From an uncultured Poribacteria bacterium (GTDB taxonomy: Bacteria; Poribacteria; WGA-4E; WGA-3G): a stretch of DNA of 64,000 nt. Numbering within the stretch: the first letter of the stretch is position 1; each line of letters starts with the position of its first letter. The position numbers were made by a program, and so were the translations under genes. This document shows, piece after piece, positions 1 to 64,000 of the stretch. Below the pieces are notes generated by a model. The model saw only the letters and a list, made by a program, of their open reading frames with translations. It was not told the origin of the DNA and did not search any database. The stretch is taken from NCBI GenBank assembly GCA_951813565.1, contig OX638351.1, positions 4,544,001 through 4,608,000 of the forward strand, read 5' to 3'.

Positions 1-147
1 ACTATCAGCATCCGTCGGTTGTGTTTCTAAAGCAAGTAGTGTCACATCATTTTTTTGTGCGATCTGTTTGAGAAGGTTAAATACACGGATACGCCCACCG
101 TCTGTGAGGGGATAGGGCACGGTAGGAGACAAGAAGAGAATTTTCAT
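1..147 (-). CDS. Glycosyltransferase (GT4-like), N-terminal part; runs off the window edge
   Basis: Manual translation from ATG at 147: MKILFLSPTVPYPLTDGGRIRVFNLLKQIAQKNDVTLLAL, a typical GT4 N-terminus (PYP..GG..R). Confidence 0.8.
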   Translation of the reverse strand, partial: MKILFLSPTVPYPLTDGGRIRVFNLLKQIAQKNDVTLLALETQPTDADS

Positions 148-238
148 GTTTTATAACAGCATACTGCTAACTTACAAACCGTTGTTTCTTGTTAATGAAA
201 TGTTTAGCCAATGTGAAAAGAAATATATTGTAGCGCTA

Positions 239-1342
239 TTAGGGAAGTTCAGCATTTGGGGTTTGATCAGGTTGTTCGGAAATCCTTACTTTTTCTTTCA
301 ATTTCTCAATTAATGTAACCAGCTTTTCTTTCAGTTGTTGACGAGAACTGAGTGTTGGCTGCGGCGGCAAGAAAATAGTACCGCGTTCACGCTGTACCCA
401 TCCCTTGATATTATCATCAACTTGGACGAGAAGCCATTTGCTTTCAAGATCAAGATAAACATTCAACAGTCCATCCTCATTTTGGATGTAGTATTTTTGG
501 GTCCCATCAGTAACTCGCCAATTGACATCATTTTCATCAGGAATCAATTTAGCATTTCGCGATAACGGAATTTTCTTAATCACAAATCCCTCGCGCAAGT
601 CTTCAGAAAAGTATCCTTCGGTTAATGCAGTCATGGCTGCTAAATCAGTCTTAAACAGAAACGTCTGAATAGGATACTTAGATTGTTGATATATATTCAA
701 TTGTTTGTTGCCATTTCTAATTTCATAAGTCTGTCGAGACTGATTATCCTTGATCAACCACTGTTTTCCTTTTGTTTCTACGGAGAGTTCTACATCTGCA
801 GAGAGTGTGGTCCTATTAGTGTTAAATGCTTCTTGTAAATTGGGTAGATAGATGTCAAGCGCATCTCCATTTCTTTCAACGCTAAAACCTGCCCCAGTGC
901 TATCCTTAAGGAGCCAATTTCTACCGCTAAGTAGTACCTTAATTGTTGATGAACGCGACCTTAATTTAATTTCTGTGCCTGAATCTGCGAACATTTTCTG
1001 CCAATTAAATACGGTTTTTAATTCCTTGTCCAATACTTCAGAACTAAACCTCGACCGTTGTCCCAGTGCCACACTAAACAGCAATTCATTTGAAAGTTGA
1101 GCACTGTTTAAATTACTAATATACTTTTTGTCAATACTAAAACGGTAGACATCTTTTGTGTATGCAATTGGTTTTGAGTTAACAGTAGGTCTACCGCGTA
1201 TGGCTGTACGCGTGTGTACTTGCAACTTCGGTGGATCTGGCTGTGCAACTGGCGGTGCTTGTAGAATATAAACACAGAAGCAGAAACCGATGATTATGAC
1301 TATAAATAAGAATAAACTTAGGAATTTTAGAGATGATTTCAT
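239..1342 (-). CDS. Membrane-anchored SH3b-like protein interrupted by three copies of a ~70-aa module
   Basis: N-terminal TM helix. SH3b pieces (AIRGRPTVNSKPIAYTK / SKYPI / WLLVQVDDNIKGWV) are separated by repeats ending W-x-[ILV]-x-D...[YF]-x-[IV]...L-x-[IV]-Y. Likely start ATG 1342. Confidence 0.75.
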   Translation of the reverse strand: MKSSLKFLSLFLFIVIIIGFCFCVYILQAPPVAQPDPPKLQVHTRTAIRGRPTVNSKPIAYTKDVYRFSIDKKYISNLNSAQLSNELLFSVALGQRSRFSSEVLDKELKTVFNWQKMFADSGTEIKLRSRSSTIKVLLSGRNWLLKDSTGAGFSVERNGDALDIYLPNLQEAFNTNRTTLSADVELSVETKGKQWLIKDNQSRQTYEIRNGNKQLNIYQQSKYPIQTFLFKTDLAAMTALTEGYFSEDLREGFVIKKIPLSRNAKLIPDENDVNWRVTDGTQKYYIQNEDGLLNVYLDLESKWLLVQVDDNIKGWVQRERGTIFLPPQPTLSSRQQLKEKLVTLIEKLKEKVRISEQPDQTPNAELP

Positions 1343-1521
1343 AACTATTATGTAAAAACTAACCAAATTTGAGGATACTATTACTTTTTAAACCGATATT
1401 AGCAAAATTTAGTTGACATTAAATTATCCTCAGCACACAATTATTGCTATTATGTTCCATTCACTTATGACTTCTCACTCAATCATCCTATTACGTTATA
1501 GTTTACACATACCAGAAAAAT

Positions 1522-2814
1522 ATGCAAGATTTAAATCCGTTAGCAATTGAACTAAATGAACAGATTCGCGCTGCCTCGCCAGAAGTTTACACGTTACTCT
1601 CAGAATTAGGAAAACGTATTTATTTTCCAAAAGGCATCTTAAGCCAAAGTGCAGAGGCGAATGAAAAAGCTGATCGTTTTAATGCGACACGCGCAGTCGC
1701 ATTGAAAGATAATGAGATAATGCACTTAGGTGTTTCACGTCAATTAGTCTCTGAACTTTCTCCTGAAACCATTTATAACTATGCCTCCGTCCTCGGTGAT
1801 ACAGAATTACGGCAGGCATGGAAAACACATCTTCAAAAAGCAAATCCACTACTTGCAGAAACAACGCTTAGTCTCCCGATTGTAACAAGTGGGATGACGC
1901 ACGGCTTCAGTCTAATCGCGGCTCTCTTTGTCAATAGGGATGACACACTCGTTCTTCCAGACAAAATTTGGGGAAATTATCGACTCATTTTTCAGACTAA
2001 AGCGGGTGCTAATATCCAAACCTACCCACTCTTCAGCACTGATAAGCATTTTAACATCAGTGGATTTAGAAAAACACTCTCTGAGACAACTACCGACAAG
2101 TTGTTGATTCTGCTGAATTTTCCGCACAATCCAACTGGATACGCTATTACGCGTACTGAAGCACAAAAGATAATAGAAGGAATTGTGGCATGTGCTGATA
2201 CCGGATGCTGCATCCTTGTGATGGTTGATGATGCCTACGCAGGCTTATGGTATGACGCAGAGGTAATGCAAGAATCCTTATTCGGTATGTTAGTTGGATG
2301 CCACCCGAACGTTGTCCCAGTGAAGATAGACGGTGCAACCAAAGAAGAATATGCGTGGGGTTTACGTGTCGGGTTTTTGACTTTCGGGTTTCCAGAAAAG
2401 TTGATGCCAGCGATTGAAGGAAAGTTAAGCGGACTAATCCGCGCAAATACCTCAGGTGTGGCGAAGATTTCTCAAACGCTTGTTCTTGAAGCGATGAAGG
2501 CACCAGATTATGCCGAACAAAAACAACTTAACTATGAGATTCTCAGGGCACGAGCAGTAAAAGTAAAACAAGTTACTACTGATGCGCGGTATGCGAATCT
2601 ATGGGAAGTTTATCCAAGCCACGCAGGTTATTTTATATGTTTATGTCTCAAGTCTGGGAATGCTGAAAAGGTGCGGCAAACGCTACTCAATGAATATGGC
2701 ATTGGAACAATTGCCCTTAGCAACACCGAATTGCGGGTGGCATATTCATGTCTTGAAGAAGCCGATATTGAGGATGTATTCAGTGTAATTGCACAGGTTA
2801 TCCAATCGCAATAA
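1522..2814 (+). CDS. PLP-dependent aminotransferase class I/II
   Basis: NFPHNPTG, DDAY and DGATKEEYAWGLRVG motifs (Schiff-base Lys). Confidence 0.9.
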   Translation: MQDLNPLAIELNEQIRAASPEVYTLLSELGKRIYFPKGILSQSAEANEKADRFNATRAVALKDNEIMHLGVSRQLVSELSPETIYNYASVLGDTELRQAWKTHLQKANPLLAETTLSLPIVTSGMTHGFSLIAALFVNRDDTLVLPDKIWGNYRLIFQTKAGANIQTYPLFSTDKHFNISGFRKTLSETTTDKLLILLNFPHNPTGYAITRTEAQKIIEGIVACADTGCCILVMVDDAYAGLWYDAEVMQESLFGMLVGCHPNVVPVKIDGATKEEYAWGLRVGFLTFGFPEKLMPAIEGKLSGLIRANTSGVAKISQTLVLEAMKAPDYAEQKQLNYEILRARAVKVKQVTTDARYANLWEVYPSHAGYFICLCLKSGNAEKVRQTLLNEYGIGTIALSNTELRVAYSCLEEADIEDVFSVIAQVIQSQ

Positions 2815-2849
2815 TAGATGTGAAAAAATAGTCGTAAAATTATTGTGTT

Positions 2850-2877
2850 TAGGGAACGGTACGAACACCGTTCCCTA
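2850..2877. terminator. Hairpin downstream of the aminotransferase (terminator or REP-like)
   Basis: tagggaacggt-acgaac-accgttcccta perfect inverted repeat. Confidence 0.55.
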
Positions 2878-2884
2878 TATTATA

Positions 2885-3069
2885 ACTCAAGTTGCTACCT
2901 ACAAGATAATTGACATAAAAAACACCTTTTTAATCGGATAGTTCACTATTAGCATAGATTTTGTAGCACGGGGAATGCCATTAAGGCATTCATACCGTTG
3001 ATAGCACTTTCAGTTTGCGCCCTTATGACACAAACTAAAAGTTTGTGCTACATAGGTAGCAACTTAGGT
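2885..3069. mobile_element. MITE family A (IS982-like ends)
   Basis: TIRs actcaagttgctaccta / taggtagcaacttaggt; 7-bp target duplication tattata (2878-2884, 3070-3076); related element at 40399-40642. Confidence 0.8.
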
Positions 3070-3125
3070 TATTATAGTGAAATCTAAAATTACTTGGACA
3101 GTTCTTTATAGGTTTGCTACGTTTA

Positions 3126-3235
3126 TAGTAAAATCCAATAATATGTTCACATTTCAATGAACAGCAATTCCCACACGCATGCGCTGGCGAGGTTTCCTAA
3201 CCTCGCCAATGTAAAGGTAATTGTGAATTTTACTA
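3126..3235. mobile_element. MITE family C, 110 bp, nested in B
   Basis: TA|tagtaaaat...attttacta|TA; near-identical inverted copy at 27602-27711; carries the ggcgagg-tttcctaa-cctcgcc hairpin. Confidence 0.85.
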
Positions 3236-3292
3236 TAATGTGAATGCCATACGGGGAATGCCAAAAGGCATTCGGACCCGGTGAATGACTAA

Positions 3293-3381
3293 TACCAAAT
3301 TAACGAGAATTGCATTGTTTTCATTGCCGATGGTAAGGGCGGGCACAGAGACCCGCCCCTACGATTTAGGGTAATTTGGTA
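3293..3381. mobile_element. MITE family D, 89 bp, TAA target duplication, nested in B
   Basis: TIR taccaaatta/taatttggta with TAA on both sides; reverse-complement copy at 40405-40493; empty site gaatgactaa seen in the B relative near 34405-34414. Confidence 0.85.
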
Positions 3382-3605
3382 TAAAGACGAATGCGCTTTT
3401 GGCATTCGCCATGATTCATACCGTTGATTTCTTGATTTGGCGCATTCACCAAGCGCAATTCATTGCGCCTCTTCTTGTGAATCAACGCCAAATACGCGTT
3501 TGGTGTTTGTCGGGAGCGACCTCCAGGTCGCGACTTTAAAACTGTAGAACACTTTGTCCGTGCCGAGTGACAATGTCCAGTTAATTGTAAAATCCACTAT
3601 AAATT

Positions 3606-4238
3606 TTATCGCGCAGCCTTTAATGCACCCCACGTAGTTGTGACTTTCCCGCCGGGTTCTACGGGGAGTTGACCGATGGTATAACGGAAATAGATATCGT
3701 CTTCTGCGTCGTTTGGACCACACCAAACCCAATTCGCTGTACAATCAGGGTCTTTCAGGATATTACGCATAGCAGCTGCCCCACCGCCCCAGATACCACC
3801 TCCGAATTTATCCATAATTTCAAGTTCATTTTCCCATTTACTATCGTCAAAATCCACTTTTTCCCAACCATCATTTCGCTGACCGATAGGTTTTCCAGCC
3901 TCACAACGCCAACCTTCTTCACCTGTGCCGATGTATTCAGGTTTATCATCAAGAATAATGTCAGCAAGGAAACCGCCTCTGCCAGCAGCACCAGGTTCAG
4001 CATCGTGTACATAGATTGCAATCACAGCAAAACCTTTATCCAGTTCAAATTCATCTACAGTGGGTTGATTCCAATGAATGTGTGCATTCACCCTTTCACC
4101 GTTGATAAAAATAGTCCAAGTATTATCACCACTAACACGCAACGTGCCCTTTTTAGGAACAGCATTCACGGTTTGTGTTAAAATTATACTGCCTATCAAC
4201 AGTATGAGTGGTAGACAAAATAAAAATCGTTTGTTCAT
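3606..4238 (-). CDS. Secreted beta-sandwich / carbohydrate-binding-like protein with C-terminal WGxLK tail
   Basis: GGAGG RBS before ATG 4238; signal peptide; DN..IFING and FDDSKW motifs; ends LPVEPGGKVTTTWGALKAAR. Confidence 0.75.
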   Translation of the reverse strand: MNKRFLFCLPLILLIGSIILTQTVNAVPKKGTLRVSGDNTWTIFINGERVNAHIHWNQPTVDEFELDKGFAVIAIYVHDAEPGAAGRGGFLADIILDDKPEYIGTGEEGWRCEAGKPIGQRNDGWEKVDFDDSKWENELEIMDKFGGGIWGGGAAAMRNILKDPDCTANWVWCGPNDAEDDIYFRYTIGQLPVEPGGKVTTTWGALKAAR

Positions 4239-4387
4239 AAAAAACCTCCATTTTATGTATTTGGTATTGAACAAATTTAAATCCGTTCAACCAAAGTATC
4301 AATTTTGGGATATATTATACCAATTCTAAAAAAAAAATAAAATCACATTTATGAGATTTTAGAACTCATACGAATGTGGATGTCCGA

Positions 4388-4410
4388 GGCGCAATGAATT
4401 GCGCGACTAC
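4388..4410. repeat. GTAG-type REP, family GTAGTCGCGCAATTCATTGCGC
   Basis: Copies also at about 3453, 6549, 7818, 34466, 37964, 38235 and 45597, all intergenic. Confidence 0.8.
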
Positions 4411-4525
4411 GAACACGTTTTCTGTTAATAAGAAGTGATTATTCAGATATGGTATTAAATTCCATCTTTACGATAAAACAACGGATTGTAAATTGTCATA
4501 ACCGTTGCTTCCTGACACCTCAACT

Positions 4526-5302
4526 TCAAAATAGCGATGGAAAATGCCGATACGGATCTGCCGGTTCACGAAACAGTATCTTTTGCCGTTCTGTTAATTC
4601 AATACCCCTCGGTTGTGCTACGCGTCGGGATGTCCACGCCATGTGTGAGACACAATATTTATACAAAAGTGATCGCCGCTGATGTTTTCCATTCCATGCG
4701 GCAGTACCGTGTGTCAGTGCCTCAGAAAACAAAATCGCTGAACCAGCAGGAGCGTTTGGAAGAGTGACACAAGGTGCTTGTTCTGGCGCTGCAGCAATCT
4801 CGTGTGGTAATCTATAATTGCTTTTATGGCTGCCGGGAATACAACAAAATCCACCATATTCGGGACCGGTATCTGCCAGATTCCATGTTACCACCACGAA
4901 TCCGTTAGTAATTTCGGTATCTCGAAATGCATAATATTCTCCCTGCTTCGCGTTTGAAGTAGGTGAAGAAGCGCCGTAGTCCGCATGTAGTCCACCTCTC
5001 GGCATTCCTTCGCGCATATACATGCCATAGATACGGTCAAGTCGAAAGCAGTCGCCTAATCGAAAACGGAGAATATCCATTATCTTCGGATTGTCAAGTA
5101 AATCACAAAACGATTTTCCCCACTGTAAAAAGCCTGCACCGTCCGGTGCACTTCCAAATCTTTGGACCTTTCCAGGTACAGGGAGTTCTTGCTCGTCAAT
5201 TCGTTGATTAAGTTCTGCCACCTCTTCAGAATCCAAGACATCCTCAATGACTAAATAGCCTTGCACGTCGAAGAGGTACTGCTGTGTCTGTAGGTCGCTC
5301 AT
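4526..5302 (-). CDS. PhyH-family Fe(II)/2-oxoglutarate dioxygenase
   Basis: FDVQGYLVI, LHAD, IPGSHK and LTHG facial-triad motifs. Confidence 0.9.
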   Translation of the reverse strand: MSDLQTQQYLFDVQGYLVIEDVLDSEEVAELNQRIDEQELPVPGKVQRFGSAPDGAGFLQWGKSFCDLLDNPKIMDILRFRLGDCFRLDRIYGMYMREGMPRGGLHADYGASSPTSNAKQGEYYAFRDTEITNGFVVVTWNLADTGPEYGGFCCIPGSHKSNYRLPHEIAAAPEQAPCVTLPNAPAGSAILFSEALTHGTAAWNGKHQRRSLLYKYCVSHMAWTSRRVAQPRGIELTERQKILFREPADPYRHFPSLF

Positions 5303-5351
5303 GAACTAACCTTCCTGTTTTATAGAATATGCTGATCCTATGTTGAAAATT

Positions 5352-6248
5352 CTACTGTGCATTATCAGTAAGTGCTAATTGTCCGGCAAGGTCTGTGATG
5401 AACTGAAATGCGACTCGACCAGAACGCCCACTGGATGATGCTTCCCACTCCAATGCTGCACGGTGTAATTCCTCTGTCGGTATAGTAATTCCTCGTTTTT
5501 GGGCATAATGCGAAACGATTTGTAAATAAGTCTGCTGCGAAATTCGGTAGAAAGCGAGTCGTAACCCAAAACGGTCGCTTAGCGATACTTTTTCCTCTGT
5601 TGCCTCGCGTGGGTAGAGTTCATCTTCTTCGTTTTGCGGATACTGGTTTTCACTGACCTGTCGAGGCATCAGATGCCGGCGATTAGAAGTTGCATAGATA
5701 AGCATGTTGTCTGGACATTCGGAAATTCCACCTTCCAACACTGCTTTCAATTCACGATATTCAGGTTCGTCTTCGCTAAAAGCAAGGTCATCACAGAAAA
5801 GGAGATAACGTTCCGGACGTTCCCACACTAATTCTGATATTTCCTGTAAATGGATAAATCCCTCTTTACTTATACCGATTAACCGAAGACCGTCGTGAGC
5901 ATAACGGTTCAACATCGCTTTAACCAAAGAAGATTTACCAGTGCCACGGTCACCCCATAGGAGTGCATGATTAGTGGGTAATCCTTGTAGAAACTGCCGC
6001 GTGTTTCTATCCAACGCCTCACATTGTGTGTCTATTCCAATTAAATCAACTGTATCAACAAGATGTGGATGTTTAACAGGAACAATCTGCGCTGTTCCGT
6101 TTTGTTGTCGCCACCGAAATGCTATATAATCGTCGAGTACCTCATTTGATGATTGTACCGCGGGCATTTGCAACCGTGTCAATAAACTATCGGCTTTCTC
6201 AAGCAATTGGCTAAAAAGTTCTTCTTGCTTATGCGTTTTTTCAGACAT
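5352..6248 (-). CDS. DUF815-family AAA+ ATPase
   Basis: LLWGDRGTGKSS, LLFCDDL, YATSNRRHLM, EEKVSLSDRFGL, GRSGRVA. Confidence 0.9.
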   Translation of the reverse strand: MSEKTHKQEELFSQLLEKADSLLTRLQMPAVQSSNEVLDDYIAFRWRQQNGTAQIVPVKHPHLVDTVDLIGIDTQCEALDRNTRQFLQGLPTNHALLWGDRGTGKSSLVKAMLNRYAHDGLRLIGISKEGFIHLQEISELVWERPERYLLFCDDLAFSEDEPEYRELKAVLEGGISECPDNMLIYATSNRRHLMPRQVSENQYPQNEEDELYPREATEEKVSLSDRFGLRLAFYRISQQTYLQIVSHYAQKRGITIPTEELHRAALEWEASSSGRSGRVAFQFITDLAGQLALTDNAQ

Positions 6249-6349
6249 TTTAGAGCGTGTACGTAATACTTTTTACAAAATCCAATGAGGGCATCTAATA
6301 CTGAATAGTCTACTCTTATTTATCAAGAATGTCAACCAATTTTGCTGTC

Positions 6350-6570
6350 CGTAAATTGGGTAAAGTTTGCGAAACCCATAGATCTAATTTTTCCTTCTTC
6401 TTGTAGGAGCGACCTCCTGGTCGCGACCAGGAGGTCGCTCCTACAGAAGACATCGGGCGGACAAAGCCCTCCCACAAGAGGATCTATCGCTAAATTGACA
6501 CCTATGGGTAGTGTTTGCGAAAATCAACAAATGCCATAAGCGCATTTGGCAATGAATTGTGCGACTACAA
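6350..6570. repeat. Cluster of REP-like hairpins
   Basis: Palindromic doublet gtaggagcgacctcctggtcgcgaccaggaggtcgctcctac (6403-6444) plus other REP families. Confidence 0.7.
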
Positions 6571-6628
6571 ACCACCAACCCAAAGAAAATGTCTACTTAT
6601 TTTTATAATTTATCATAAATATGCAATT

Positions 6629-7432
6629 TTATTGCCCAAAATTTTTCAATTGACCCCAGGTAATCGCTAATTTTCCTGTTGAATCAACAGAAAGCGGACC
6701 CTCAAACTTCAGCAAACCAAGATTTGCTGAATCGTCCGGATTCAGACCGTGCCAATCCATAAACACAAGATCCCCCTTCTTTTCAAGATCATCCGTGCCT
6801 TCCTCATACCCGGGTGTAAACCCGACTTCGGATCCTTGTTCTATTTTCACTTTTGTTAGCCATGCAAACGGCATTGCTACTTCGTAAATCATGCCGCCCT
6901 TTCCTAATTCAGGTGTTGGAACAATGGCAATATCAGAATTAGGAAGATCTGCATTTTTCACAGCACTGTAGTCAGTAACACGTGCTTTATTATTGATACG
7001 TGCAAAGTTGGGTTTACATGCAGGTTGTCCGGCTCCTATTTTTTCCCAATCAATATACAAGAAAATTGTATCACCTTTCCACGACTCAGCGGGATTTGCC
7101 GCTGGTGTAAACTCATCATCTCGGACTGCTGCAGCAAAATAGAAATTCTTTTCATCATACATTGTTGACCATGTCATTGTAAGATCGTCTTTTCCTTGCC
7201 ATGTGCCTTTACCACGTAGTAGTTCCTTCTCTGAATCGAAGGCTACCCAGACAGCGTATCTCCAATCGTCAAGTTTTCCATCAATTTTTGGCGTACTCGG
7301 TGGGATACCGGCAATCGATTCTCCATATTTCAGTCCGAACGCGTCACTGTTTTCCTCTGGAAGGAAATCTCCCCTCACTGAAAAGACAAAGAGAACACAT
7401 AAGATGGTAGATAGCATTGCTGATTTGATCAT
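6629..7432 (-). CDS. Secreted CBM9/DOMON-like sugar-binding protein with C-terminal WGxLK tail
   Basis: Signal peptide; PKIDGKLDDW, YFAAAVRDD, YEVAMP; ends LSVDSTGKLAITWGQLKNFGQ. Confidence 0.8.
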   Translation of the reverse strand: MIKSAMLSTILCVLFVFSVRGDFLPEENSDAFGLKYGESIAGIPPSTPKIDGKLDDWRYAVWVAFDSEKELLRGKGTWQGKDDLTMTWSTMYDEKNFYFAAAVRDDEFTPAANPAESWKGDTIFLYIDWEKIGAGQPACKPNFARINNKARVTDYSAVKNADLPNSDIAIVPTPELGKGGMIYEVAMPFAWLTKVKIEQGSEVGFTPGYEEGTDDLEKKGDLVFMDWHGLNPDDSANLGLLKFEGPLSVDSTGKLAITWGQLKNFGQ

Positions 7433-7463
7433 CTTTTTACTCCTTGGGTGTAGAAATTCTTTT

Positions 7464-7661
7464 CTACGACTTATTATCAGAATTGTTGAATATCCGTCTC
7501 AACCATTCTTCAAGGTGTACATCGTTAGAAGCCTCTCTCAAAAGCCACATTCCACCTAATCTAATACCCCATGCAATAGTAATCGCGAGAATCACAGTAA
7601 AAAATAAGGTTGGTACCAGGTATTGTAGTGCTCCTCTAATGAATATTTCTAATGTGGACAT
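7464..7661 (-). CDS. Small single-pass membrane protein (65 aa)
   Basis: AAGGAG RBS upstream, one hydrophobic helix, same strand as neighbours. Confidence 0.6.
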   Translation of the reverse strand: MSTLEIFIRGALQYLVPTLFFTVILAITIAWGIRLGGMWLLREASNDVHLEEWLRRIFNNSDNKS

Positions 7662-7881
7662 TAATATGCTCCTTATGTATAAACTTAGCAGAATAATTCA
7701 CTACATTTTACCTATTCACTCTATATCTGTCAAACAAAATACGTAACTACAGAGCCATTCAATTTTCAGTTTGAATGCAGGAAGTGTGAAACAACACCTC
7801 AAAAGACGTTAAAAAGAGGCGCAATGAATTGCGCGACTACAAACGCGCGTTGTTTTAATGAAATCAATGATTTAGGAACGA

Positions 7882-9597
7882 TTAAGCATCATTATTATTT
7901 GAGGAAGGGACCGCAGGCTCCACATACAATGTTTTTTCGTGTGTATAGTGGACGTAACCCGCAACGTTGCCTTTACGTTTCACAACATAGCGTGCCCAAG
8001 TATAATCTACAGGAACATAACTGGAGTGGTGTGCTTTGCTGAAGTATGCGGCAAGCTGCGCGGCTTGTAATAAGGTGGGCATTGGAATGTCCGGTCGGTT
8101 TTCTGGGTTACGGATAATGACATGCGACCCGTGAATCTGTTTGGCATGAAGCCACATATCACGCGGTTTGGCAATCTGACGCAAAAGTAGATCGTTGGAT
8201 TGGCTATTACGACCGACATAGATATGAAAACCGTTGGTAGAAATATATTTTCGGAAAGGACCTTTACTTATTTCCTGCTGATGTTTGCCACGCTGCTGTG
8301 TTTTCAGGTATCCATTTTCAGTAAATTCCGCATGGAGACGACTTAATGTCTCAAGCGTATCCGCAGATTCGACTTTGTATCCATAAGTACGGAGCACCTC
8401 TTGTTCCGCTTCAAGCGCAGCAAGCCGTTGTTGTATTTGCGAATATCCACGTTTTGCTTTGGTGTATTTTTTAAAATAAGATTGGGCATTTTCGGAAGCG
8501 GTTTGCTCTGGATTCAGCGGGATCGTTAGTGTTTCGAGTTCAGGACTATAGTAATTTTGCAATGAAACCTGTTTTTGTCCGCGAGCGATTTTGTTAAGAT
8601 TTGCAAGTATAAGTTCGCCTTGAATGCGATAATCATCAGATTTTTCCGCCCGTTCCAAATCTTCGTATAGTCCTTTTTCCTTGCGCTGTAGCAGATTTTT
8701 CTGTTTTTCTAACGCCTGTATAAGAGTGTGTTTTTCCGATACCATCTTCTCTTTCAAAGTGATTGCATCGTAGTAGGCGATGAGTGCTTCGCTCATCGTG
8801 TCAAAAGTTTGAGAGGTAGCATTTGAAAATTGATGTAACGGCATTGGTGTGGCAGCTATTGGGTTTTCTCCATCTACGATTAATTGTGGCGAAGCGTCCT
8901 TTGGGTCAAAATACGCAATAACTTGTTGATATGCCTCCCATAGTCCAGTTTTTTCTGAACGGGCAACAATCTCCTTCGCAAGTGTTGGACTCAAACCATC
9001 TATCTTACTAAAAAGTGATTTCCAAGCGACGTCTGATATCTCGAAAAGTTCCTTAAAAGTCTCTTTATCCAGAGTCAATGGATCTAACTTGTCCTGCTGA
9101 GGTGGCAAGGCGTAGGTCTCACCGGGCAACACTTCTCTGTATCGGCTCATTGTTTCGTCAATATGTTTCAGGCATTCCAAAATTCTGTCATCGGTTTCGT
9201 CAATCAGAATGATATTGCTGTGTTTCCCCATAAATTCAGCGATGATTGCTTTCGGAGATGGCTGTATCGGTTCGTCAGATTTGGGTCGGACGGTTATTTT
9301 CAAAATACGATCCCAACCGAGTTGTTCAATCCCTGTGATAGTACCGTGTTTGAGATGTGTTGAAAGAAAATCAGCGAAATAGGATTGCTTTTGACCGGGA
9401 GGCGGTTTCTGAATTAGGTGGGTACGGGCATGGACGGAATGAGCAGATAAACAAAACCAGTGAGTTTGTGCACCTTGTCCAACCTTAAATGAAAATGTGG
9501 TTGGGTTTGCTTGTTCAATGTGCCGAATTGCGCCGCCTAAAAGGGTCTGGTGGAACTCGTGCGTAACAAGGCGTAAGGCTAAACTATCAAAAGACAT
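7882..9597 (-). CDS. rqcH: NFACT/FbpA-family ribosome quality-control protein (Rqc2)
   Basis: MSFDS..L, EFMGKHSNIIL, ENAQSYFKKYTK, VGRNSQSND, WLHAKQIHGSHV, VDYT. Confidence 0.92.
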   Translation of the reverse strand: MSFDSLALRLVTHEFHQTLLGGAIRHIEQANPTTFSFKVGQGAQTHWFCLSAHSVHARTHLIQKPPPGQKQSYFADFLSTHLKHGTITGIEQLGWDRILKITVRPKSDEPIQPSPKAIIAEFMGKHSNIILIDETDDRILECLKHIDETMSRYREVLPGETYALPPQQDKLDPLTLDKETFKELFEISDVAWKSLFSKIDGLSPTLAKEIVARSEKTGLWEAYQQVIAYFDPKDASPQLIVDGENPIAATPMPLHQFSNATSQTFDTMSEALIAYYDAITLKEKMVSEKHTLIQALEKQKNLLQRKEKGLYEDLERAEKSDDYRIQGELILANLNKIARGQKQVSLQNYYSPELETLTIPLNPEQTASENAQSYFKKYTKAKRGYSQIQQRLAALEAEQEVLRTYGYKVESADTLETLSRLHAEFTENGYLKTQQRGKHQQEISKGPFRKYISTNGFHIYVGRNSQSNDLLLRQIAKPRDMWLHAKQIHGSHVIIRNPENRPDIPMPTLLQAAQLAAYFSKAHHSSYVPVDYTWARYVVKRKGNVAGYVHYTHEKTLYVEPAVPSSNNNDA

Positions 9598-9670
9598 AGG
9601 TGGAGTCTCTCTTTAGATGTATTGTATTACTAATGATATTTAAGTTGAATCCTATATCATCCTTCCACTT

Positions 9671-10506
9671 TCAATCAATAACAAGAAATTCGTATCCTGT
9701 CGCTTTGTTCTGCTTTAATTCTTCATAGCTTGCAAATACACTCTTTCTCTGACCTGGGTATCCCCCCTGATATCCGCTCAGAATGTATTTCGCGTAATAC
9801 TTCAGTGCTTCCACTTTGTGTCCTGCAGCAAGTTCTTTATCCTCTTCAGGGTTGCCACTGCTGTATTCAGCCGCACTACCAAAAGGATCATCTTCCGGAT
9901 GTGCCAAAAACACCCAAAGACCGTGGTTTATACGCGCAATGTCAAAGTAAGCCATGTAGAGATCAGTAAGTCCACTTTTCTCGTACTTCTTGACATAGGC
10001 ATACAGTGCTTTGAGGTTATTTTGCGCATCTTGAGGTATTGGATAGCCCTCTTGTATAAGATAGTATTCAGCTGCAGGACGCCAACTACTGTTTGGATAA
10101 AGCTCAACCAAGCGTTTCAGGAAGCCATAATAATACAAATAGCCGCCCCCATTTCAAAGTAAGTGAAACGAGCCCCGTACTCATTGATGGTTTTGATTTT
10201 ATTCATTACTTTTGTATAGGCAACTTTTCTAAGGTCAGGGTCCTTCTGCTTTTGTGCTTCCCATTTTTCTTCATCAAGAATATCACTTAGTTTTTCAGAA
10301 AGCATGTTTGCGAGCCACAGTGCTTTCTCTTGCTCATCGCTTTTTCGATCTGTCATCAACAAAGGTTCCAGCGCGACCAGGGCATCATAAAACTTTAACT
10401 CTGTGATTAACGCCTCACTCTTTTCAAGTGGATTTTTATCTTCACCAAACGATAGCGTCAAAGTGAAAAGATAAAGCGAAATAACGAGAAACGTTTGCAA
10501 TTTCAT
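9671..10506 (-). pseudogene. Secreted helical (TPR-like) protein split by a one-base deletion
   Basis: ORFs 10117-10506 and 9671-10138 join as FEMGGGYLYYYGFLKR if one G is added to the run at 10146-10150; may be a sequencing error. Confidence 0.7.
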
Positions 10507-10715
10507 CTTATATCTCCTTATCGGTTGTAGTTAAAACCAGCGAACGCCACAAAATGGATTCCGCAGATTAGGGATGTCGCGAGGTAGACCTCGCTCCTAC
10601 AAGAAGAAATAGTGTTTATAAGCACACCTACAAGGAAGGAGGGCTAATCAAACTTTACACACTCCCAAATCATTCCACTCTTCAATTGTTTGTTTCTGTC
10701 TTAAGCGCCTTATAC

Positions 10716-11654
10716 CTAATGGTATCGCTTTAAATCCTGTGTCAATACTTGGAGTTGTTTCTGTATTTTGGGTGGGACGCGCGGGTTAAATGGACCTCCG
10801 CTACCTGCTTCAACATCGTCAAAACCACTTAAAATCATCGCTTCAACTACAGCGGAATAGTTATAGACGCGCTCGTTCATGAAACGGATCTCTTCAAGCG
10901 GTGCAATGTCAGCTTCAATGCGTGCAGAGGTTTCGTAATCACCACGGCGTTGTGCGTTATTGATTTCGTCTGAAGCACGCGCAAATGCGACTGCAATACC
11001 AGATGTATGTCCTTTCGTACCAAGTTGTGCTGGGCGCGTGCATCTGTCACCGATACCCCACATCACAATTCCACTGTTGCCAATGCCTTCAATGAGTGGT
11101 TGTATAGCTTCTTCATCTGTTCCAATTTTCACCCCAATAAAATGTGGTGAATCATTCAATAACCGGACGACTGCTGCTAAATCGCGCTTTTGCCGAAAAT
11201 AATAAAGAAAACGCGCGTGGCATTTACTGCCGTAGTTTTCTGCGAATTTCATATATTCTTCATAGACACCCTCTGGATTGGATATTCCTGTTAACGGCAT
11301 CAATAGAAATGCATCTGGGGGTCTGTTAAGTTCAGATTGCGCTTCAATAAGTTGTCCCGCTTGCCGAATCGGATTCGGAACAATTCCAGATATGAGGATA
11401 CCGTCATCACCCATCTGTTGACCTGTTTTTTCAATGAGGCGTAACTGCTGCGTTTCAGCAATGTGGTGTATTAGACTGGTACCCGCAATTGCGATAACGC
11501 GTTTTCGTCCTTCATCAAGGTAGTTGTGACTCATCAAATAATCAATATTCTTTGTATGCCCAACATAATCAATCTTATTACCTTTGAAAGGAATAATTGG
11601 AATTGCTGTAACGGAATTTAGAGCGTCTAATAAAAGTGGTAACGCTAATGGCAT
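10716..11654 (-). CDS. Dihydrodipicolinate synthase/N-acetylneuraminate lyase-family TIM-barrel protein
   Basis: TAIPIIPF, LYY and IGVKIG (Schiff-base Lys); divergent member. Confidence 0.7.
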   Translation of the reverse strand: MPLALPLLLDALNSVTAIPIIPFKGNKIDYVGHTKNIDYLMSHNYLDEGRKRVIAIAGTSLIHHIAETQQLRLIEKTGQQMGDDGILISGIVPNPIRQAGQLIEAQSELNRPPDAFLLMPLTGISNPEGVYEEYMKFAENYGSKCHARFLYYFRQKRDLAAVVRLLNDSPHFIGVKIGTDEEAIQPLIEGIGNSGIVMWGIGDRCTRPAQLGTKGHTSGIAVAFARASDEINNAQRRGDYETSARIEADIAPLEEIRFMNERVYNYSAVVEAMILSGFDDVEAGSGGPFNPRVPPKIQKQLQVLTQDLKRYH

Positions 11655-11666
11655 ATATTCCTCCTA

Positions 11667-12467
11667 TTAAAACTTTTTCTTTAGAACGAGTACTCCAGTC
11701 AGTGTCCCTGTTGACATATCAGTTTGCAAATCAATTTCAACGGAACGGGTCTGTTGCTGTTTTTGATTCCAACGTTTAGCAGTAATACGCGCTTCAACCG
11801 CACTGAAAACATGGTTGAAAATCACCAAACCTAAAACTGTACGTGCACTTTGAAATGTATCATTTGCTTTTTGTCTTAGGTCAAAAGCCTCCAACCGATA
11901 TTTCGAGTCAAACTCAATAGTACCATCTCGTTCATTTTTCAGTAATGGATCCAGGTCTTTCCAGTACCATTTACCTGTCCGTGTTCGGGTTTCCTCTGAG
12001 TCATAGACATGATTCCAGTTCTCATATTGTGTGGCGTGTTCAAAATCCTCAATTGGATCCCATGCTTCAAAATTACCGGGGCCTTCAAAGATTATATTCT
12101 GTCTGACAACTTCTCGGTAATCGTCGCGTGTGTTTACAGCGTTGTTCCGCAAAATAAAATAGGTTACAAGCAGCCCCACTTCAGCAGCCGTGTAAATATA
12201 GCCGTGCTTTGCGCCGGTGTAGAGTTGCCCCATGCCTGGAATGGCAAGTGAATAAAGAAACGCTTCATTTGCGGACTTTCGCGGGACAAGACTTTCGTTT
12301 GCTGTCGTAGAGACAGTAGATTGGTTTATCAACACTCGGATTCCGAGATTAGAATCGAGATAGAAATTTGTGAGTGGACTCACCTGGGAACCATTGGATG
12401 ATAGGCATATACCAGACGATAGACATAAAATAATTAGAGACAAAAAAATTGTAAGGTTCGATTTCAC
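11667..12467 (-). CDS. Exported/outer-membrane protein, DUF5683-like
   Basis: Signal peptide, KS..AFLYSLAIPGMGQLY motif, terminal beta-strand ending in Phe. Confidence 0.65.
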   Translation of the reverse strand: MKSNLTIFLSLIILCLSSGICLSSNGSQVSPLTNFYLDSNLGIRVLINQSTVSTTANESLVPRKSANEAFLYSLAIPGMGQLYTGAKHGYIYTAAEVGLLVTYFILRNNAVNTRDDYREVVRQNIIFEGPGNFEAWDPIEDFEHATQYENWNHVYDSEETRTRTGKWYWKDLDPLLKNERDGTIEFDSKYRLEAFDLRQKANDTFQSARTVLGLVIFNHVFSAVEARITAKRWNQKQQQTRSVEIDLQTDMSTGTLTGVLVLKKKF

Positions 12468-12640
12468 TTTGATGGTACTACCTCAAATAAAAATAGTAGA
12501 TTTTAGAATTTTTAATACGTAGTCACTCGGTACGCTTACAAAGCGCGCCTACATTATTATCCGTCTTAACTGAAAGTCGTGACCCGCCAAATGCCAAAGG
12601 CGCATTTGGCGTTGATTCGAGGTCACTCCTACAGACTAAT

Positions 12641-13753
12641 TTAAAAGGCGACGATTCCTGTCGCTTCAATAAGCCGTGCTTGGCTGGGACCGAAACGGGG
12701 CCCGTATGTCAAATCTATATTAAATAGATACACCTTCACGCCAATACCGTAGGTGAAATAATCTGTTAACTCAGGCAGGTCAATACCCGGCTCAGACTTG
12801 TAGCCTACGCGTAATGCCAATAGGTTACCGAGCCAGTACTCTAAACCAAGATTCTTTTGCAGATGTCGCCATTCAAATGCGCGAATACCTACGCCTCTAT
12901 CAGACAGCAGCTGTTCTTGGGTAAGTTTTTCAGTTCTATCTACGTTAAGCCGTTCTAAATCTGCGGCTAATTCCGTCTCATTCTCCGTCAATTTATCAAT
13001 ATATGCGGCGATTCCACTAACAAAGCGAAGATGGTTATACCTATCACGATAGAGAATCGTAGAAGTTCCAACCCTAAGCATTCTCGGTAATGGATCTGCT
13101 TGGTTTTCATCAATAAAAGAGATACCAGGTCCTATGTTCTGGACTACCACACCTAAAGTTGTAGGCACTAAATCCAACGGAAGAAGATACTGCATTCCTA
13201 AATCAACAGCATAAGAACTGCCTGTTTCTCTACCAAGTACCATCCGTATCATCTTACCGTTGATGCCTGCTGTCAAAGAGCCGGTTATAGCGTCTGCATA
13301 AGAGAAGGTCAAAGCCATGTTGGTGCCGAGGCTTTCTTCACGGAGAACATCAGGAGAATCGCTTGTTACTTGAATAGTGCCTTGCCCTTGTAACTGAAGC
13401 GTAGCACCAACAGTTCCAGCATTTCCCAGCGGCATTGCCCCAGAAATGAATGTATAATATAAGCCTTCACCTGCTTCACCGAATGGTCCGCTATAATCCG
13501 TATAAAACATAGAGGCTTGCGCCCCTTGTTTACCAGAACGTAATTTACTTTCTGGCATCTCCGCCAACCCGCTTGGATTCCAAAGCGATGTGGTAACATC
13601 ACCAGACATAGCGGAAAATGCATCACCCATGGCTCTGGCACGAGCACCGCCGCCTAAGTTAAGGATTTGCGCACCTGTCCGACCTGGACCCGCAAAAACT
13701 GTGGTTGGCAGAAAAAAAACTACTGATAAAAGTAGTGCGAAATATCTCATCAT
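12641..13753 (-). CDS. PorV/PorQ (UPF0164)-family outer-membrane beta-barrel
   Basis: GAQILNLGGGARARAMGDAF...WNPSGLA N-terminus, AVDLG, NIGP, PLP..LRVG, LALRVGY, terminal Phe. Start uncertain (13753 or 13807). Confidence 0.85.
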   Translation of the reverse strand: MMRYFALLLSVVFFLPTTVFAGPGRTGAQILNLGGGARARAMGDAFSAMSGDVTTSLWNPSGLAEMPESKLRSGKQGAQASMFYTDYSGPFGEAGEGLYYTFISGAMPLGNAGTVGATLQLQGQGTIQVTSDSPDVLREESLGTNMALTFSYADAITGSLTAGINGKMIRMVLGRETGSSYAVDLGMQYLLPLDLVPTTLGVVVQNIGPGISFIDENQADPLPRMLRVGTSTILYRDRYNHLRFVSGIAAYIDKLTENETELAADLERLNVDRTEKLTQEQLLSDRGVGIRAFEWRHLQKNLGLEYWLGNLLALRVGYKSEPGIDLPELTDYFTYGIGVKVYLFNIDLTYGPRFGPSQARLIEATGIVAF

Positions 13754-13897
13754 AAAAGCATGCTTAGTTTCATAAGAACCTGCGTAGGGAACTCTATGAA
13801 ATAGCACCTCCTCTGTATCTATTTTTGTTAAAAATTTACTTTATATTATTATAACATATATTTTAACGTAAATCACTTTTTCAGGTTTACATTCAAT

Positions 13898-13935
13898 AAA
13901 AAGAAATAGGCAGATACCCAAATGGGTACCTGCCT
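13898..13935 (-). terminator. Intrinsic terminator after the TolB-like gene (copy at 16872-16909)
   Basis: aggcagataccca/tgggtacctgcct stem with a U-rich tract on the minus strand. Confidence 0.65.
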
Positions 13936-13961
13936 GTGTTAGAAATCGGTTTTTTTGTGTC

Positions 13962-14978
13962 CTACTGCGCTAATTCCTGCTTCAAATATCCCCAGCGAGT
14001 CGTCACTTTCTCCGCAGGAGACACGGCAAGCGGCCCTTCAACCCAATGCGGAAACAAAGCATGCCCTTGTGGAAAATCGGTGAGCTTCGTCATGCGACGG
14101 CTATTCAGATCATACCGATGGATATTACGGGTACCCCCCGTTTCTTGATATGAAAGCAGCACGGTGTTATCATCCCCCATCCACGTTAAACCGGCCACCT
14201 GCCCATATTTCCCCTCCGGTGTGGGGAGCTTGTGGACATCGCGCGCGTTCGTGGACACCTTATGAATAATAAGGCGTCTCGCTACGGGCTTCAGATCTAC
14301 CTCATGATACATGATGTATCTACCGGAGGGGGACCAGCACGCATAACCACGAACAGTAAGGGTGGCAGGGGCAGGGACGATCTGTTCTTTTTTGCCACCA
14401 TCAGCATTCATGACCCAGATAGCCTCTCCATTGTGATAAACAATCCGGCTACCGTCAGGAGACCAACGCGGCGCTTGGGTCCACCCGCCTTCTATTTCGT
14501 TATTTGTCAGCGCAGTGAGTTTGTCACGTGCTAAGTCGTAGACGTAAATATCTAACTCGCCCGTCCGGCGACTGTCAAAGGCGATGTACCTACCATCTGG
14601 AGAGGGGTCGGGGCTTGTGTCTTTTCGATGGGGGTCCACGATAAAGCTGTATTCATTGCGTCCTGTTTCATCTATGATGAATAATTCTCTATGTATTGTT
14701 GTCCCTGTGTTCCATTTGCCTTCCCCCCAGTCTCTTTCGAACACGATCCGTTTGCCATCAGGAAACCATCGCGGCGTTCTATCATAACGATGGGGGGGCG
14801 TAATTCTGCGTAAGTTGCTGCCGTCATCCTCCATCGCATAGATATGATAGCGCGTTGCTCCCAGATGTTTCAGTCCTGCTTGGAACACTATTTTGGCATT
14901 GCTATTCAACTGACAAAGCAAGAAAATAGCAAAACAGCCGAACAGATGCAAAAGTGTTGGACAACGTTTCATTATCAT
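13962..14978 (-). CDS. Secreted TolB-like (PD40) beta-propeller with WGxLK tail, copy 1
   Basis: AAGGAG RBS before ATG 14978; repeated WFPDG/SPDG/WSPDG; ends LAVSPAEKVTTRWGYLKQELAQ. Confidence 0.88.
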   Translation of the reverse strand: MIMKRCPTLLHLFGCFAIFLLCQLNSNAKIVFQAGLKHLGATRYHIYAMEDDGSNLRRITPPHRYDRTPRWFPDGKRIVFERDWGEGKWNTGTTIHRELFIIDETGRNEYSFIVDPHRKDTSPDPSPDGRYIAFDSRRTGELDIYVYDLARDKLTALTNNEIEGGWTQAPRWSPDGSRIVYHNGEAIWVMNADGGKKEQIVPAPATLTVRGYACWSPSGRYIMYHEVDLKPVARRLIIHKVSTNARDVHKLPTPEGKYGQVAGLTWMGDDNTVLLSYQETGGTRNIHRYDLNSRRMTKLTDFPQGHALFPHWVEGPLAVSPAEKVTTRWGYLKQELAQ

Positions 14979-15050
14979 GGCAAAGCTCCTTTCGTGTAGA
15001 GTCTGCGGGCCTTTATGAGAGCCCACAGACAATAGAATAGCAGAAAGTTA

Positions 15051-15349
15051 TTAATTAAGCGGAGGATCAGAAAGATTGAGTTCCTCGGAGTCGGAGACGT
15101 TGAGTTCATCTATATTTGCTCCGCCGTCTATGGGTTGTGCGGTGGCAGTGATCTCCGCTTGAACAAGATACTTGTGACCTTCTAGTAGATTGCTCCCATC
15201 AAAGGAGTCGGATTTAGAGTAAGGCGGCGCACTATCAGACGATCCGGGGTTTGCCTCAAGCCTTCCCCCTCGGAAGAGTCCCGGAGGCTGGTTCCATAGT
15301 GTATCTGCCGCATTGCCTAAGGGTGTTAAGCGGACAACATTATAAAATA
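15051..15349 (-). pseudogene. 3' fragment of a paralog of gene 18025-18846, truncated at the IS
   Basis: Matches 18025-18314 but ends LNLSDPPLN instead of LNLSRN; no 5' half. Confidence 0.85.
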
Positions 15350-15360
15350 GACATTATAAT

Positions 15361-16818
15361 CAATACCTTCGCCAAAAATAATTGAATAAATAGGGCGTCT
15401 GTCCTAAAGTTATAACAGTTAACCATAACTTAGAAAGGACAATCGCCCATGTCAGAAATTATAGCACTGTTTACTGTTCTTAATCCATGTTTATCCGCAA
15501 CGATGACGCGGCAGTTATGCCGAGTTGTATTCGCACTACTTGCGATGAGTGGTCGGGTAACCATGTTAAATATCTCTCGTTGGACAACCCAAGGCGGTAG
15601 CTACCGCACCATACAACGCTTTTTCAACACTGTTATGTCTTGGACGACGATGTGTTGGATGTTTTTTCGCACGCATCTGTTTGATCGTGAAAGTGACTAC
15701 ATCCTCACAGGAGACGAAGTGGTTGTGCCAAAAGCAGGAAAATCTACTTATGGTTTATCTCGTTTCTTTTCTTCATTGTATGGCAAAGCGGTCCCCGGTT
15801 TGTCGTTTTTAGCCGTGTCCTTAGTGAGTGTCAACCGAAGGCGTTCATACCCGATGGTTATGGAGCAAATCGTGCGTGGCACCTCATCGTCAAATCAAGG
15901 AGTTTGTGCTTCCGAACATCAGGACAACACCGAGACAGCAACACCAAGACATAAATGCGGGCGTCCAAAGGGAAGCCGAAACCGAAACAAAGACGATGTC
16001 ATGCTCAGCGATGTGTTGAAGCAACTTCAAACGATGGTCAAGGCGTTGCTAAAACTGGTTGGCAACTTGATCCCACTCCGTTATCTTGTGCTTGATGGAT
16101 ACTTCGGACATAATAATGCGCTACAAATGACAAAGCAATGTGGACTACATCTCATTTCAAAACTACGCATAGATGCTGCGTTGTATCTGCCACCGACGAC
16201 ACCTTACGCCGGACAAGGGCGCCCACGCATCTACGGAGAGCGTTTCACCCCACGACAGATTGACCCTAAGTATTGTGTTTCTGCCGACACACAGGGAAAC
16301 CTGAGAACCGAAGTGTATCAAATGAACTTACGCCACAAAAAGTTCACAGACTTCCTAAATGTAGTTTGCGTTCTCAAAACGAACTTGACGACGAAACAAC
16401 AAGCACACGTTTTACTGTTCAGTTCTGATTTAGCGTTAGACGCTGAAAAACTGATTGATTATTATTCCCTCCGTTTTCAAATCGAGTTCAACTTCCGCGA
16501 CGCAAAGCAATATTGGGATTACAAGATTTTATGAATGTCAACAAGATACCAGTAAACAATGCAGCGAACCTCTCAATGTTTATGGTGAATGTGAGTGCTA
16601 AACTCATAGATACGCTCCGTTGTAAAAATACTGCGTCCAGTGTTTTAGACCTAAAAGCACGCTACCGAGGTTTGAAGTATTTACACGAAACATTAAAAAT
16701 ACTTCCGCAAAAACCTGAACCTATTGTTATTCAACAAATCGCACAACATTTGGGAACAATCGGTGCTATTCATCACACACAACCAAAACTGAACCCCGGA
16801 TAATTGGCGAAGGTATTG
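15361..16818 (+). mobile_element. IS4/IS701-like insertion sequence, 1458 bp
   Basis: Perfect 15-bp TIR caataccttcgccaa / ttggcgaaggtattg; flanks attataat vs attattat are not an exact duplication. Confidence 0.9.
15449..16803 (+). CDS. DDE transposase with YREK signature, one frameshift
   Basis: GDE, LDGYF and YSLRFQIEFNFRDAK motifs; adding one G at 16515-16517 gives QYWGLQDFMN and a continuous frame. Confidence 0.88.
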
Positions 16819-16935
16819 ATTATTATAACATATATTTTAACGTAAATCACTTTTTCAGGTTTACATTCAATAAAAAGAAATAGGCAGATACCCAAATGGG
16901 TACCTGCCTGTGTTAGAAATCGGTTTTTTTGTGTC

Positions 16936-17952
16936 CTACTGCGCTAATTCCTGCTTCAAATATCCCCAGCGAGTCGTCACTTTCCCCGCAGGAGACACGG
17001 CAAGCGGTCCTTCAACCCAATGCGGAAAGTAAGCATGCCCTTGTGGAAAATCGGTGAGTTTCGTCATCCGACGGCTATTCAGATCATACCGATGGATATT
17101 ACGGGTACCCCCCGTTTCTTGATATGAAAGCAGCACGGTGTTATCATCCCCCATCCACGTTAAACCGGCCACCTGCCCATATTTCCCCTCCGGTGTGGGG
17201 AGCTTGTGGACATCGCGCGCGTTCGTGGACACCTTATGAACAATAAGGCGTCTCGCTACGGGCTTCAGATCTACCTCATGATACATGATGTATCTACCGG
17301 AGGGGGACCAGCACGCATAACCACGAACAGTAAGGGTGGCAGGGGCAGGGACGATCTGTTCTTTTTTGCCACCATCAGCATTCATGACCCAGATAGCCTC
17401 TCCATTGTGATAAACAATCCGGCTGCCGTCAGGAGACCAACGCGGCGCTTGGGTCCACCCGCCTTCTATTTCGTTATTTGTCAGCGCAGTGAGTTTGTCA
17501 CGTGCTAAGTCGTAGACGTAAATATCTAACTCTCCTGTCCGGCGACTGTCAAAGGCGATGTACCTACCATCTGGAGAGGGGTCGGGGCTTGTGTCTTTTC
17601 GATGGGGGTCCACGATAAAGCTGTATTCATTGCGTCCTGTTTCATCTATGATGAATAATTCTCTATGTATTGTTGTCCCTGTGTTCCATTTGCCTTCCCC
17701 CCAGTCTCTTTCGAACACGATCCGTTTGCCATCAGGAAACCATCGCGCCGCAGTATCATAACGATGGGGGGGCGTAATTCTGCGTAAGTTGCTGCCGTCA
17801 TCCTCCATCGCATAGATATGATAGCGCGTATCTCCAGCGTGTTTTATTTTCGCATCAAACACTATTTTTGCAGTGCCATTCAACGGACAAAGCAGGAACA
17901 TAGCAAGAAGGGCCAACACAGGTAAAAGGGTCAGACGACTTTTTATTTTCAT
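16936..17952 (-). CDS. Secreted TolB-like (PD40) beta-propeller with WGxLK tail, copy 2
   Basis: Near-identical to 13962-14978 except the N-terminal ~40 aa and a few codons. Confidence 0.88.
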   Translation of the reverse strand: MKIKSRLTLLPVLALLAMFLLCPLNGTAKIVFDAKIKHAGDTRYHIYAMEDDGSNLRRITPPHRYDTAARWFPDGKRIVFERDWGEGKWNTGTTIHRELFIIDETGRNEYSFIVDPHRKDTSPDPSPDGRYIAFDSRRTGELDIYVYDLARDKLTALTNNEIEGGWTQAPRWSPDGSRIVYHNGEAIWVMNADGGKKEQIVPAPATLTVRGYACWSPSGRYIMYHEVDLKPVARRLIVHKVSTNARDVHKLPTPEGKYGQVAGLTWMGDDNTVLLSYQETGGTRNIHRYDLNSRRMTKLTDFPQGHAYFPHWVEGPLAVSPAGKVTTRWGYLKQELAQ

Positions 17953-18024
17953 AGCATGGCTCCTTTCGTGTAGAGTCTGCGGGCCCTTACGAGAGCCCGC
18001 AGACAATAGAATAGCAGAAAGTTA

Positions 18025-18846
18025 TTAATTACGAGAAAGATTGAGTTCCTCGGAGTCGGAGACGTTGAGTTCATCTATATTTGCTCCGCCGTCTATGGGT
18101 TGTGCGGTGGCAGTGATCTCCGCTTGAACAAGATACGTGTGATCTTCTAGTAGATTGCTCCCATCAAAGGAGTCGGATTTAGAGTAAGGCGGCGCACTAT
18201 CAGACGATCCGGGGTTTGCCTCAAGCCTTCCCCCTCGGAAGAGTCCCGGAGGCTGGTTCCATAGTGTCTCTGCCGCATTGCCTAAGGGTGTTAAGCGGAC
18301 AACATTATAAAATATATTAAACCCATAGTTGATTGGCTCTTCACTGTAGCTTGTAACGCTTGCTGATCCAATGACTTCTGCGGTGCGGCCGTTCCAGCCG
18401 ACATCCATTGATGCGGACATTTGCGCCATCGTCCAGCTTCCCGTCTTTGTGCCCGTTTGTGGCGCGCTGTAGACACTCGCGCTGTAGGAATCAGTGTCAG
18501 AGGGGAACGTATTATTCTCCGCATCAGAAAACCACGCCACTGCCTTTATCGTATAAGTTCTACCGAAAGGAGAACCCGCGCGCGTGCTCAAGTTTTCATA
18601 GACACTTCTCGTGGGAGAGTAGTAGTGCGAAGTCGTCTTTATTTTTAGATTGTCTATATACCAGTCTATAACATATATGTCTTCATCCGCTGACAGAGAT
18701 GCGTCAACGTACGCACCACCCCCAAAATCATTACTTGTATAGACGGACAGCGACGTGATAGACGCTGCATCACTTTGATTGATAATACTGATTAGCAACA
18801 AGGAACATATCGCAATCGCGATCCCGATTGATTTCAATCTGATCAT
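18025..18846 (-). CDS. Secreted Ser/Thr-rich beta-sandwich-like hypothetical protein
   Basis: AAGGAG RBS before ATG 18846; signal peptide ending SDA. Confidence 0.7.
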   Translation of the reverse strand: MIRLKSIGIAIAICSLLLISIINQSDAASITSLSVYTSNDFGGGAYVDASLSADEDIYVIDWYIDNLKIKTTSHYYSPTRSVYENLSTRAGSPFGRTYTIKAVAWFSDAENNTFPSDTDSYSASVYSAPQTGTKTGSWTMAQMSASMDVGWNGRTAEVIGSASVTSYSEEPINYGFNIFYNVVRLTPLGNAAETLWNQPPGLFRGGRLEANPGSSDSAPPYSKSDSFDGSNLLEDHTYLVQAEITATAQPIDGGANIDELNVSDSEELNLSRN

Positions 18847-19038
18847 TTTTCTTTCTCCTTTATATTCAGTTGACATGCTTTTGCTTGCATATCGTCTTAA
18901 ACATTTATCAATCTGGACGGTATTCATCCAGAGGTCATTTTGATTTTGACAGACCCTAAAGGAGAAGTTGGCAGGAAAATAAAAAGTAAACGTTACTGTC
19001 AACTCTAACCTTTGGGCGCGCTGGTTTCCATATTACTA

Positions 19039-19067
19039 TTGCATCAGAGTGATGTTTGTGCTAAAAT
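19039..19067 (+). promoter_or_regulatory. Sigma70-type promoter
   Basis: TTGCAT-17 bp-TAAAAT with extended TG. Confidence 0.5.
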
Positions 19068-19079
19068 GAAAACCAGCCC

Positions 19080-19170
19080 TGTCATAGTATGGTTATGGCA
19101 TGGCCACGCGCTGATAGTGGTGTTTCACTTTTCCACTGTCAGCGCGCCCCAACATTTTGCTGGGTGAAAC
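19080..19170 (+). ncRNA. Candidate structured RNA (three hairpins plus pseudoknot)
   Basis: 14-bp stem 19107-19146; loop gtttcac (19122-19128) is complementary to gtgaaac (19164-19170). Confidence 0.35.
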
Positions 19171-19339
19171 GTGCCCCGGTGTAACACACACTTTCTGTGC
19201 ATTTTTTAACACCTTGTGTAAGGTATACAAAACTTCATAAAACATGTCAACTACTTTTTTAATGAAGTTTAAAAAATATTACGGTAATTATAATTTTCAA
19301 AACTCTGTAGGTGCGGTTTCCTAACCGTGCCAAATTTTT

Positions 19340-19535
19340 CTCTAAATTAATTCAACTTGCTGCCTCTCAATATAGAAAACAAGGTCTTCAGAAAATAAAT
19401 GAACGTAAATACAAGGAAGCCATTGCTGCTTTTACCGAGGCTATCAAGGTGAGCCCTGGTGAATCAAGTGACCATCAGAATAGAGGGACTGCAAAAGAGA
19501 TGTTGCTGTCTCAATCTTGGGACACCACTCTATGA
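19340..19535 (+). pseudogene. TPR-repeat gene remnant
   Basis: YRKQGLQKINERKYKEAIAAFTEAIKVSP...HQNRGTAK is a TPR pattern; no credible start, REP hairpin immediately upstream. Confidence 0.6.
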
Positions 19536-19938
19536 CTATGAGGATGTGAAGCGTTGGGCTGAATCTGTCTCGAATATTTTCGGGTTGATTGGAAAAGGTG
19601 TTTCTCGTCGTATGCTTTTTGAAAGAGTATACCGTCCAAGTGCTCCTCAAAATCTGCGCTATTTGAACTGGAACGAAACATATAAGCGATATCGGTAATT
19701 GTTTTTGGGTGAGAATTGTTACTCTGAAGTGAGGTAATGTGTATAGTGCCTGAAATGGATGTTGACACACTCATCTATAGATTGTATAATATGGCAAGTG
19801 TCAAACAATTAAGGGTGCGATTTTTGGTATAATTCGTCCGATATAACTCCCTCAATATTACTGTTGTAGAGATAACTGGAACGAATTGCCCCAAGATTGC
19901 ACGGTCAAATTGCCAGATTTATTGAGGAGGACAAATCT

Positions 19939-20349
19939 ATGAATGGCACCGAAAAAGTCGTAAAGCATCTGGAAATGACACAAGCCGTTATTAACCGTTT
20001 GGGACGCAACAGTTTTCTCTTAAAAAGCTGGAGCATGACAATCCTCGTTGCAGCAATGGTCTTAATCGCTAAACCTGATTTACCAAGTCCATATTTTAAC
20101 CTTGTGCTCCTAATTCCTGTTATGGGGTTTTGGGGTTTAGATGGATATTTCCTTATGCAGGAAAGACGGTTCCGAGAAATCTACAAGGAAATTAGCCAGC
20201 AGGAAAATACCGATTTTGAGATGGACCCCAAAAAACATAAAAATGAGCCGAAATGTAGTTGGATATCTGCATTTTTTTCAATTACGCTTATTATTTTTTA
20301 TCTAATAGAGGTCCTTTTTGTGAGTGTAATTACTTATTTTTCTAATTGA
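19939..20349 (+). CDS. Small 3-TM protein, putative effector paired with a TIR gene
   Basis: GAGGAGG RBS; HLEMTQAVINRL..NSFLLKSWS and FWGLDGYFLMQERRFR; three hydrophobic segments. Confidence 0.75.
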   Translation: MNGTEKVVKHLEMTQAVINRLGRNSFLLKSWSMTILVAAMVLIAKPDLPSPYFNLVLLIPVMGFWGLDGYFLMQERRFREIYKEISQQENTDFEMDPKKHKNEPKCSWISAFFSITLIIFYLIEVLFVSVITYFSN

Positions 20350-20361
20350 TATAGGGATGCT

Positions 20362-20853
20362 ATGAGGCACGTATTCTTCAGTTTTGATTGGGACGATGTT
20401 TGGCGTGTTAATCAAGTTCGACACAGTTGGGTTGCGAAGGGGAGTTATACTGCAGCCGGTTTTGTTGACAGTGCCCAAATCGAAACGCTTAAAAGAAATA
20501 CCGATCTTGCTATTAAACGGTGGATAAATAAGCAGATAGATGGCACTTCTGTAACTTGTGTGCTAATTGGTAGTCATACCGCTGATAGCAAATGGGTTAA
20601 GTATGAAATTGTGCAAAGAATTGAAAAAGGGAATGGTTTGCTTGGAGTGTATATCCATAATGTAAAAGATAGACACGGGTGGACTTCTACAAAAGGCAAA
20701 AGTCCTTTTAGACAACCACCAATTAACTTCACACCTACTGATAAACCTAACCTTGTTTATCCTTGTTGTTCATACTATGATTGGGTTAATGATGATGGTT
20801 ATCAGAATCTCGGGAATTGGATAGAAAAAGCCTCTCAGCAAGCTGGTAGATAG
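20362..20853 (+). CDS. ThsB-like (MTH538/DUF1863) TIR-domain protein
   Basis: RHVFFSF, DVWRVNQVR, IKRWI..QIDGTSVTCVLIG, KWVKYEI (catalytic Glu), KGNGLLGVYIH, YDWV.DDGY.NL..WIE.A. Confidence 0.88.
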   Translation: MRHVFFSFDWDDVWRVNQVRHSWVAKGSYTAAGFVDSAQIETLKRNTDLAIKRWINKQIDGTSVTCVLIGSHTADSKWVKYEIVQRIEKGNGLLGVYIHNVKDRHGWTSTKGKSPFRQPPINFTPTDKPNLVYPCCSYYDWVNDDGYQNLGNWIEKASQQAGR

Positions 20854-20939
20854 TACATCCAGTTTCTTTCAATCCGTGATAATCCGAGATTCAGACAAAG
20901 TTGTTTTCGCAAACCTACCCAACCTGCCAAACTGATAAA

Positions 20940-20987
20940 TTGCAATGATGCAGTATTGCAATCTTGAAAGCTTGCAATACTGCAAGA
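20940..20987. repeat. Six degenerate 8-bp tandem units (TTGCAAtn) forming a palindrome
   Basis: ttgcaatg atgcagta ttgcaatc ttgaaagc ttgcaata ctgcaaga. Confidence 0.6.
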
Positions 20988-21222
20988 TGTTAGGAGGTTC
21001 CCTGCGTTACCTTGGCACAGCGATTAAACGCATCGTTTTTGTCATTGTAGAATCTGCTTGCATTATTGACAACCTCCCTGCCGAAATAACTGATGCGTAA
21101 ATATTGGTTGTGTTTATATTCCAGACAAAGTGCCGTCTCTAAACAAAAACTTGAGAAAACAAGCGAGAAGCCGTATAATTTAAAAAAGAAAACGCCAGGC
21201 CGGGCGCAAAGAAGATGCCATT

Positions 21223-22280
21223 ATGTTAGACATCAACGACATACTTGAGGCTTTAAAAACACGTGTTGAACAGTTTCCGGACCGAAGCGCGAAATGGTTA
21301 TTAGAAAACACAGAGAACCTCCGCGGGCTCCTTGAAATCATCGCCAGCGACATCGTTGAGTGCCTTGATTTTAGTAAGGTTGAGATCAAGAGTACCACTT
21401 TATCCCTGACAACCTGCGGGAACAAGAGTCTGACATGGTTTATCTTTTACCCTTCCGAGACAAGGATAACACCAGGGCGACATCGGAGGTGCTGGTCTAT
21501 ATTCTCCTGGAGCATCAATCCACAGTGGATCGGACGATGGGGTTCCGTCTGTTGTTTTATATGTGTCAGATATGGGACAGCCAACGCCGGGAGTGGCGAT
21601 TTCAACCGATCATCCCGATCATTTTTTATACCGGTGATCAGAAATGGGAGACGTTTCCTTCGCTGGAGACGTTGATGGACTTGCCGGAAGCACTCAACCG
21701 CTTTGTCCCGAAATTTGATTGCGCTTTTGCTTGATGTCAAGCGCGAGGCTGATGAGACGCTGCTGCAGTCCAATCATCCATTCGGGTGGTTACTGACGGT
21801 GCTGAAACAGGAAACCGCTGGGACAGAAGCGTTTATTGCGGCACTGCTGCGTCTCGGTAATTATCTGCGTGGCCTCCCGAGGCAGAGCGTTCGTTGTGGC
21901 AACAGACAATTTACTATCTTCACCTACTTATTTTCTACCGTCGTCCGATTGTTGAGCGGCCGGTGTTAGATCAAATAGTTTCTGAGAACCATCCGTTTTT
22001 GGACACATCAGAGAAGGAGAAACAACTCATGCAGAGCATGGCAGAACATTACTTACAACAAGGCGAAACGCGAGCCAAACGGGAAGATATTCTCAAACTC
22101 TTACAACTCCGATTTCACTATGTGCCCGAACCACTTGCTGAAATGATTCGCAGCCTCGATGACCGAAACTGGCTTGAGATGCTTTTTGAGAAAGCCGCCA
22201 CTACCCAAACGCTTGAGGAACTTCGGGCAGAAGTTGACGCACTTACCGAAGATGAAAACCATAATGAACACTCAGAATAA
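21223..22280 (+). pseudogene. Rpn/YhgA-like (transposase_31, PD-(D/E)xK) nuclease with three frameshifts
   Basis: Pieces join as TTFIPDNLREQESDMVYLLPF...ILLEHQS...RLLFY...PIIFYTG...; breaks near 21400, 21720 and 21877. Confidence 0.8.
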
Positions 22281-22429
22281 TACAGAGACAAAAACGACAC
22301 GTGGATTTATCACGCAGCGAAATATTTCTTTGGCAGGTCTCAGTCTATCCTTGCGTTTTAGCTACGCTTCTGGATGTGTCCAACATTGCAGCTTGGCTGC
22401 GGTTTAACTTTGGAATAACGGAGAAAAGA

Positions 22430-24826
22430 ATGTCCAATAAGGTAAATGAATTTCAAATTCTAAATGCAGATGATGCTGAATTGATGCGGACCAGTCGAGA
22501 AGGGACTTTATCGCTGAACTTGATTGAGATGCAGACAATTCAGTCTCATTTTACAACACTGCAACGCAACCCAACCGATGTGGAACTTGAGACTATAGCA
22601 CAAACATGGTCAGAGCATTGCGTTCACAAAACCTTTAAAAGCATTATTCTCTATTCTGAAGAGGGCAAGGAACCTGAGCAGATTGATGGCTTGTTTCCAA
22701 CCTACATTCAACGCGCTACTGAAGAGATAGACAAACCTTGGTGTGTCTCCGTCTTTTCAGACAATGCGGGTATCATCGAATTTGATGAGACGTTCAATCT
22801 CGTTTTCAAAGTAGAAACGCACAACCATCCTTCAGCAATTGAACCTTACGGTGGTGCAGGTACCGGCATTGGCGGCGTCATTAGAGATTCTCTCGGTACA
22901 GGACTCGGTGCAAAACCGATTCTGAATACCGATGTGTTTTGCTTTGGATTACCGGACACACCTTATGAGAAATTGCCGAAGGGAACACTTCACCCCAAAC
23001 GCGTATTCAAAGGTGTTGTTGCTGGTGTTCGTGATTACGGCAACCGAATGGGTATTCCTACAGCAAACGGGGCAATTCTATTTGATACGCGCTATACTGC
23101 AAATCCACTCGTCTTTTGTGGTAACGTCGGACTAATACCAAGAGATAGATGTGACAAATCCGTTGAACCCGGTGATTTAATTGTTGCTATCGGTGGACGT
23201 ACGGGGCGCGATGGGATTCACGGTGCCACCTTCTCATCAGCAGAGTTGGACGATACCTCTGAAAGCCTTGGCAGCGTTGTGCAGATCGGCAATCCGATTA
23301 TGGAGAAGAAAATTGTTGATGCCCTAATACAGGCACGCGATCGCAACCTGTACCGTTCCATAACAGACTGCGGCGCAGGCGGTTTTTCATCTGCTGTCGG
23401 TGAAATGGGTGAGGATACAGGCGCAGAGGTTCATCTTGAACGTGTCCCGCTGAAATACGAAGGATTGGCGCCGTGGGAAATTTGGTTATCTGAAGCACAA
23501 GAACGGATGGTCCTCGCTGTTCCACCTGAAAATCTTGACAAACTGATGGAAATCTGTGAGGCAGAGATGGTTGAGGCAACAGTGCTTGGCAGTTTTACAA
23601 ATACTCACAGATTACAGGTTTTTTACGAAGGCGCAGTAGTTGCGGATTTAGATATGGAATTTCTGCACAAAGGCTTACCACAACACGTTAAAAAAGCGAC
23701 TTGGCAACCGTCACAACATCAAGAAATGCAATCGCGAGACAGCCAAACCGAAAACTACGCCGAAGACTTGTGTCGACTCCTTGCCAGTCCAAACATCGCC
23801 AGTAAAGAATCTGTCATCCGTCAGTACGACCACGAGGTACAAGGGGGTATTGTTATCAAACCTCTCGTAGGTGTCGAAAATGATGGACCAAGCGATGCGT
23901 GTGTCACGACACCGGTTATAGGGAGTGAGAAAGCGGTCATCGTTGCAAACGGCATCAACCCGAAATATAGCGATGTTGATGCGTATATTAGCGCAGCATC
24001 AGCAATTGATGAAGCACTTCGAAACATAGTTGCAGTTGGCGGAACACTTGAAAAAACGGCTTTATTAGACAATTTCTGTTGGGGCAATCCTGATAAACCT
24101 GACAGGCTTGGCGCGTTAGTGCGTGCAGCGAAGGCGTGCTACGACATTGCTACCGCTTACGGTACCCCCTTCATATCAGGAAAAGATAGTCTTTACAACG
24201 AATACCGTGATACAACAACAGGCGAGCAACGCGCAATTCCTTCAACGCTCCTTATATCCGCAATCTGTGTTATGCCGGACATTCGCAACGCGGTTACAAT
24301 GGATGTGAAATCTCCGGGCAATTTCATCTATGTCGTTGGCAACACTTATGCTGAATTGGGTGGTTCACATTATTTTGGTATCCATGACTTTATCGGTAAC
24401 ACTGCTCCAGTTGTCCGTCCAGACGAAGGAAAGTTAACGATGAATACACTCAGTGCTGCCATTAAGGGTGGATTAGTGCGTTCTTGCCACGACTGCTCTG
24501 AAGGCGGTATAGGCGTTGCAGCAGCGGAGATGGCTTTTTCAGGTGGATACGGCATGTCACTAAATCTCAGCACCGTGCCTACCGGAGAAGAAATTACTTT
24601 TGATGATTTTCTGCTATTCTCTGAGTCGAATAGTCGTTTTCTCGTTGAAATTGAACCGAAACACCAAGTGGCTTTTGAAAATTACATAGATGGCGTGCCG
24701 ATAGGTTGCCTCGGTGCTGTTACAAAAACACCAGAATTTGTCATCAATGGATTAACAGGTAAACGCGTTGTAGAAAGTTCAATTGATACGCTAAAATCTG
24801 CATGGCAAACACCATTGCATTCATAA
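22430..24826 (+). CDS. purL: Phosphoribosylformylglycinamidine synthase subunit PurL
   Basis: QTWSEHCVHK, KVETHNHPSAIEPYGGAGTG, TGRDGIHGATFSS, DCGAGG, SEAQERM, QYDHEV; GGAG RBS before ATG 22430. Confidence 0.96.
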   Translation: MSNKVNEFQILNADDAELMRTSREGTLSLNLIEMQTIQSHFTTLQRNPTDVELETIAQTWSEHCVHKTFKSIILYSEEGKEPEQIDGLFPTYIQRATEEIDKPWCVSVFSDNAGIIEFDETFNLVFKVETHNHPSAIEPYGGAGTGIGGVIRDSLGTGLGAKPILNTDVFCFGLPDTPYEKLPKGTLHPKRVFKGVVAGVRDYGNRMGIPTANGAILFDTRYTANPLVFCGNVGLIPRDRCDKSVEPGDLIVAIGGRTGRDGIHGATFSSAELDDTSESLGSVVQIGNPIMEKKIVDALIQARDRNLYRSITDCGAGGFSSAVGEMGEDTGAEVHLERVPLKYEGLAPWEIWLSEAQERMVLAVPPENLDKLMEICEAEMVEATVLGSFTNTHRLQVFYEGAVVADLDMEFLHKGLPQHVKKATWQPSQHQEMQSRDSQTENYAEDLCRLLASPNIASKESVIRQYDHEVQGGIVIKPLVGVENDGPSDACVTTPVIGSEKAVIVANGINPKYSDVDAYISAASAIDEALRNIVAVGGTLEKTALLDNFCWGNPDKPDRLGALVRAAKACYDIATAYGTPFISGKDSLYNEYRDTTTGEQRAIPSTLLISAICVMPDIRNAVTMDVKSPGNFIYVVGNTYAELGGSHYFGIHDFIGNTAPVVRPDEGKLTMNTLSAAIKGGLVRSCHDCSEGGIGVAAAEMAFSGGYGMSLNLSTVPTGEEITFDDFLLFSESNSRFLVEIEPKHQVAFENYIDGVPIGCLGAVTKTPEFVINGLTGKRVVESSIDTLKSAWQTPLHS

Positions 24827-24899
24827 CTTTTTAACGATCCATGTGTTTTACTTATTAAGATTGCACAAACTGGAAAGTTTATGCTACAGGGAGATAATT

Positions 24900-25700
24900 G
24901 TGAAACCGAAGGTACTTATCTTACGAACAGCAGGCACAAACTGCGATGCTGAAACAGATGTAGCATTTCAACTCGCAGGGGCAGAAACTTCGTTAATCCA
25001 CATTCAAAACCTCATATTTGGCAAGACAAACCTATCCGATTATCAGATTCTTGCTATTCCGGGCGGCTTCTCTTATGGCGATGATATTGCCGCCGGTATT
25101 CTGCTTGCTGTAGAGATGAAACATAAGCTGAGAAACACTCTCAATCAGTTTGTTGCTGACAATAAGCTAATAATTGGAATATGTAACGGGTTTCAGGTGC
25201 TTGTACGGACAGGGTTGTTGCCAGGGGCAGATAACGGCAATACAACAATCACCCAGCGTACCACTTTAGCAATGAACACATCAGCAAAATTTGAATGTAG
25301 ATGGGTTGAATTGGACACACAACAGAGTCCTTGTGTCTTTACAAAAGGTATCAAATCACACCTCTATCTCCCAGTAGCACATGCCGAAGGTAGATTTACT
25401 GCACCATCTGACGTATTGGAAGAATTAGAGTCGAACAACCAAATTGTATTCCGATATGGAAATATAAAGCAATCATCTTCAGACAAAACCGGGTACCCAC
25501 ACAACCCCAACGGTTCTGATGCGGATATTGCAGGCATCTGTGATGTAACAGGGAGAATTTTCGGCTTAATGCCTCATCCTGAACGCTTTTTAACAAAATA
25601 CAACCATCCCCGTTGGACACGAGAAGACCTACCTGAAGAAGGTGACGGGCTCGCGATTTTCAAAAACGCTGTTAATTACGCGAAAGCGAATTTTTCATGA
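24900..25700 (+). CDS. purQ: FGAM synthase glutaminase subunit PurQ
   Basis: GTNCD, PGGFSYGD, GICNGFQ, AHAEG, NPNGS, GLMPHPER; GTG start at 24900. Confidence 0.96.
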   Translation: MKPKVLILRTAGTNCDAETDVAFQLAGAETSLIHIQNLIFGKTNLSDYQILAIPGGFSYGDDIAAGILLAVEMKHKLRNTLNQFVADNKLIIGICNGFQVLVRTGLLPGADNGNTTITQRTTLAMNTSAKFECRWVELDTQQSPCVFTKGIKSHLYLPVAHAEGRFTAPSDVLEELESNNQIVFRYGNIKQSSSDKTGYPHNPNGSDADIAGICDVTGRIFGLMPHPERFLTKYNHPRWTREDLPEEGDGLAIFKNAVNYAKANFS

Positions 25701-26131
25701 ATAATAAATTGTCGCGCCGGCTACTCCCCTTCTATATGAAATTGCCTGTCTTTTGGGCATTTATCATCGTTACATTTTTGGGGCAGGTGTTATGGGTCGC
25801 AACGATTTCTAAATTTCCGTGGATTGATCTGCGCTGGTCAAATTTCGGATATGCTTTCGGTATCGTACTTGGGTTTATGCAAGGTAAATGGACGTCACGA
25901 CTTTGGGAGAAGTCTTATCTACAAGTCTTAAGACGGGAGATAACTTTCTGGCAAGCAAAAGGCGCGAAAAGTTTGACATATTTTACTTGTTTCGCCCTTG
26001 GCTTACCAGTCGCTGGGATTATCTTAATTAGATCGATGGCTCAGTTAGCAGGAATACAATCTTACGTTTTTGGTTTCGTGGGTGGCATGAATGTTGCATT
26101 GCTGTTGTGGGTGCGGCGTATCCCAAAATGA
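25697..26131 (+). CDS. Four-TM hypothetical membrane protein
   Basis: ATGA overlap with purQ; hydrophobic segments. Confidence 0.7.
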   Translation: MNNKLSRRLLPFYMKLPVFWAFIIVTFLGQVLWVATISKFPWIDLRWSNFGYAFGIVLGFMQGKWTSRLWEKSYLQVLRREITFWQAKGAKSLTYFTCFALGLPVAGIILIRSMAQLAGIQSYVFGFVGGMNVALLLWVRRIPK

Positions 26132-26343
26132 ATTTAAATCGGATTTATGCAATAGTGTAAATCTCATATTGTATTGATGATAAACTCTTATGAGCAAGTT
26201 AGATGCTATCTTGGATGGAAGGCGATTTTCTTGACTTTTTTGAAAAATATGTTATGATATCATCAACAATTGATATGTACTGAAAACGTTGTCAATACTC
26301 AATTTTAATATATACACTAATAACGACCTATAAGAGTGTTCAA

Positions 26344-27012
26344 ATGTTTTATCGAATCACCTTTTTGCTGATATTTTTCAGTTTTGCAGTTTTTATGGTA
26401 GGGTGTCATATTTTGCTTACAGAACAAGAATGGAGCGAAAACTACGCGTTGATGGAAGGTGTCAATTCATCCAGTCCGCAAATGATTGATGGAGATCTCA
26501 ACACCGTCGGTGAGACAAAGACTATTGGACAACGCTACATGTATGGATCAAGTTGGGGATCCGCTGTTTCAATCAAGTTACCAGAAAAAAAGAACATCAG
26601 ACGGATCGTTATCCATACAGAGAATATCAAAAAGCTTAACATCTACGCAGATAAAGGTGGTAGTGCTCTTTCTGAAACTGACTGGGAATTAATAAAAGAG
26701 ATAAAATCTGTCAAGTCATATCCTATTGTGATTCCTTTCTTATACGCTTTTCCGACAGATCATATTCGAATTGTAGTTACAGACTTAACAGATGAAGGTG
26801 CCAACAGACGAAAAGAAAAGGCGGAGTTTTACCGAGGCACTACGCCGATGGAAAGAGGAACGTACGGTTTTGCCGGTGGCAGGAGATTTTATTCCAGTTA
26901 CCAAGCCAGAATCAACGAAATTGAGATTTATGGCTATAAATCTGCTGAAGAAACGGCAGCTGCAAAATCTGATACACAACGTGAAGATGAACTTAATACG
27001 ATATTGGAATAG
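26344..27012 (+). CDS. Lipoprotein with discoidin (F5/8 type C)-like fold
   Basis: Lipobox-like MVGC; MIDGDLNT and RINEIEIYG motifs. Confidence 0.65.
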   Translation: MFYRITFLLIFFSFAVFMVGCHILLTEQEWSENYALMEGVNSSSPQMIDGDLNTVGETKTIGQRYMYGSSWGSAVSIKLPEKKNIRRIVIHTENIKKLNIYADKGGSALSETDWELIKEIKSVKSYPIVIPFLYAFPTDHIRIVVTDLTDEGANRRKEKAEFYRGTTPMERGTYGFAGGRRFYSSYQARINEIEIYGYKSAEETAAAKSDTQREDELNTILE

Positions 27013-27071
27013 GATAGAACATTTTTTGACATTGGTTTGCAATTCAAGTTTAAACTATGCAGGGTAGAACC

Positions 27072-27566
27072 ATGAAGTATTTCGCCTATGGCTCAAATCT
27101 CAATATCAAACACATGCAGTGGCGATGTCAAAACGCTGTTCCCCTCGGTGCATATACGCTTCAGGGCTACCAACTCGTTTTTCGGTACTACGCTGATTTA
27201 ATGCCAGCTCAAGACAAGTCCGTTAAGGGAGGACTCTGGGAAATTTCGCCGGAGGATGAGAAATTGCTTGACAGATATGAGGGGTACCCATCTTTATATG
27301 AAAAATACTATGATGGCGACATCATGTTTTACCGGATGCTTGACAATGCACGGGACATAGAATTGCCAGGACTCGGTTATCTTGAAGGTATGTTGGAAGG
27401 GATGGAGAACTTTGGACTCTCACCACTTGAAGACTTAAATAGAAATCTTGGGAAATCACCGACCCAGGACCTCGTCAAAAAAGGTGACTTACTCCAGCAT
27501 GCAATGCGTCTTATTGCTGATGCGATGGACATAAAACTCTTAGACGAAGATTCAGGCACCATTTGA
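27072..27566 (+). CDS. Gamma-glutamylcyclotransferase (AIG2-like) family protein
   Basis: YFAYGSNL, VKGGLWEI, LDRYEGYP. Confidence 0.85.
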   Translation: MKYFAYGSNLNIKHMQWRCQNAVPLGAYTLQGYQLVFRYYADLMPAQDKSVKGGLWEISPEDEKLLDRYEGYPSLYEKYYDGDIMFYRMLDNARDIELPGLGYLEGMLEGMENFGLSPLEDLNRNLGKSPTQDLVKKGDLLQHAMRLIADAMDIKLLDEDSGTI

Positions 27567-27601
27567 CTCCCAACCTTATTCTCAATATTGAATAACTTTT
27601 A

Positions 27602-27711
27602 TAGTAAACTTCACAATTACCTTTACATTGGCGAGGTTAGGAAACCTCGCCAGCACAAGCGTGTGTGGATTGCTGTTCATTGAAATGTGAACATATTTTC
27701 GGATTTTACTA
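27602..27711. mobile_element. MITE family C, second copy
   Basis: 110 bp, TA-flanked, near reverse complement of 3126-3235. Confidence 0.85.
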
Positions 27712-27718
27712 TAAACAG

Positions 27719-27747
27719 AAAGTCGTTGCTTCATCAGCAACGACTTT
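27719..27747. terminator. Probable bidirectional terminator between convergent genes
   Basis: aaagtcgttgct-tcatc-agcaacgacttt 12-bp stem. Confidence 0.65.
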
Positions 27748-27773
27748 AGTTATTATTTGTAAATTACATCTAC

Positions 27774-28721
27774 TTAGAGAATAGTCAATTCATCCTCCTC
27801 TGCACTCTCCTGCAGCACTGTGTTTAATTCGTTTGCGACAGCACCAAAAGCTGCGGATTGTGGTGACGCTGGATGCCCTGCGACTATCGGCACACCTAAA
27901 TCACCTGCCGTGCAAACTTCTGCGTCAAGTGGAATTTCTCCCAAAAAAGCTACACCGAACCGTTCACTTGTATTTTTACCGCCATCTGCTCTGAAAATCT
28001 CCGTTTTTTCATTACAGTGTGGACAAAGAAAATAACTCATATTTTCAATAATTCCCAAAATCGGTACGCCGAGACGTTCAAACATAGCAACCCCACGTCG
28101 CACATCTGCCAAAGCGACATCTTGTGGCGTCGTGACAATAACCGCACCTGTAAGTGGAATTGCCTGCGTTAAGGTAAGTGCAACATCTCCTGTACCGGGA
28201 GGTAGATCAATAATGAGATAATCCAATTCACCCCAATCTACATCGCTCAGAAATTGGCGGATTGCACTGTGCAGCATCGGTCCGCGCCAAATCATCGCTT
28301 GTTCTTCAGGCACCATAAACCCAATTGACATCAGTTTAATGTCGTGTCGCACGAGGGGGATGAGTTTTCGCTCTGGACTGGTGAGTGGTTTGTCTTGAAT
28401 ACCCATCATTGTAGGAATACTGGGTCCATAAGCGTCAGCATCCATCAATCCAACTGCGGCACCAATCTTTGCAAGCGAAATCGCCAAATTTGTAGCAACG
28501 GTTGACTTGCCAACACCACCTTTTCCACTTGCAACTGCAATTTTATACTTTATATTTGGTAATGTTATGTTCTGTTGCGGGGCTTGTTGCTGTTGAGGAT
28601 TGGGTTGCTGCGTGCGCTTGCCAGAAACTTCAGAACCGCTGATAACCTTCAATTGAGGATGTGATTGTGTTGTCGAATTAGGTGTTTCTTTATTTTTTTC
28701 ACCTTTTTTTAAAAATTTCAA
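27774..28721 (-). CDS. mrp: Mrp/NBP35 (ApbC) Fe-S cluster carrier ATPase
   Basis: ASGKGGVGKST, IWRGPM, DLPPGTGD, ENMSYFLCPHC. Confidence 0.93.
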   Translation of the reverse strand: MKFLKKGEKNKETPNSTTQSHPQLKVISGSEVSGKRTQQPNPQQQQAPQQNITLPNIKYKIAVASGKGGVGKSTVATNLAISLAKIGAAVGLMDADAYGPSIPTMMGIQDKPLTSPERKLIPLVRHDIKLMSIGFMVPEEQAMIWRGPMLHSAIRQFLSDVDWGELDYLIIDLPPGTGDVALTLTQAIPLTGAVIVTTPQDVALADVRRGVAMFERLGVPILGIIENMSYFLCPHCNEKTEIFRADGGKNTSERFGVAFLGEIPLDAEVCTAGDLGVPIVAGHPASPQSAAFGAVANELNTVLQESAEEDELTIL

Positions 28722-28899
28722 CGTCTTTTCTCCTTATCTAAAATCTCTTTACATAATAATGCCATAAAAAGCTGCGATTTGCCAATCTTTTTTGAATCTG
28801 TTGATTTGTTAATGCTTTAATATTTATTTTTTATGTTACCATTTTTTTATAAAATCCTATATAATATCCAGCAAATTGCAAGTTCCGAAAGGAAATATA

Positions 28900-29565
28900 A
28901 TGAATATACTTATGTTACGCCATTCTGCTGGTTTCGAACATAGTTACTTACCGAATGCCGAGGTAGCTCTGAAAGAAATCGGTGCAGCAAACGGCTGGAG
29001 AGTTGTAACAACGCATCGCTGTGACCGAATCACCGAAGATAATTTAGCAAAACAGGACATTGTCGCATTTGCAACAACAGGAAATTTACCGTTTGATGAT
29101 TCCCAAAAAGAGGCACTGCTTAATTTTATTCGCAACGGCAAAGGCTTCTTCGGAATCCACAACGCTACCGATACCTTCTACGATTGGCCGGAATATGGCG
29201 AAATGCTTGGAGGCTATTTTAACGGACATCCGTGGCACGAAGAGGTTAACGTCATTGTTGAAGATACGAATCACCCCGCAACTCGGATGCTCGGTGAAAG
29301 TTTCAAGGTCGTTGATGAAATTTACACGTTCAAAAGTTGGTCGCGCGAGAAGACACATGTCCTAATGCGTTTGGACAACGATTCAATTGATGTTTCTCGT
29401 GGCAACCGAGATGATGATGACTATGCGCTCGGATGGTGTCATACCTACGGTGAGGGTCGTGTCATGTATACTGCACTCGGTCATCCAGATGGGTTATGGA
29501 GTCAACCCTGGTTCCACGACCACATTGTTGGATGTATCAAGTGGGCAGGTGGTTTAGAAAATTAA
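28900..29565 (+). CDS. ThuA-like domain protein
   Basis: SAGFEHS, GKGFFGIHNATDT, GGYFNGHP, DEIY, GRVMYTALGH. Confidence 0.88.
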   Translation: MNILMLRHSAGFEHSYLPNAEVALKEIGAANGWRVVTTHRCDRITEDNLAKQDIVAFATTGNLPFDDSQKEALLNFIRNGKGFFGIHNATDTFYDWPEYGEMLGGYFNGHPWHEEVNVIVEDTNHPATRMLGESFKVVDEIYTFKSWSREKTHVLMRLDNDSIDVSRGNRDDDDYALGWCHTYGEGRVMYTALGHPDGLWSQPWFHDHIVGCIKWAGGLEN

Positions 29566-29631
29566 TTGATACAAATTTCAGGTAGGCGCGCTTTCTAAGC
29601 GCGCCTATATTCTTGTGGAGGTTCCGTTATA

Positions 29632-30633
29632 TTAATGTTTTATCAACCCCGTTGCCCGCAGAAGCGTTTCCTGAACTAATAATTCATGTGATATAGGTCT
29701 ATCAGGCGGCTGCGTGCCAGCAATAGTTGCCAAAAAAGCATCTAACTCTAATTCATACAACCGTTGACGACTCTCACCATCTATCTCAACAATCTGTTCA
29801 CCCTGTGAATATCCTTCCTTAGCACTTTGTAAACAGAGCCGAATCGTATGTCCCGGCTCAAACGGTTCAACGATAATAGCACTGCCTTCAGTGCCATAAA
29901 CTTCAAACCGTCGTGCCATTGGACGCGGTTCCAAAGCAGAAATCGAGATAAATGCCATGCCCTTTTCGAATTCATAGACAGTAAGCGTGTTATCTTTAAA
30001 AGGTTCCACTGACCCTCCATCGTTGCGTAGAAAACCGGTAACTTTTTCAGGTCTGCCCAACATCCACACAATTTGATCCAGCACATGTCCACCTAAATCA
30101 AAAAAGATACCGCCAATGTGCTGACTAATCCGTGTGCGCGCTTCCTTGGATATATTAGTGGACATATGCGCGCGAACTGAGAACACGTTTCCGAGGAATC
30201 CTGATCTTGCCCATCCGGTCACCTGTTTAAAACTGGAATGATACCGCAGCATATACCCCATCTGAACCAATAGCGATTTTTCTTTCGCTGTGTTAATAAC
30301 ACGCTGCCACTGCTCCCAGTTTTCACCTGCGGGTTTATCGTACCACACGTGTTTACCAGCATTAACAATTTCTTCTGTCTGATCTAAACTTTCTGCATTG
30401 TTCCCCTCAGATGCAACAGCGACAATCGTATTATCTTCTAATATCTCCGCTGCATCTGAAAACCAGTGGATGTCGTTGAACCCACCGCCATTCGCGTGAA
30501 GTTGTGCACGCCGCTCTTTATCAGGTTCAAATACACCCGCTACCTCAACATCGGGATTAACAAGCATCGCTTGCAGCTTTCCGCGTGCGTGTCCATGTTT
30601 AGTCCCGTATTGTGCCATCCGTATTTTCGCCAT
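29632..30633 (-). CDS. Gfo/Idh/MocA oxidoreductase
   Basis: AGKHVWYDKP, GYMLRY, GGIFFDLGGHVLD, EVYGTEG. Confidence 0.9.
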   Translation of the reverse strand: MAKIRMAQYGTKHGHARGKLQAMLVNPDVEVAGVFEPDKERRAQLHANGGGFNDIHWFSDAAEILEDNTIVAVASEGNNAESLDQTEEIVNAGKHVWYDKPAGENWEQWQRVINTAKEKSLLVQMGYMLRYHSSFKQVTGWARSGFLGNVFSVRAHMSTNISKEARTRISQHIGGIFFDLGGHVLDQIVWMLGRPEKVTGFLRNDGGSVEPFKDNTLTVYEFEKGMAFISISALEPRPMARRFEVYGTEGSAIIVEPFEPGHTIRLCLQSAKEGYSQGEQIVEIDGESRQRLYELELDAFLATIAGTQPPDRPISHELLVQETLLRATGLIKH

Positions 30634-30784
30634 AAATTCTCCTCCGCAATTCAAAAACATTTGGTCTCTTTATTGTATATACCTCTTGTCGAATGTCAAG
30701 AAAAATATAGGATTGAAAAAGGTGGGTGTGTAAATATTTTGTTACATTGGTTCAATTTTCGAAGAATCTTTTGCGTTTTCAACT

Positions 30785-30859
30785 GTAGGGCGGGGTCCCT
30801 GTGCCCCGCCATTGCATAGGATGTGCCAAGCAACGAACGGGCACAGGGACCCGCCCTTA
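30785..30859. repeat. Inverted REP doublet (REPIN-like)
   Basis: gtagggcggggtccctgtgccc ... gggcacagggacccgccctta. Confidence 0.7.
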
Positions 30860-31000
30860 TAATAAGAGTTGGACAGTTCTTGTCAAAAACTTTCGCAATA
30901 AGTAGTTTTGGACTTGCAACAAAATTTTAAAAATCGCTCTAAATCCTTGTGTAGACTACATTTTTCGATTGTTTTAATTGTGAAAATATGATACAATTTA

Positions 31001-32014
31001 ACGTGAGTTTGATAAATAGTTTTAGTTGTTACATGTCATTGGAAACGGATAATTAATATCCTTGAGTTCTTTGCGTTTGAGTGAGGGTTTTTTCTTCAAA
31101 TAGGTATAAGCGATCAAGGCAGCAACTGTATTGACTTGGAAGTTAGCATAACTTCTATGCCGTGTGTGTTGGATCTCTGTCTGAGTTTTGAGTTCTTTAT
31201 TCACCGGCTCAATGAGCATCCGTTTTTTCAGGAGTTCTGCGTCAGCATCAGATAAGGGTTCGGGTTTCATGTTCTTGCGCACTTTGTAAACAAGTGACAC
31301 ACCCCCTTCCCGCAGTTTATCCCGCAGCTTTTTGTTGATATACCCTTTATCGGCATAAAGTTTGCCAAATAGCCCTTTGGTCAACTGTGGCACAGGTTTC
31401 CGGTCATCTGTGTTTCCGGGTGTCACCATAGCAGACAACAACTCACCTTGATCGTTGATGACGAGATGCAGTTTGAACCCGTAGAACCATCCCATAGAGG
31501 TTTTGGATCGTTCTGCCCCATCAGCGAAGACACGATGCGCTGAAATCCGACGATTATGGCAAACTGGAAGTGGCGTTGAGTCAATGAAGGAAGTCCCATT
31601 ACATTCACCGAAACGGGTGTTTAGAAGAATAGACAACGGCATCAAAACCTCTTGGGCAAGCTGCACAAACCGACTATAGCTGACAAGGTTTGGAAACGCC
31701 CAACGGAGGTTGCCACAGACATGCTCTTGATAATAGCTTTTGAAGTTTTTACACTTATGTTGATGAAAATAAATAAGTATTGTCATAACTTCGCTCGGAT
31801 GAAGACACCTAAGTCTGCCACGGGTATTGCTTGTTCCGGATATTTCTGGCAACTGGTGTTGTGCTTGATATTGTTCATACAAAAGAAAAAAGTCGTCAAT
31901 TTTACAGAAAAGTGTTACGATATCCATCAGAGAACTCCTTATGTAAGTATTTGGTATACTTCATAATAACAAAGGGGTTCTCTATTTACCAGTTTTTAAT
32001 TATCAAACTCACGT
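31001..32014 (-). mobile_element. IS982-family insertion sequence
   Basis: Ends acgtgagtttgataa / ttatcaaactcacgt; the inverted repeat extends to 21 bp (30995-31015, 32000-32020). Confidence 0.92.
31022..31927 (-). CDS. IS982-family transposase (intact frame)
   Basis: LFCKIDDF, SEVMTI, FPNLVSYSRF, IDST, GWFYGFKLHL, ADKGYI, KRMLIE, HTRHRS. Confidence 0.93.
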   Translation of the reverse strand: MDIVTLFCKIDDFFLLYEQYQAQHQLPEISGTSNTRGRLRCLHPSEVMTILIYFHQHKCKNFKSYYQEHVCGNLRWAFPNLVSYSRFVQLAQEVLMPLSILLNTRFGECNGTSFIDSTPLPVCHNRRISAHRVFADGAERSKTSMGWFYGFKLHLVINDQGELLSAMVTPGNTDDRKPVPQLTKGLFGKLYADKGYINKKLRDKLREGGVSLVYKVRKNMKPEPLSDADAELLKKRMLIEPVNKELKTQTEIQHTRHRSYANFQVNTVAALIAYTYLKKKPSLKRKELKDINYPFPMTCNN

Positions 32015-32037
32015 TAAATTTATCAATAGGAGAATTA

Positions 32038-32904
32038 GTGGACACGAATACAACATTCGAGGAACAGAAGTTTAGATTGACGCCTGAAGAACGATCATCT
32101 TGGGAAGAAAACGGATACTTTATCCGTTACGACGTTTTTACAAAAGAAGAAAACGACTCATTAGCACAAGTCGCCGATGACATTGCCACAGGAAAACGTC
32201 CGTTCCCCGCCAAGCAAATCCACCAAAACGCGTTGGTCAGAGATGGAAAGGTAAAAGCAGCTGGTTCCAATGCGATGCACTGTATACATCATATTAATAA
32301 ACATTCACCTGAATTCCTTGCACGAACACGCGACATTCGTTTAACTGATCCAATCGTTGACTTAATCGGTCCAGATATCCTCGGTCTCAACAATCTGTAT
32401 ATCTGGAAACCGCCAAGAATCGGTTTAGGTTTCCCATGGCATCAGGATAAATGGTACTTTAACCATCAATACATAACTACAAAAACCGTTGGAACATGGA
32501 CTGCCATTGATGATGCAGATTTAGACAATGGATGTCTTTACGTTATACCCGGCAGCCATAAGAACGAGGTTCATGAACATGTTCAACTTGAAGGTTCGCA
32601 ACAAAACGAGTTTAAACAAGCACTCGGTGCAAGAGATGAGGATGAGGTTGCCGTTGAGGTGCCATCTGGTAGCGTTATTTTCTTTAACAACCAACTACTA
32701 CATAAAAGCACAGATAACCACAGTGATCGTTTTCGCAGATGTAATGTTGCACATTATATCTGTGCACATTCAGAACGGGTTCAAGGTCAGAACAGAAACT
32801 ATATTCGTCCAGTCTCATGGATAAGAGGTGATTCCTACTCAAAAAAGATGGAACCTGTTTATCACGATGCTTTACCAATCCCCGAAGAACAGGAGAATAA
32901 ATGA
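32038..32904 (+). CDS. PhyH-family dioxygenase (tandem paralog 1)
   Basis: AGGAG RBS with GTG at 32038; WHQD, IPGSH, LLHKS. Confidence 0.9.
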   Translation: MDTNTTFEEQKFRLTPEERSSWEENGYFIRYDVFTKEENDSLAQVADDIATGKRPFPAKQIHQNALVRDGKVKAAGSNAMHCIHHINKHSPEFLARTRDIRLTDPIVDLIGPDILGLNNLYIWKPPRIGLGFPWHQDKWYFNHQYITTKTVGTWTAIDDADLDNGCLYVIPGSHKNEVHEHVQLEGSQQNEFKQALGARDEDEVAVEVPSGSVIFFNNQLLHKSTDNHSDRFRRCNVAHYICAHSERVQGQNRNYIRPVSWIRGDSYSKKMEPVYHDALPIPEEQENK

Positions 32905-33758
32905 GTACAAACACATCACCACCGGAACGCCAATTTGCCCTAACTTCTGATGAACTATCATTTTGGAATGATAACGGTTACTTTGTCCGTTATGACGTCT
33001 TCACAGAAAAAGATAACAACGTCTTACGGCAAATCGCTGATGACATTATTGATGGAAAACGACCTTTTCCGACAGAGAATATCGATCAAAACGCATTAGT
33101 CAGAGACGGAAAAGTTGAAGCATCTGGAATCCATGCAATCCATAAAATCCATCATGTGAGTTGTTATTGCCCTGAATTCCTCGCGCGTGTGCGTGACCAG
33201 CGCCTAACAGATCCAATTGTTGACCTACTCGGTCCAAATCTGCTGAGTCAAGGCAATCTGTATATCTGGAAAGCGCCAAAGATCGGTTTAGGTTTCCCCT
33301 GGCATCAAGATAAATGGTATTTTAACTGGCAGTATAAAACTGATATGACTGTCGGAACTTGGACTGCTATTGATGCTGCAGACCGAGACAACGGATGTTT
33401 ATACGTTATACCCGGTAGCCACAAATACGGGATTCTTGCGCATGAGGACCTGGAAGGTTCACAACAGAATGAGTTTAAGATAGCACGCGATGCCCGTGAC
33501 GAAGATGGTGTGGCTGTTGAAGTGCCGCCTGGAGCAGTAGTCTGGTTTAACAACCAACTTCTCCATAAAAGTACTGATAACCACAGTCTGCGCTTTCGGC
33601 GTTGTAATGTTGCACATTATATCAGTGGAAATGCAGAACGTGTCCCTAAAAAGGATGGCAAAAATGTCCGTCCCGTCATGTGGGTTCGCGGAGATATATA
33701 CTCAGAAAAGATGGAACCCGTCTATCGTGACGTTTTACCGATCCCGGAATCCGATTGA
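32901..33758 (+). CDS. PhyH-family dioxygenase (tandem paralog 2)
   Basis: ATGA overlap; same motifs and extensive identity to the upstream gene. Confidence 0.92.
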   Translation: MSTNTSPPERQFALTSDELSFWNDNGYFVRYDVFTEKDNNVLRQIADDIIDGKRPFPTENIDQNALVRDGKVEASGIHAIHKIHHVSCYCPEFLARVRDQRLTDPIVDLLGPNLLSQGNLYIWKAPKIGLGFPWHQDKWYFNWQYKTDMTVGTWTAIDAADRDNGCLYVIPGSHKYGILAHEDLEGSQQNEFKIARDARDEDGVAVEVPPGAVVWFNNQLLHKSTDNHSLRFRRCNVAHYISGNAERVPKKDGKNVRPVMWVRGDIYSEKMEPVYRDVLPIPESD

Positions 33759-33776
33759 AAAGCGAAGAAGAAAGAT

Positions 33777-33965
33777 TCAAGCACTCCTACCAGAAAACAG
33801 GGTCTTCTTCAACAAATCACCGGTGTAAATAGCACTCGGCAGCACTTCGCACTCCGCCCAACACCCCGGACATTTATATATCCAGTCTCGTTGCTTCTCA
33901 ATGTCAGCGTTCACCCGGAGGTCTTTGAATTTCTGATCGCGAAAATTTCCGACACTTGCCGTTAT
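33777..33965 (-). pseudogene. 3' remnant of a radical-SAM SPASM/twitch-domain gene
   Basis: Manual translation: ASVGNFRDQKFKDLRVNADIEKQRDWIYKCPGCWAECEVLPSAIYTGDLLKK...; 5' side replaced by repeats. Confidence 0.55.
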
Positions 33966-34224
33966 GAATGCCTAAATGGCATTCCCCGTATGGTATTTGT
34001 CGGGTCGCGACCAGGAGGTCGCTCCTACAGAATGTCCGAGGCGACAAGTCATGGCGAATACCACACGGGGAGTGCCTACTACTTTGCATCGCACATCTTT
34101 TTTGTAAGTTGAGGCTATGGATAGAGTGATAGCGAAACCCGACCACAATGCTGCTATAAAACATTAACGTTTGTGATGAAATACGCCAGAAAAACCGAAA
34201 ACTAAATAACCCTGTGAATGCGTT

Positions 34225-34253
34225 TTGACAAAAGATTTTTTATGCGTTATACT
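34225..34253 (+). promoter_or_regulatory. Sigma70-type promoter
   Basis: TTGACA-17 bp-TATACT. Confidence 0.65.
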
Positions 34254-34290
34254 AACATTTGAAAGAAATATCCTCATGGAATATCTCTTA

Positions 34291-34534
34291 TAGTGAAACC
34301 ATAATTATTTGGACATTTTGTTCTTATGTGGATTTTAAACACGCGATAAATGTCCGAGGCGCAGCATGCCACACGGGGAATGCCATAAGGCATTCGGACC
34401 CGGTGAATGACTAAATGTCGTTCATACCTTTGATTTCTTGATTTGGCGCATGCTGCGTTGATTTGGCAATGAATTGCGCGACTACAAACACCGCTAACCT
34501 TAAGAAAATGTCCAGGTATTTTTAGATTTTACTA
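34291..34534. mobile_element. MITE family B relative in the 5' leader of the phosphoesterase gene
   Basis: TA|tagtgaaacc...ggacattt ... aaatgtcc...ttttacta|TA; shares the ggggaatgcc..ggcattcggacccggtgaatgactaa block with 3075-3599. Confidence 0.75.
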
Positions 34535-34562
34535 TAAAACCCACACGCATCAGGAGAATTAT

Positions 34563-36317
34563 ATGCTTAAGTGCGCTCAAATATTAAAAATCGTAGTGGT
34601 GTCTGTCCTATGTCTTGCAATGATTGCTACGACTACTGCCCAAAAACCCGACTTTCCGGAACGCATACCTATTGTTGAACGTCCCTTTTCTGACGACCCA
34701 GATAAGTTCACTTTCGCTATCATTGGAGACAAAACTGGTGGTGGATTAGATAAGTGGCCAGTATTTGACCGCGCAATAGATGAAATCAACACCTTAAAAC
34801 CTGACTTTGCTATCATGGTAGGCGACTTAATACAGGGAGATACAACAGACCTTAAACAACTTACTGCAGAATGGAAAGAATTTTGGGATCATCAATCCGA
34901 TTTAATCGTCCCGTTTCTGCCATTGCCCGGTAACCACGATATTACTAACCGCGTGATGTATGACTACTGGGAGAAGCACATCGGACGCACCTATTCGGCG
35001 TTTACTTACAAAAATTGTCTATTCCTATTGCTCAATACAGAGGAGTGGCATACAAACAGTGGTGAATGGACAAACTGGTTTGGGGAAGAACAGATTGAAT
35101 ATGTGAAATCTCAATTGACACAACACACGGATGTGCGGCATACGTTTGTAATGTTGCACAGACCTCTTTGGCTTCAGAAACATTCCGGTTGGGAAGAAAT
35201 TGAAGCGGCACTCGGTGAACGGGCATACACTGTTTTCGCAGGACACTACCATAGGTTGACACTTCATACTCGCAATGACCGCCGATACTTTGTGCTCGGT
35301 GCTACCGGTGGCGGATTCACACCACAGGCAGTGCGAGAATACGGTGCATTCGATCATTATAGCCTTGTAACTGTTGATAACGAAGATGTCAATATCGCAA
35401 TCATTGAACCGGGTAGCATCCACTCTGCAGACCTCTCAACCGCAACGTTTAAAGACAAGGTTTCCAGCCTACTCAAATTTAAACCCGATTTTAACCTCAA
35501 CAAAGATGAATCTTTTTCTTATGGAAGTCTTGAAGTCGCACTTGAAAACACACTTGAAAAACTAATTCAAGTTGAATTAGTTTTTCAACCAAATCAGAAT
35601 TGGCAGATTTCCCCAAACCAATTATCTTTTGAAGCTAAACCGGGACAAACTACAAAAACAATTGTAACCTTTTCTGTTCCAACGGATAACTTCCTCCCGT
35701 TTCCTATTTACAAATATTCCGGGTTATATGGTGGCGAACAATTGTTAAGCGGCAGGCAGTTGTTTCACCCTATTGCCAGAGAACATATGCGCGTCCTGAA
35801 AAATTGGATGCTTCTCGGTCCCTTTGATCTCGGTATAGAAAAGATACCCGCAAACACAAACGAAATTCCGCAAAGTTTTCTTGAAATACCTGTCCCCGAA
35901 CTTAATCTTGAAAAAACCTATCAAGGAAAAGAAGGCGAAATCTCTTGGCAAGAACACAATGCTGAATCGGATAATGTCAAATTAAGGGATATATTTGGAA
36001 ATGCAGAATTGACATACAGTTATGCCATGTCCTATATCAAAAGTCCAGATGCGCGGCATGTTTTTGCCCAGATCAGATGGGGAGGCAACCTCGGCAGACT
36101 CTATCTCAATGGAGTTGAGATTCCTAATGCCGCTATCCCTGGAAAAGACCTATATTCTTGGTGGGCACACTTTGAATTACCTTTGAAAAAAGGTTGGAAT
36201 ACTTTGGCGATTTTGTCGGGTGATTATAATGGGTATTGGGATTTTCGGATGGAAATCGCAGACCCGACGAAGGTACTTGAGTTTGGAGTGGCGCCGACTG
36301 CTGAATATAATAAGTAA
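34563..36317 (+). CDS. Secreted calcineurin-like metallophosphoesterase with C-terminal beta-sandwich domains
   Basis: IGD, GDLI, PGNHD, HRP and AGHYH motifs; signal peptide. Confidence 0.88.
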   Translation: MLKCAQILKIVVVSVLCLAMIATTTAQKPDFPERIPIVERPFSDDPDKFTFAIIGDKTGGGLDKWPVFDRAIDEINTLKPDFAIMVGDLIQGDTTDLKQLTAEWKEFWDHQSDLIVPFLPLPGNHDITNRVMYDYWEKHIGRTYSAFTYKNCLFLLLNTEEWHTNSGEWTNWFGEEQIEYVKSQLTQHTDVRHTFVMLHRPLWLQKHSGWEEIEAALGERAYTVFAGHYHRLTLHTRNDRRYFVLGATGGGFTPQAVREYGAFDHYSLVTVDNEDVNIAIIEPGSIHSADLSTATFKDKVSSLLKFKPDFNLNKDESFSYGSLEVALENTLEKLIQVELVFQPNQNWQISPNQLSFEAKPGQTTKTIVTFSVPTDNFLPFPIYKYSGLYGGEQLLSGRQLFHPIAREHMRVLKNWMLLGPFDLGIEKIPANTNEIPQSFLEIPVPELNLEKTYQGKEGEISWQEHNAESDNVKLRDIFGNAELTYSYAMSYIKSPDARHVFAQIRWGGNLGRLYLNGVEIPNAAIPGKDLYSWWAHFELPLKKGWNTLAILSGDYNGYWDFRMEIADPTKVLEFGVAPTAEYNK

Positions 36318-36503
36318 ATCTGGTTTTTGTAGAATTTTGGCGGTTTGTGTGTTGTCTGAACCGAGATTTGCAGGATTACCTGATTTTCAGGCAAACGGTA
36401 GGCGCGTTTGTAACGCGCCTACCAGGAGTGGTGGAGGGCTTATAAAGCCCTCCCACAAGAGTGCTGCGCGCCACTTGAATGGCTCTACTAAAACATCTGA
36501 AAT

Positions 36504-36532
36504 TTGACAAAAATCCCTACACACGCTATATT
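36504..36532 (+). promoter_or_regulatory. Sigma70-type promoter for phnY*-phnZ
   Basis: TTGACA-17 bp-TATATT about 30 bp upstream of the ATG. Confidence 0.6.
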
Positions 36533-36564
36533 AAACATAAGAGCGTTATCTTCAAGGATGGATT

Positions 36565-37347
36565 ATGACTCACCTCAATTCGGCACTCCACCGAGACTGG
36601 CAAAACAACGGCTACTTGAAAATTCCTACCTTCTTCTCTACTGAAGAAGTGAAAGACCTAAAAACATGGGTATCTGAAATCTCATCTTGGGAACCGACTG
36701 AAGATAAATGGATGCATCACTACGAATCAACACCAGAAGGTGCAAGACTTTCTCGTTCAGAAAATTTTGTGCCATACCATACCGATATGAAAAACACCGT
36801 GACAAGCGGTAAAGTTTTGGGTGTTGTTTCTGAGTTGATGGCAGAATCGGCAGTTCTTTACAAAGAGAAAATCAACTACAAGTATCCCGGTGGCGGCGGT
36901 TACGTTGCTCATCAGGATGCTCCTGCCTACGAGTTTGTTGACTATCACATCACCTGTCTAATCTCAGTAGATTCAGCAACTCCAGAAAGCGGATGTCTCT
37001 ATTTCTCACCAGGCAGGCATAAAGAAGGGTTCATCGCACTTGACGAGAAAGGTTGTGTCGCGCCCGAAACTGCCTTGAAGATGGAGTGGATCGCAGTGCC
37101 AACCGCACCCGGTGACATTCTCCTTTTCGGTTCTTACATTCCGCACAAGAGTCCTCCTAATCGTTCAAATGAATCGAGACGGATTATCTATCTCACCTAT
37201 AACGCTAAGTCTCAAGGTGATTGGCGTGAGCGGTATTATGCCGACAAGCGGCAAGCCTTTTCCCAATATGCAAATGACGGTTCAAAACGAAACAAACAAA
37301 TTAGCAAAATCGCACATTTTCAAGGAAAAGTTATAAGTCATGAATAA
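36565..37347 (+). CDS. phnY: PhnY*-like phosphonate hydroxylase (PhyH-type Fe/2OG dioxygenase)
   Basis: RSENF, LYKEKINYKYPGGGG..AHQDAP, YYADKR; overlaps the HD-domain gene. Confidence 0.75.
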   Translation: MTHLNSALHRDWQNNGYLKIPTFFSTEEVKDLKTWVSEISSWEPTEDKWMHHYESTPEGARLSRSENFVPYHTDMKNTVTSGKVLGVVSELMAESAVLYKEKINYKYPGGGGYVAHQDAPAYEFVDYHITCLISVDSATPESGCLYFSPGRHKEGFIALDEKGCVAPETALKMEWIAVPTAPGDILLFGSYIPHKSPPNRSNESRRIIYLTYNAKSQGDWRERYYADKRQAFSQYANDGSKRNKQISKIAHFQGKVISHE

Positions 37348-37936
37348 TTACATTGATCCAAGCCTTGCACGGAAAATGAGCGCCGCAACACTACAACAAA
37401 AGGTTGACATACTATTTACCTACATGGAGAAACGTGGACAGTCATTTTACGATGAGGCCGTGACACAACTTGAACACGCGCTCCAATGTGCTGCACTCGC
37501 AAAGCAGAACGATGCAAGCCCCACACTAATTACAAGCGCATTGCTCCATGACATCGGACATATTATCTTAGATGAGCACAATGCAGATGTCGCTTTTCTG
37601 GACACGGACCTGAATCATGAGGAGATTGGCGCGCAGTATCTGGAACCGTTTTTCCCGGAATCCATCACAACACCGATCCGACTGCATGTCCCTGCAAAAA
37701 GGTATCTGTGTACAACCGATTCCTCTTACTATGACGGGCTATCCGAAGCATCAAAAAGAAGTCTTAAACTTCAGGGCGGTGTAATGTCAGACAAGGAGCG
37801 AGAAGCGTTTGAACAGATTTCGCATTATTTGGACGCGCTCACCTTACGGCGATGGGACGATATGGCTAAGGTGAAAGGGTTAGAGACTGTGGGTTTAGAA
37901 ACCTACCGAGATGTCGTACAACAATGTATAAAGTAG
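37340..37936 (+). CDS. phnZ: PhnZ-like HD-domain di-iron C-P cleaving oxygenase
   Basis: YDEAVTQLEHALQCA, LLHDIGH, HE.IGA, LHVPAKRYL, SL.LQGG.M, LRRWDDMAK. Confidence 0.85.
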   Translation: MNNYIDPSLARKMSAATLQQKVDILFTYMEKRGQSFYDEAVTQLEHALQCAALAKQNDASPTLITSALLHDIGHIILDEHNADVAFLDTDLNHEEIGAQYLEPFFPESITTPIRLHVPAKRYLCTTDSSYYDGLSEASKRSLKLQGGVMSDKEREAFEQISHYLDALTLRRWDDMAKVKGLETVGLETYRDVVQQCIK

Positions 37937-37963
37937 AATCCAATTTTTAGATTTATAGCGTTT

Positions 37964-38290
37964 GTAGTCGCGCAATTCATTGCGCATCTTACATTACCCG
38001 GTCGGAGCGGTTTCCTAACCGCTCCGTATTGTAGTGATACTGTTCGTTCAGTACATCGTAGGTTAAGTAGAATTTGTGAAACCAACATGTAGCAGGCTCC
38101 GCGTGCCGTAGCAAGTTACGGCATACGGAGTATGCCTACTACTTTGCACCATTTATAGGTTGGATAGAGTTTGCGAAACCCAACAATGCCAAGAGAGGCA
38201 ACAAATGCTATACGCGTATTTGACGTTGATTTGGCAATGAATTACGCTACTACACGCGGTTCTTCTTTATGCGCTTTATAAGCGCGCTTT
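37964..38290. repeat. Cluster of at least five different REP-like hairpins
   Basis: gtagtcgcgcaattcattgcgc, ggagcggtttcctaaccgctcc, ggcatacggagtatgcctactac, ttggatagagtttgcgaaacccaa, gcgctttataagcgc. Confidence 0.7.
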
Positions 38291-38344
38291 TAATAGTTTT
38301 CAAGTAATTATAGGTTTTATCATAGAAACTGAAAGGAGAAAAAA

Positions 38345-39022
38345 ATGAGTTATGAAGCAATTGAATCAAAGTTTATCGCAACACCAGAAAAAGGCGAAGT
38401 GTCCTCACTTCTCATCCGTCCAGACAATGCAAAATGGATATTAGTGCTTGGACATGGCGCGAGCACAAATATGCACAGTTCAACACTCCAGACGATTTCC
38501 GAACGATTAGCCGATATAAACATCGCAACGTTCCGCTATCAGTTTCCTTACATGGAACGTGGCGGTGGCGGCAGAGAATCGGAGGCGGTTGCCTTACAGA
38601 CTGTCCGATCAGCGGCGGCTGCTGCACACGAGGCTGCAAGCGATCTGTCCATCCTCGTCGGCGGACACTCCTATAGCGGACGTATGTCCTCAATGTCCGC
38701 AGCGAAAGAACCGATTGAACATGTCAAAGGACTTGTATTTTTCGCATTTCCGTTGCATCCTTCTGGCAAGGAAGGTACGGAACGCGCGGTACATCTCGCT
38801 GACGTTACCATACCAATGTTATTCCTGTCTGGCACACGCGATAAGTTGGCAAAACTTGAGTTGTTGGAACCGGTCTGTGAAAAACTTGGCGACAAAGCCA
38901 CCTTACATCTGTTGGATACGGCTGACCACGGATTCAAAGTTCTCAAACGCCGTAATACGGAGGAAGACGTTTTTGTTGAGATGGCACGGGTGCTGAGTGA
39001 ATGGGCAGAAACCCTGGGTTGA
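38345..39022 (+). CDS. Alpha/beta hydrolase (KANL3/Tex30-like, dienelactone hydrolase-like)
   Basis: HGAS, RYQFPYM, GGHSYSG nucleophile elbow, FPLHP, GTRD, ADHGF. Confidence 0.88.
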   Translation: MSYEAIESKFIATPEKGEVSSLLIRPDNAKWILVLGHGASTNMHSSTLQTISERLADINIATFRYQFPYMERGGGGRESEAVALQTVRSAAAAAHEAASDLSILVGGHSYSGRMSSMSAAKEPIEHVKGLVFFAFPLHPSGKEGTERAVHLADVTIPMLFLSGTRDKLAKLELLEPVCEKLGDKATLHLLDTADHGFKVLKRRNTEEDVFVEMARVLSEWAETLG

Positions 39023-39077
39023 CCACCTATTTGGATTATTTATAATCCACTATAATCCTTTCTTGTCCTAAGGAGAC

Positions 39078-39881
39078 ATGATGAAATTTACTACTTTGAT
39101 TGTAGCATGTATCCTCTTTTTACTTACATTGTCTCTCAGGGCAGGAACTTATGTTGATACATTTGATGACCGTAAATTGACGGATTGGAAAGAAGTCAAC
39201 GTAAAGGATCCCCGACCTGGCAAATGGAGAGTCTTTAATGGGGAACTCCGTGCCGATAATAAGGATGACGATATCCGGCTACTCGTCCTCAAAGATGTTC
39301 AATGGACCAATTACGATGTTGAGTTAGAGGTGATGCCGCTTGAAAAACCTGGACGGGGGCATATTGTGGTTGCTGCTCGAGTCACTGAAACCAGAGCGAT
39401 TGTTTTTACAATAGGAGATGTCTTTTGGGATGCTCCCTTCCCAATCGTCAAAGGGACTATTCTTGACTTGGAAACTGGAAATTTAGATGGACTGCCGTTG
39501 TGGTTCCGCTTAAATGGCGGTCAAAAAAACATTGACAATATGTTGCGAGATGGGGTCAACTTACCTTGTAAAACTGTTTACGCACACCCATTTCTAAAGA
39601 CAGGTGAATGGAGCCACTTAAAACTGAAAGTAGGTGGTGACCTTTTTATGTTCTGGGTTAATGATGAGTTAGTTCTGACAACAATATGTGATATAGATCA
39701 TTTGGCATTTCTTGATGGGGACCTCGTTATTGGCAGCGTCGGTTTCGGTATTGCTGGTTATACTGCTCTATTTGACAATTTTGTCTTTACAGGCGAAGGA
39801 ATTCCAAACCGTGGTCGGTTGTCGGTTCAGCCACAAGACAAACTCGGAACAACATGGGGGAGATTGAAACAGATGCACTAA
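39078..39881 (+). CDS. Secreted DUF1080/ConA-like protein with C-terminal WGxLK tail
   Basis: Signal peptide; W..YDVE, W.HLKL, GSVGF, LFDNF; ends LSVQPQDKLGTTWGRLKQMH. Confidence 0.78.
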   Translation: MMKFTTLIVACILFLLTLSLRAGTYVDTFDDRKLTDWKEVNVKDPRPGKWRVFNGELRADNKDDDIRLLVLKDVQWTNYDVELEVMPLEKPGRGHIVVAARVTETRAIVFTIGDVFWDAPFPIVKGTILDLETGNLDGLPLWFRLNGGQKNIDNMLRDGVNLPCKTVYAHPFLKTGEWSHLKLKVGGDLFMFWVNDELVLTTICDIDHLAFLDGDLVIGSVGFGIAGYTALFDNFVFTGEGIPNRGRLSVQPQDKLGTTWGRLKQMH

Positions 39882-39907
39882 TTCTATTCTGTTTGAACAA
39901 TTTTTTC

Positions 39908-39936
39908 TTGACAAGCATGAATTTTTGTGTTAAAAT
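39908..39936 (+). promoter_or_regulatory. Sigma70-type promoter
   Basis: TTGACA-17 bp-TAAAAT with extended TG. Confidence 0.65.
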
Positions 39937-40247
39937 TATTATTACATAGAAACACATTCGCATATCACGTGACACCACAAGAGGAAAACAGCGAAAATAA
40001 AAAAACACGTCCCATTCCTTATGCTGCTTGACATGAACACGTCCATGGGACGTGCAAAACGTCCTACTAAATACAGAATATTAAGGGCAGTTAGGCGGCG
40101 ATGTTATTAACGTAAACCCTGAGACGGTGAAGATTGTTGACAGCTTACCAGAGAAGTATTGATGAGGCACCTGTAAGAAAACTTGACAACCCGCATGAGT
40201 AGTGCACAATTGGGTTCATAACTCACAGAAAAGAAGAAACGTAAACA

Positions 40248-40741
40248 ATGATGAAAAAGATTTTTTCACTAAAAAGTATGTTGGTAATTCTTATAATTGC
40301 TGGAATCATATTCATCATTTCAGGAATTGACACATACGAAGAAAAGTCTATGTCTGAGTGGATAGATGCTCGGCATAATGCTTTTATGAACTATTCTAAC
40401 CTAATACCAAATTACCCTAAATCGTAGGGGCGGGTCTCTGTGCCCGCCCTTACCATCGGCAATGAAAACAATGCAATTCTCGTTAATTTGGTATAAGTTG
40501 CTACGGACAAGATTTCAAGCTTGCAGACATTGCTTTTTGCTGAAAAACAAGGATTTCCAGCTAATTCTTATGCTTTCTTTTCTAAATCGGGGTTAGAAAC
40601 CCCTCCTACAAGAGCATTCGCGATATAGGTAGCAACTTGGGTTATTCTAATAAAATTGAAGGCTTTAGTTATATAATTGCAGGAACAGTCTTCATCATTG
40701 CGGGTTTCTATTTTATAGTTAGATTGAAGGAGAAACTCTAA
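40248..40741 (+). pseudogene. 80-aa two-TM protein gene interrupted by nested MITEs
   Basis: Removing 40399-40642 and one tattcta restores MMKKIFSLKSMLVILIIAGIIFIISG...NYSNKIEGFSYIIAGTVFIIAGFYFIVRLKEKL*. Confidence 0.75.
40399..40642. mobile_element. MITE family A with family D (40405-40493) inserted in its left TIR
   Basis: 7-bp duplication tattcta (40392-40398, 40643-40649); right TIR gtagcaacttgggt; left TIR acctaagttgctac split by D with TAA duplication. Confidence 0.85.
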
Positions 40742-40806
40742 ACACCTACTTCCACGTATAAAGAAAAGTTGGACCCAATATTTATTAGAGATTCTTACAA
40801 AACTTA

Positions 40807-42051
40807 ATGACTATCATTGGTAAAATAGCAATGTTTAATACCCTAACCGAACTCATAGAAAAAGTCCATCTCGGCGAAGACGCAACGATAGAATTCAAAA
40901 GAGAGATGCCGCGCAGAAGCAACCTTGCAGACGAAATTGCCGCGTTTGCCAATGCAAAAGGCGGTGTTATACTCATCGGTGTTGACGACGATAGCGAAAT
41001 CATTGGGTTAGACAAAGCGGACTTGGATAAGGCAGAAAAGGCAGTCGTTGAAATCTGCCGAGACAGCATTGACCCCATCGTTCTGATATTCACAGTAAAA
41101 TTACGGATTGACGATAAAAATCTGCTGAAAATAGAGGTGCCGAGAAGCCTATTTGTTCACAAAACCGCGAACGGTTACTTCATTCGCCAAGGAAGTAGCA
41201 AAAGAGAAATGTCCTCAGAGCAGTTAGCGCGGTTGTTTCAAACCCGATCACAGGCACGTATCATCGCCTTTGACGAACAATTCGTCCCGAACACACATCA
41301 AGGGACATTAAAAGAACCGCTCTACCGCCGATTTATCACAGAAGGTGCAGCGGAAGATGAGACAGAAGACCTACTCCTGAAAAGACGTTTACTCGTCAAG
41401 GAAGGTCAGGAGATTCGCGCCTCTATAGCCGGTATCTTGATGTGTCATGACACACCCGATGACTACCTTTACAACAGTTTCATTCAAGCGGTTTTGTATA
41501 AAGGGAAGGAAAAAGACGCAAACAATCAGTTTGATGCCACAGACATTCGGGGACCGTTAGACCAACAGATTATAGAAGCAATGAAATTCGCTGGTAGATA
41601 TAACGCGGTCGCAGCAAAGAAGGATATTGGCAGAATAGACGTCCCGCAATACAGCATGCGTGCCGTTTTTGAGGCAATCGTCAACGCTGTCGTGCATAGA
41701 GATTATTCAAAAAGCGGCTCAAAAATTCGGTTGTTTATGTTTGATGATCGGCTTGAACTTTATTCGCCTGGGGCATTGGCAAATACGGTGACAGTGGATA
41801 ATTTACGTTACAGCCAAGCCACGCGAAATGAACTGCTCGCGCGGCTACTTTCGGAAATTACGTTGGATGATAATATGAGAAGACAAGTAGTCCGCAGGCA
41901 CTTTTTAGAACGCAGAGGCGAAGGTGTCGGTATCATTCTGAACGAAAGCGAGGAATTGAGTGGAAAACCGCCTATCTATGAACTCTTTGACGAGGAATTA
42001 CGTCTGACAATTTTTGCTGCACACACAATTCCTCACTATTATTCAAAATGA
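40807..42051 (+). CDS. AlbA_2 (Schlafen-like) plus HATPase_c_4 (RecG C-terminal-like) protein
   Basis: GED..IEFK, IAAFANAKGG.I.IGVDD, EAIVNAVVHRDYS, YSPG.L, RNE, ERRGEGV. Start may be 40831. Confidence 0.88.
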   Translation: MTIIGKIAMFNTLTELIEKVHLGEDATIEFKREMPRRSNLADEIAAFANAKGGVILIGVDDDSEIIGLDKADLDKAEKAVVEICRDSIDPIVLIFTVKLRIDDKNLLKIEVPRSLFVHKTANGYFIRQGSSKREMSSEQLARLFQTRSQARIIAFDEQFVPNTHQGTLKEPLYRRFITEGAAEDETEDLLLKRRLLVKEGQEIRASIAGILMCHDTPDDYLYNSFIQAVLYKGKEKDANNQFDATDIRGPLDQQIIEAMKFAGRYNAVAAKKDIGRIDVPQYSMRAVFEAIVNAVVHRDYSKSGSKIRLFMFDDRLELYSPGALANTVTVDNLRYSQATRNELLARLLSEITLDDNMRRQVVRRHFLERRGEGVGIILNESEELSGKPPIYELFDEELRLTIFAAHTIPHYYSK

Positions 42052-43098
42052 ATACAGTGCCGTTATAGAAACCAACGCCCCCAATTTAAACGCATCGTTA
42101 CCCGATGCAGAATCATCGTATAAAGTTTCCTGCTGCATCGGCAACATAAACGTAATAGAGAGCGGGACGTTGTAAGGTGTCGCGATAGAAGTGCCCAGCG
42201 ATACCAGGCTAAAACGTAGTCCTGTATTGATGTCAATCTCACCATCCCAATGTGCATAAGATTGGTAAAGCCCAAGATAACTTGTCTGCAGCGAAAGCCA
42301 ATCGGTGATACGATAATTCAACCCACCAGTATAGGTAACATCCCATGAACCGCGATAGTTTTTGCTGTTTTCATAGAACGGATACTTACTTCTAACACTT
42401 GCGTTTGCCCTCAATCCGCCATAGACAGGAAAACTATAACGAAGGTCTGCAATCGGATTAAATGTGCCAGTACCGAATTGAATATGAAGATGTTCCATCC
42501 CCATATCTCCGAGTTTCCATGGGTCATTTTCAGTCTTACCGAACGGAATTGTTGTGCCAATTTTCGCGGTCAGCATATCATTTTGCCCGAAGATACCATG
42601 TTTGTGATAAGCTATCAAAAGATCCATATCTGATACACCTTGATAGGTTTCGTCTCGGTGATGAATTTCTTGATAGAGTAAAATCTTCCTTCTTACCTCA
42701 GGATCATCAATGTTCTCAAGTCCGCCGACGTTGGCATCTTGGTCTTTTATCTCATAAGGCACCACTGTTTCCAGTCGCAAATGCTTGTTAAGTTGATATT
42801 TTAGCCCAATATCAAACCGCACAACGTTCATCTCAACTTCATGTTTGTGAGCAGCCACAACTTCGGGTAGACTACCTATTGAAGATAATCCTTTAACCTC
42901 GTCGTGTCCACCTTGTGCATTAAACGTTCGCGTGCCAAAGGAGATTTGAAATTTCTTTTGCTCTGAAGTTAAACTAACTTCACTACCCTCACCTTGTGGG
43001 ATTGTGGGGTTGCTTCACGCACCTCAGCTCTCTTGTGCAAAACCGAGAGAAATGAAAATAAATTGAATGGCTAAAATTACAGAAAGGAGGTTTTTCAT
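42043..43098 (-). CDS. Outer-membrane beta-barrel (MetA-pathway/transporter-like), predicted selenoprotein with N-terminal UxxU
   Basis: GAGGT RBS, ATG 43098, signal peptide to LGFA, then QES-UGA-GA-UGA-SNPT, continuing in frame into ORF 42043-42858; 351 codons; ends in Phe. Confidence 0.8.
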
Positions 43099-43355
43099 AT
43101 CTGTTTTTACCTCAGGAATGTGTTTTGTACAGTTAGTAGAATTTTATTGTTCAGTTGTTCGGTTAAATTCATTTTGTCCCAATCTCATTATATTTTAGCA
43201 GATTATTTCTCACCGTGTCAAGGCAAATCAGAATCAAATTGATGTTGACATCTCTGAACTGATAACATATACTTTATTGAGCAATAATTATGCGATAGAT
43301 AGGCAGAATTAGATTGGTTTGTGTCATGCAACATAAAACATAAATGAGGTAAAAG

Positions 43356-45551
43356 ATGGATCACAAAACGTTAAAGATTTCAGATATATTAAAAATGAAA
43401 TCTTTTTCAATAACTTCAATATTGCAGCTTTCGCCAGATGGTGAGTGGCTTGCCTATGTCGTGAAGGATCCCAATCGGAAACCCTCATCTCAACAAGAAA
43501 TCACAGAATTCTCAGGATCTCTATCTACTGGAGCACCAGTTCATGCTTATTGTAGTGAAATTTGGGTTACCAATATCAGGACAAACGAGTCATATAGGCT
43601 TGGTTCAGAAGTGGGAGTTGACTGGGCACCACGGTGGTCTCCAGATGGACGTTATCTTGCATTTTGTTCTGACCGAATGGGCGCACCACAACTTTGGGTT
43701 TGGGATAGGATAGAAAATAAACAGCGGCGAATTAGCGATAAACCGATTTGTCCAATAGACGATTTTGAAGCACCACAGTGGACATCAGATGGAAAACAAC
43801 TCATTTCAAGATTACGACCAGATGATATGGATACTTCCACCATAATTTCTACCGATTCTAATGGACAAGCAATAAACGTCTGGCAGACAGAAACCGACGA
43901 ACAGTTTTCTTCAGAGGATAAACTAAATCCAGTCGCTTATCTTAAGGCTGATTTAGCGGTTTTCAATTTTGAGACGGGGGACGTATCGATTCTGATGCGA
44001 GGATTATATTCATTAGACATGTCTCTTTCTCCGAATAACACTACAGTTGCGGTAATGAACTTGACAGGACCAGAAAAATTGACATCTCAGGCAACCCTTT
44101 TTGAGTTGTTATTAGTGCCTTTAGATGGAACACCAATTCGACGCTTGGCTACAAAAATCAGACATGGAGCAAGAGTCGTAAGTTGGGCACCAGATGGTGA
44201 ACAGCTGGTATATGCTGCTCACCCGGATGGCCTATTTTTAGCTTCAACACAGAATGAGGAACAGAAAAACCTTACTGCGAACATTGCAGAGAGCCCTCGT
44301 TTTTTCACACGTCCGTTATGGAGTACATCGGGAGATACGATTTTTTGCGGTTTCGATGAAAATGTGTGGGAACTTGCAGCAGATGGGAGTGGGGCGCGGA
44401 AACTTACAGAAGGCTTGAATCGAGATATCGTTGGCATCATAGCGAAGGTGGGAACACATACCGTTTGGCAGTCAAGCGAAGAACGATCTATCTGTATTCA
44501 AACACACGATCGTGAATCAAAGAAAGATGGTTTCTATATGTTGAACACTGCTGAAGCAAGTGCTACCTGTCTGTTTGAGGAGCCGATTCACCTATATCAT
44601 CCTTGGTCGATTTTAGAGGATTTTGAGGTTGTGGGTGATGGCACACAGATTATATATAGATCAGAAGATACGACTGGACCAGAAGAAATCTGGACATTCG
44701 ATATAGCTACAGGAAAACGACGCCAAGTTACTGAGCTCAATCCACATTTATATAATTTAGACTTTGGTGAAATCCGTATCATCAAATCAGAAACAGTGGA
44801 AGATCAATGTTTCCGTCATGTTTTGATGCTGCCAGCCAACTACGAAGCAGGAAAGTGTTACCCTTTAATTGCATGGGTTTATCCCGGAGAGAGCTTATCA
44901 AGTTTTGCTTATTGTTTTGGGTTCCAAAAGAGAACGGAGATTAACTTTCAACTACTTGCAGCACAAGGTTTTGCAGTCCTTGGTGTTGATATGCCACTTG
45001 AATCCAACGAATCGCTAAAAGATATGTCTGAATTCGTGCTATCGGTAGTAGACGAAGTAATTGAAATGGGGATCGCCGATCCAAATCGTTTGGGGTTAAT
45101 GGGATTCAGTTACGGTGGATACAGTACGGCGGGAGTGATTACGCAAACCACTCGTTTCAAAGTAGCTGCGTGCGGCGGGGGTCTCTACAATCTGACCAGC
45201 TTTTACGGGCAACTTTCTAAACAGGGACATAGTAGCCGCATTGGTTGGGCAGAAGAGGGGCAGGGACGTATGGGAGGTTCACTCTGGGAACAACGCCAGC
45301 GATACATTGATAATTCGCCGATATTTCATTTGGATAAGATTGAAACACCTTTATTCATCTATTGCGGTGATGGTTTTGAAGGGGCTGACTACGCGCAATC
45401 TGGAGAACTTTTCTCCGGATTACGTAGACTAAATAAAAAAGCTACTTTCGCATGGTACAGAGGCGAAGGACATCATCCATTTGGTTGGAGACTTGAGTGC
45501 CAAACTGATTGCTGGGAACGAATTTTGGATTGGTTTGAAAAACATCTATAG
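43356..45551 (+). CDS. S9-family prolyl oligopeptidase / acylaminoacyl peptidase
   Basis: PD40 propeller repeats, GFSYGG nucleophile, GEGH. Confidence 0.92.
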   Translation: MDHKTLKISDILKMKSFSITSILQLSPDGEWLAYVVKDPNRKPSSQQEITEFSGSLSTGAPVHAYCSEIWVTNIRTNESYRLGSEVGVDWAPRWSPDGRYLAFCSDRMGAPQLWVWDRIENKQRRISDKPICPIDDFEAPQWTSDGKQLISRLRPDDMDTSTIISTDSNGQAINVWQTETDEQFSSEDKLNPVAYLKADLAVFNFETGDVSILMRGLYSLDMSLSPNNTTVAVMNLTGPEKLTSQATLFELLLVPLDGTPIRRLATKIRHGARVVSWAPDGEQLVYAAHPDGLFLASTQNEEQKNLTANIAESPRFFTRPLWSTSGDTIFCGFDENVWELAADGSGARKLTEGLNRDIVGIIAKVGTHTVWQSSEERSICIQTHDRESKKDGFYMLNTAEASATCLFEEPIHLYHPWSILEDFEVVGDGTQIIYRSEDTTGPEEIWTFDIATGKRRQVTELNPHLYNLDFGEIRIIKSETVEDQCFRHVLMLPANYEAGKCYPLIAWVYPGESLSSFAYCFGFQKRTEINFQLLAAQGFAVLGVDMPLESNESLKDMSEFVLSVVDEVIEMGIADPNRLGLMGFSYGGYSTAGVITQTTRFKVAACGGGLYNLTSFYGQLSKQGHSSRIGWAEEGQGRMGGSLWEQRQRYIDNSPIFHLDKIETPLFIYCGDGFEGADYAQSGELFSGLRRLNKKATFAWYRGEGHHPFGWRLECQTDCWERILDWFEKHL

Positions 45552-45705
45552 TGAACTATAAGATTAAGTGAACATTTTTTAGCATTTGCGGCGTTTGCAG
45601 TCGCGCAATTCATTGCGCCTCTTACATTCATCGGTAGGTGTGCTTTGTAAGCGCGCCGATCAGCATTTCAAATTGATGACATATTGACAAAATTTGGTGA
45701 AAAAA

Positions 45706-46557
45706 ATGAGCAATTATGAAGTAATAGTTAATGCAAGAACACATTTAGTTGTTGATACCGACACTGGACGTTGTTTAGGCGGCGTCGGTACAAACTTTTA
45801 TCGTCCCTTTGTCTTTCCATTTTATACACCTGCTGGACATACCGTGATTCAGGAATTCGCTTTTGATCATCCGTTTCACAACGGCATCTTTGTTGGACAA
45901 GCGCCTGTGAAGGTTGGTGAACGGGAAGCATGGTTTTGGGGAGCACCGCCGCGCCGTTCCTTCACGGACAGGCTTTTTGAGCAATTAGGTCGTATGGAAA
46001 CGGAGAAAGAAATTGACATGGCACCACATGCAGATGGTGTTCAGTTCGTTCAGAAGGTTGTCTGGCGCGATGCCAACGAAGAGCCTTTAGTCGACGAAAT
46101 TCGAACTGTCAATCTATATTCGATTGCGGATGGCACGGTATGCGAAATGACAAGCGAAAAGATTGCTAACTACGGTGCTGTCGAATATCCGCAAACCAAG
46201 TATGGGAGTATCGGGATGCGTGTTGAACCGAGACTTTTGCCTGTTATGGGAGGCGTTGTCATTGGTGACAACAACCGTAGAGGTAAAGTCGAAGTCATAG
46301 ACGAAAACATATCAGATTTTGTTGCATACCAAAACCAACTACCTGGGCACGGTCATTTTGGTGTCTTTATGACAATTCTTGAAGAAGGTATCCGCGGTCC
46401 GTGGTTCATTCGAGATTACGGTATGGCGCTCTATAATCCCACACAGACTGGTACAGTTTCAACACCAGCAAATGGGACATGGAAGATTGCCCTTCGATTT
46501 GTTGCTTATGACGGAGAGTTGACTACTGCCAGAGCTGAGAAGTGGTGTATGGTGTAG
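45706..46557 (+). CDS. DUF6807 ('PmoA-like') family beta-sandwich protein
   Basis: RPFVFP..TPAG, DHPFHNGIF, YG.IGMR, PWFIRDYG. Confidence 0.7.
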   Translation: MSNYEVIVNARTHLVVDTDTGRCLGGVGTNFYRPFVFPFYTPAGHTVIQEFAFDHPFHNGIFVGQAPVKVGEREAWFWGAPPRRSFTDRLFEQLGRMETEKEIDMAPHADGVQFVQKVVWRDANEEPLVDEIRTVNLYSIADGTVCEMTSEKIANYGAVEYPQTKYGSIGMRVEPRLLPVMGGVVIGDNNRRGKVEVIDENISDFVAYQNQLPGHGHFGVFMTILEEGIRGPWFIRDYGMALYNPTQTGTVSTPANGTWKIALRFVAYDGELTTARAEKWCMV

Positions 46558-48141
46558 ATGGAAACAGAAAACATCCTTGAACTTCGGAACCTTACGAAGA
46601 CATTCGGTGACCTTGTTGCTGTTGACAACGTAAATTTTGAACTGCAAGCTGGCGAAATCCACGCGATTTTAGGGGAGAACGGTGCTGGAAAATCCACCCT
46701 CATGAATCTCATTTATGGGCTTTACCAACCATCAGGTGGGAGTATCCATATTTCTGGTAAATCAAAAATATTCAAATCCCCGCGCGATGCAATTGCCAAC
46801 GGTATCGGCATGGTGCATCAACATTTTATGCTCATTGAGAATCTCACTGTCGCTGAAAATATTGCACTCACTGTTGCGCAATTCAGTTCAAGAGATGACA
46901 CATTAACCTATGTGGAATCCCCACCAAAAGAAAGCGTAAACACCATTAAACTTAGCAAATTTCGGTATAAAAAGAAAGACGCAGTTCAGATTACCGAAGC
47001 ACTTTCGCAAAGGTTTGGTCTGGCTGTTGATCCAAATTCGCTTGTACGGACACTTTCAGTCGGACTGAAACAGCGGGTTGAAATTCTAAAAGCACTTGCC
47101 GTGGATGCGCGCATTCTAATTCTTGATGAACCGACAGCAGTTCTCAGTCCACATGAAGTTACCGGCTTTTTTCAAATTCTGCGCGCACTACAAGACGATA
47201 ATCGATCAATCATTTTTATTAGCCACAAAATGAAAGAGGTGTTAGAAATTAGCGATAGGATTACGGTCTTGAGGCGTGGTAAGAAAGTTTACAACGGAAA
47301 GACAGGGGAACTTTCAACCCGTGGACTTGCCAGAGAGATGCTTGGTGAGGAAATCTCAGAGGTAGAACGGAAAAAAAACAAAGCAACAACAGACGTGGTG
47401 CTTAATATTTCTGGATTGACAGTCCTGGGGAGCCGCAATGAAATTGCTGTTTCGGATGTTTCTATGCAAACATATCGCGGTGAAATTGTCGGAATTGCTG
47501 GGGTTGATGGAAACGGACAACGCGAATTGGCAGAAGCAATTATGGGATTGCGTCTATCCAAGTATGGCACCGTAGAGATTTTAGGCAGGCAACCGTCGGG
47601 AACAAAAAATATACGCCGGTGTGGTGTTGGTTATATTCCTGAAGATAGGCGTACAATGGGCATAATCACTTCGTTTACTATAGCGGAGAATCTGATGTTG
47701 AACATAACGCATTTTGAACATTTAGCGAAACGCGGGATAATAGGTCAGAAAGCGAAAAATATAGCAGCGATGAAGCTTATTGAAACCTACGATATCCGAC
47801 CACCGTTTGCGAACATACCTGCTGCTGCTTTGTCGGGCGGAAATCAACAAAAAATCGTTCTCGCCAGAGAAATATCACCACAACCTGAGCTGCTTGTTGC
47901 TGTTAACCCTACACGTGGATTAGATGTTAGTGCTGCACGATATGTACATCAGAATTTACTCGCGCAGCGCGACCAAAAAAAATCTGTGCTATTAATTTCT
48001 ACAGAATTAGACGAAGTTTTAGAGATGAGTGATAGAATATATGTGATTTCAAGAGGAAGACTAATTGATGCCACTACACACCGAGATAACATTGAAGCAT
48101 TAGGGTTATTGATGACGGGAGAGACAGATACAGATGTTTAG
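46558..48141 (+). CDS. Nucleoside/simple-sugar ABC transporter ATP-binding protein (NupA/YufO type)
   Basis: GENGAGKST, GMVHQHF, LDEPTAVL, GVDGNGQ, LSGGNQQK, PTRGLD. Confidence 0.92.
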   Translation: METENILELRNLTKTFGDLVAVDNVNFELQAGEIHAILGENGAGKSTLMNLIYGLYQPSGGSIHISGKSKIFKSPRDAIANGIGMVHQHFMLIENLTVAENIALTVAQFSSRDDTLTYVESPPKESVNTIKLSKFRYKKKDAVQITEALSQRFGLAVDPNSLVRTLSVGLKQRVEILKALAVDARILILDEPTAVLSPHEVTGFFQILRALQDDNRSIIFISHKMKEVLEISDRITVLRRGKKVYNGKTGELSTRGLAREMLGEEISEVERKKNKATTDVVLNISGLTVLGSRNEIAVSDVSMQTYRGEIVGIAGVDGNGQRELAEAIMGLRLSKYGTVEILGRQPSGTKNIRRCGVGYIPEDRRTMGIITSFTIAENLMLNITHFEHLAKRGIIGQKAKNIAAMKLIETYDIRPPFANIPAAALSGGNQQKIVLAREISPQPELLVAVNPTRGLDVSAARYVHQNLLAQRDQKKSVLLISTELDEVLEMSDRIYVISRGRLIDATTHRDNIEALGLLMTGETDTDV

Positions 48142-49237
48142 TTTTTCTGCCTTATTTCGTAAGGTAAAATCTTTTTCTCTCATCATAGGAAAAAAAATTC
48201 TGTTTTTTTTTCTATGGATGTTAACACCCATTTTGATTTTATTGGTTGCCTTCATAACGAATGGCATCATCATATTCTTGTTTGGCTATAATCCAATAGA
48301 GGCTCTTGTTGCAGCTATTGATGTGACATTTGGTTCTCCACGTGGGATAGGTGAGACTTTAGTAAAAAGCACTCCTTTTCTTATGACAGGACTTTCTGTT
48401 GCCATCGCCTTTCGATGTGGAATATGGAATATCGGCGCTGAGGGACAGTTTCTGATGGGTGCTTTGGCGGCAACTTGGTTCGGAACTAAGATTGCCACAC
48501 TCCTTCCTAATACCTCTTGGATAGCGGTGCCGGTCTGTCTTTGCCTCGCAGTCTTTGCGGGCGGTATATGCGGAATTATTCCTGCAATTCTTAAAGTGAC
48601 ACGTGGTGTCAACGAAGTGATTAGCACGATTATGTTGAACTACATCGCGCTTCATCTGGTAAGCCTGATGATAGATGGAGGCCCGTTGCAGGAAGCATCA
48701 AAAACGGGTCCGCAAAGTGATCCGATAGTCGAATGGGTATTTCTACCACGAATTTTTGAGTCTCATCGAGTTCACCCAGGTATTGGTATAGCAGTTTTAT
48801 TAGCTATTGCCTTAACATTTATTTTGTTTCGAACAACGTTTGGATATCAACTCCGCGCAGTAGGTGAAGGAGGTGCAGCAGCGGAAGCGGCAGGGATTTC
48901 AATAGTACACAACACCTTACGCGTCTTTTTTATTAGTGGTGCACTTGCCGGACTCGGCGGTGCAATTGAACTCATGGCACTTGTTCCGCACCAACTTACC
49001 GAAAACTTTTCCCCTGGATACGGTTACACTGCAATTGCTGTAGCCTTATTGGCGAGACTGCATCCGTTGATGACTGTTACCACTGCACTCTTGTTTGGTG
49101 CACTATCAAGAGGATCGTTTGCTATGGAGGCAGAACTCGGAATATCCAGACAGGTGACGTTGATGATGCAAGCAATAATCCTTCTTTTCGTCATTGGATC
49201 AAGTTCTATAAAATTCTTTCGCAAACGTACACTGTAG
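48134..49237 (+). CDS. ABC transporter permease (NupB type)
   Basis: WNIGAEGQ, NEVISTIMLNY, GY.LRAVG, AIAVALL. Confidence 0.9.
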   Translation: MFSFSALFRKVKSFSLIIGKKILFFFLWMLTPILILLVAFITNGIIIFLFGYNPIEALVAAIDVTFGSPRGIGETLVKSTPFLMTGLSVAIAFRCGIWNIGAEGQFLMGALAATWFGTKIATLLPNTSWIAVPVCLCLAVFAGGICGIIPAILKVTRGVNEVISTIMLNYIALHLVSLMIDGGPLQEASKTGPQSDPIVEWVFLPRIFESHRVHPGIGIAVLLAIALTFILFRTTFGYQLRAVGEGGAAAEAAGISIVHNTLRVFFISGALAGLGGAIELMALVPHQLTENFSPGYGYTAIAVALLARLHPLMTVTTALLFGALSRGSFAMEAELGISRQVTLMMQAIILLFVIGSSSIKFFRKRTL

Positions 49238-49282
49238 TATATTGGTTGCATCAGTTAATGTAACCACAGATGTTAATGAGAA

Positions 49283-50227
49283 GTGAATATGATAGAGATA
49301 TTTGAAGATATCCTCGCTGCTACGATCCGTGGAGCAACCCCGCTATTACTTGCTGCATTAGGAGAGGTGGTTTCACAACGTGCCGGCGTGATTAACATCG
49401 GCATTGAAGGCATGATGCTCATCGGTGCGCTTTTCGGATGGGTGGGAACTTTCTATATGGCTGAACTGCCGTTCTTTGCACCATGGGTTGGGCTTTTGAT
49501 AGCAGGGTTAAGTGGACTTGCAACCGCAGCGATCTTTGTGTTATTTTCAATAAAACTACGTGGTGATCAGGTTGTTGTCGGCACAGCGATAACATTATTG
49601 GCGTTAGGATTCACAGAGGTAGTATATAGACGGCTTTTTGGAGTGACAGGCAGCTCACATAATGTTCCGAATTTTAAAGAATTTGATGTTCCATTTCTTT
49701 CACAAATTCCACTGTTTGGAAAGGCGTTATTTTCGCATAATATCATCGTCTTTATAGCTTTTCTACTCGTCCCCTGTGTCTATTTTTTCCTTTACCATAC
49801 GCAGCCAGGTCTAAGAGTTCGCGCCTGTGGCGAACATCCGAAAGCGATTTCTACTATTGGATCAAACGTCTCACTTTTGCGAACAGTGTGTCTGTTATTT
49901 GCCGGTACTATGGCAGGCATCGGGGGAGGTTATCTATCACTTGCAGATGTGCCTTATTTCTTTCCCGGAATGACAGCGGGTCGCGGTTTTATTGCGTTGG
50001 CAATAGTCATTTTCGGGAAGTGGCATCCAGTGAAAGCCTATGGTGCCGCACTACTTTTTGGTCTTGGGTTGGCGTTGGATAATCGATTCCAAGCATTTGG
50101 GTGGGATATCCAATATCAGTGGTTTTTGATGTTACCTTTTGTGCTTTGTTTAGTAGTATTAGCAGGCTTTGTTGGACGTGCAGAAGCACCACTTGCACTC
50201 GGAAAACCTTATGACCCGTCAGAGTAA
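49283..50227 (+). CDS. ABC transporter permease (NupC type)
   Basis: RAGVINIGIEGMM, GLRVRACGEHP, GRGFIALA..IFGKW, P.ALGKPY. Confidence 0.92.
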   Translation: MNMIEIFEDILAATIRGATPLLLAALGEVVSQRAGVINIGIEGMMLIGALFGWVGTFYMAELPFFAPWVGLLIAGLSGLATAAIFVLFSIKLRGDQVVVGTAITLLALGFTEVVYRRLFGVTGSSHNVPNFKEFDVPFLSQIPLFGKALFSHNIIVFIAFLLVPCVYFFLYHTQPGLRVRACGEHPKAISTIGSNVSLLRTVCLLFAGTMAGIGGGYLSLADVPYFFPGMTAGRGFIALAIVIFGKWHPVKAYGAALLFGLGLALDNRFQAFGWDIQYQWFLMLPFVLCLVVLAGFVGRAEAPLALGKPYDPSE

Positions 50228-50237
50228 TCTAACTCTT

Positions 50238-53200
50238 CTAAAATGTGCTCCCAATGCGAAAATAGAAAGAATTTGTTGGCACATCTGGAATTGAGATGAG
50301 AGGTGCGGCATAATCAACTCCAAGCTTGAGAGGTCCGAAGTTTAATCGTAGCCCTGCACCAACCGTGGCCGGCAGCCATTCATACTCAATATTCTCTATT
50401 GTGTCCCATACGTTTCCTGTGTCGAAAAAGAGAACCCCTTGAATTGGGTTAAAAATTGGGAAACTCAATTCGGTATTAAAGATGAACTGAACATTACCAC
50501 GATGTTTTCCGGTACTATCCTTAGGTCCCAGTCCACGCTCTTCATAACCGCGAACTGTGGTACTACCACCTGCCCAGAATCTTTCAAAGGAAATCAATTC
50601 TGCGCCTCGGTCAGTTTGTAAACCAGTGGTAATACCAAATCGGAGTGCGGTTCCTAACACAAGCCCCCATTCATTTAGTTTTCTGTGATATCGTATGTCT
50701 CCTACCGCTTTGATAAAACTGCTTTCTCCCCCCAATAAGGGGCCTCCAGCATATTCGAATGTTGCCTCTTTCAACATGCCTGATGTTGGGTTCAGAGAAG
50801 GTGCTCGAGTATCTTGCCTCCATAATGCACGTAAACTACTAACTGTGGTCTCTGAGAATGCGACTGAAGTATCTTTTAAGTCACGATAACTATATTCTAA
50901 ATTCAGCCTGTGGGCTCTGGATAATTTTCTGCTGAGACTAAAACTACCCTGCAGTGCCCGGACGCCGTCATCTTCTTCCAATTTTCTTCCCAAAAATTGT
51001 AGGCTACCACTTATTCTACCTATGAACCAAGGTTCCGTTAGTGTTGTATCGTATAGGTAGCCGAGTGTTCCCTGTCTGCCCCGTAACCTAAACCGTACAT
51101 TTCGTTTGAAAAGATTGTAATGACTCAGTGCAATTGTGCCGCGAGGACCGTCTGAAGAACCATAACCAACACTTGCACCAATAGCACGCGGCTTTCGTTT
51201 TTGCAGCCGAATTAATACGTCATTGACTACAGGATTACTTGGTTGCTCTTCAATATCTGTTGGAATTCTACGTTCTGGGCGGATTCCAAGTTCAAAAATG
51301 CCTGTATTGTAGAGGTTTTGGATTGCGCCACTCAACTTGTCTTGCGTATAGAGAGTGTCTTCAAGGTGTGCTACCTCACGTTTAAGAACGTTCGAATTTA
51401 CGCCGGTGTCACCATCAAAAAAGAATTTACCAAACGCTATCTGATCACCCTCGTTTACTTCAAACAGTAGGACACCATGTTCAAAAACAGCTAGGTATTC
51501 TTTTTCCTGCTTAAGCGTATAGCGCGCATTACCATCAATATCCTGCATACTCCATTCATCACCTATCTTGGTAGCAATAAACGTACCAGTCAGTGAAAGC
51601 TTGTGTTTTTCAAAAACATCACTTAACTCCTTAGGGAGTACGCCAACATCCAAGAGTTCAGAATAATTGCCTTCTAATAGAAATACTGGATCGTCCATTT
51701 TATTCAGATATTGTGTTTCAACTGTCGCATCAATGTAACCGCGATCTTGATATGTTTTAAGTATTGCGTTTTCAAAATTCTTTTTGACAAGCCGCGCATT
51801 TGGCACTGGGGGTTTGCTTGGTAATACCTCATAGAGAGTGGTAGCATTAAGGACACTGTTTCCACTAAAATGACAATGGAAAATCACTTCTTTGTAGGGT
51901 TCAACAAATGTAAGGTTTATTGAGATTTCTCCAACGTTCCGTTTATTAATGTTCTGTTTTATAATATCGGTTTTTTTTATGGTTAATTTAGGATACCCAG
52001 CTTTTTCATACAAGATTTTTAAACGTTGCGTGTCTCTTGTAAGTGCTTGCTCTGAAAAAAAACGTCTTCTAATGCGGCGAGAGAAAAAATTGGCAGGTTT
52101 AGTTTCCATTTCTTGAAGCAATTCTTCTGCTGAAAATGCCTTATTCCCTGTGAATTTTACGTTTCTTACAATATATCGGGGACCGAGGGTAATAGTAAAC
52201 TTTACATGGAGTGGCGAATTGGTCAATATTTTCCAATCCACTTTAGTTCCATCATATCCTTTTGCTGCAAAGTAATCTTCTACGGTTTCTGTCCAAAATG
52301 GCCGTTTATCCATTATAGATGCAATTTCGTCTCGAAGTTGGTCTCTCTCTCGCTCTTGTTTGATAATGTCTAATTTTGCAAAAAGATTTCGAACAGGGGA
52401 GTCTTGAAAAATAGGTCTCCCGTTCTGATCCACAAAATCAAGTAATAGTTGAATGCCTTCATTTATATTGAACGTCAACACCCCAGTTGTATGTGCAAAG
52501 TCAGGCAAGATTTCAACGTTCGGATAATACTTTTTCTGATAAAGTTCGCGAATTGCGGAGATATCCTCATCAACATCAGATTTGCGATAGACCTTACCAA
52601 TATCGGCACGGCATATCTCTTTGATGTTTTCAGTGAATATAGCTGTATTTCCAAGAATTCGTAATTTTGTGATAGATGTAGGTTTTCTCAAGTTAATCTG
52701 ATATGTTAAACTTCTATCCGATGGAATTGCTTTGACCGCTACATCAACGTTGAAATAGCCGTTTTCAGCACATACTCCCTTAATTGAATCAATATCCTTT
52801 TTGGCAATTATTGGGATATACATTGCTCCCGGTTCTAATTTTATCGCTGTACGGATAGCACGTCTGAGTTCATCAGAAGGTATACCAGTAATATTGATTT
52901 TTTGAATGTGCATTACATTATGTAACTGAAAATTAAGCGCAACCCCTTCAGGTGTCTTTAAGGCATAAACATCAACTTGGGAATACTGTTGTAAGGAATA
53001 TAGTGAAATTACGCTTTGTTGAATAGCATGACGGGAAAACTGTGAACCAACTGCTATGTAGGTTGATTTTTCCAGACTACTGAGAGTCTTATTATCTGTC
53101 ACAGAGTTATTATCAATAAAGTACTCAATTTTAACTACTTTCTTTTCTTTTAACGTTTCACGGGGAGTATCAAGAATTGTAGAGGTGTTGGCAACTTCGC

Positions 53201-53324
53201 CAGAGATCGGTTTTACGGTAAGAACACAGAAAAGGATTAGTAGAAGTCCGAAAAACATGCGTTCCCTAACCGATGCACAAACAGAGAAGGATTTTGGAAT
53301 TTGGTTTAAACACAACTTACACAT
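50238..53324 (-). CDS. tamA: Omp85-family (TamA/BamA-like) outer-membrane protein with multiple POTRA domains
   Basis: Repeated GY/F.GN POTRA patterns, FWAGGSTTVRGY, FFDTGNVW, terminal IGSTF; directly downstream of tamB. Exact start uncertain. Confidence 0.8.
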   Translation of the reverse strand: MCKLCLNQIPKSFSVCASVRERMFFGLLLILFCVLTVKPISGEVANTSTILDTPRETLKEKKVVKIEYFIDNNSVTDNKTLSSLEKSTYIAVGSQFSRHAIQQSVISLYSLQQYSQVDVYALKTPEGVALNFQLHNVMHIQKINITGIPSDELRRAIRTAIKLEPGAMYIPIIAKKDIDSIKGVCAENGYFNVDVAVKAIPSDRSLTYQINLRKPTSITKLRILGNTAIFTENIKEICRADIGKVYRKSDVDEDISAIRELYQKKYYPNVEILPDFAHTTGVLTFNINEGIQLLLDFVDQNGRPIFQDSPVRNLFAKLDIIKQERERDQLRDEIASIMDKRPFWTETVEDYFAAKGYDGTKVDWKILTNSPLHVKFTITLGPRYIVRNVKFTGNKAFSAEELLQEMETKPANFFSRRIRRRFFSEQALTRDTQRLKILYEKAGYPKLTIKKTDIIKQNINKRNVGEISINLTFVEPYKEVIFHCHFSGNSVLNATTLYEVLPSKPPVPNARLVKKNFENAILKTYQDRGYIDATVETQYLNKMDDPVFLLEGNYSELLDVGVLPKELSDVFEKHKLSLTGTFIATKIGDEWSMQDIDGNARYTLKQEKEYLAVFEHGVLLFEVNEGDQIAFGKFFFDGDTGVNSNVLKREVAHLEDTLYTQDKLSGAIQNLYNTGIFELGIRPERRIPTDIEEQPSNPVVNDVLIRLQKRKPRAIGASVGYGSSDGPRGTIALSHYNLFKRNVRFRLRGRQGTLGYLYDTTLTEPWFIGRISGSLQFLGRKLEEDDGVRALQGSFSLSRKLSRAHRLNLEYSYRDLKDTSVAFSETTVSSLRALWRQDTRAPSLNPTSGMLKEATFEYAGGPLLGGESSFIKAVGDIRYHRKLNEWGLVLGTALRFGITTGLQTDRGAELISFERFWAGGSTTVRGYEERGLGPKDSTGKHRGNVQFIFNTELSFPIFNPIQGVLFFDTGNVWDTIENIEYEWLPATVGAGLRLNFGPLKLGVDYAAPLISIPDVPTNSFYFRIGSTF

Positions 53325-53326
53325 CT

Positions 53327-56300
53327 TTAGAAACGCCGCTCCAGTAATTGAATATCTACACCAAATTCGCCTTTTTCATCGCCTTCTACTTTAATGGACA
53401 TATTATTTGGCAACGGATATTCTGCGATGATGTGGCGTTCGTTGGGATCGAGACCAGAGGAAATTGTAAAGGTGATCCCGCGAAATGATCGCGAGAATGA
53501 ATTACCCGGTGAAAGGAGCGCGAGAACATCTGCATCTGAAAAGATCTCGGTTGTGGAGGAATTGAGTGGCTCTGCCCCGAAACTAAGCTTTGCCTTATCA
53601 ATATCGCCATTTTCGAGTTTCCCAATAATAGTTGCAGTTACCTCAAGGTCTGCTGTGCTTCCGTCACTCAGTTGGACACCTGGGATTGGGTTCGGTGTTT
53701 TTAGGCGAATATCTAACTCAGGGTTGAAGGCTGTTTCGTCCGGGTTAGTAATAGTTGAACCCTCATCAATTTCAAAAATCTGCGTAACAATGCTAATTTG
53801 CCCTTTGGGGATAAAAAGGGTCCCTGAGAAAATAGGTCGTTGAATTGGGCCTGTGAGCCGGCCACCTCTACAAGTGATTTCGATGTTGGTAGACCCACCG
53901 GTTGATGAAACTAAATGAAAACTGTTTGGCATATCAATCCCTAAGTTTAACGTAAGATCGCGTAAAATTGGGGCATCAGAAAATAGGTCGGTTTCACTTA
54001 CAGTACGAGCAGTAAACGAGTCCAGTAGGTCCTGCCAGTTCCAATCCTGTCGGTAGTGACCGGAGTAGATTTCAATGTCACCCACCAGAGTTGTCTTTAG
54101 AGTTGTATCAGTAATATTCCCGGATAGATGTAAATTGTCAGCACTTATTTCGACCTGATATCGGTTATTATCGATGAAGGAGGATTTGTCTAAACTTGCA
54201 TTTAGGTCTATTTCATTAACTTTCAACCACTCCGCAATAATTTCACCATTAGCAGAAAAGTTGCCACCATTCAATTGACCGTTAATACTATCGATTGTTA
54301 TTTTTGATTCAGAGAAATCAAACTCAGCATTTGTATCCTGAAAATAAACAGGTGAACGTTTAAATTCAAGGTCTACCGCATTAAATTCACCATCACCTAT
54401 CAGTTGTGGGGCCATTGGCGTGCCACCAATAGTTGCGGTAATTCTGCCTTCACCATTCGCAGATTCAATTAAAGGTTGAATAAGTGGCAAAACCTCAAGT
54501 TCTTCTAATTGAAAGTCAATCTTAATTTCCATTTCCTCTGATAGCGGTTTTGCTTGCAGATTGGAAAAAGAAAGCAGATAAGGCACTCTCGCAGAACAGG
54601 AGAGTCGATTCTCGCCCAATCTCAATAAAGGTGTATTCTCGGAAATTGTCCATTCCTTGTTTGCATAGCTATAACGAAGTTCTACAGTGAATTCGTCAAT
54701 GTTTGCTTGATTAATTCCGAGTTCATGCCCAACAAGCTTGACCGTTACCTCAGGAGCCGCATAAGTGCCTATGATATTGATATTTGTTGATAACATGCCC
54801 TTCTTTTTGAATCTATCAATATATTCTGAAGGTAAAAGTGGATCTAAAATAGAGATATTGAAATTGTCCAATTTTAGGTTAGCAGACATCTCACCTTGCA
54901 TGTTCCATGACCCAAAACAACTGAACACAATAGGTTGCTCGGATACGTTAGCAGGAATTTGAGCAGTATTTTCGAGCTTAAGTCCTTGAACTCTGAATGT
55001 CCCATAATCCAAAGTAATTGGAATTGGTTCCGAATTTTTAAAACTGAATTGTTGATCTAAGACAACAAAACCTAAAGATATGTCATCAATTGAGAATTCT
55101 GCTTTTGTTTTTTGACTAAGCCTATCAAAGGTGATTACTTCGCGTATTTTCGGAATTGGGGTTTTCTCTCCATTTTCAAAGAAACTATCAAACGGTATGC
55201 TCAGTTTTGTAAGCGTCGCCGTAACATTTCCATCCAAATTCGATAACACTTCCTCCGAGATTACTCGCCGTAGGGTTAAACCGAGAGGGTATTGCTTAAA
55301 TGTCAGACCAGCCAACTCAAATCGTTCTGGTGTCAAGCCATCAAGTTGCAATTTGCATTGAGCGAGATTACACGTCCCATCTTCCATATTAAATTGGAAC
55401 TTTGCAAGCTCAATAACATTTTCACGTGCCATGATCTGTACTGTCACGTTCTCAAGCGGTTGCGTGAAACTTTTGGGGCGGAGATGTGGTGCAAAAAGAA
55501 AGACGTTCCCTTTTAAGTATGGGGTGCGCGTTGTGCCTTGAAGTGTCAAATTAATATCCGTAACGCCTTCCGCTTCCGAAAAGATATTATCAAGCCATGG
55601 GAAAAAAGTGAGCGGAAGTTCCTTTCCGGTGAGTTGCACATTTATTGGCGCATCAATGAAACGTTCTGAGATGTTTAAATTTGCAAAAGACAAATCAAAC
55701 GGAATCATACCGTTGAGTGTTAATATGTTTCCATTATTCGTAAGTTCAATTCTATCCAATTTAATCTGTTTGTCTGCATATTTAACATCTCCCTGCCACT
55801 GTAGGAGCGATTCTGTTTCTTTCTGCAACAGGTGATTCAATGTTCCTTGCCATTTTGCGGATATGTTTGGCGTAGTAAATGGTCCATCAAAATTAACATC
55901 AACTTTAGTTTCCATAATAGAAGAGCTGACTTGCAAAGGCAGAAGGGAAGTAATGTTATTGTTATGTAATTTGAAGTCTATGGGTGAGGTGTTAGAAATT
56001 TGATGGTTATATGCTTGAAGATTGAGTTCATCTATCTTGCAAGTCGCTTCCATAAGCGCCGAGGTAAAACCTGTTCCGCTTAACTTAGCTGCTCCCGACA
56101 AGGTTCCGTGTACAGGTGACGGGCGTTGTAGAAACAAATTTGCCAAATCTCCTATCTCCAGTTCCTCCAGAGATATATCCATATCAAAAGTGGTTTTGTC
56201 TCTATTTCGGGTTGAAAACAAAGTTTCGCCATTTATCTGAAAATCGCTTGTTCCAATCTGCCCACTGGTAAGAAAGTTCTGTATTTGTACCGCTTCTTCT

Positions 56301-59300
56301 CTAATAGTAGTTCGGGCGTGCAGTTTGTCCAATATAATTGGTTTAGCAAACGCGCCAAAGTGAATAGGTTGGTTTTCAGTTGTCCGTGCGTTTAGATCAA
56401 AAATTGGTTCAGCAATAGTTCCAGCCACATTTAGCGAAACACCGACTTTTCCTTGAATTAAGGCAGATTTGTCAAAGGATAGGCGTTTTACTGTCTCAGC
56501 AGGCATACTGTTCCTAACCATGTGTGAAAAATTCAATAAATTGAGACTTGGAGCACTGAGGTTAAAGTTCAGTTTTGAATTGTTAAAATCGTCAGGATTG
56601 ATTGCTATATTCCCATCTATCCCGAATAAATTTTCCAAGACCTGTATTGAAAATGGTTTGATGTGTAAGGTGTTATTTTGGTATTCTATTTCACCGTTCG
56701 CATCACTTATACCAATATCTCCTATATCAGTCTTCACAACTAACGTTGATACCTTCCATTTGAGATCAACGATAGGATCGGTCAAAGTTCCCCTCGTCTT
56801 CAATTCATATTGTGCAGTACCAGAAATCGGAAGTCCTAATGCTGTGCCAAAAGATTCCAAGGCTAAATCTTGGTTGTGCTTGGAGGCAATGTCAATTTCC
56901 TTAGTTTTGGCATCAATAGTGCCGATAAGTTGAATGAATGGCGTGTTTTCACCCGCCACGGATAGTGAACTGTCAGAAATAGTGAGTATGTCGTTTTCTA
57001 ATTTGAAAAGCATCGGCTTAAGGTTGGTGAAGCGCAACACATTGTATTGAAGTTGTGTCTTGTTAATAACTATGTCAACATCATAAGGGTATACACGTTT
57101 TTTAGAAGGTCCAACGAGTTCTGAAATTGTGCCTTCTACTTCAACAGTGCTATCAACAGTGCCAGTAATTACATCAAGTGCCGGATGAAAAATGCGCAGA
57201 ATGGGTGAAGCTGCTGTTTCTTTACTCTTCAGGGTAAACTTGTATGGATTAGGGAGGGTATTACTGATTGTGCCCTCAATGCTACTTGTACCTTCAAATG
57301 CTTTTCCCGTAAATTTGAAATGATTTTCTTGTTCTATGAGGACACCATGCAAATCTGCATCACCAAGCGGGTTGCCTTCAAATGTTAAATCAGAAAAGTC
57401 AAAATTTACTTCAAAAACAAAATCTCTCTGCTTTTTTTGGTGTGAAACCATGTTAATATCCATTTTGCCATCAAGCGGAAAATCGGCAATGCCCGCAGCG
57501 CGTGCAAGTTCTGTCAATTGAACTGGTCTGTCCGGACTATTTTTTAGGCTAAAATCAAAGTCTCCATTGTTTCCTACATGGGCGTTGAACGTAACTACTT
57601 GACCGCGCGTTGTTATCACAAAATTGGGAATAGTAAGAGAGTAATCATCAATCTTTAACTCCAATGTTGCAGGATCTAAATTCATGCTCCATGCGTTTCC
57701 AGAATCGATGACAAAATTACCGCTGCCATCAAGATGGTCAATGAGTTGACCGTATAAATTTAATTCTCCTTTTATATTACCTTCAATAGGGTACTCTGCA
57801 ATAAAAAAGAGTTTGTTATAGTCAGCATCCAGCACAAGCGGTTCAGCGACGATACGAAAATTAGTGGATAATTTATCCTCTAAACTGATATTGCCCTCTA
57901 TGGAAACGTTGGTATTTCCGTTCTCACCTTCTTTTGTTAGGTGTGCATTTTCAAAATACACAACCCGATCTACGTACCGAAAATTCCCGGTTAAACGACC
58001 AACTGGAATTGGATCATTATCGCTGCGCCGATAGAATGCCTCAGGTATCTCTGCATATCCATTGGCAGTGCCGTCTTTTTTTATTTTTGCAGTAATGCTT
58101 CCAACACCTTCAAAGGGGATAGAGTTGAAAATTTTAGATAGTTTTCCAAAGTCAACATTTCCAAGTTGGACATCAAGACTTTCATAGGAGCCACTAATGT
58201 CAACTTTTGTGTCATCTATGATGCCATCTATACTTACATTTGAGCCGTTCGTGTTTTCTGCAGAAATTTTATAATTCAGAGATGAATTTTTTAATGGTAT
58301 AGATTCGTTTTTTACAAGAAAACCTGTATCTGAAAGTTTTACATTGCTATCAAGGTGAAACTTGCCTGTTGTATTACCGTTTATTAGCGCTGTGCCTGTT
58401 AATGTCCCAGATTCGATTTGCGGTATCTGTTCTGACAACTCCCCGAACATTGACAATAGTGAATAGAGCTGAATATCCGATATTTGCCAATTACTGTCGT
58501 AGGTGATGGGCTGTTTTATAAAGTGCTGTAATCGTTCAATCAAATTCCCCTCGGAAGTATTCTTAAATGTAGCACTGCCGCTTCCTGTGAGTGTTCCGTC
58601 AGCGATCTGTGCACTAAATTTATCCAACGTTACTTTTGGAACTTTCTCTAAATTTATGGTAGTGTCAATCGTTAGGTCTGAAATATCTATTTGTCTATTT
58701 TTAGATTTAGATTCATAACTTTCCTTGATTGAGAAAGCGTCCGATGTGCCAGTGAGTGTGCCGTTTAAAGTAGAATCAGTTCCCTTTAAATCCAGTACAA
58801 TTACGCCTGAACCTCCAAGTTCAATATTGTCACCAAGAAATTTTTGGACATCTGAAGCATCAATTGTCATTCCTGCGTATACTTCCCATGCATTAGCCTC
58901 CCAATTTCCCTTCATGGTCAAAACTGAATTTCCGAATTTAAGTTTGTGTTCGGGTAGATCACCACCTATTGTTGACACAGAAAACTCTATTTTTTTCAAT
59001 GGATCAATAGATAATTTTGTTCCATTCAACGTGAAACTACCCTGATTAAAAGAAACGTTACCCGTGTGATTCCAATCATCTAACGAACCCCCCAGTTCCA
59101 GTTTTATATTTGGGAGTTCCAGTTCAATGTTCTGCTGTGTATCCGTGAAAACAATCTTACCTTCATTGATTTTAACATTGGATACGGCAAAAGCGAAGGA
59201 ATCAGTTGAATCAGGCGGCGGCTCAGATTCCCGAAGTACCTGAGTTAGGTTTACTTGTCCTGCCGCATTTCGCTGCAGGTTTACCTCTGGAGAGTCGATC

Positions 59301-59629
59301 TCTAACGCAGTTACAAGAAATTTGCGTTGTAGCAGGGCAAAAAAGTTATATTTTAGGGTTATCTTTTTTGTAGAGAATATTGGTGATGTTTCGGATTCTT
59401 TTTCTTTTACCGATAAATTCTCAATTTCAACGCCAGTGAAAATATTCCCGCGCAATTTTTTGAGTTGGATAATGTATTTGTCGTCAATCTGGTCTTGTAA
59501 TACATCTTTAAGGCGAGTTTTGACGAAATTATTAAGAAAAGAGTCTGAACGGACATAGAAAAATCCTCCGACTCCTAAAAGAAGGATTATTAACGGTATT
59601 GAAATTAATAAAATTTTGCGTCTTGTCAT
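53327..59629 (-). CDS. tamB: TamB/AsmA-like translocation and assembly module protein (2100 aa)
   Basis: N-terminal TM anchor, repeated G.....P...G beta-taco segments, DUF490-like C-terminus (FNPELDI, DVLALL). Confidence 0.82.
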   Translation of the reverse strand: MTRRKILLISIPLIILLLGVGGFFYVRSDSFLNNFVKTRLKDVLQDQIDDKYIIQLKKLRGNIFTGVEIENLSVKEKESETSPIFSTKKITLKYNFFALLQRKFLVTALEIDSPEVNLQRNAAGQVNLTQVLRESEPPPDSTDSFAFAVSNVKINEGKIVFTDTQQNIELELPNIKLELGGSLDDWNHTGNVSFNQGSFTLNGTKLSIDPLKKIEFSVSTIGGDLPEHKLKFGNSVLTMKGNWEANAWEVYAGMTIDASDVQKFLGDNIELGGSGVIVLDLKGTDSTLNGTLTGTSDAFSIKESYESKSKNRQIDISDLTIDTTINLEKVPKVTLDKFSAQIADGTLTGSGSATFKNTSEGNLIERLQHFIKQPITYDSNWQISDIQLYSLLSMFGELSEQIPQIESGTLTGTALINGNTTGKFHLDSNVKLSDTGFLVKNESIPLKNSSLNYKISAENTNGSNVSIDGIIDDTKVDISGSYESLDVQLGNVDFGKLSKIFNSIPFEGVGSITAKIKKDGTANGYAEIPEAFYRRSDNDPIPVGRLTGNFRYVDRVVYFENAHLTKEGENGNTNVSIEGNISLEDKLSTNFRIVAEPLVLDADYNKLFFIAEYPIEGNIKGELNLYGQLIDHLDGSGNFVIDSGNAWSMNLDPATLELKIDDYSLTIPNFVITTRGQVVTFNAHVGNNGDFDFSLKNSPDRPVQLTELARAAGIADFPLDGKMDINMVSHQKKQRDFVFEVNFDFSDLTFEGNPLGDADLHGVLIEQENHFKFTGKAFEGTSSIEGTISNTLPNPYKFTLKSKETAASPILRIFHPALDVITGTVDSTVEVEGTISELVGPSKKRVYPYDVDIVINKTQLQYNVLRFTNLKPMLFKLENDILTISDSSLSVAGENTPFIQLIGTIDAKTKEIDIASKHNQDLALESFGTALGLPISGTAQYELKTRGTLTDPIVDLKWKVSTLVVKTDIGDIGISDANGEIEYQNNTLHIKPFSIQVLENLFGIDGNIAINPDDFNNSKLNFNLSAPSLNLLNFSHMVRNSMPAETVKRLSFDKSALIQGKVGVSLNVAGTIAEPIFDLNARTTENQPIHFGAFAKPIILDKLHARTTIREEAVQIQNFLTSGQIGTSDFQINGETLFSTRNRDKTTFDMDISLEELEIGDLANLFLQRPSPVHGTLSGAAKLSGTGFTSALMEATCKIDELNLQAYNHQISNTSPIDFKLHNNNITSLLPLQVSSSIMETKVDVNFDGPFTTPNISAKWQGTLNHLLQKETESLLQWQGDVKYADKQIKLDRIELTNNGNILTLNGMIPFDLSFANLNISERFIDAPINVQLTGKELPLTFFPWLDNIFSEAEGVTDINLTLQGTTRTPYLKGNVFLFAPHLRPKSFTQPLENVTVQIMARENVIELAKFQFNMEDGTCNLAQCKLQLDGLTPERFELAGLTFKQYPLGLTLRRVISEEVLSNLDGNVTATLTKLSIPFDSFFENGEKTPIPKIREVITFDRLSQKTKAEFSIDDISLGFVVLDQQFSFKNSEPIPITLDYGTFRVQGLKLENTAQIPANVSEQPIVFSCFGSWNMQGEMSANLKLDNFNISILDPLLPSEYIDRFKKKGMLSTNINIIGTYAAPEVTVKLVGHELGINQANIDEFTVELRYSYANKEWTISENTPLLRLGENRLSCSARVPYLLSFSNLQAKPLSEEMEIKIDFQLEELEVLPLIQPLIESANGEGRITATIGGTPMAPQLIGDGEFNAVDLEFKRSPVYFQDTNAEFDFSESKITIDSINGQLNGGNFSANGEIIAEWLKVNEIDLNASLDKSSFIDNNRYQVEISADNLHLSGNITDTTLKTTLVGDIEIYSGHYRQDWNWQDLLDSFTARTVSETDLFSDAPILRDLTLNLGIDMPNSFHLVSSTGGSTNIEITCRGGRLTGPIQRPIFSGTLFIPKGQISIVTQIFEIDEGSTITNPDETAFNPELDIRLKTPNPIPGVQLSDGSTADLEVTATIIGKLENGDIDKAKLSFGAEPLNSSTTEIFSDADVLALLSPGNSFSRSFRGITFTISSGLDPNERHIIAEYPLPNNMSIKVEGDEKGEFGVDIQLLERRF

Positions 59630-60483
59630 GATTTTTGTTCCGAATTTTCTACCCCGTTTGCATGAAAAGCGCGATGCGCAGCATTAACGATATTGCTAAC
59701 GGAGTCTATCTCTGCTGAAGAGAGAATTTCTAATTCAGATTCTGATTGTTTTACAGTAGCAGATTTCTGAAGCCAGAGTAGATATTCAATGTTGCCTATG
59801 TCTCGGTGAATTGGCGAAAAGGTTAATCCCATAGGTATTACTGAACAGCTTTTCCGCACAAAGTCAATTAAATTAACCAATGTTTCCTTATGCACACTTG
59901 GGTCATCAACAATACCGCCTTTTTTGACGTGAACACGTCCTGCCTCAAACTGAGGTTTGACGAGTACTATTATTTCAGGGACTGCTAATCTTTCAATTAC
60001 TACAGGTATTACTTTCCGCAAGGAGATAAAAGACACATCAATCACTGCGATGTCAAGTGGATGCGAAAATAGGTGTTGGTCAATATGGCGGATGTTGGTT
60101 TTGTCAAGGACGTGAACACGTGGGCTTTTGCGAAGTTTCCATGCAAGTTGTCCATATCCGACATCAACAGCATAGACGAAATCTGCACCGTGTTGAAGCA
60201 AGCAATCAGTAAAGCCACCTGTGGATGCACCTACATCAATCGCTACTCTGTTTCGGACAGTAATTTCAAAATCTTGTAGTGCCTTTTCAAGTTTCAACCC
60301 GCCTCGACTGACATATTTTGGCGGTTGTTCAACTTCTATCGCAGCATTCGGTGATATGCGTTGTCCTGGTTTAACCAGTGAGTTTTTATTTACTTTGATA
60401 GCTCCAGCTAAAATCAAACGTTTCGCTTGGAGGCGGCTTTCAACTAAGCCTCGCTGAACAAGGACTATATCTAACCTTTCCAT
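59626..60483 (-). CDS. tlyA: TlyA-family rRNA 2'-O-methyltransferase
   Basis: S4 domain ERLD, YVSRGGLKL, DVGASTGGFTDCLLQ, DVSFISL, KPQFE, GNIEY. Confidence 0.95.
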   Translation of the reverse strand: MERLDIVLVQRGLVESRLQAKRLILAGAIKVNKNSLVKPGQRISPNAAIEVEQPPKYVSRGGLKLEKALQDFEITVRNRVAIDVGASTGGFTDCLLQHGADFVYAVDVGYGQLAWKLRKSPRVHVLDKTNIRHIDQHLFSHPLDIAVIDVSFISLRKVIPVVIERLAVPEIIVLVKPQFEAGRVHVKKGGIVDDPSVHKETLVNLIDFVRKSCSVIPMGLTFSPIHRDIGNIEYLLWLQKSATVKQSESELEILSSAEIDSVSNIVNAAHRAFHANGVENSEQKS

Positions 60484-60540
60484 CTTTCTATCAATTTCTT
60501 CACCTTGTTAATGTTCATCATATACAATATGGCTCATTTC

Positions 60541-61781
60541 TTATAAATGAGAACTCTTGTTGTTACTATCACTATCAAAAAAAGAACTGACCGTAATATT
60601 CTTGAGCGTATCAGCTTGAGTTTGTTGAAGTTCTCGAAATAACTGCATCAATTTAGGCGATGCTGGCAACGTATCAGTAAAATGGGCAGTTAGATCTTTA
60701 TCCACAACTGCTACAAGCGAATCAAAGGTGATCTCGCTTAACGAGCAGGCGGGCAGATACCCTTTGTATCACCCTCTACCTCATAAATGAGCTTTGCTGC
60801 TTTAAAATGATTAAAAATTTTATGGACTAATGATTCAGAAACTCTTGCCGTTGCAGCAGCATCTGCAGCTGAACATGCCCCCTTACCTTCATGAAAGTTT
60901 GCTGCAACAATGAGAAATAGTGTTATGATGCCGAGATCATTGATATAATCGTTGCTTTCGTTGATAATCTTTCCGTACAAACCCTTTTTATAATTGGAAT
61001 ACTGAATTGAGTGCGTCACCTCAACACCTAATAGAATCACAATCCATGTAACGTAAATCCATATAGCCAAGATTACCAACAATGCCAGCGTCCCATAGAC
61101 GGCCTTATAGTTCTGCCACACTAATTCAAAGTAATTGCTAAATACAATCCGTGCGATCTGGAAAAGTGTTCCTGCTATAACTGCGCCGATCAGTGCAGCT
61201 TTCCAGTGGACGGTAGGGTTAGGTAAGGATATATACATGAAAAACAAGAAAAAACAGATTAAAATTCACGGAAATAGGTTTGCCAGCAACCGATTATTGA
61301 CACCTGAAAAAATGAAAAAGATGACAAGTGGTCCTACCAACAACAGCATGCAAAAGAGTAAGTATTTCTGGAACGCTTTTACAAACGGCAAACGCTGATG
61401 GCTACCCCAAATATCATTGAAATGCCCTTCAATAGACATAAACAAGATTACGGAAACCACAAGGAATAGTAGAAAACCACCTATACCGAGCCCTGTTAGA
61501 TTTCTGTTGGTAAATTCTGATATCCCTGCTACTATTTCGTCTGCTCTATAACGTGGGAAGAAATTGTTCAAGGTAGCTATCAACGGAGATTCTTCATTTT
61601 CAACGACTCCGAAGGTTTTGAGTAAGTAGAGCGTAACCGCTGACAAAGGCACAAAACCGATGAGTGAACTAAACGCAAGCGATGCAGCATGATGAAAACA
61701 TTTATGTTGCTTGAATTGAGATAATACGTTTACACTGATCCCGCCAAAATGTGTGAAGAATGACCTAAGTGAAGGAAACAT
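60541..61781 (-). pseudogene. YihY/BrkB membrane protein with C-terminal Rrf2-like wHTH; one in-frame TGA and one frameshift
   Basis: AASLAFSSL, IEGHFNDIW, VYGTLA, WIVILLGVE. TGA at 61266-61268 is in frame (NLFP*ILICFF). One extra G at 60760-60762 gives KGYLPACSLSEITF to the stop at 60541. Confidence 0.8.
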
Positions 61782-61938
61782 CTTATATTGTCTAATTTGT
61801 ATGTACAAAGCAGTGAGAAACGGCGGTAAGGTTGAACGTCTGTAACCCTCATCACGGATAACTATATCTACTTTTTGTATCATGCAGTAAGTCTGAAAAA
61901 ACTTGCAGAATTCAGAAACAACCTCATCAAGTTTTAGA

Positions 61939-63798
61939 CTACGATCCCACAGCTAACGCAATTCCGGCACGAATAATGGCTTCTGTATCATAACCATAAC
62001 GGTCATATAATGTATTAACGTCTCCATGCTCAACAAAACGGTCTGGTACACCCAGTGAAGTCACACGGACATCTGTTACACTTTCGGCTGCAAGTGTCTC
62101 AAGTATAGCACTACCAAATCCACCCATCAATACACCATCTTCTACAGTAATGATTTTGCCAATCTGTTTTGCTAAATCTGCGATCAACGTGGTATCCAAA
62201 GGTTTGATAAAGCGTGCATTTACCACTGTTGTTTCTACCCCGGTTTCACTCAAAGTCTGTGCTGCCTCAAGCGCTGGGTATACTCGGTTTCCGAGTGCTA
62301 CAATTAGGAGATCATCACCTTCGCGGCATATCTCGGCTTTTCCAATAGGGAGCGGCATAGGTTCTGATGCCAACTTAGTGCCGATGCCGGTTCCGCGTGG
62401 ATAGCGCAACGCAATAGGACCAATCTCGTAGGTAAGTGCAGTTTTTAGCATGTGCTGCAATTCATTCTCATCTTTTGGTGCCATTGATACAATATTGGGA
62501 ATTGAACGTAGATAAGCAATATCAAAAACGCCATGATGTGTTGGCCCATCAGCGCCAACAATTCCGGCACGATCAAGCGCGAAGACAACGGGTAGATTCT
62601 GAATACAGACATCGTGGAGGACCTGGTCATATCCGCGTTGTAAGAAGGTTGAGTAGATAGCAACGACAGGTTTCAAACCTTCAGTTGCAAGGCCAGCAGC
62701 AAAGGTGACAGCACACTGCTCAGCTAAACCAATATCAAAACACCGATCTGGAAATGCCTCCGAAAACTTGTCTAAACCAGTTCCGCCTAACATAGCAGCT
62801 GTTACACCAATAATCCGTGAATCCTGTTTAGCTTCTTCAATGAGAGTACGGCTGAAAACATCTGTGTATTTAGGCGTTGCGGATGTGGGACGGAGTGATT
62901 TGCCAGTTTTCACGTCAAACTGACCGCTGACGCTATAAAACTTAACTGGGTCTTCTTCGGCAGGAAGATAACCTTTTCCTTTTTTTGTTACAACATGCAC
63001 CAAAATCGGACCAGTTAACTCACGAATACCTGTAAGGACAGGAATTAATGCTTCTAAATCATTGCCATCAAGAGGACCAAAATATCTGAACCCAAATTCC
63101 TCAAACAACGTACCCGGTTTGAGCGATGCTTCAATTTTTTGCGCGAGTGCTTTGGCATCGGAAGAGATAAAGTTCACCAATTCCTTAGCACCCGTACGGA
63201 GACGATTGTAGCCGCGCGAACTAATCAACTTATGGAAATGTTTTGAGATTGCGCCGATAGTAGGGGAAATCGACATCTGGTTATCGTTTAGGATAACGAG
63301 CATGTCCTTTTTGAAGTCCCCCGCGGCGTTTAACCCTTCAAGTGCCATTCCTCCTGTTAAGCCACCATCACCGATAACAGCAATAACCTTGAAGTCATCG
63401 TTATTAACATCACGAGCAGCAGCAATACCTAACGCAGCAGAAATTGAGGTACTTGAATGTCCTGCGCCAAAAACATCGTACTTGCTTTCTTCACGACTTA
63501 AAAATCCGCTAATACCATCGGTTTGCCGAAGTGTATCAAAAGTATCAGCTCGACCTGTAAGTAGTTTGTGCGGATATGCCTGATGCCCTATATCCCAGAT
63601 TAGTTTGTCGCGAGGTGTATCAAAAACTGTATGCAAGGCTATCGCTAATTCGATAGTCCCGAAATTAGGCGCGAAATGTCCGGGATGTTTGGATAGCACC
63701 GCCAATAGATAGGCGCGCATCTCCTCAGCGAGTGTTTCAAGCTCGCCTATATTTAGCGTCTTTAGATCTGCTGGTGACTTAATTTTTTCCAAAACCAT
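61939..63798 (-). CDS. dxs: 1-deoxy-D-xylulose-5-phosphate synthase
   Basis: WDIGHQAYPHK, GHSSTSISA, GDGGLTGG, LNDN.MSI, AIYSTFLQR, GADGPTHHG. Confidence 0.97.
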   Translation of the reverse strand: MVLEKIKSPADLKTLNIGELETLAEEMRAYLLAVLSKHPGHFAPNFGTIELAIALHTVFDTPRDKLIWDIGHQAYPHKLLTGRADTFDTLRQTDGISGFLSREESKYDVFGAGHSSTSISAALGIAAARDVNNDDFKVIAVIGDGGLTGGMALEGLNAAGDFKKDMLVILNDNQMSISPTIGAISKHFHKLISSRGYNRLRTGAKELVNFISSDAKALAQKIEASLKPGTLFEEFGFRYFGPLDGNDLEALIPVLTGIRELTGPILVHVVTKKGKGYLPAEEDPVKFYSVSGQFDVKTGKSLRPTSATPKYTDVFSRTLIEEAKQDSRIIGVTAAMLGGTGLDKFSEAFPDRCFDIGLAEQCAVTFAAGLATEGLKPVVAIYSTFLQRGYDQVLHDVCIQNLPVVFALDRAGIVGADGPTHHGVFDIAYLRSIPNIVSMAPKDENELQHMLKTALTYEIGPIALRYPRGTGIGTKLASEPMPLPIGKAEICREGDDLLIVALGNRVYPALEAAQTLSETGVETTVVNARFIKPLDTTLIADLAKQIGKIITVEDGVLMGGFGSAILETLAAESVTDVRVTSLGVPDRFVEHGDVNTLYDRYGYDTEAIIRAGIALAVGS

Positions 63799-63800
63799 CC

Positions 63801-64000
63801 CTATTCTCCGTTTTCATTTTCGGATATAAATTCCGCTGTGGTGTCCCCATTCTCTTCTTGAGACACGTTTTGCACTCTCACCTCTGCAGCTTCAAGGAGT
63901 TCCCTACACGAACGGACTAAACCAACCCCTTCTTCAAACAGTGTCAGAGACGCGTCTAATTCCAAAGTATCAGGCGATTCTAACGTTTCTACAATCTCTT
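63801..64000 (-). CDS. xseB: Exodeoxyribonuclease VII small subunit, 3' part
   Basis: Manual translation EIVETLESPDTLELDASLTLFEEGVGLVRSCRELLEAAEVRV...; canonical position upstream of dxs. Confidence 0.88.
   Translation of the reverse strand, partial: EIVETLESPDTLELDASLTLFEEGVGLVRSCRELLEAAEVRVQNVSQEENGDTTAEFISENENGE

Follow-up and report, generated by a model that had tools for sequence, protein, structure and literature searches.

Inteins are selfish inserts that lie in frame in essential proteins and spread by homing. Rickettsia palindromic elements (RPEs; Ogata et al. 2000, 2002, as summarised in PMC10969869 and PMC3184786) are short dispersed repeats, palindromes of ~105-150 bp, that lie in frame in unrelated genes and are translated; the passages dealing with them in these two sources mention neither a target duplication nor a mobilising transposase. 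ERIC, BOX, BRE and Anabaena MITEs are non-autonomous elements described there as providing ORFs that are fused in frame with host genes (PMC10969869, PMC3184786), and the stability of such fusions is called not known in the passage concerned (PMC3184786).

The stretch of DNA analysed here, referred to as the window, comprises 64,000 nucleotides of contig OX638351.1 from an uncultured Poribacteria bacterium (GenBank assembly GCA_951813565.1). A preliminary description of one of its genes reported a module inserted into the encoded protein and proposed that it is a mobile coding element resembling RPEs, a view that profile similarity, insert-free orthologs, the SH3b model and the DNA ends now support. 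The module is very probably the translated relic of a non-autonomous transposon (MITE) of the IS66 family, ISBst12 group, that has become a self-nesting folded domain; the IS66 link and the recursive nesting are what the present analysis adds.

Results

Host gene and SH3b domain

The host ORF encodes 367 aa and holds three copies of a ~71-aa module, one of them within another, distributed over two loops of an SH3b domain (Table 1). That an SH3b domain is left when the copies are taken out, as had been claimed, was borne out by orthologs and model alike. Both junctions could be aligned to two insert-free orthologs from other families without gaps (AYAQ/QGTKLEI/LSTEGDW compared with AYTK/QQSKYPI/LDLESKW in the window protein, slashes marking the junctions). 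Pfam SH3_3 (cut-off 27) scored 33.4 bits with an insert-free ortholog and 26.0, just below, with a second one; no SH3_3 match is obtained with the window protein itself because of the inserts. In the AlphaFold model of the host protein (pLDDT 75.7), residues 36-328 still give an SH3b barrel although the inserts are present, and this region matches 3pvq_A (Z 8.2, rmsd 2.9, 62 aligned) and 4krt_B (Z 7.9, rmsd 1.6, 58 aligned). A Foldseek search with the full host protein gave no match at E 0.001 or better.

Positions 200-1400 of the window are covered without a break by DNA contigs from two studies, either of which may be the source of the assembly. A contig from an RNA library (213 bases, depth 2.6), which may be DNA, crosses the junction between host and outer copy unchanged, with no joint seen. 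The host gene adjoins a divergent aminotransferase-like gene (window 1522-2814, named from sequence alone), and the neighbours of two insert-free orthologs examined differ from the latter.

Module copies in the window

The copies were scored with an independent profile, built from 137 library copies among which neither this genome nor any ortholog of the window protein was represented. The rejoined outer copy gave 73.1 bits, the inner copy 27.9, the third 60.5 and a fourth, in a BamA/TamA-family gene, 37.6, and the best of 200 shuffled controls per copy reached 6.0 bits or less. The preliminary description had placed all four, including the nested one, correctly to within 1-2 codons. Its attribution of the fourth copy to TamA stands for the copy and not for the gene, which scores best as BamA (TIGR03303, 269 bits, below the cut-off of 297) and encodes 5 POTRA stretches. 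This gene adjoins one for a 2100-aa AsmA/DUF748 (TamB-like) protein (window 50238-59629).

Residues 94-142 of the inner copy are modelled with pLDDT under 50. The copy is 8 residues above the consensus length, in the region where the ortholog in genome G161 has a fourth copy, and the extra residues are possibly the scar of a lost innermost copy.

Table 1. Features of the host locus, with further module, IS66 and MITE loci. Positions are those of the window unless a locus is named.
Feature	Position	Strand	Remarks
Host gene	239..1342	-	N-terminal membrane anchor, split SH3b domain, C-terminal helix
SH3b domain, first part (residues 37-65)	1148..1234	-	ends in decayed left target copy of outer insertion
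Outer module copy, N-terminal part (residues 66-86)	1085..1147	-	
Left duplication of inner insertion (SNE)	1093-1085	-	last three codons of outer N-terminal part
Inner module copy (residues 87-165, 79 aa)	848..1084	-	nested at module position ~21
Outer module copy, C-terminal part (residues 166-218)	689..847	-	
Right duplication of inner insertion (LPN)	from 847	-	first three codons of outer C-terminal part
Middle SH3b strand (QQSKYPI) and two junction residues	662..688	-	
Third module copy (residues 228-296, 69 aa)	455..661	-	folds alone, pLDDT 92.7
SH3b domain, C-terminal part (residues 297-324)	371..454	-	
Fourth module copy	51483..51689	-	POTRA region of BamA/TamA-family gene 50238-53324
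Intact single-ORF IS66 element	L229, L231, L232, L242, L243, L248, L251, L253, L255, L256		
Young MITE loci	L184, L186-L188, L190, L213-L227		genomes G124, G112, G031, G091, G136

Nested, empty and filled sites

A search with the N-terminal flank found the host ortholog in 97 of 99 other genomes of the source family, in frames of 354-406 aa with the exception of one broken copy. All three module copies are kept in the 38 full-length orthologs that were aligned, 21 from the genus and 17 from the rest of the family; the window insertions are ancient and fixed, not recent. Short orthologs (137-172 aa) occur in 6 genomes of three other families, and the inserts are absent from the five that were inspected. 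The order of insertion is read here from presence patterns: the P0051 ortholog has the outer and third copies only, that of P0019 has all three, and in that of G161 (L263:1387-2841) a fourth copy lies within the inner one, which makes a nest three deep.

Excision and rescoring showed 18 of 226 full copies to be nested in another one, at module positions 16 to 66, three of the 18 being at the site used in the window. Alleles with one, two and three copies occur in the EMC6_arch family, where the filled site reads EEK-module-EEK and the empty allele a single EEK; the name of this host family suggests that the module may also be present in archaea.

Distribution in the genome, family and phylum

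A profile of the four window copies, the search that the preliminary description had proposed, detected 11 copies in the source genome with E values under 0.001, which fall in 9 of its 60,801 six-frame ORFs, and three weaker ones. In addition to the host protein, the carriers are AspRS, an O-antigen ligase, a YibE/F protein, a histidine kinase, a VWA protein, a DUF4861 protein, a protein without Pfam match and the BamA-like protein; of the weaker copies, one is a further, partial copy in the VWA protein and the others lie in sigma-54 and a poly(A)-polymerase/CCA-type enzyme. These proteins are unrelated, and cytoplasmic, membrane and periplasmic ones are among them. The sigma-54 copy (L005:2036-2311) is a degenerate one of 92 aa; since the corresponding position in P0144 is occupied by a clean nested pair, the degenerate copy may be a partly decayed nest.

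At E up to 0.001 the profile matched 1,914 library representatives; of the best 150 of these, 91 were scanned and 55 had Pfam domains, of very different kinds. Module matches were present in 145 of 151 genomes of the phylum. The number of copies per genome is steady by family, at least 7-13 in the source family and at least 18-23, 11-22 and 4-9 in others, and 40 copies were counted in genome G153. Many of the copies occur in proteins of contractile systems, namely baseplate-J, tail and TssG-like ones (P0059, P0126, P0152, P0140, P0016, P0018, P0032 and P0035). A single-copy query run against genomes of all species returned 2 Poribacteria loci; two weak Nanopusillus matches from the same scan, at 29% identity, were taken as chance. 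A viral scan produced 32 pattern matches, none of which matched the DNA profile of the module.

Ends of the element and target duplication

Conservation of the consensus begins and stops sharply at 71 codons. In 38 non-orthologous copies from three slowly evolving genomes, whose copies agree in a single DNA consensus even at synonymous sites, the 9 bases on either side of the 71 codons had an identity of 0.453, compared with 0.281 after shuffling (z 7.3), and z was 2.4 or less at 13 other shifts from 2 to 15. At the protein level, flank identity at shift 3 was 0.157 vs 0.071 (z 6.8, 127 library copies). The signal was weak in two more distant genomes (z 2.1, 8 copies). The base at -1 was G in 17 of the 38 copies, against 78 of 342 other third positions (p 0.002), and residues unable to end in G were depleted there (19/127, p 0.0009); from this excess and this depletion, a duplication of 8 bp and an element of 214 bp starting with G were deduced. 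A scan of metagenomes, with a pattern containing neither the G nor the duplication, gave three loci, all with the G. The duplication was perfect in one (L181; 8/8, with a mismatch at base 9 and terminal repeats complementary at 11 of 13 positions) and 7/8 in another, and the third, a nested copy, had no clear duplication.

The consensus ends of the 38 copies, GTTACTGTTTAGC and, reversed, GTAAA(C/T)GTTTAGT, constitute terminal inverted repeats. Shared ends or palindromy had been put forward as features to look for at the boundaries; the former are present, as short inverted repeats flanked by the 8-bp duplication, and the element as a whole does not appear palindromic. The consensus has no long internal inverted repeat, folds as RNA at -35.9 kcal/mol over 213 nt, a value without a shuffled control, and has stops in all five other frames. 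Unrelated copies in three genomes shared the same codon at a rate of 0.51-0.56 vs 0.38 after shuffling, neighbouring-base effects being uncontrolled; in the source genome the values were 0.400 and 0.369, not significantly different.

At the four junctions of the window the duplication has decayed, with 2-3 of 8 matches, no better than chance. The G161 ortholog retains 6/8 at the outer site, 5/8 plus the G at the inner one and 0/8 at the innermost, so that its four sites read 6/8, 5/8, 4/8 and 0/8. Across the orthologs seen, the third site has two extra residues instead of three; at the outer site the number is two, three or four and varies with lineage. The DNA-profile matches in the source genome (E below 0.01; 13/13) and in 30 other loci (38/38) are in-frame gene copies throughout, with no non-coding or off-frame copy among them, and none of 111 inverted-repeat pairs in the source genome had a duplication of 6/8 or better.

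IS66 partner and young MITEs

The ends of IS66 elements begin GTAA as a rule. In other Poribacteria, an intact insertion sequence of 1537-1561 bp, which carries one 480-aa PF03050 (IS66 transposase) frame and has the ends GTAACTGTTTAGT, could be delimited at 10 of 30 loci; the duplications are 8/8 in nine of these and 7/8 in one. Genome G037 has 13 transposase matches, and the element has apparently been active recently. The ends of the module are identical to the repeat of this IS at 11-12 of 13 positions; the mean agreement of the two module ends with it is 8.8 and 8.7 of 13, compared with 3.4 +/- 0.8 for 438 other windows of sequence. The right-end match is partly circular, since the MITE family was discovered by searching with the right-end motif; neither the left end nor the length of the duplication is affected by this. 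The left end of the module differs from that of the IS by A>T at position 3, which converts an in-frame TAA to TTA (Leu). In the part of PMC12898284 that describes it, ISDge4, an active element of the ISBst12 group, has similar ends, with a non-A at position 3 of one of them, and an 8-bp repeat. Another IS66 element, in G036 (L233:1305-3328), apparently has ends starting with GTTA, and a 6/8 flank match; such ends occur naturally.

The same ends as in the IS are found in young non-coding MITEs of another Poribacteria genus. These MITEs are abundant, measure 135-339 bp, have several different interiors and are flanked by perfect 8-bp duplications, in 19 of the 24 pairs listed at 6/8 or better in 15 regions. 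End-motif matches numbered 88-390 per genome in five genomes, vs 32-43 in controls, and in a scan of 176 genomes were near control level beyond one genus. PF03050 was detected in 9 of 176 genomes of the phylum, and in neither the source genome nor any of 111 others of its family; an IS66 search of 5 genomes returned one fragment with non-matching ends. The module interior shows no DNA or protein profile similarity to 10 IS copies, nor any similarity to the young MITEs. By this comparison the module is not an internal-deletion derivative of the IS, with which it has the ends alone in common.

The module as a protein

Modelled alone, the third copy adopts the order strand-helix-helix-four strands. 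The end motifs of the element encode conserved hydrophobic strands, the first and the last of the fold, and the conserved positions of the module are its hydrophobic core. In 26 related, non-independent pairs, dN/dS was 0.19 for the outer, 0.20 for the inner and 0.31 for the third copy, compared with 0.23-0.27 for the host parts.

That the module belongs to no named family and lacks the Cys/Ser...His-Asn ends of inteins, as first described, agrees with the database searches and with the termini of the copies, which begin L/F-L-F and end N-I/V-Y. Among 78 copies, no Pfam family occurred in more than 3 members (best E 0.0066), and PHROGs gave single weak matches only; Pfam and NCBIfam yielded nothing recurrent for the module in the window protein and single copies, and the best match among PDB sequences had E 0.14. 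Inhibitor_I48 and DUF3806 were rejected as the module family, each being a single weak, non-recurrent overlap in one protein. A fold search of 48,161 chains gave at best Z 3.8 (rmsd 3.0, 54 aligned), and Foldseek a best E of 0.83; the lack of a clear match does not imply fold novelty. In the ESM Atlas no feature match was obtained for two copies, and the best structure row was an unnamed cluster at TM 0.62. A literature search, covering the main text of mostly open papers, found no published description of the module.

Discussion

The identity of the ends points to an IS66-family transposase that would have acted in trans on the module element. As we picture it, a 214-bp element with 13-bp terminal inverted repeats would have been mobilised by an enzyme of the ISBst12 group, each insertion duplicating 8 bp of target and adding 222 bp (74 codons), so that the frame of the host is kept. 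The first base of the element completes the last host codon, and 71 codons follow in the sole stop-free frame, in which the left end has TTA in place of TAA owing to the A>T change at its position 3. Since the 71 residues fold by themselves, copies in frame in surface loops would have left the host working and been kept, and others would have fallen into the loops of earlier copies, building nests up to three deep. Copies elsewhere would have been purged or have decayed. The burst is old, and the copies of the source family are now fixed, presumably as passengers, and selected to stay folded, in host proteins that probably work with the insert; the module itself probably has no function of its own.

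Ordinary domain shuffling, the spread of an old domain by illegitimate recombination or gene conversion with end motifs that are just the codons of conserved beta-strands, would suit the hydrophobic strands encoded at both ends, the lack of non-coding copies in the source genome and 30 other loci, and the partial tandem copies that occur, for instance, in the VWA protein. It gives no reason to expect that unrelated flanks are duplicated over a fixed 8 bp, that an extra G is present, that the length is fixed at 214 or that both ends are identical with an IS repeat; the perfect duplication of L181 and the EEK-module-EEK of EMC6_arch vs the single EEK of the empty allele largely refute it, and we consider it very unlikely. 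It is just as doubtful that the MITE was moved by another DDE family such as the IS4 subgroup ISPepr1. Elements of that subgroup, as a passage of PMC2266710 describes them, have 7-8-bp repeats and the ends YT-AA-YTT---A, a partial fit, and no IS66 element was found from which the module interior derives; the module ends, however, deviate from this signature in two places, positions 1 and 7, and agree with the IS66 repeat of Poribacteria. Removal of the insert after transcription or translation, in the manner of an intron or intein, would give a mature host protein free of the module and would sit well with essential carriers such as AspRS and sigma-54. Such removal is scarcely credible, given the missing intein end residues, the purifying selection on the protein sequence of the module and an SH3b domain predicted to fold with the inserts in place; the RNA-library contig across the host/outer junction argues weakly in the same direction, as it may be DNA.

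Other proposals are compatible with an IS66-type MITE and concern its origin and function. Whether the interior was captured from an existing gene, as in a cargo-carrying MITE, and not derived from non-coding DNA seems nearly balanced to us, leaning slightly against. It is unlikely a priori that 190 bp of non-coding interior would happen to fold well, and the interior is unrelated to the IS; against capture, searches of Pfam, NCBIfam, PHROG and PDB sequences found no donor, and the terminal repeats themselves encode the first and last strands. We put forward more tentatively a domain born from transposon DNA, in which a non-coding MITE opened its frame by the one base change in its left repeat, took on a new globular fold whose edge strands the terminal repeats encode, and owing to that fold spread as a permanent selfish domain, nesting in itself, through essential proteins of the phylum and probably archaea. 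Exaptation of the module in some hosts, for binding or stabilising, is rather unlikely. An ortholog in 97 of 99 family genomes, with three copies throughout the 38 aligned, and a module dN/dS like that of the host parts are in its favour; insert-free orthologs exist, however, the conserved positions are those of the hydrophobic core, and the carriers, being cytoplasmic, membrane and periplasmic, have nothing in common, for which reason a tolerated passenger appears likelier than a shared function. Exact loss would need a rare in-frame deletion, and this alone would explain retention.

Domain insertion is a major route of protein evolution, and its DNA mechanism is seldom visible. Here its traces are preserved: terminal repeats, an 8-bp duplication, relatives in which the partner transposase is still intact, and alleles that are empty or hold single, double or triple-nested copies. 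The mechanism is made testable as an IS66 transposase and a 214-bp substrate, the insert sites show, as a natural map, which loops tolerate 74 additional residues, and the module, a candidate de novo fold, accounts for many Poribacteria proteins being oddly long or escaping annotation. The idea behind RPEs, one of short peptides, thereby comes to include a folded domain that selection maintains in essential enzymes.

The host domain is the same as the known bacterial SH3b domains (Pfam SH3_3, SH3_4), by the Pfam match of the insert-free ortholog and the structure matches, and differs from them in that its 55 residues bear about 225 insert residues in two loops. Inteins and the module both lie in frame in essential proteins, whereas the module has ~71 aa, no splicing residues, and transposition with target duplication. 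Compared by description only, RPEs and the module are alike in their in-frame insertion into unrelated genes and their conserved translated peptide; unlike RPEs as these are summarised in the passages cited above, the module element has short terminal repeats, an 8-bp duplication and an IS66 partner, and the module has a predicted globular fold of 71 aa, nests in itself and spans a phylum. From the MITEs with ORF fusions it is set apart by fusions that are fixed across genera, under purifying selection and in essential proteins. With the ISBst12 group of the IS66 family, as exemplified by ISDge4 in the part of PMC12898284 describing its ends, it shares the terminal repeat signature and the 8-bp duplication; unlike IS66 elements, it has no transposase, an unrelated interior and a frame that is open from end to end.

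Follow-up and report, generated by a model that had tools for sequence, protein, structure and literature searches.

Why do five proteins of unrelated folds, encoded in one stretch of an uncultured Poribacteria genome, end in the same short tail, and what would read it? The window, by which we mean the whole 64,000-nucleotide stretch analyzed, holds 52 non-shadow ORFs, five of which encode tailed proteins (Table 1), each with a hydrophobic N-terminus. An earlier note on this DNA had quoted the five C-termini, and these proved exact, lying 3 to 5 residues ahead of the stop. Its count of four unrelated folds also holds: the two propeller genes are a duplicate pair flanking a DDE transposase, which leaves four families rather than five independent genes. 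Their Pfam matches are CBM9-like, PD40 propeller (twice), 3-keto-disaccharide-hydrolase-like, and a weak rhamnosidase-N-like match.

Table 1. Tailed proteins and PorV/PorQ-family barrel encoded in the window.
Feature	Coordinates	Strand	Tail codons	Remarks
222-aa signal-peptide protein + tail	3606..4274	(-)	3606-3668	weak rhamnosidase-N-like match
267-aa CBM9-like (PF06452) protein + tail	6629..7432	(-)	6629-6694	
PorV/PorQ-family barrel	12641..13807	(-)		NF033709 184 bits (cut-off 90); T9SS_OM_PorV 99 bits, below cut-off 250
356-aa PD40/TolB-like propeller + tail	13962..15032	(-)	13962-14030	
356-aa protein + tail	16936..18006	(-)	16936-17004	95% nt duplicate of 13962-15032
267-aa PF06439-like protein + tail	39078..39881	(+)	39819-39881	

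A terminal tail on small proteins with signal-peptide-like starts

Genome-wide, 157 ORFs carry the C-terminal sequence L[APSD]V[EDS]PxxKLTTTWGx[LI]K, with the W 4 to 11 residues from the C-terminus. They fall into 37 clusters, and 154/157 are at most 450 aa long. A scan with the regular expression K.{4}W[GAS].[LIMVT]K (6644 ORFs of at least 100 aa) returned 141 matches at most 15 residues from the end versus 7 deeper, against a baseline in which the last 16 residues make up 5.8% of all residues. A tail HMM (at least 10 bits) gave 153 terminal versus 5 non-terminal matches; two of the latter are followed by a type IX secretion system (T9SS) C-terminal domain (CTD) and three by an extension of 16 to 39 aa. 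Terminal placement of the motif is far above chance, and equal internal occurrence, which the earlier note had set against a sorting signal, is not the case.

By a crude hydropathy rule, signal-peptide-like starts were called in 144/157 tailed ORFs versus 1040/3579 background ORFs. A lipobox was present in 1/144 such tail proteins versus 136/772 background proteins, and none of the 144 has a further transmembrane segment, in agreement with the earlier note, which saw no TM helix in the tail. The tailed cargo domains are small, of lectin-like or propeller type, and carry no lipid anchor. Tails outnumber CTDs in this genome (157 versus ~31; 31 TIGR04183 matches). Of the tail genes, 83/157 have another within 3 kb and 72 belong to a single one of the clusters; they show no fixed linkage to T9SS genes.

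The window tails matched nothing in NCBIfam (5/5) or Pfam (4/4), in comparisons in which a true T9SS CTD, used as control, did match; the view that known sorting-domain HMMs do not cover the tail is supported. LPXTG, PEP-CTERM, and GlyGly-CTERM are portable short C-terminal motifs that recur on dozens of unrelated exported proteins in a genome, and these signals are tripartite, the motif being followed by a transmembrane helix and a basic cluster. The tail is likewise short, portable, and C-terminal on many unrelated exported-type proteins, but it has no transmembrane helix after the motif and no NCBIfam match. The literature searched contained no description of the tail, although a supplementary table might mention the motif; the matches to its letters that were listed stood in unrelated contexts.

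The tail in other bacterial groups

A terminal TWGx[IL]K tail is also present in multiple copies in Eisenbacteria, Krumholzibacteria, Latescibacterota, and Fermentibacterota. Ignavibacteria and Rhodothermia have it in single copy, at the end of a conserved FnIII-like protein of ~136 aa (WP_012842694.1 in Rhodothermus marinus); this protein occurs once in each of 45/121 genomes, and its tail is nearly invariant (tail columns 89-100% conserved versus a mean column identity of 30%). A TTWG-type DNA pattern did not exceed background in this phylum (18 matches versus 19 in the control) and misses the single-copy RRTWG form, which was found by profile. In long proteins a CTD comes after the FnIII-like domain; in 121/123 small representatives the tail takes that place.

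The small protein had no NCBIfam or Pfam match and no sequence match to solved structures below E 0.07; fold matches of its model were generic FnIII folds only, with no T9SS structure among those listed. The model places a helix at residues 126-136, the tail region, after a linker, and the TWGx[IL]K part of the tail is predicted to be a short helix behind a flexible linker. The helical hydrophobic moment of the tail was modest and uninformative, its value at 100 degrees not exceeding that at 170 degrees. A narrow profile detected no orthologue of the small protein in 13 tail-rich genomes. Its gene has no conserved T9SS neighbor, and no possible reader emerged among conserved neighbors of this gene or of sprA, which were only housekeeping genes and lptF/G.

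The earlier note had proposed a lineage-wide secretion or surface-anchoring signal. All 41/41 genomes of the window's own phylum carry the tail, but its range extends beyond one lineage to six groups. So amended, the signal reading, which we infer, is supported by terminal position, signal-peptide enrichment, lipoprotein exclusion, the lack of NCBIfam or Pfam matches, and the 41/41 distribution.

Association with type IX secretion genes

SprA, PorV, and PorU-type genes of the canonical T9SS are present in this genome: a SprA-like gene (155.7 bits, under the curated cut-off of 200), ~14 PorV-family genes, and three C25 proteins with His-Gly and Cys. SprA-like and C25 genes were found in 9/9 tail-bearing genomes accessed via named records, as well as in 2/2 other Poribacteria. 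GldM was detected neither in this genome nor in three further tail genomes, in searches whose positive controls were confined to the 41-genome set below, and GldN was found in 0/4 tail genomes and in 1/1 control; very divergent orthologues of either motor/ring component might escape such searches.

Among 41 genomes of the phylum that includes Ignavibacteria and Rhodothermia, the tail protein occurred in 20/25 SprA-positive, GldM-negative genomes, in 0/9 GldM-positive genomes, and in 0/7 SprA-negative genomes. The Fisher p values of 0.009 and 4e-5 overstate this association because the profile follows clades. The other five of the 25 yielded no tail protein; none was terminal among the 30 of 54 loose pattern matches examined. 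PorV-family matches number 8-21 per genome, and poorly supported trees contained no PorV clade specific to tail-rich groups. The window barrel, one of the ~14 paralogues, grouped with PorU-adjacent PorVs in one of two poorly supported trees and not in the other; it is a candidate carrier of the tail. Profiling against SprA, PorV, and PorU, as the earlier note had suggested, showed the tail to co-occur with SprA, PorV-family, and C25 genes; the five tail-less genomes and the lack of a tail-specific PorV clade do not fit.

The tail also occupies the slot of the CTD. It lies directly ahead of a CTD in four proteins of this genome and in 16/41 genomes of the order. Two CTD proteins of this genome have a cargo domain that also occurs in tail proteins, and its two largest tail proteins end in the FnIII-like domain with the tail behind it (E 3.8e-8 and 2.8e-7, for the domain part only). 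The earlier statement that no characterized machinery is known for the tail is thus too strong. Since the tail tracks SprA-positive, GldM-negative systems and sits in the CTD slot, a variant T9SS is its likely reader.

Comparison with known T9SS signals

Like type A CTDs (TIGR04183 and PF18962, with FlgD_ig-like PF13860 in this genome; PorV shuttle, PorU sortase), the tail is terminal on signal-peptide proteins, shares upstream domains with them, and forms direct tail-CTD tandems in genomes that hold SprA, PorV-family, and C25 genes. Type A CTDs are beta-sandwiches of 70-100 aa, whereas the tail has ~20 aa, is predicted to be helical, matches no CTD HMM, and occurs only where GldM went undetected. 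Type A CTDs bind PorV through beta-strand motifs (PMC11969387). Motifs B, D, and E as defined there (Tyr/Gly loop, GxY, and terminal basic strand) are absent from the tail column frequencies. The short CTDs described in Prevotella intermedia (40-55 aa, still cut at PT/GI) indicate that a T9SS signal can shrink, but three beta-strands and motifs B, D, and E are still present in them (PMC11969387); the tail has none of these and is half as long. Type B CTDs with dedicated carrier barrels offer a precedent for a second signal class with alternative barrels, in keeping with the many barrel paralogues here, but the type B CTD is also an Ig-like domain (PMC10994853), and tail genes are unpaired with a barrel gene.

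The lead-in to the tail often fits the PorU cleavage consensus X/(GSA)(VLI) (PMC4560394). At a fixed place, this consensus was found in 93/121 small-family tails, 78/154 tails of this genome, and 19/85 tails of other groups, against a background of 4%. Unlike in type A CTDs, Pro is frequent at the predicted P1' position (41/154 tails of this genome and 24/85 of other groups, versus 1 of 121 in the small family).

Candidate explanations

The leading explanation, to which we give about an even chance, is that the tail is a helical mini-CTD, a miniature stand-in for the T9SS CTD in SprA-positive systems without detectable GldM or GldN. Tailed proteins would be exported by Sec to the periplasm, where one of the numerous PorV-family barrels may catch the tail helix at SprA, and would then pass to the cell surface. 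There, x/(G,S,A)(V,I) would be the cutting site of a PorU-like C25 enzyme, after which the protein would be either released or attached to a surface glycan; where Pro occupies the cut position, the tail would likely remain uncut. Ignavibacteria and Rhodothermia would have kept one conserved tailed protein, and Poribacteria and the four other groups would have put the tail on many small binding proteins.

Several observations count against a mini-CTD. The tail is without any beta-strand motif of the kind by which type A CTDs bind PorV, many tails have Pro at P1', and few tails of other groups fit (GSA)(VLI). Poribacterial SprA scores under the cut-off, five SprA-positive, GldM-negative genomes have no tail, and PorV trees give no tail-specific clade. 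Tail genes are not fixed beside T9SS genes, and the signal-peptide calls are crude. The single tailed protein per Ignavibacteria or Rhodothermia genome and the tail ahead of an intact CTD suggest a job other than targeting.

Another explanation is docking. An uncut tail might hold its protein on a surface receptor or scaffold that the T9SS delivers, either a CTD-exported protein or a dedicated barrel of the PorV family, in the way that type B substrates remain with their carriers; the outcome would be an array into which small sugar-binding modules plug. This is unlikely, yet the strongest rival. Pro at the predicted cut site, a tail ahead of an intact CTD (then a second function), small anchor-free lectin-like and propeller cargo, and the abundance of PorV-family barrels all favor it, as does the anchoring of cargo by type B carriers (PMC10994853). 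Retention of (GSA)(VLI) in most small-family tails speaks against it, as do the lack of any receptor found and a model of tail plus CTD that shows no ordered packing of the former on the latter (pLDDT 49-66; shallow alignment, 26 sequences).

Less probable still, the small single-copy protein may be an accessory subunit of Gld-less T9SSs whose tail binds the periplasmic side of the machinery, acting as a plug, as a gate ligand, or as a handle on which another source of energy pulls; multi-copy tails would be handles co-opted to keep proteins at that site, not to export them. Its single-copy occurrence, its near-invariant tail, and its absence from GldM genomes accord with such a role, and release from SprA is the motor-dependent step in Flavobacterium (PMC10994853). 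Its gene, however, lacks a conserved T9SS neighbor, tail-rich genomes yielded no orthologue to the narrow profile, its domain and lead-in resemble ordinary cargo, and the listed fold matches include no T9SS structure.

We consider it improbable that the tail is unrelated to T9SS, being instead a periplasmic-retention, protease-targeting (tail-specific protease), or membrane-binding peptide of related phyla, with the SprA link reflecting ancestry. The profile does rest on few clades, and the C-terminus is free and basic, but the tail is missing from all seven SprA-less genomes, tail/CTD swaps and tandems occur, and the hydrophobic moment is modest. A translated DNA repeat or recent-duplication product without protein-level function, which the closeness of many tail genes and the one large cluster might suggest, is refuted by the use of every synonymous codon at conserved positions, the lack of conservation past the stop, and the spread over 37 clusters and six groups.

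Implications

New here are the multi-copy tail in four further groups, the conserved single-copy carrier in Ignavibacteria and Rhodothermia, the SprA/GldM profile, and the occupation of the CTD slot. Returning to the mini-CTD, we tentatively propose, with somewhat less than even confidence, that much of FCB outside Bacteroidia may use a Gld-motor-less T9SS with its own 20-residue helical second signal, descended from a conserved single-copy small accessory protein (still in Rhodothermus and Ignavibacteria) and serving as the main export route in Poribacteria. If so, among T9SS signals the tail would be the shortest and the first not built from beta-strands; its receptor would be the first component known to belong specifically to the motor-less system, and Poribacteria and related uncultured groups would gain a location for their largest class of proteins predicted to be exported. 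The tail also bears on how SprA functions without GldLM. Kamke et al. 2014, who found no Por structural genes, for that reason left open how poribacterial CTD proteins are secreted (PMC3909097); this genome has SprA-, PorV-, and PorU-like genes. With a single-copy carrier in the cultured Rhodothermus marinus, a motif of uncultured bacteria becomes a one-gene experiment.

Tail-bearing Proteins in the Window

According to the earlier note, five proteins of the window share a short C-terminal tail, and all five C-termini are present exactly as quoted there, the stop codon lying 3 to 5 residues downstream. Their genes, 5 of the 52 non-shadow ORFs, encode proteins of four families, the number of unrelated folds given in the note: CBM9-like, a PD40 propeller (a pair), PF06439-like, and a weak rhamnosidase-N-like match. 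The count is four families because two of the five are duplicates, with 95% nucleotide identity, on either side of a DDE transposase.

Tail codons of the window
Feature	Positions	Strand
Tail codons	3606-3668	minus
Tail codons	6629-6694	minus
Tail codons	13962-14030	minus
Tail codons	16936-17004	minus
Tail codons	39819-39881	plus

In 13845-18314, the two copies of a 1.5-kb duplication that includes the propeller gene lie on either side of a DDE_5 transposase (15449-16534). Directly upstream of a tailed propeller gene, 18025-19002 encodes a 325-residue protein that matches no family and has a stretch resembling a signal peptide. The two propeller genes next to sprA also have such a gene ahead of them (source genome G000, 2018828), and in both of these propeller proteins the tail is followed by a 26 to 39-residue extension (G000:C1:2019693-2022021). 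The window also holds a BamA/TamA-like (1028 residues) and TamB/AsmA-like (2100 residues) gene pair (50238-59629) and a YihY/BrkB-family gene split over two ORFs (60738-61883), probably by a frameshift.

The Tail Genome Wide: Mostly on Predicted Exported Proteins

A motif scan of the ORFs, as the earlier note had suggested, favored the terminal position: a regular expression derived from its consensus matched 141 times at most 15 residues from the end versus 7 times further inside (6644 ORFs of at least 100 residues). An HMM seeded with 143 terminal matches gave 153 terminal matches and 5 others at 10 bits or more. The working set (n = 157; at least 10 bits within 16 residues of the end, or 6 to 10 bits within 6 residues) probably includes one or more false members, and six variant tails ending TTLWGRLKQAERM fall outside it. 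The tail consensus is L51 [A36 P27 S17 D9] V89 E42 P67 x G45 K L70 [TA] T69 T67 W G70 x [L53 I36] K.

A crude hydropathy rule assigns a signal-peptide-like start, with no transmembrane segment beyond it, to 144 of the 157 proteins, compared with 1040 of 3579 background ORFs having such a start. The enrichment and the lack of a transmembrane helix in the tail both agree with the earlier note, and the latter sets the tail apart from tripartite sorting signals. Lipobox-like sequences occur in 1 of these 144 versus 136 of 772 background proteins. The other 13 ORFs are mostly fragments or mis-started; one tail ORF without a signal peptide is G000:C1:3349061-3349411. The 157 proteins form 37 clusters (median length, 266 residues), and 154 have at most 450 residues; NYPNP-type type IX secretion system (T9SS) C-terminal domain (CTD) proteins (n = 23) span 416 to 3534. 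The source genome belongs to Poribacteria: at 66-78% nucleotide identity it is matched by 7 of 9 loci taken from Poribacteria-named records and by 0 of 5 loci of other groups. The tail DNA pattern is found in all 41 genomes of the phylum, with at least 21 matches in 38.

No NCBIfam or Pfam model matches the tail. A search of literature listings showed no description of it. A passage of PMC11285876 states that T9SSs may occur in other FCB phyla, the list there including neither Poribacteria nor the tail. We consider the tail real and apparently undescribed. We read it as working like a T9SS CTD, yet it falls outside that family, lacking the fold and motifs B, D, and E.

Occurrence in Other Bacteria

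Scanning sequence collections gave at least 125 matching loci. Among the matches listed, 80 titled loci were examined, with terminal tails in 38 of the 39 that belong to Eisenbacteria, Poribacteria, Krumholzibacteria, Latescibacterota, Fermentibacterota (Sabulitectum and Aegiribacteria), or Ignavibacteriaceae, in 2 of 13 whose titles name some other taxon, and in 25 of 28 without a taxon name; 39 of 45 untitled loci had them as well. Counts per genome were 46, 47, 28, 26, 16, 15, 10, and 6 (reversed-pattern controls, 0 to 2), and 41 genomes from the phylum of the Latescibacterota genome G039 gave 87 matches against 15. In regions of seven tail-bearing genomes of other groups, picked because they held pattern matches, all 35 occurrences lay at most 16 residues from a stop. 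Such genomes have SprA, C25, and PorV-family genes and many CTDs, whose lead-ins take the familiar form T/(G,A,S,D)(V,I); those of tails are (T,V,L)/(P,A,S)(V,T).

One Ignavibacteriaceae match is a 138-residue protein of signal peptide, one domain, and tail, and all 120 of its best relatives end in TWGSIKAIFR. When the 150 best-scoring representatives (50% identity; 123 small, 24 long, 3 shorter entries not counted) were compared, 121 of 123 small relatives (110-230 residues) end in the tail, a match set in which tailed proteins were favored because the profile contained the tail; none of the 24 long relatives do, most having a CTD-like end. Conservation in the small proteins is T100 W100 G100 I93 K100 F99. 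The family, which includes Rhodothermus marinus WP_012842694.1 / ACY47082.1 / D0MCX2, was found in 45 of 121 genomes of the Ignavibacteriaceae/Rhodothermus phylum, always as a single copy. In its model, an FnIII-like sandwich is joined by a linker to a helix at 126-136 (pLDDT about 65-71). This domain, followed by the tail, also closes the two largest tail proteins of G000, so the poribacterial tail probably shares ancestry with this family and does not resemble it by chance.

Type IX Machinery

G000 has 31 TIGR04183 matches, three C25 proteins retaining His-Gly and Cys, about 14 PorV-family genes (one within the window), and a SprA-like gene (2167 residues; E 9e-46; 155.7 bits, below the cut-off of 200); no match to GldM or GldN was found. 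Five PorV-family genes (36191, 852428, 1415359, 1994498, 4111133) each adjoin a CTD-type or C25 protein, which suggests that each may be a carrier dedicated to its neighbor, an arrangement known from type B systems. The tail runs directly into a CTD in four G000 proteins, Leu replacing Trp in three; among 41 genomes of the order, 16 have the Trp form of this tandem, and an AlphaFold2 model leaves the tail unordered beside a confident CTD.

Phylogenetic profiling against T9SS genes, also proposed earlier, used one draw of 41 genomes from the small protein's phylum, probably Bacteroidota in the broad sense. The protein occurred only in SprA-positive genomes without GldM over cut-off (20 of 25, the other 5 showing no tail), and in none of 9 GldM-positive or 7 SprA-negative genomes (Fisher p = 4e-5 and 0.009, for groups that are probably clades and whose completeness is not given). 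Divergent Gld genes could be missed in these calls, and one tail genome has a weak GldM match.

In 10 of 18 sprA loci (L312-L327, L217, and L172), all from genomes that either gave no GldM match or were outside the GldM search, sprA adjoins divergent lptF/lptG-like genes, PF03739 in the four of four checked; a coupling of the T9SS to LPS export is possible.

Cut-site Likeness and Proposed Route

Measurements put the PorU site at X/(GSA)(VLI) (PMC4560394), and PT/GI is a reported PorU cut (PMC11969387). Against a background of 4%, the X/(GSA)(VLI) pattern occupies one fixed position in the tails of 93 of 121 small-family proteins. In G000, 78 of 154 tails have it, another 41 carrying Pro and 12 Asp; in the other groups the count is 19 of 85, with Pro in 24. 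In the Flavobacterium T9SS, a carrier barrel inside SprA recognizes substrates, and their release requires the motor (PMC10994853). Given this likeness and precedent, we give even chances to the tail being a helical mini-CTD. That it is instead a docking peptide that is never cut is doubtful, about half as probable. A handle of a machinery subunit is unlikely. Action independent of the T9SS is less likely still. A DNA repeat can be dismissed, since synonymous choice in the tail codons varies freely and conservation ceases 3′ of the stop, so that selection acts on the peptide. Neither trees nor gene neighborhood revealed a tail receptor.

As a mini-CTD, the tail would serve proteins predicted to be exported by Sec; a PorV-family carrier would capture it, the protein would pass through SprA, and the tail would then be cut and the protein attached or released, whereas Pro forms may be left uncut.

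Follow-up and report, generated by a model that had tools for sequence, protein, structure and literature searches.

A gene in the genome of a sponge-associated Poribacteria bacterium encodes an exported outer-membrane barrel protein, and its two in-frame UGA codons almost certainly specify selenocysteine. The gene is intact and lies in the window analysed here, a stretch of 64,000 nt from an uncultured Poribacteria bacterium (assembly GCA_951813565.1, contig OX638351.1, positions 4,544,001-4,608,000); coordinates below are those of the window. Taken as a whole, the observations are probably best explained by a barrel carrying two selenocysteines, decoded by SelB and tRNA-Sec, whose UxxU motif chelates a metal or shuttles between diselenide and diselenol. 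The features of the locus are as follows.

43192..43221, minus strand: promoter-like site, TTGACA, 18 nt, TAAAAT, with TG before the -10 hexamer (consensus match only)
43109..43113, minus strand: ribosome-binding site GAGGT, 10 nt before the ATG (read from the sequence)
42043..43098, minus strand: full coding sequence, 351 codons plus a TGA stop, the two in-frame UGAs being almost certainly Sec codons
43036..43098, minus strand: predicted signal peptide, residues 1-21 (MKNLLSVILAIQFIFISLGFA), cut before Q22 (read from the sequence)
42952..43035, minus strand: mature N-terminal segment, residues 22-49, with QES-U-GA-U-SNPTIP (low-confidence model)
43024..43026, minus strand: UGA 1, codon 25, almost certainly Sec; Cys (TGC/TGT) instead in 8 of 57 related loci
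43015..43017, minus strand: UGA 2, codon 28, almost certainly Sec; all 57 related loci of the phylum have TGA here, and the distant CxxC homologues have Cys
42985..43010, minus strand: hairpin 1, ACCCCAC (43010-43004), 11-nt loop, GTG(A)GGGT (42992-42985) (pairing, covariation)
42964..42982, minus strand: hairpin 2, UGAAGUUA-GUU-UAACUUCA (covariation; the loop fits the bacterial SECIS loop pattern)
42046..42951, minus strand: 12-stranded beta-barrel domain, residues 50-351, with a C-terminal Phe (alignment, AlphaFold2 model, fold matches)

The frame runs from the ATG at 43098-43096 to the TGA stop at 42045-42043 and is open except for the TGAs at codons 25 and 28, the start of the protein reading MKNLLSVILAIQFIFISLGFA|QES-U-GA-U-SNPTIP. 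The table-11 ORF list begins the gene at GTG 42858 and gives a product of 271 aa. Reading of the sequence bore out the original prediction, which had extended the frame from 42858 to ATG 43098, with the GAGGT ribosome-binding site and a signal peptide, and had seen the two TGAs, at CxxC spacing, as the sole interruptions; the His-rich motifs and the C-terminal Phe that it pointed out are present as well. The promoter-like site agrees with the consensus at 11 of 12 positions and lies about 94 nt ahead of ATG 43098; as far as a consensus match can tell, it would fit a transcription start ahead of the signal peptide. An RNA library contains a contig that spans 42705-42997 and reaches upstream of the called start; with a depth of 2.6 and DNA carry-over possible, it gives a weak hint of expression in that region.

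The gene has relatives throughout the phylum: of 176 genomes, 140 have a match, each carrying two or three copies, and all 150 phylum matches listed contain in-frame TGA (two in 141, one in 8 and three in 1). Among them are orthologues whose read-through match extends over the full length with two TGAs. At each of the 57 loci that were read, [U/C]xxU-SNP directly follows the signal peptide, as UxxU in 49 cases and as CxxU in 8. Orthologues down to 38% identity keep both TGAs, together with the upstream frame, the signal peptide and the motif, and a comparable in-frame hydrophobic leader ending in (G)FA/FG-Q is found in orthologues and paralogues alike. The UGAs are thus conserved with coding sequence on both sides, as in bacterial selenoproteins that depend on SelB and a SECIS.

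Cysteine and selenocysteine are equivalent at these positions. Cys homologues align to the UGA of position 1 in the 8 CxxU loci and to both UGAs in 10 distant homologues of full length. The latter were found among 14 representatives, chosen since their alignments reach the N-terminus; two of the other four are gene calls with W at a TGA and two have a downstream start. The homologues therefore carry Cys or TGA at both positions, the outcome that the original prediction had named as support. No genuine Trp or Arg occurs there; such Ws as appear come from public gene calls in which TGA was translated as W. In a quick tree, all nine CxxC forms included fall on one side of a branch with a support of 99, and position 1 requires at least three Cys/Sec switches, some of them between near-identical paralogues within one genome.

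The barrel is predicted with confidence. AlphaFold2 gives a pLDDT of 88.5 and a pTM of 0.85, with most of the barrel domain above 90 and 12 strands in the DSSP string; residues 17-45, which include UxxU, are modelled at a pLDDT below 50. The 12-stranded fold is that of COG4313/PF13557 channels. VIA-align scores are Z 24.4 for 4rl8 and Z 23.4 for FapF, the next entries having Z of 19 or less. FapF (PDB 5o65/5o67) is also a 12-stranded barrel (Foldseek E 1e-12, TM 0.54-0.69), but identity to it is only 12-14% and the window shows no neighbours of the Fap type. FapF is not known to have a Cys/Sec motif. The best structural match, the COG4313 channel Pput2725 (PDB 4rl8), is a 12-stranded barrel of similar size, with 253 of 267 residues aligned at an rmsd of 2.7 A. 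PcoB (PDB 7pge) resembles the window protein in being an outer-membrane barrel of a metal-resistance system; however, it is a much weaker structural match (Z 12.4, rank 20) and no sequence relation to it was found. As for PF13557 (Phenol_MetA_deg), the window protein has no match at E<=0.01, the distant homologue P0244 reaches 18.3 bits against a cut-off of 22, and precomputed labels for this family stand on 2 of the 120 homologues listed.

In the COG4313 crystal structure the lumen is occluded by the residues that precede strand 1, and these channels are implicated in the uptake of hydrophobic molecules, not metals; the abstract and outline of that work mention neither a CxxC/UxxU-SNP motif nor a histidine cluster. 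By analogy, the N-terminal segment of the window protein may be an arm that occludes the lumen or reaches into the periplasm. The original prediction of an exported channel with a plug was thus right about the outer-membrane barrel, while the plug stays an analogy with the COG4313 structure because the segment is modelled at such low pLDDT. The barrel and its histidines are conserved as strongly as the motif. In alignment A2, H86, H146, H147, D157, H203 and W284 are invariant and H65, R148 and H205 near-invariant; with six histidines in this set, a metal site seems likely to be present. From the DSSP string and the usual topology of barrels, a placement rather than a measurement, the histidines would sit on extracellular-side strands and loops.

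To look for a functional context, the neighbourhoods of four Cys-form and about five Sec-form loci were examined. In Bacteroidota, the CPAC form directly follows a gene for an HMA-thioredoxin fusion at four of four loci. Its other neighbours are MerT-HMA (2 loci), a MerA-like reductase (1), P1B ATPases (2), ArsR (2), a CsoR-like repressor (1) and single HMA genes. All four loci belong to mer/cop clusters, in contrast to the window gene and its paralogue. Since the Bacteroidota Cys forms lie among HMA-thioredoxin, MerT, MerA-like and P1B-ATPase genes, soft-metal handling is the best functional guess, this context being that of four loci in one other phylum, where 3 of 401 sampled genomes have a close homologue. 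Two further observations concern HMA domains: in homologue P0133 a C-terminal HMA domain is fused to the barrel, and in the window's genome three of four HMA domains have an in-frame TGA within their metal-binding motif. Near the window gene and its paralogues in the phylum, no metal genes were seen. Neighbours of the window gene are genes for an S9 peptidase and for an AlbA_2 ATPase, and two other loci (L071 and L072) have unrelated enzymes. Within 1.5-kb flanks of 29 orthologue loci, the S9 peptidase occurs at none and AlbA_2 at 14; neither is a widely conserved neighbour. A search of genome G000 returned no MerT match and no homologue of the HMA-thioredoxin protein.

Another possibility is that the protein is a genuine double-Sec barrel serving as a channel for hydrophobic or other small molecules, with UxxU/CxxC acting as a redox gate, closed as the diselenide and open as the diselenol, instead of as a metal site. 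The best fold match, with its lumen-occluding N-terminal segment and its link to hydrophobic uptake, speaks in favour of such a channel, as does the lack of any metal context seen in the window's phylum, and the thioredoxin domain of the Bacteroidota partner could simply reduce the CxxC pair. That partner carries an HMA domain too, however, and the clusters contain genes for MerT, MerA-like proteins, P1B ATPases and repressors that sense metals; an HMA domain is fused to the barrel in one homologue, six histidines are invariant or nearly so, and the PF13557 score stays below cut-off. I regard this channel as unlikely, if the most serious of the alternatives. Less likely still is an exported double-Sec protein devoted to envelope redox chemistry, be it a peroxide or disulfide relay or the handling of selenium or sulfur species, for which the barrel would be an anchor and nothing else. 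Most UxxC, CxxU or UxxU selenoproteins catalogued in a 2026 review are indeed thiol-oxidoreductase-like. Against this, the motif of the window protein lies in an unstructured segment with no thioredoxin-like fold around it, the barrel and the histidines are as conserved as the motif, and the gene context is one of metals.

The genome has the machinery for selenocysteine. The tRNA-Sec gene scores 78 bits and is the sole match above cut-off to the Rfam tRNA-Sec model; selB adjoins it, and selA and selD are present, selD being itself Sec-containing with one in-frame TGA. The whole set that the original prediction called for, selA, selB, selD and tRNA-Sec, is therefore in place. In the complete genome, ARAGORN finds 49 tRNAs, among them one tRNA-SeC(tca), which is the only tca tRNA, and one ordinary 75-nt tRNA-Cys(gca); none of the 49 is a further long tRNA with a tca or gca anticodon. 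This inventory bears on the idea that the UGAs are decoded as cysteine by a SelB-dependent tRNA of the tRNA-ReC (selC*) type. In favour of such decoding, tRNA-ReC-like tRNAs are enriched in genomes with UXXU hydrogenases, according to a 2026 paper. It is nevertheless very improbable here, given that inventory, and the toggling between TGC/TGT and TGA at position 1, beside a strict TGA at position 2, would be pointless if both codons meant cysteine.

The TGAs could be read quite differently, as stops or as mistakes. Three DNA assemblies from three studies, one of which may be the source of the window itself, show 10 single-base differences across the stretch, none of them at either TGA, and no indels. 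As these three assemblies agree and both TGAs recur in orthologues down to 38% identity, the in-frame TGAs are not due to chance or error, a danger the original prediction had itself raised. Among the 120 public gene calls listed, all begin after the TGAs, with a coverage of at most 89%; these calls therefore truncate the family and strip it of its signal peptide. That real stops, errors or a pseudogene lesion leave a 271-residue ORF from GTG 42858, or that TGA is reassigned to Trp or Gly throughout the genome, is the least credible reading of all: automated callers do give the truncated product in all 120 database entries listed, but this product would have no signal peptide and would miss one and a half strands at the start of the modelled barrel, both TGAs stand in all three assemblies, distant orthologues keep the frame, leader and motif upstream, the homologues carry Cys rather than Trp or Gly at both positions, and the gene itself ends in TGA, its homologues ending at the same C-terminal Phe with TGA or another stop.

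Downstream of the two in-frame UGA codons lie two conserved hairpins. The stem-loop that the original prediction placed after the second UGA is real, with ACCCCAC pairing to GTG-A-GGGT, but it turns out to be just one of the two. The two-hairpin model pairs 91.0% of cells, as against at most 47.6% in slid controls, and its covariation score of 0.253 was reached by none of 500 shuffles. Hairpin 1 can also be drawn in an alternative register, AUCCCAC-AAG-GUG(A)GGGU; its pair 28-42 is AU (28 sequences), GC (16) or GU (3), and in one family (f4) the stem is fully compensated, as CCCGTCT/AGACGGG. Hairpin 2 is better conserved than hairpin 1, with 97.8% of cells paired and four of eight pairs changed on both sides; pair 60-66 is UA in 33 sequences and CG in 24, with none broken. 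Constraint at the RNA level is also apparent from synonymous-codon entropy, which averages 0.567 for residues 29-48, compared with a median of 1.06 for equal-sized windows elsewhere in the gene, none of the 165 being as low. A single long hairpin with both UGAs in its lower stem, as in the MFE fold of the window sequence, was rejected: it pairs 85.2% of cells against 91.0%, its covariation score is 0.174 against 0.253, and 24 of the 57 sequences break its pair 22-60 while showing compensatory changes under the two-hairpin model.

Neither hairpin corresponds in full to the SECIS model published for bacteria, in which the distance to the UGA is 16-37 nt. The loop of hairpin 2 fits, but its distance is about 40 nt for UGA 2 and 49 nt for UGA 1, while hairpin 1, at 19 and 28 nt from the UGAs, is without the loop G in this clade. 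Some bacterial SECIS elements deviate from the model (2026 review). An Rfam scan of 42850-43150 at E<=10 returned no families.

The scheme that I favour, the double-Sec barrel, can be formulated as follows. In the 351-residue precursor, a Sec-pathway signal peptide (1-21) would be followed by a flexible N-terminal segment and then by a 12-stranded barrel of the COG4313/FapF class (50-351). The SelB/tRNA-Sec system would read both in-frame UGAs as selenocysteine under the direction of mRNA structure in codons 29-48, the site of both conserved hairpins; the terminal UGA, with no such structure behind it, would terminate. UxxU would be the selenium version of the CxxC pair that defines the barrel family. 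Situated at the periplasmic mouth or in the lumen of the barrel, it may be a chelating site for Hg(II) or Cu(I), both soft metal ions, or may shuttle between diselenide and diselenol, and metal might travel between the barrel's histidines and HMA-type carriers in the periplasm. Within this scheme the coding frame, its conservation, the interchange of Cys and Sec, the Sec machinery, the RNA structure and the fold follow from the results above; the part in metal handling, the transport direction and the geometry of the plug are what I infer. A more specific and tentative version, possible rather than probable, is that the protein is an outer-membrane component of Hg/Cu traffic, absent from the mer descriptions consulted, whose N-terminal arm, bearing a dithiol or, in the window's phylum, a diselenol, captures metal at the histidine-lined lumen and hands it to periplasmic HMA carriers, the UGAs being decoded through a two-hairpin signal with a canonical SECIS-type loop beyond the accepted distance.

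The family is missing from a 2026 table of 119 selenoprotein families, from Pfam and from NCBIfam. An NCBIfam scan at E<=0.1 gave no family for the window protein or for six of seven CxxC homologues; the seventh, P0133, has HMA-type matches, below cut-offs, in its fused C-terminal HMA domain only. UxxU is as rare as the original prediction held, but precedents exist: the 2026 review lists it in the Prx-like, NF041115 metal-binding and FmdB families, and it also occurs in group 4 [NiFeSe] hydrogenases. The NF041115 protein resembles the window protein in its two Sec at CxxC spacing and its soft-metal context; the Sec-containing HMA, MerT and P1B-ATPase families of the review table offer a further parallel, as HMA motifs with Sec are encoded in the window's genome too. 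All of these are, however, soluble HMA-fold or inner-membrane proteins, whereas the window protein is an outer-membrane barrel with its motif in an unstructured N-terminal segment. The GSU2204/MtrB-PioB barrel (NF041027) and the FCYXU-type TonB-dependent receptor (NF049945) are outer-membrane selenoproteins too, but each contains a single Sec, in a different motif, and their barrels are much larger; neither model matches the window protein. UXXU group 4 hydrogenases likewise have two UGAs six nucleotides apart, with CXXU, UXXU and CXXC forms interleaved on the tree; the authors of that study raise the possibility that one downstream SECIS decodes both UGAs. They differ in being cytoplasmic or membrane-bound enzymes with a Ni-binding site and in that all their SECIS loops carry the conserved G, whereas here the hairpin with the canonical loop falls outside the usual distance.

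A family widespread in one phylum is thereby added to the catalogued selenoproteins, and its motif is unusual among them in being carried by an exported outer-membrane protein, in an oxidising compartment. The locus provides a test case for the decoding of two UGAs six nucleotides apart and for the possible distance between SECIS and codon. Mercury is described as passing the outer layer by diffusion in the figure legends of two mer reviews; the present family could be an outer-membrane step of mercury or copper handling.

The barrel gene runs on the minus strand from an ATG at 43098 to a stop TGA at 42045-42043, in a frame interrupted by two TGA codons alone. Its product begins MKNLLSVILAIQFIFISLGFA and continues QES-U-GA-U-SNPTIP, whereas the table-11 ORF list starts the gene at GTG 42858 (271 aa). 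The original prediction had described the extended frame, the TGA codons, the GAGGT and this downstream ORF start accurately; all were found again, and a promoter-like site was seen in addition:

43221-43192, minus strand: promoter-like site TTGACA, 18 nt, TAAAAT, 11/12 consensus matches
10 nt upstream of ATG 43098, minus strand: GAGGT, read from the sequence
43026-43024, minus strand: in-frame TGA 1, codon 25, read from the sequence
43017-43015, minus strand: in-frame TGA 2, codon 28, read from the sequence

As for read errors, both TGAs are unchanged across three DNA assemblies from three studies (one, almost identical to the window sequence, could be its source), each of which spans 41950-43250 unbroken; the 10 single-base differences touch neither codon, and there are no indels. 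A 293-nt RNA-library contig matches 42705-42997 exactly, upstream of the called start at 42858, and is a hint only, given a depth of 2.6 and possible DNA carry-over. The gene's own stop is a TGA; homologues share the C-terminal Phe end, followed by TGA or another stop.

Conservation of the two codons was examined within the phylum. A word-indexed protein search returned 477 homologues; query coverage was at most 89% in every one of the 120 listed, and the eight inspected, two of them sourced to Candidatus Poribacteria, all begin downstream of the second TGA. When 176 genomes of the phylum were searched in six frames, 140 gave a match, usually two per genome. Among the 150 matches listed (101 further ones were obtained), two TGAs are read through in 141, one in 8, three in 1 and zero in none. 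In all 57 loci inspected, with identities from 99% down to 38%, a hydrophobic leader is followed by (A/G/S)Q(E/D/Q)(S/G/P)-[U/C]-x-x-U-SNP, the motif being UxxU in 49 and CxxU in 8 (CPAU, CGAU, CAAU, CSAU). Near-identical CxxU and UxxU paralogues coexist in two genomes of the phylum, in tandem in G055 and on separate contigs in G064. The G055 tandem (L072, G055:C1:6235489-6239091) holds a CAAU and a UGAU copy separated by about 1.5 kb, a stretch that includes an IS4/5-type transposase gene; upstream of the tandem is an ABC ATPase gene. The window's own genome (G000) has a second copy:

G000:C1:2495435-2496514, minus strand: second barrel copy (L051, L071), 56% identity, two TGAs, UGAU-SNP after the signal peptide

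Its neighbours are unrelated (aldo-keto reductase, GFO/IDH oxidoreductase, lipid A acyltransferase).

Searching 1.84 billion representatives in full with HMMER yielded 387 matches, of which 14 homologues were taken for alignments reaching the N-terminus. Ten have Cys at both motif positions (CPACSNP in five, CPACTN in one, and also CAACxNP, CAGCRNP and CSGCTNP), two start downstream of the motif, and two are gene calls with TGA translated as W. The latter, P0190 and P0174 from public collections, show W at the family's TGA codons (SWGAWSNP, CSLWSNP) and presumably result from gene calling with a TGA=Trp code. Homologues carry Cys or TGA at both positions, an outcome that the original prediction had named as support, with W seen solely where gene calls translated TGA. 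This is classic Cys/Sec-pair evidence and excludes reassignment to Trp or Gly, since Cys stands at the aligned positions. In a maximum-likelihood tree (quick search only, midpoint root), the nine CxxC rows fall to one side of a branch with support 99, and the 57 Sec rows group together, again with support 99; the Cys/Sec state of position 1 changes at least three times.

The Sec machinery (selA, selB, selD and tRNA-Sec) was found complete in the window's genome, a single contig of 5.43 Mb. The tRNA-Sec scores 78 bits against a cut-off of 47, is called tRNA-SeC (anticodon tca) by ARAGORN, and is directly adjoined by selB. The selD gene lies about 3 kb past the window end:

G000:C1:4610940-4611866, minus strand: selD (L010), one in-frame TGA, KCAG-U-ASK

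SelD is itself a selenoprotein; the hairpin that follows its UGA at about 15 nt has a CCG or UCCGG loop and seems different from both barrel-gene hairpins. Decoding of the UGAs as Cys by a tRNA-ReC, an idea described in the context of UXXU hydrogenases, finds no support: ARAGORN reports 49 tRNAs, among them one tRNA-SeC and one 75-nt tRNA-Cys of the ordinary type, and no additional long tRNA bears the anticodon tca or gca.

Insertion of selenocysteine calls attention to the RNA behind the UGAs, where two stems were delineated:

43010-42985, minus strand: hairpin 1
42982-42964, minus strand: hairpin 2, UGAAGUUA-GUU-UAACUUCA, 97.8% of cells paired

Hairpin 1 is the stem-loop originally predicted after the second UGA. 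It has alternative registers because its 5' arm sequence is nearly repeated; the small-loop register lies 19 and 28 nt from the UGAs, but has the loop AAG in the window's clade. Hairpin 2 shows a textbook loop, (A)GUU(U) or (G)GUU(C), but its distance from the UGAs is about 40 and 49 nt; each hairpin fits the published bacterial SECIS model, with its range of 16-37 nt, in part. Both-sided changes are seen in four of the eight pairs of hairpin 2; pair 60-66 is U-A in 33 loci, C-G in 24 and broken in none, both changes being synonymous. Under the two-hairpin model 91.0% of cells are paired and covariation is 0.253, equalled by 0 of 500 shuffles, with slid controls reaching no more than 47.6% pairing. 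Modelling one long hairpin instead was poorer (85.2%, 0.174). Synonymous variation is suppressed over residues 29-48, mean entropy being 0.567 versus a median of 1.06 elsewhere in the gene, with none of 165 equal-sized windows as low. An Rfam scan of the hairpin region gave no match. Either hairpin may recruit SelB, and one element may serve both UGA codons, as has been suggested for UXXU hydrogenases. Directly behind the second Sec, Ser (43012-43014; columns 19-21 of the family alignment A1) is encoded by AGC or AGT in 57 of 57 loci and never by TCN, so UGAAG is present twice, at UGA 2 itself and within the 5' arm of hairpin 2. The ACUUCA 3' arm could pair with either copy, and the AGY constancy may reflect a codon-context effect or alternative pairing. 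I consider it almost certain that this is a genuine gene encoding two selenocysteines.

The AlphaFold2 model, made from a 64-sequence alignment, has pLDDT 88.5 and pTM 0.85 (residues 50-351 mostly above 90, residues 17-45 below 50), and its DSSP string contains 12 strands. Among known structures it matches best Pput2725, a COG4313 channel (Z 24.4, rmsd 2.7 over 253 residues), followed by FapF (Z 23.4); autotransporter barrels come next, well below (Z at most 19), and PcoB gives 12.4. Neither Pfam nor NCBIfam has a model that the protein or the homologues scanned match above cut-off. The protein is very probably a 12-stranded outer-membrane barrel, in line with the original prediction. H86, H146, H147, D157, G181, P185, H203, G209, G211 and W284 are invariant, and H65, R148 and H205 nearly so; from usual barrel topology, the conserved histidines would occupy the extracellular halves of strands 1-2 as well as loops 2-3.

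In the window, the gene is flanked by a divergent S9 peptidase gene and a convergent AlbA_2/Schlafen ATPase gene:

40807-42051, plus strand: Schlafen AlbA_2 / HATPase_c_4 gene, overlapping the barrel gene's last 9 bases

Neither is widely conserved beside orthologues (S9 peptidase 0/29 loci, AlbA_2 14/29), and no metal genes were seen beside the window gene, its G000 paralogue or the barrel genes at two further loci in the phylum. Among 401 sampled Bacteroidota genomes, just three have a close homologue. The Bacteroidota CPAC barrel gene lies directly behind a same-strand HMA-thioredoxin fusion gene in four of four loci:

L074, 6253-6990: HMA-thioredoxin fusion, upstream of the CPAC gene
L075, 6336-7004: the same
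L099, 9389-10075: the same
L100, 7611-8276: the same

The clusters around these genes contain MerT-HMA, P1B ATPases and ArsR (2/4 loci each), an HMA-bearing pyridine-nucleotide-disulfide reductase of MerA type, a CsoR-like repressor and a TonB-dependent receptor (1/4 each), and single HMA genes; in one homologue an HMA domain is fused to the barrel's C-terminus. Neither MerT nor an HMA-thioredoxin homologue was found in the window's genome, where the metal-binding motif of three of four HMA domains contains an in-frame TGA. Two such genes lie about 82 kb before the window:

G000:C1:4462024-4463019, minus strand: tandem small exported, lipoprotein-like HMA genes (L107, L108), GMTUGSC and GMTUGNC

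In two mer reviews, the figure legends have mercury diffuse through the outer layer and mention no Mer protein of the outer membrane. Because of the Bacteroidota clusters and the TGA-bearing HMA motifs, a soft-metal role for the UxxU arm is slightly favoured, given that the protein is real.

Such a barrel family is absent from the 119 selenoprotein families in Table 1 of a 2026 review, whose outer-membrane entries are the GSU2204/MtrB-PioB barrel and the FCYXU TonB receptor and whose UxxU entries are the Prx-like, NF041115 and FmdB families. Nor did full-text searches on UXXU, Poribacteria or outer-membrane beta-barrel selenoproteins bring it up in the titles, abstract openings or passages of the papers found. 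The barrel scaffold is uncharacterised, and the selenoprotein family built on it is new; the two public calls that translate its TGA codons as W hide the Sec motif in databases.
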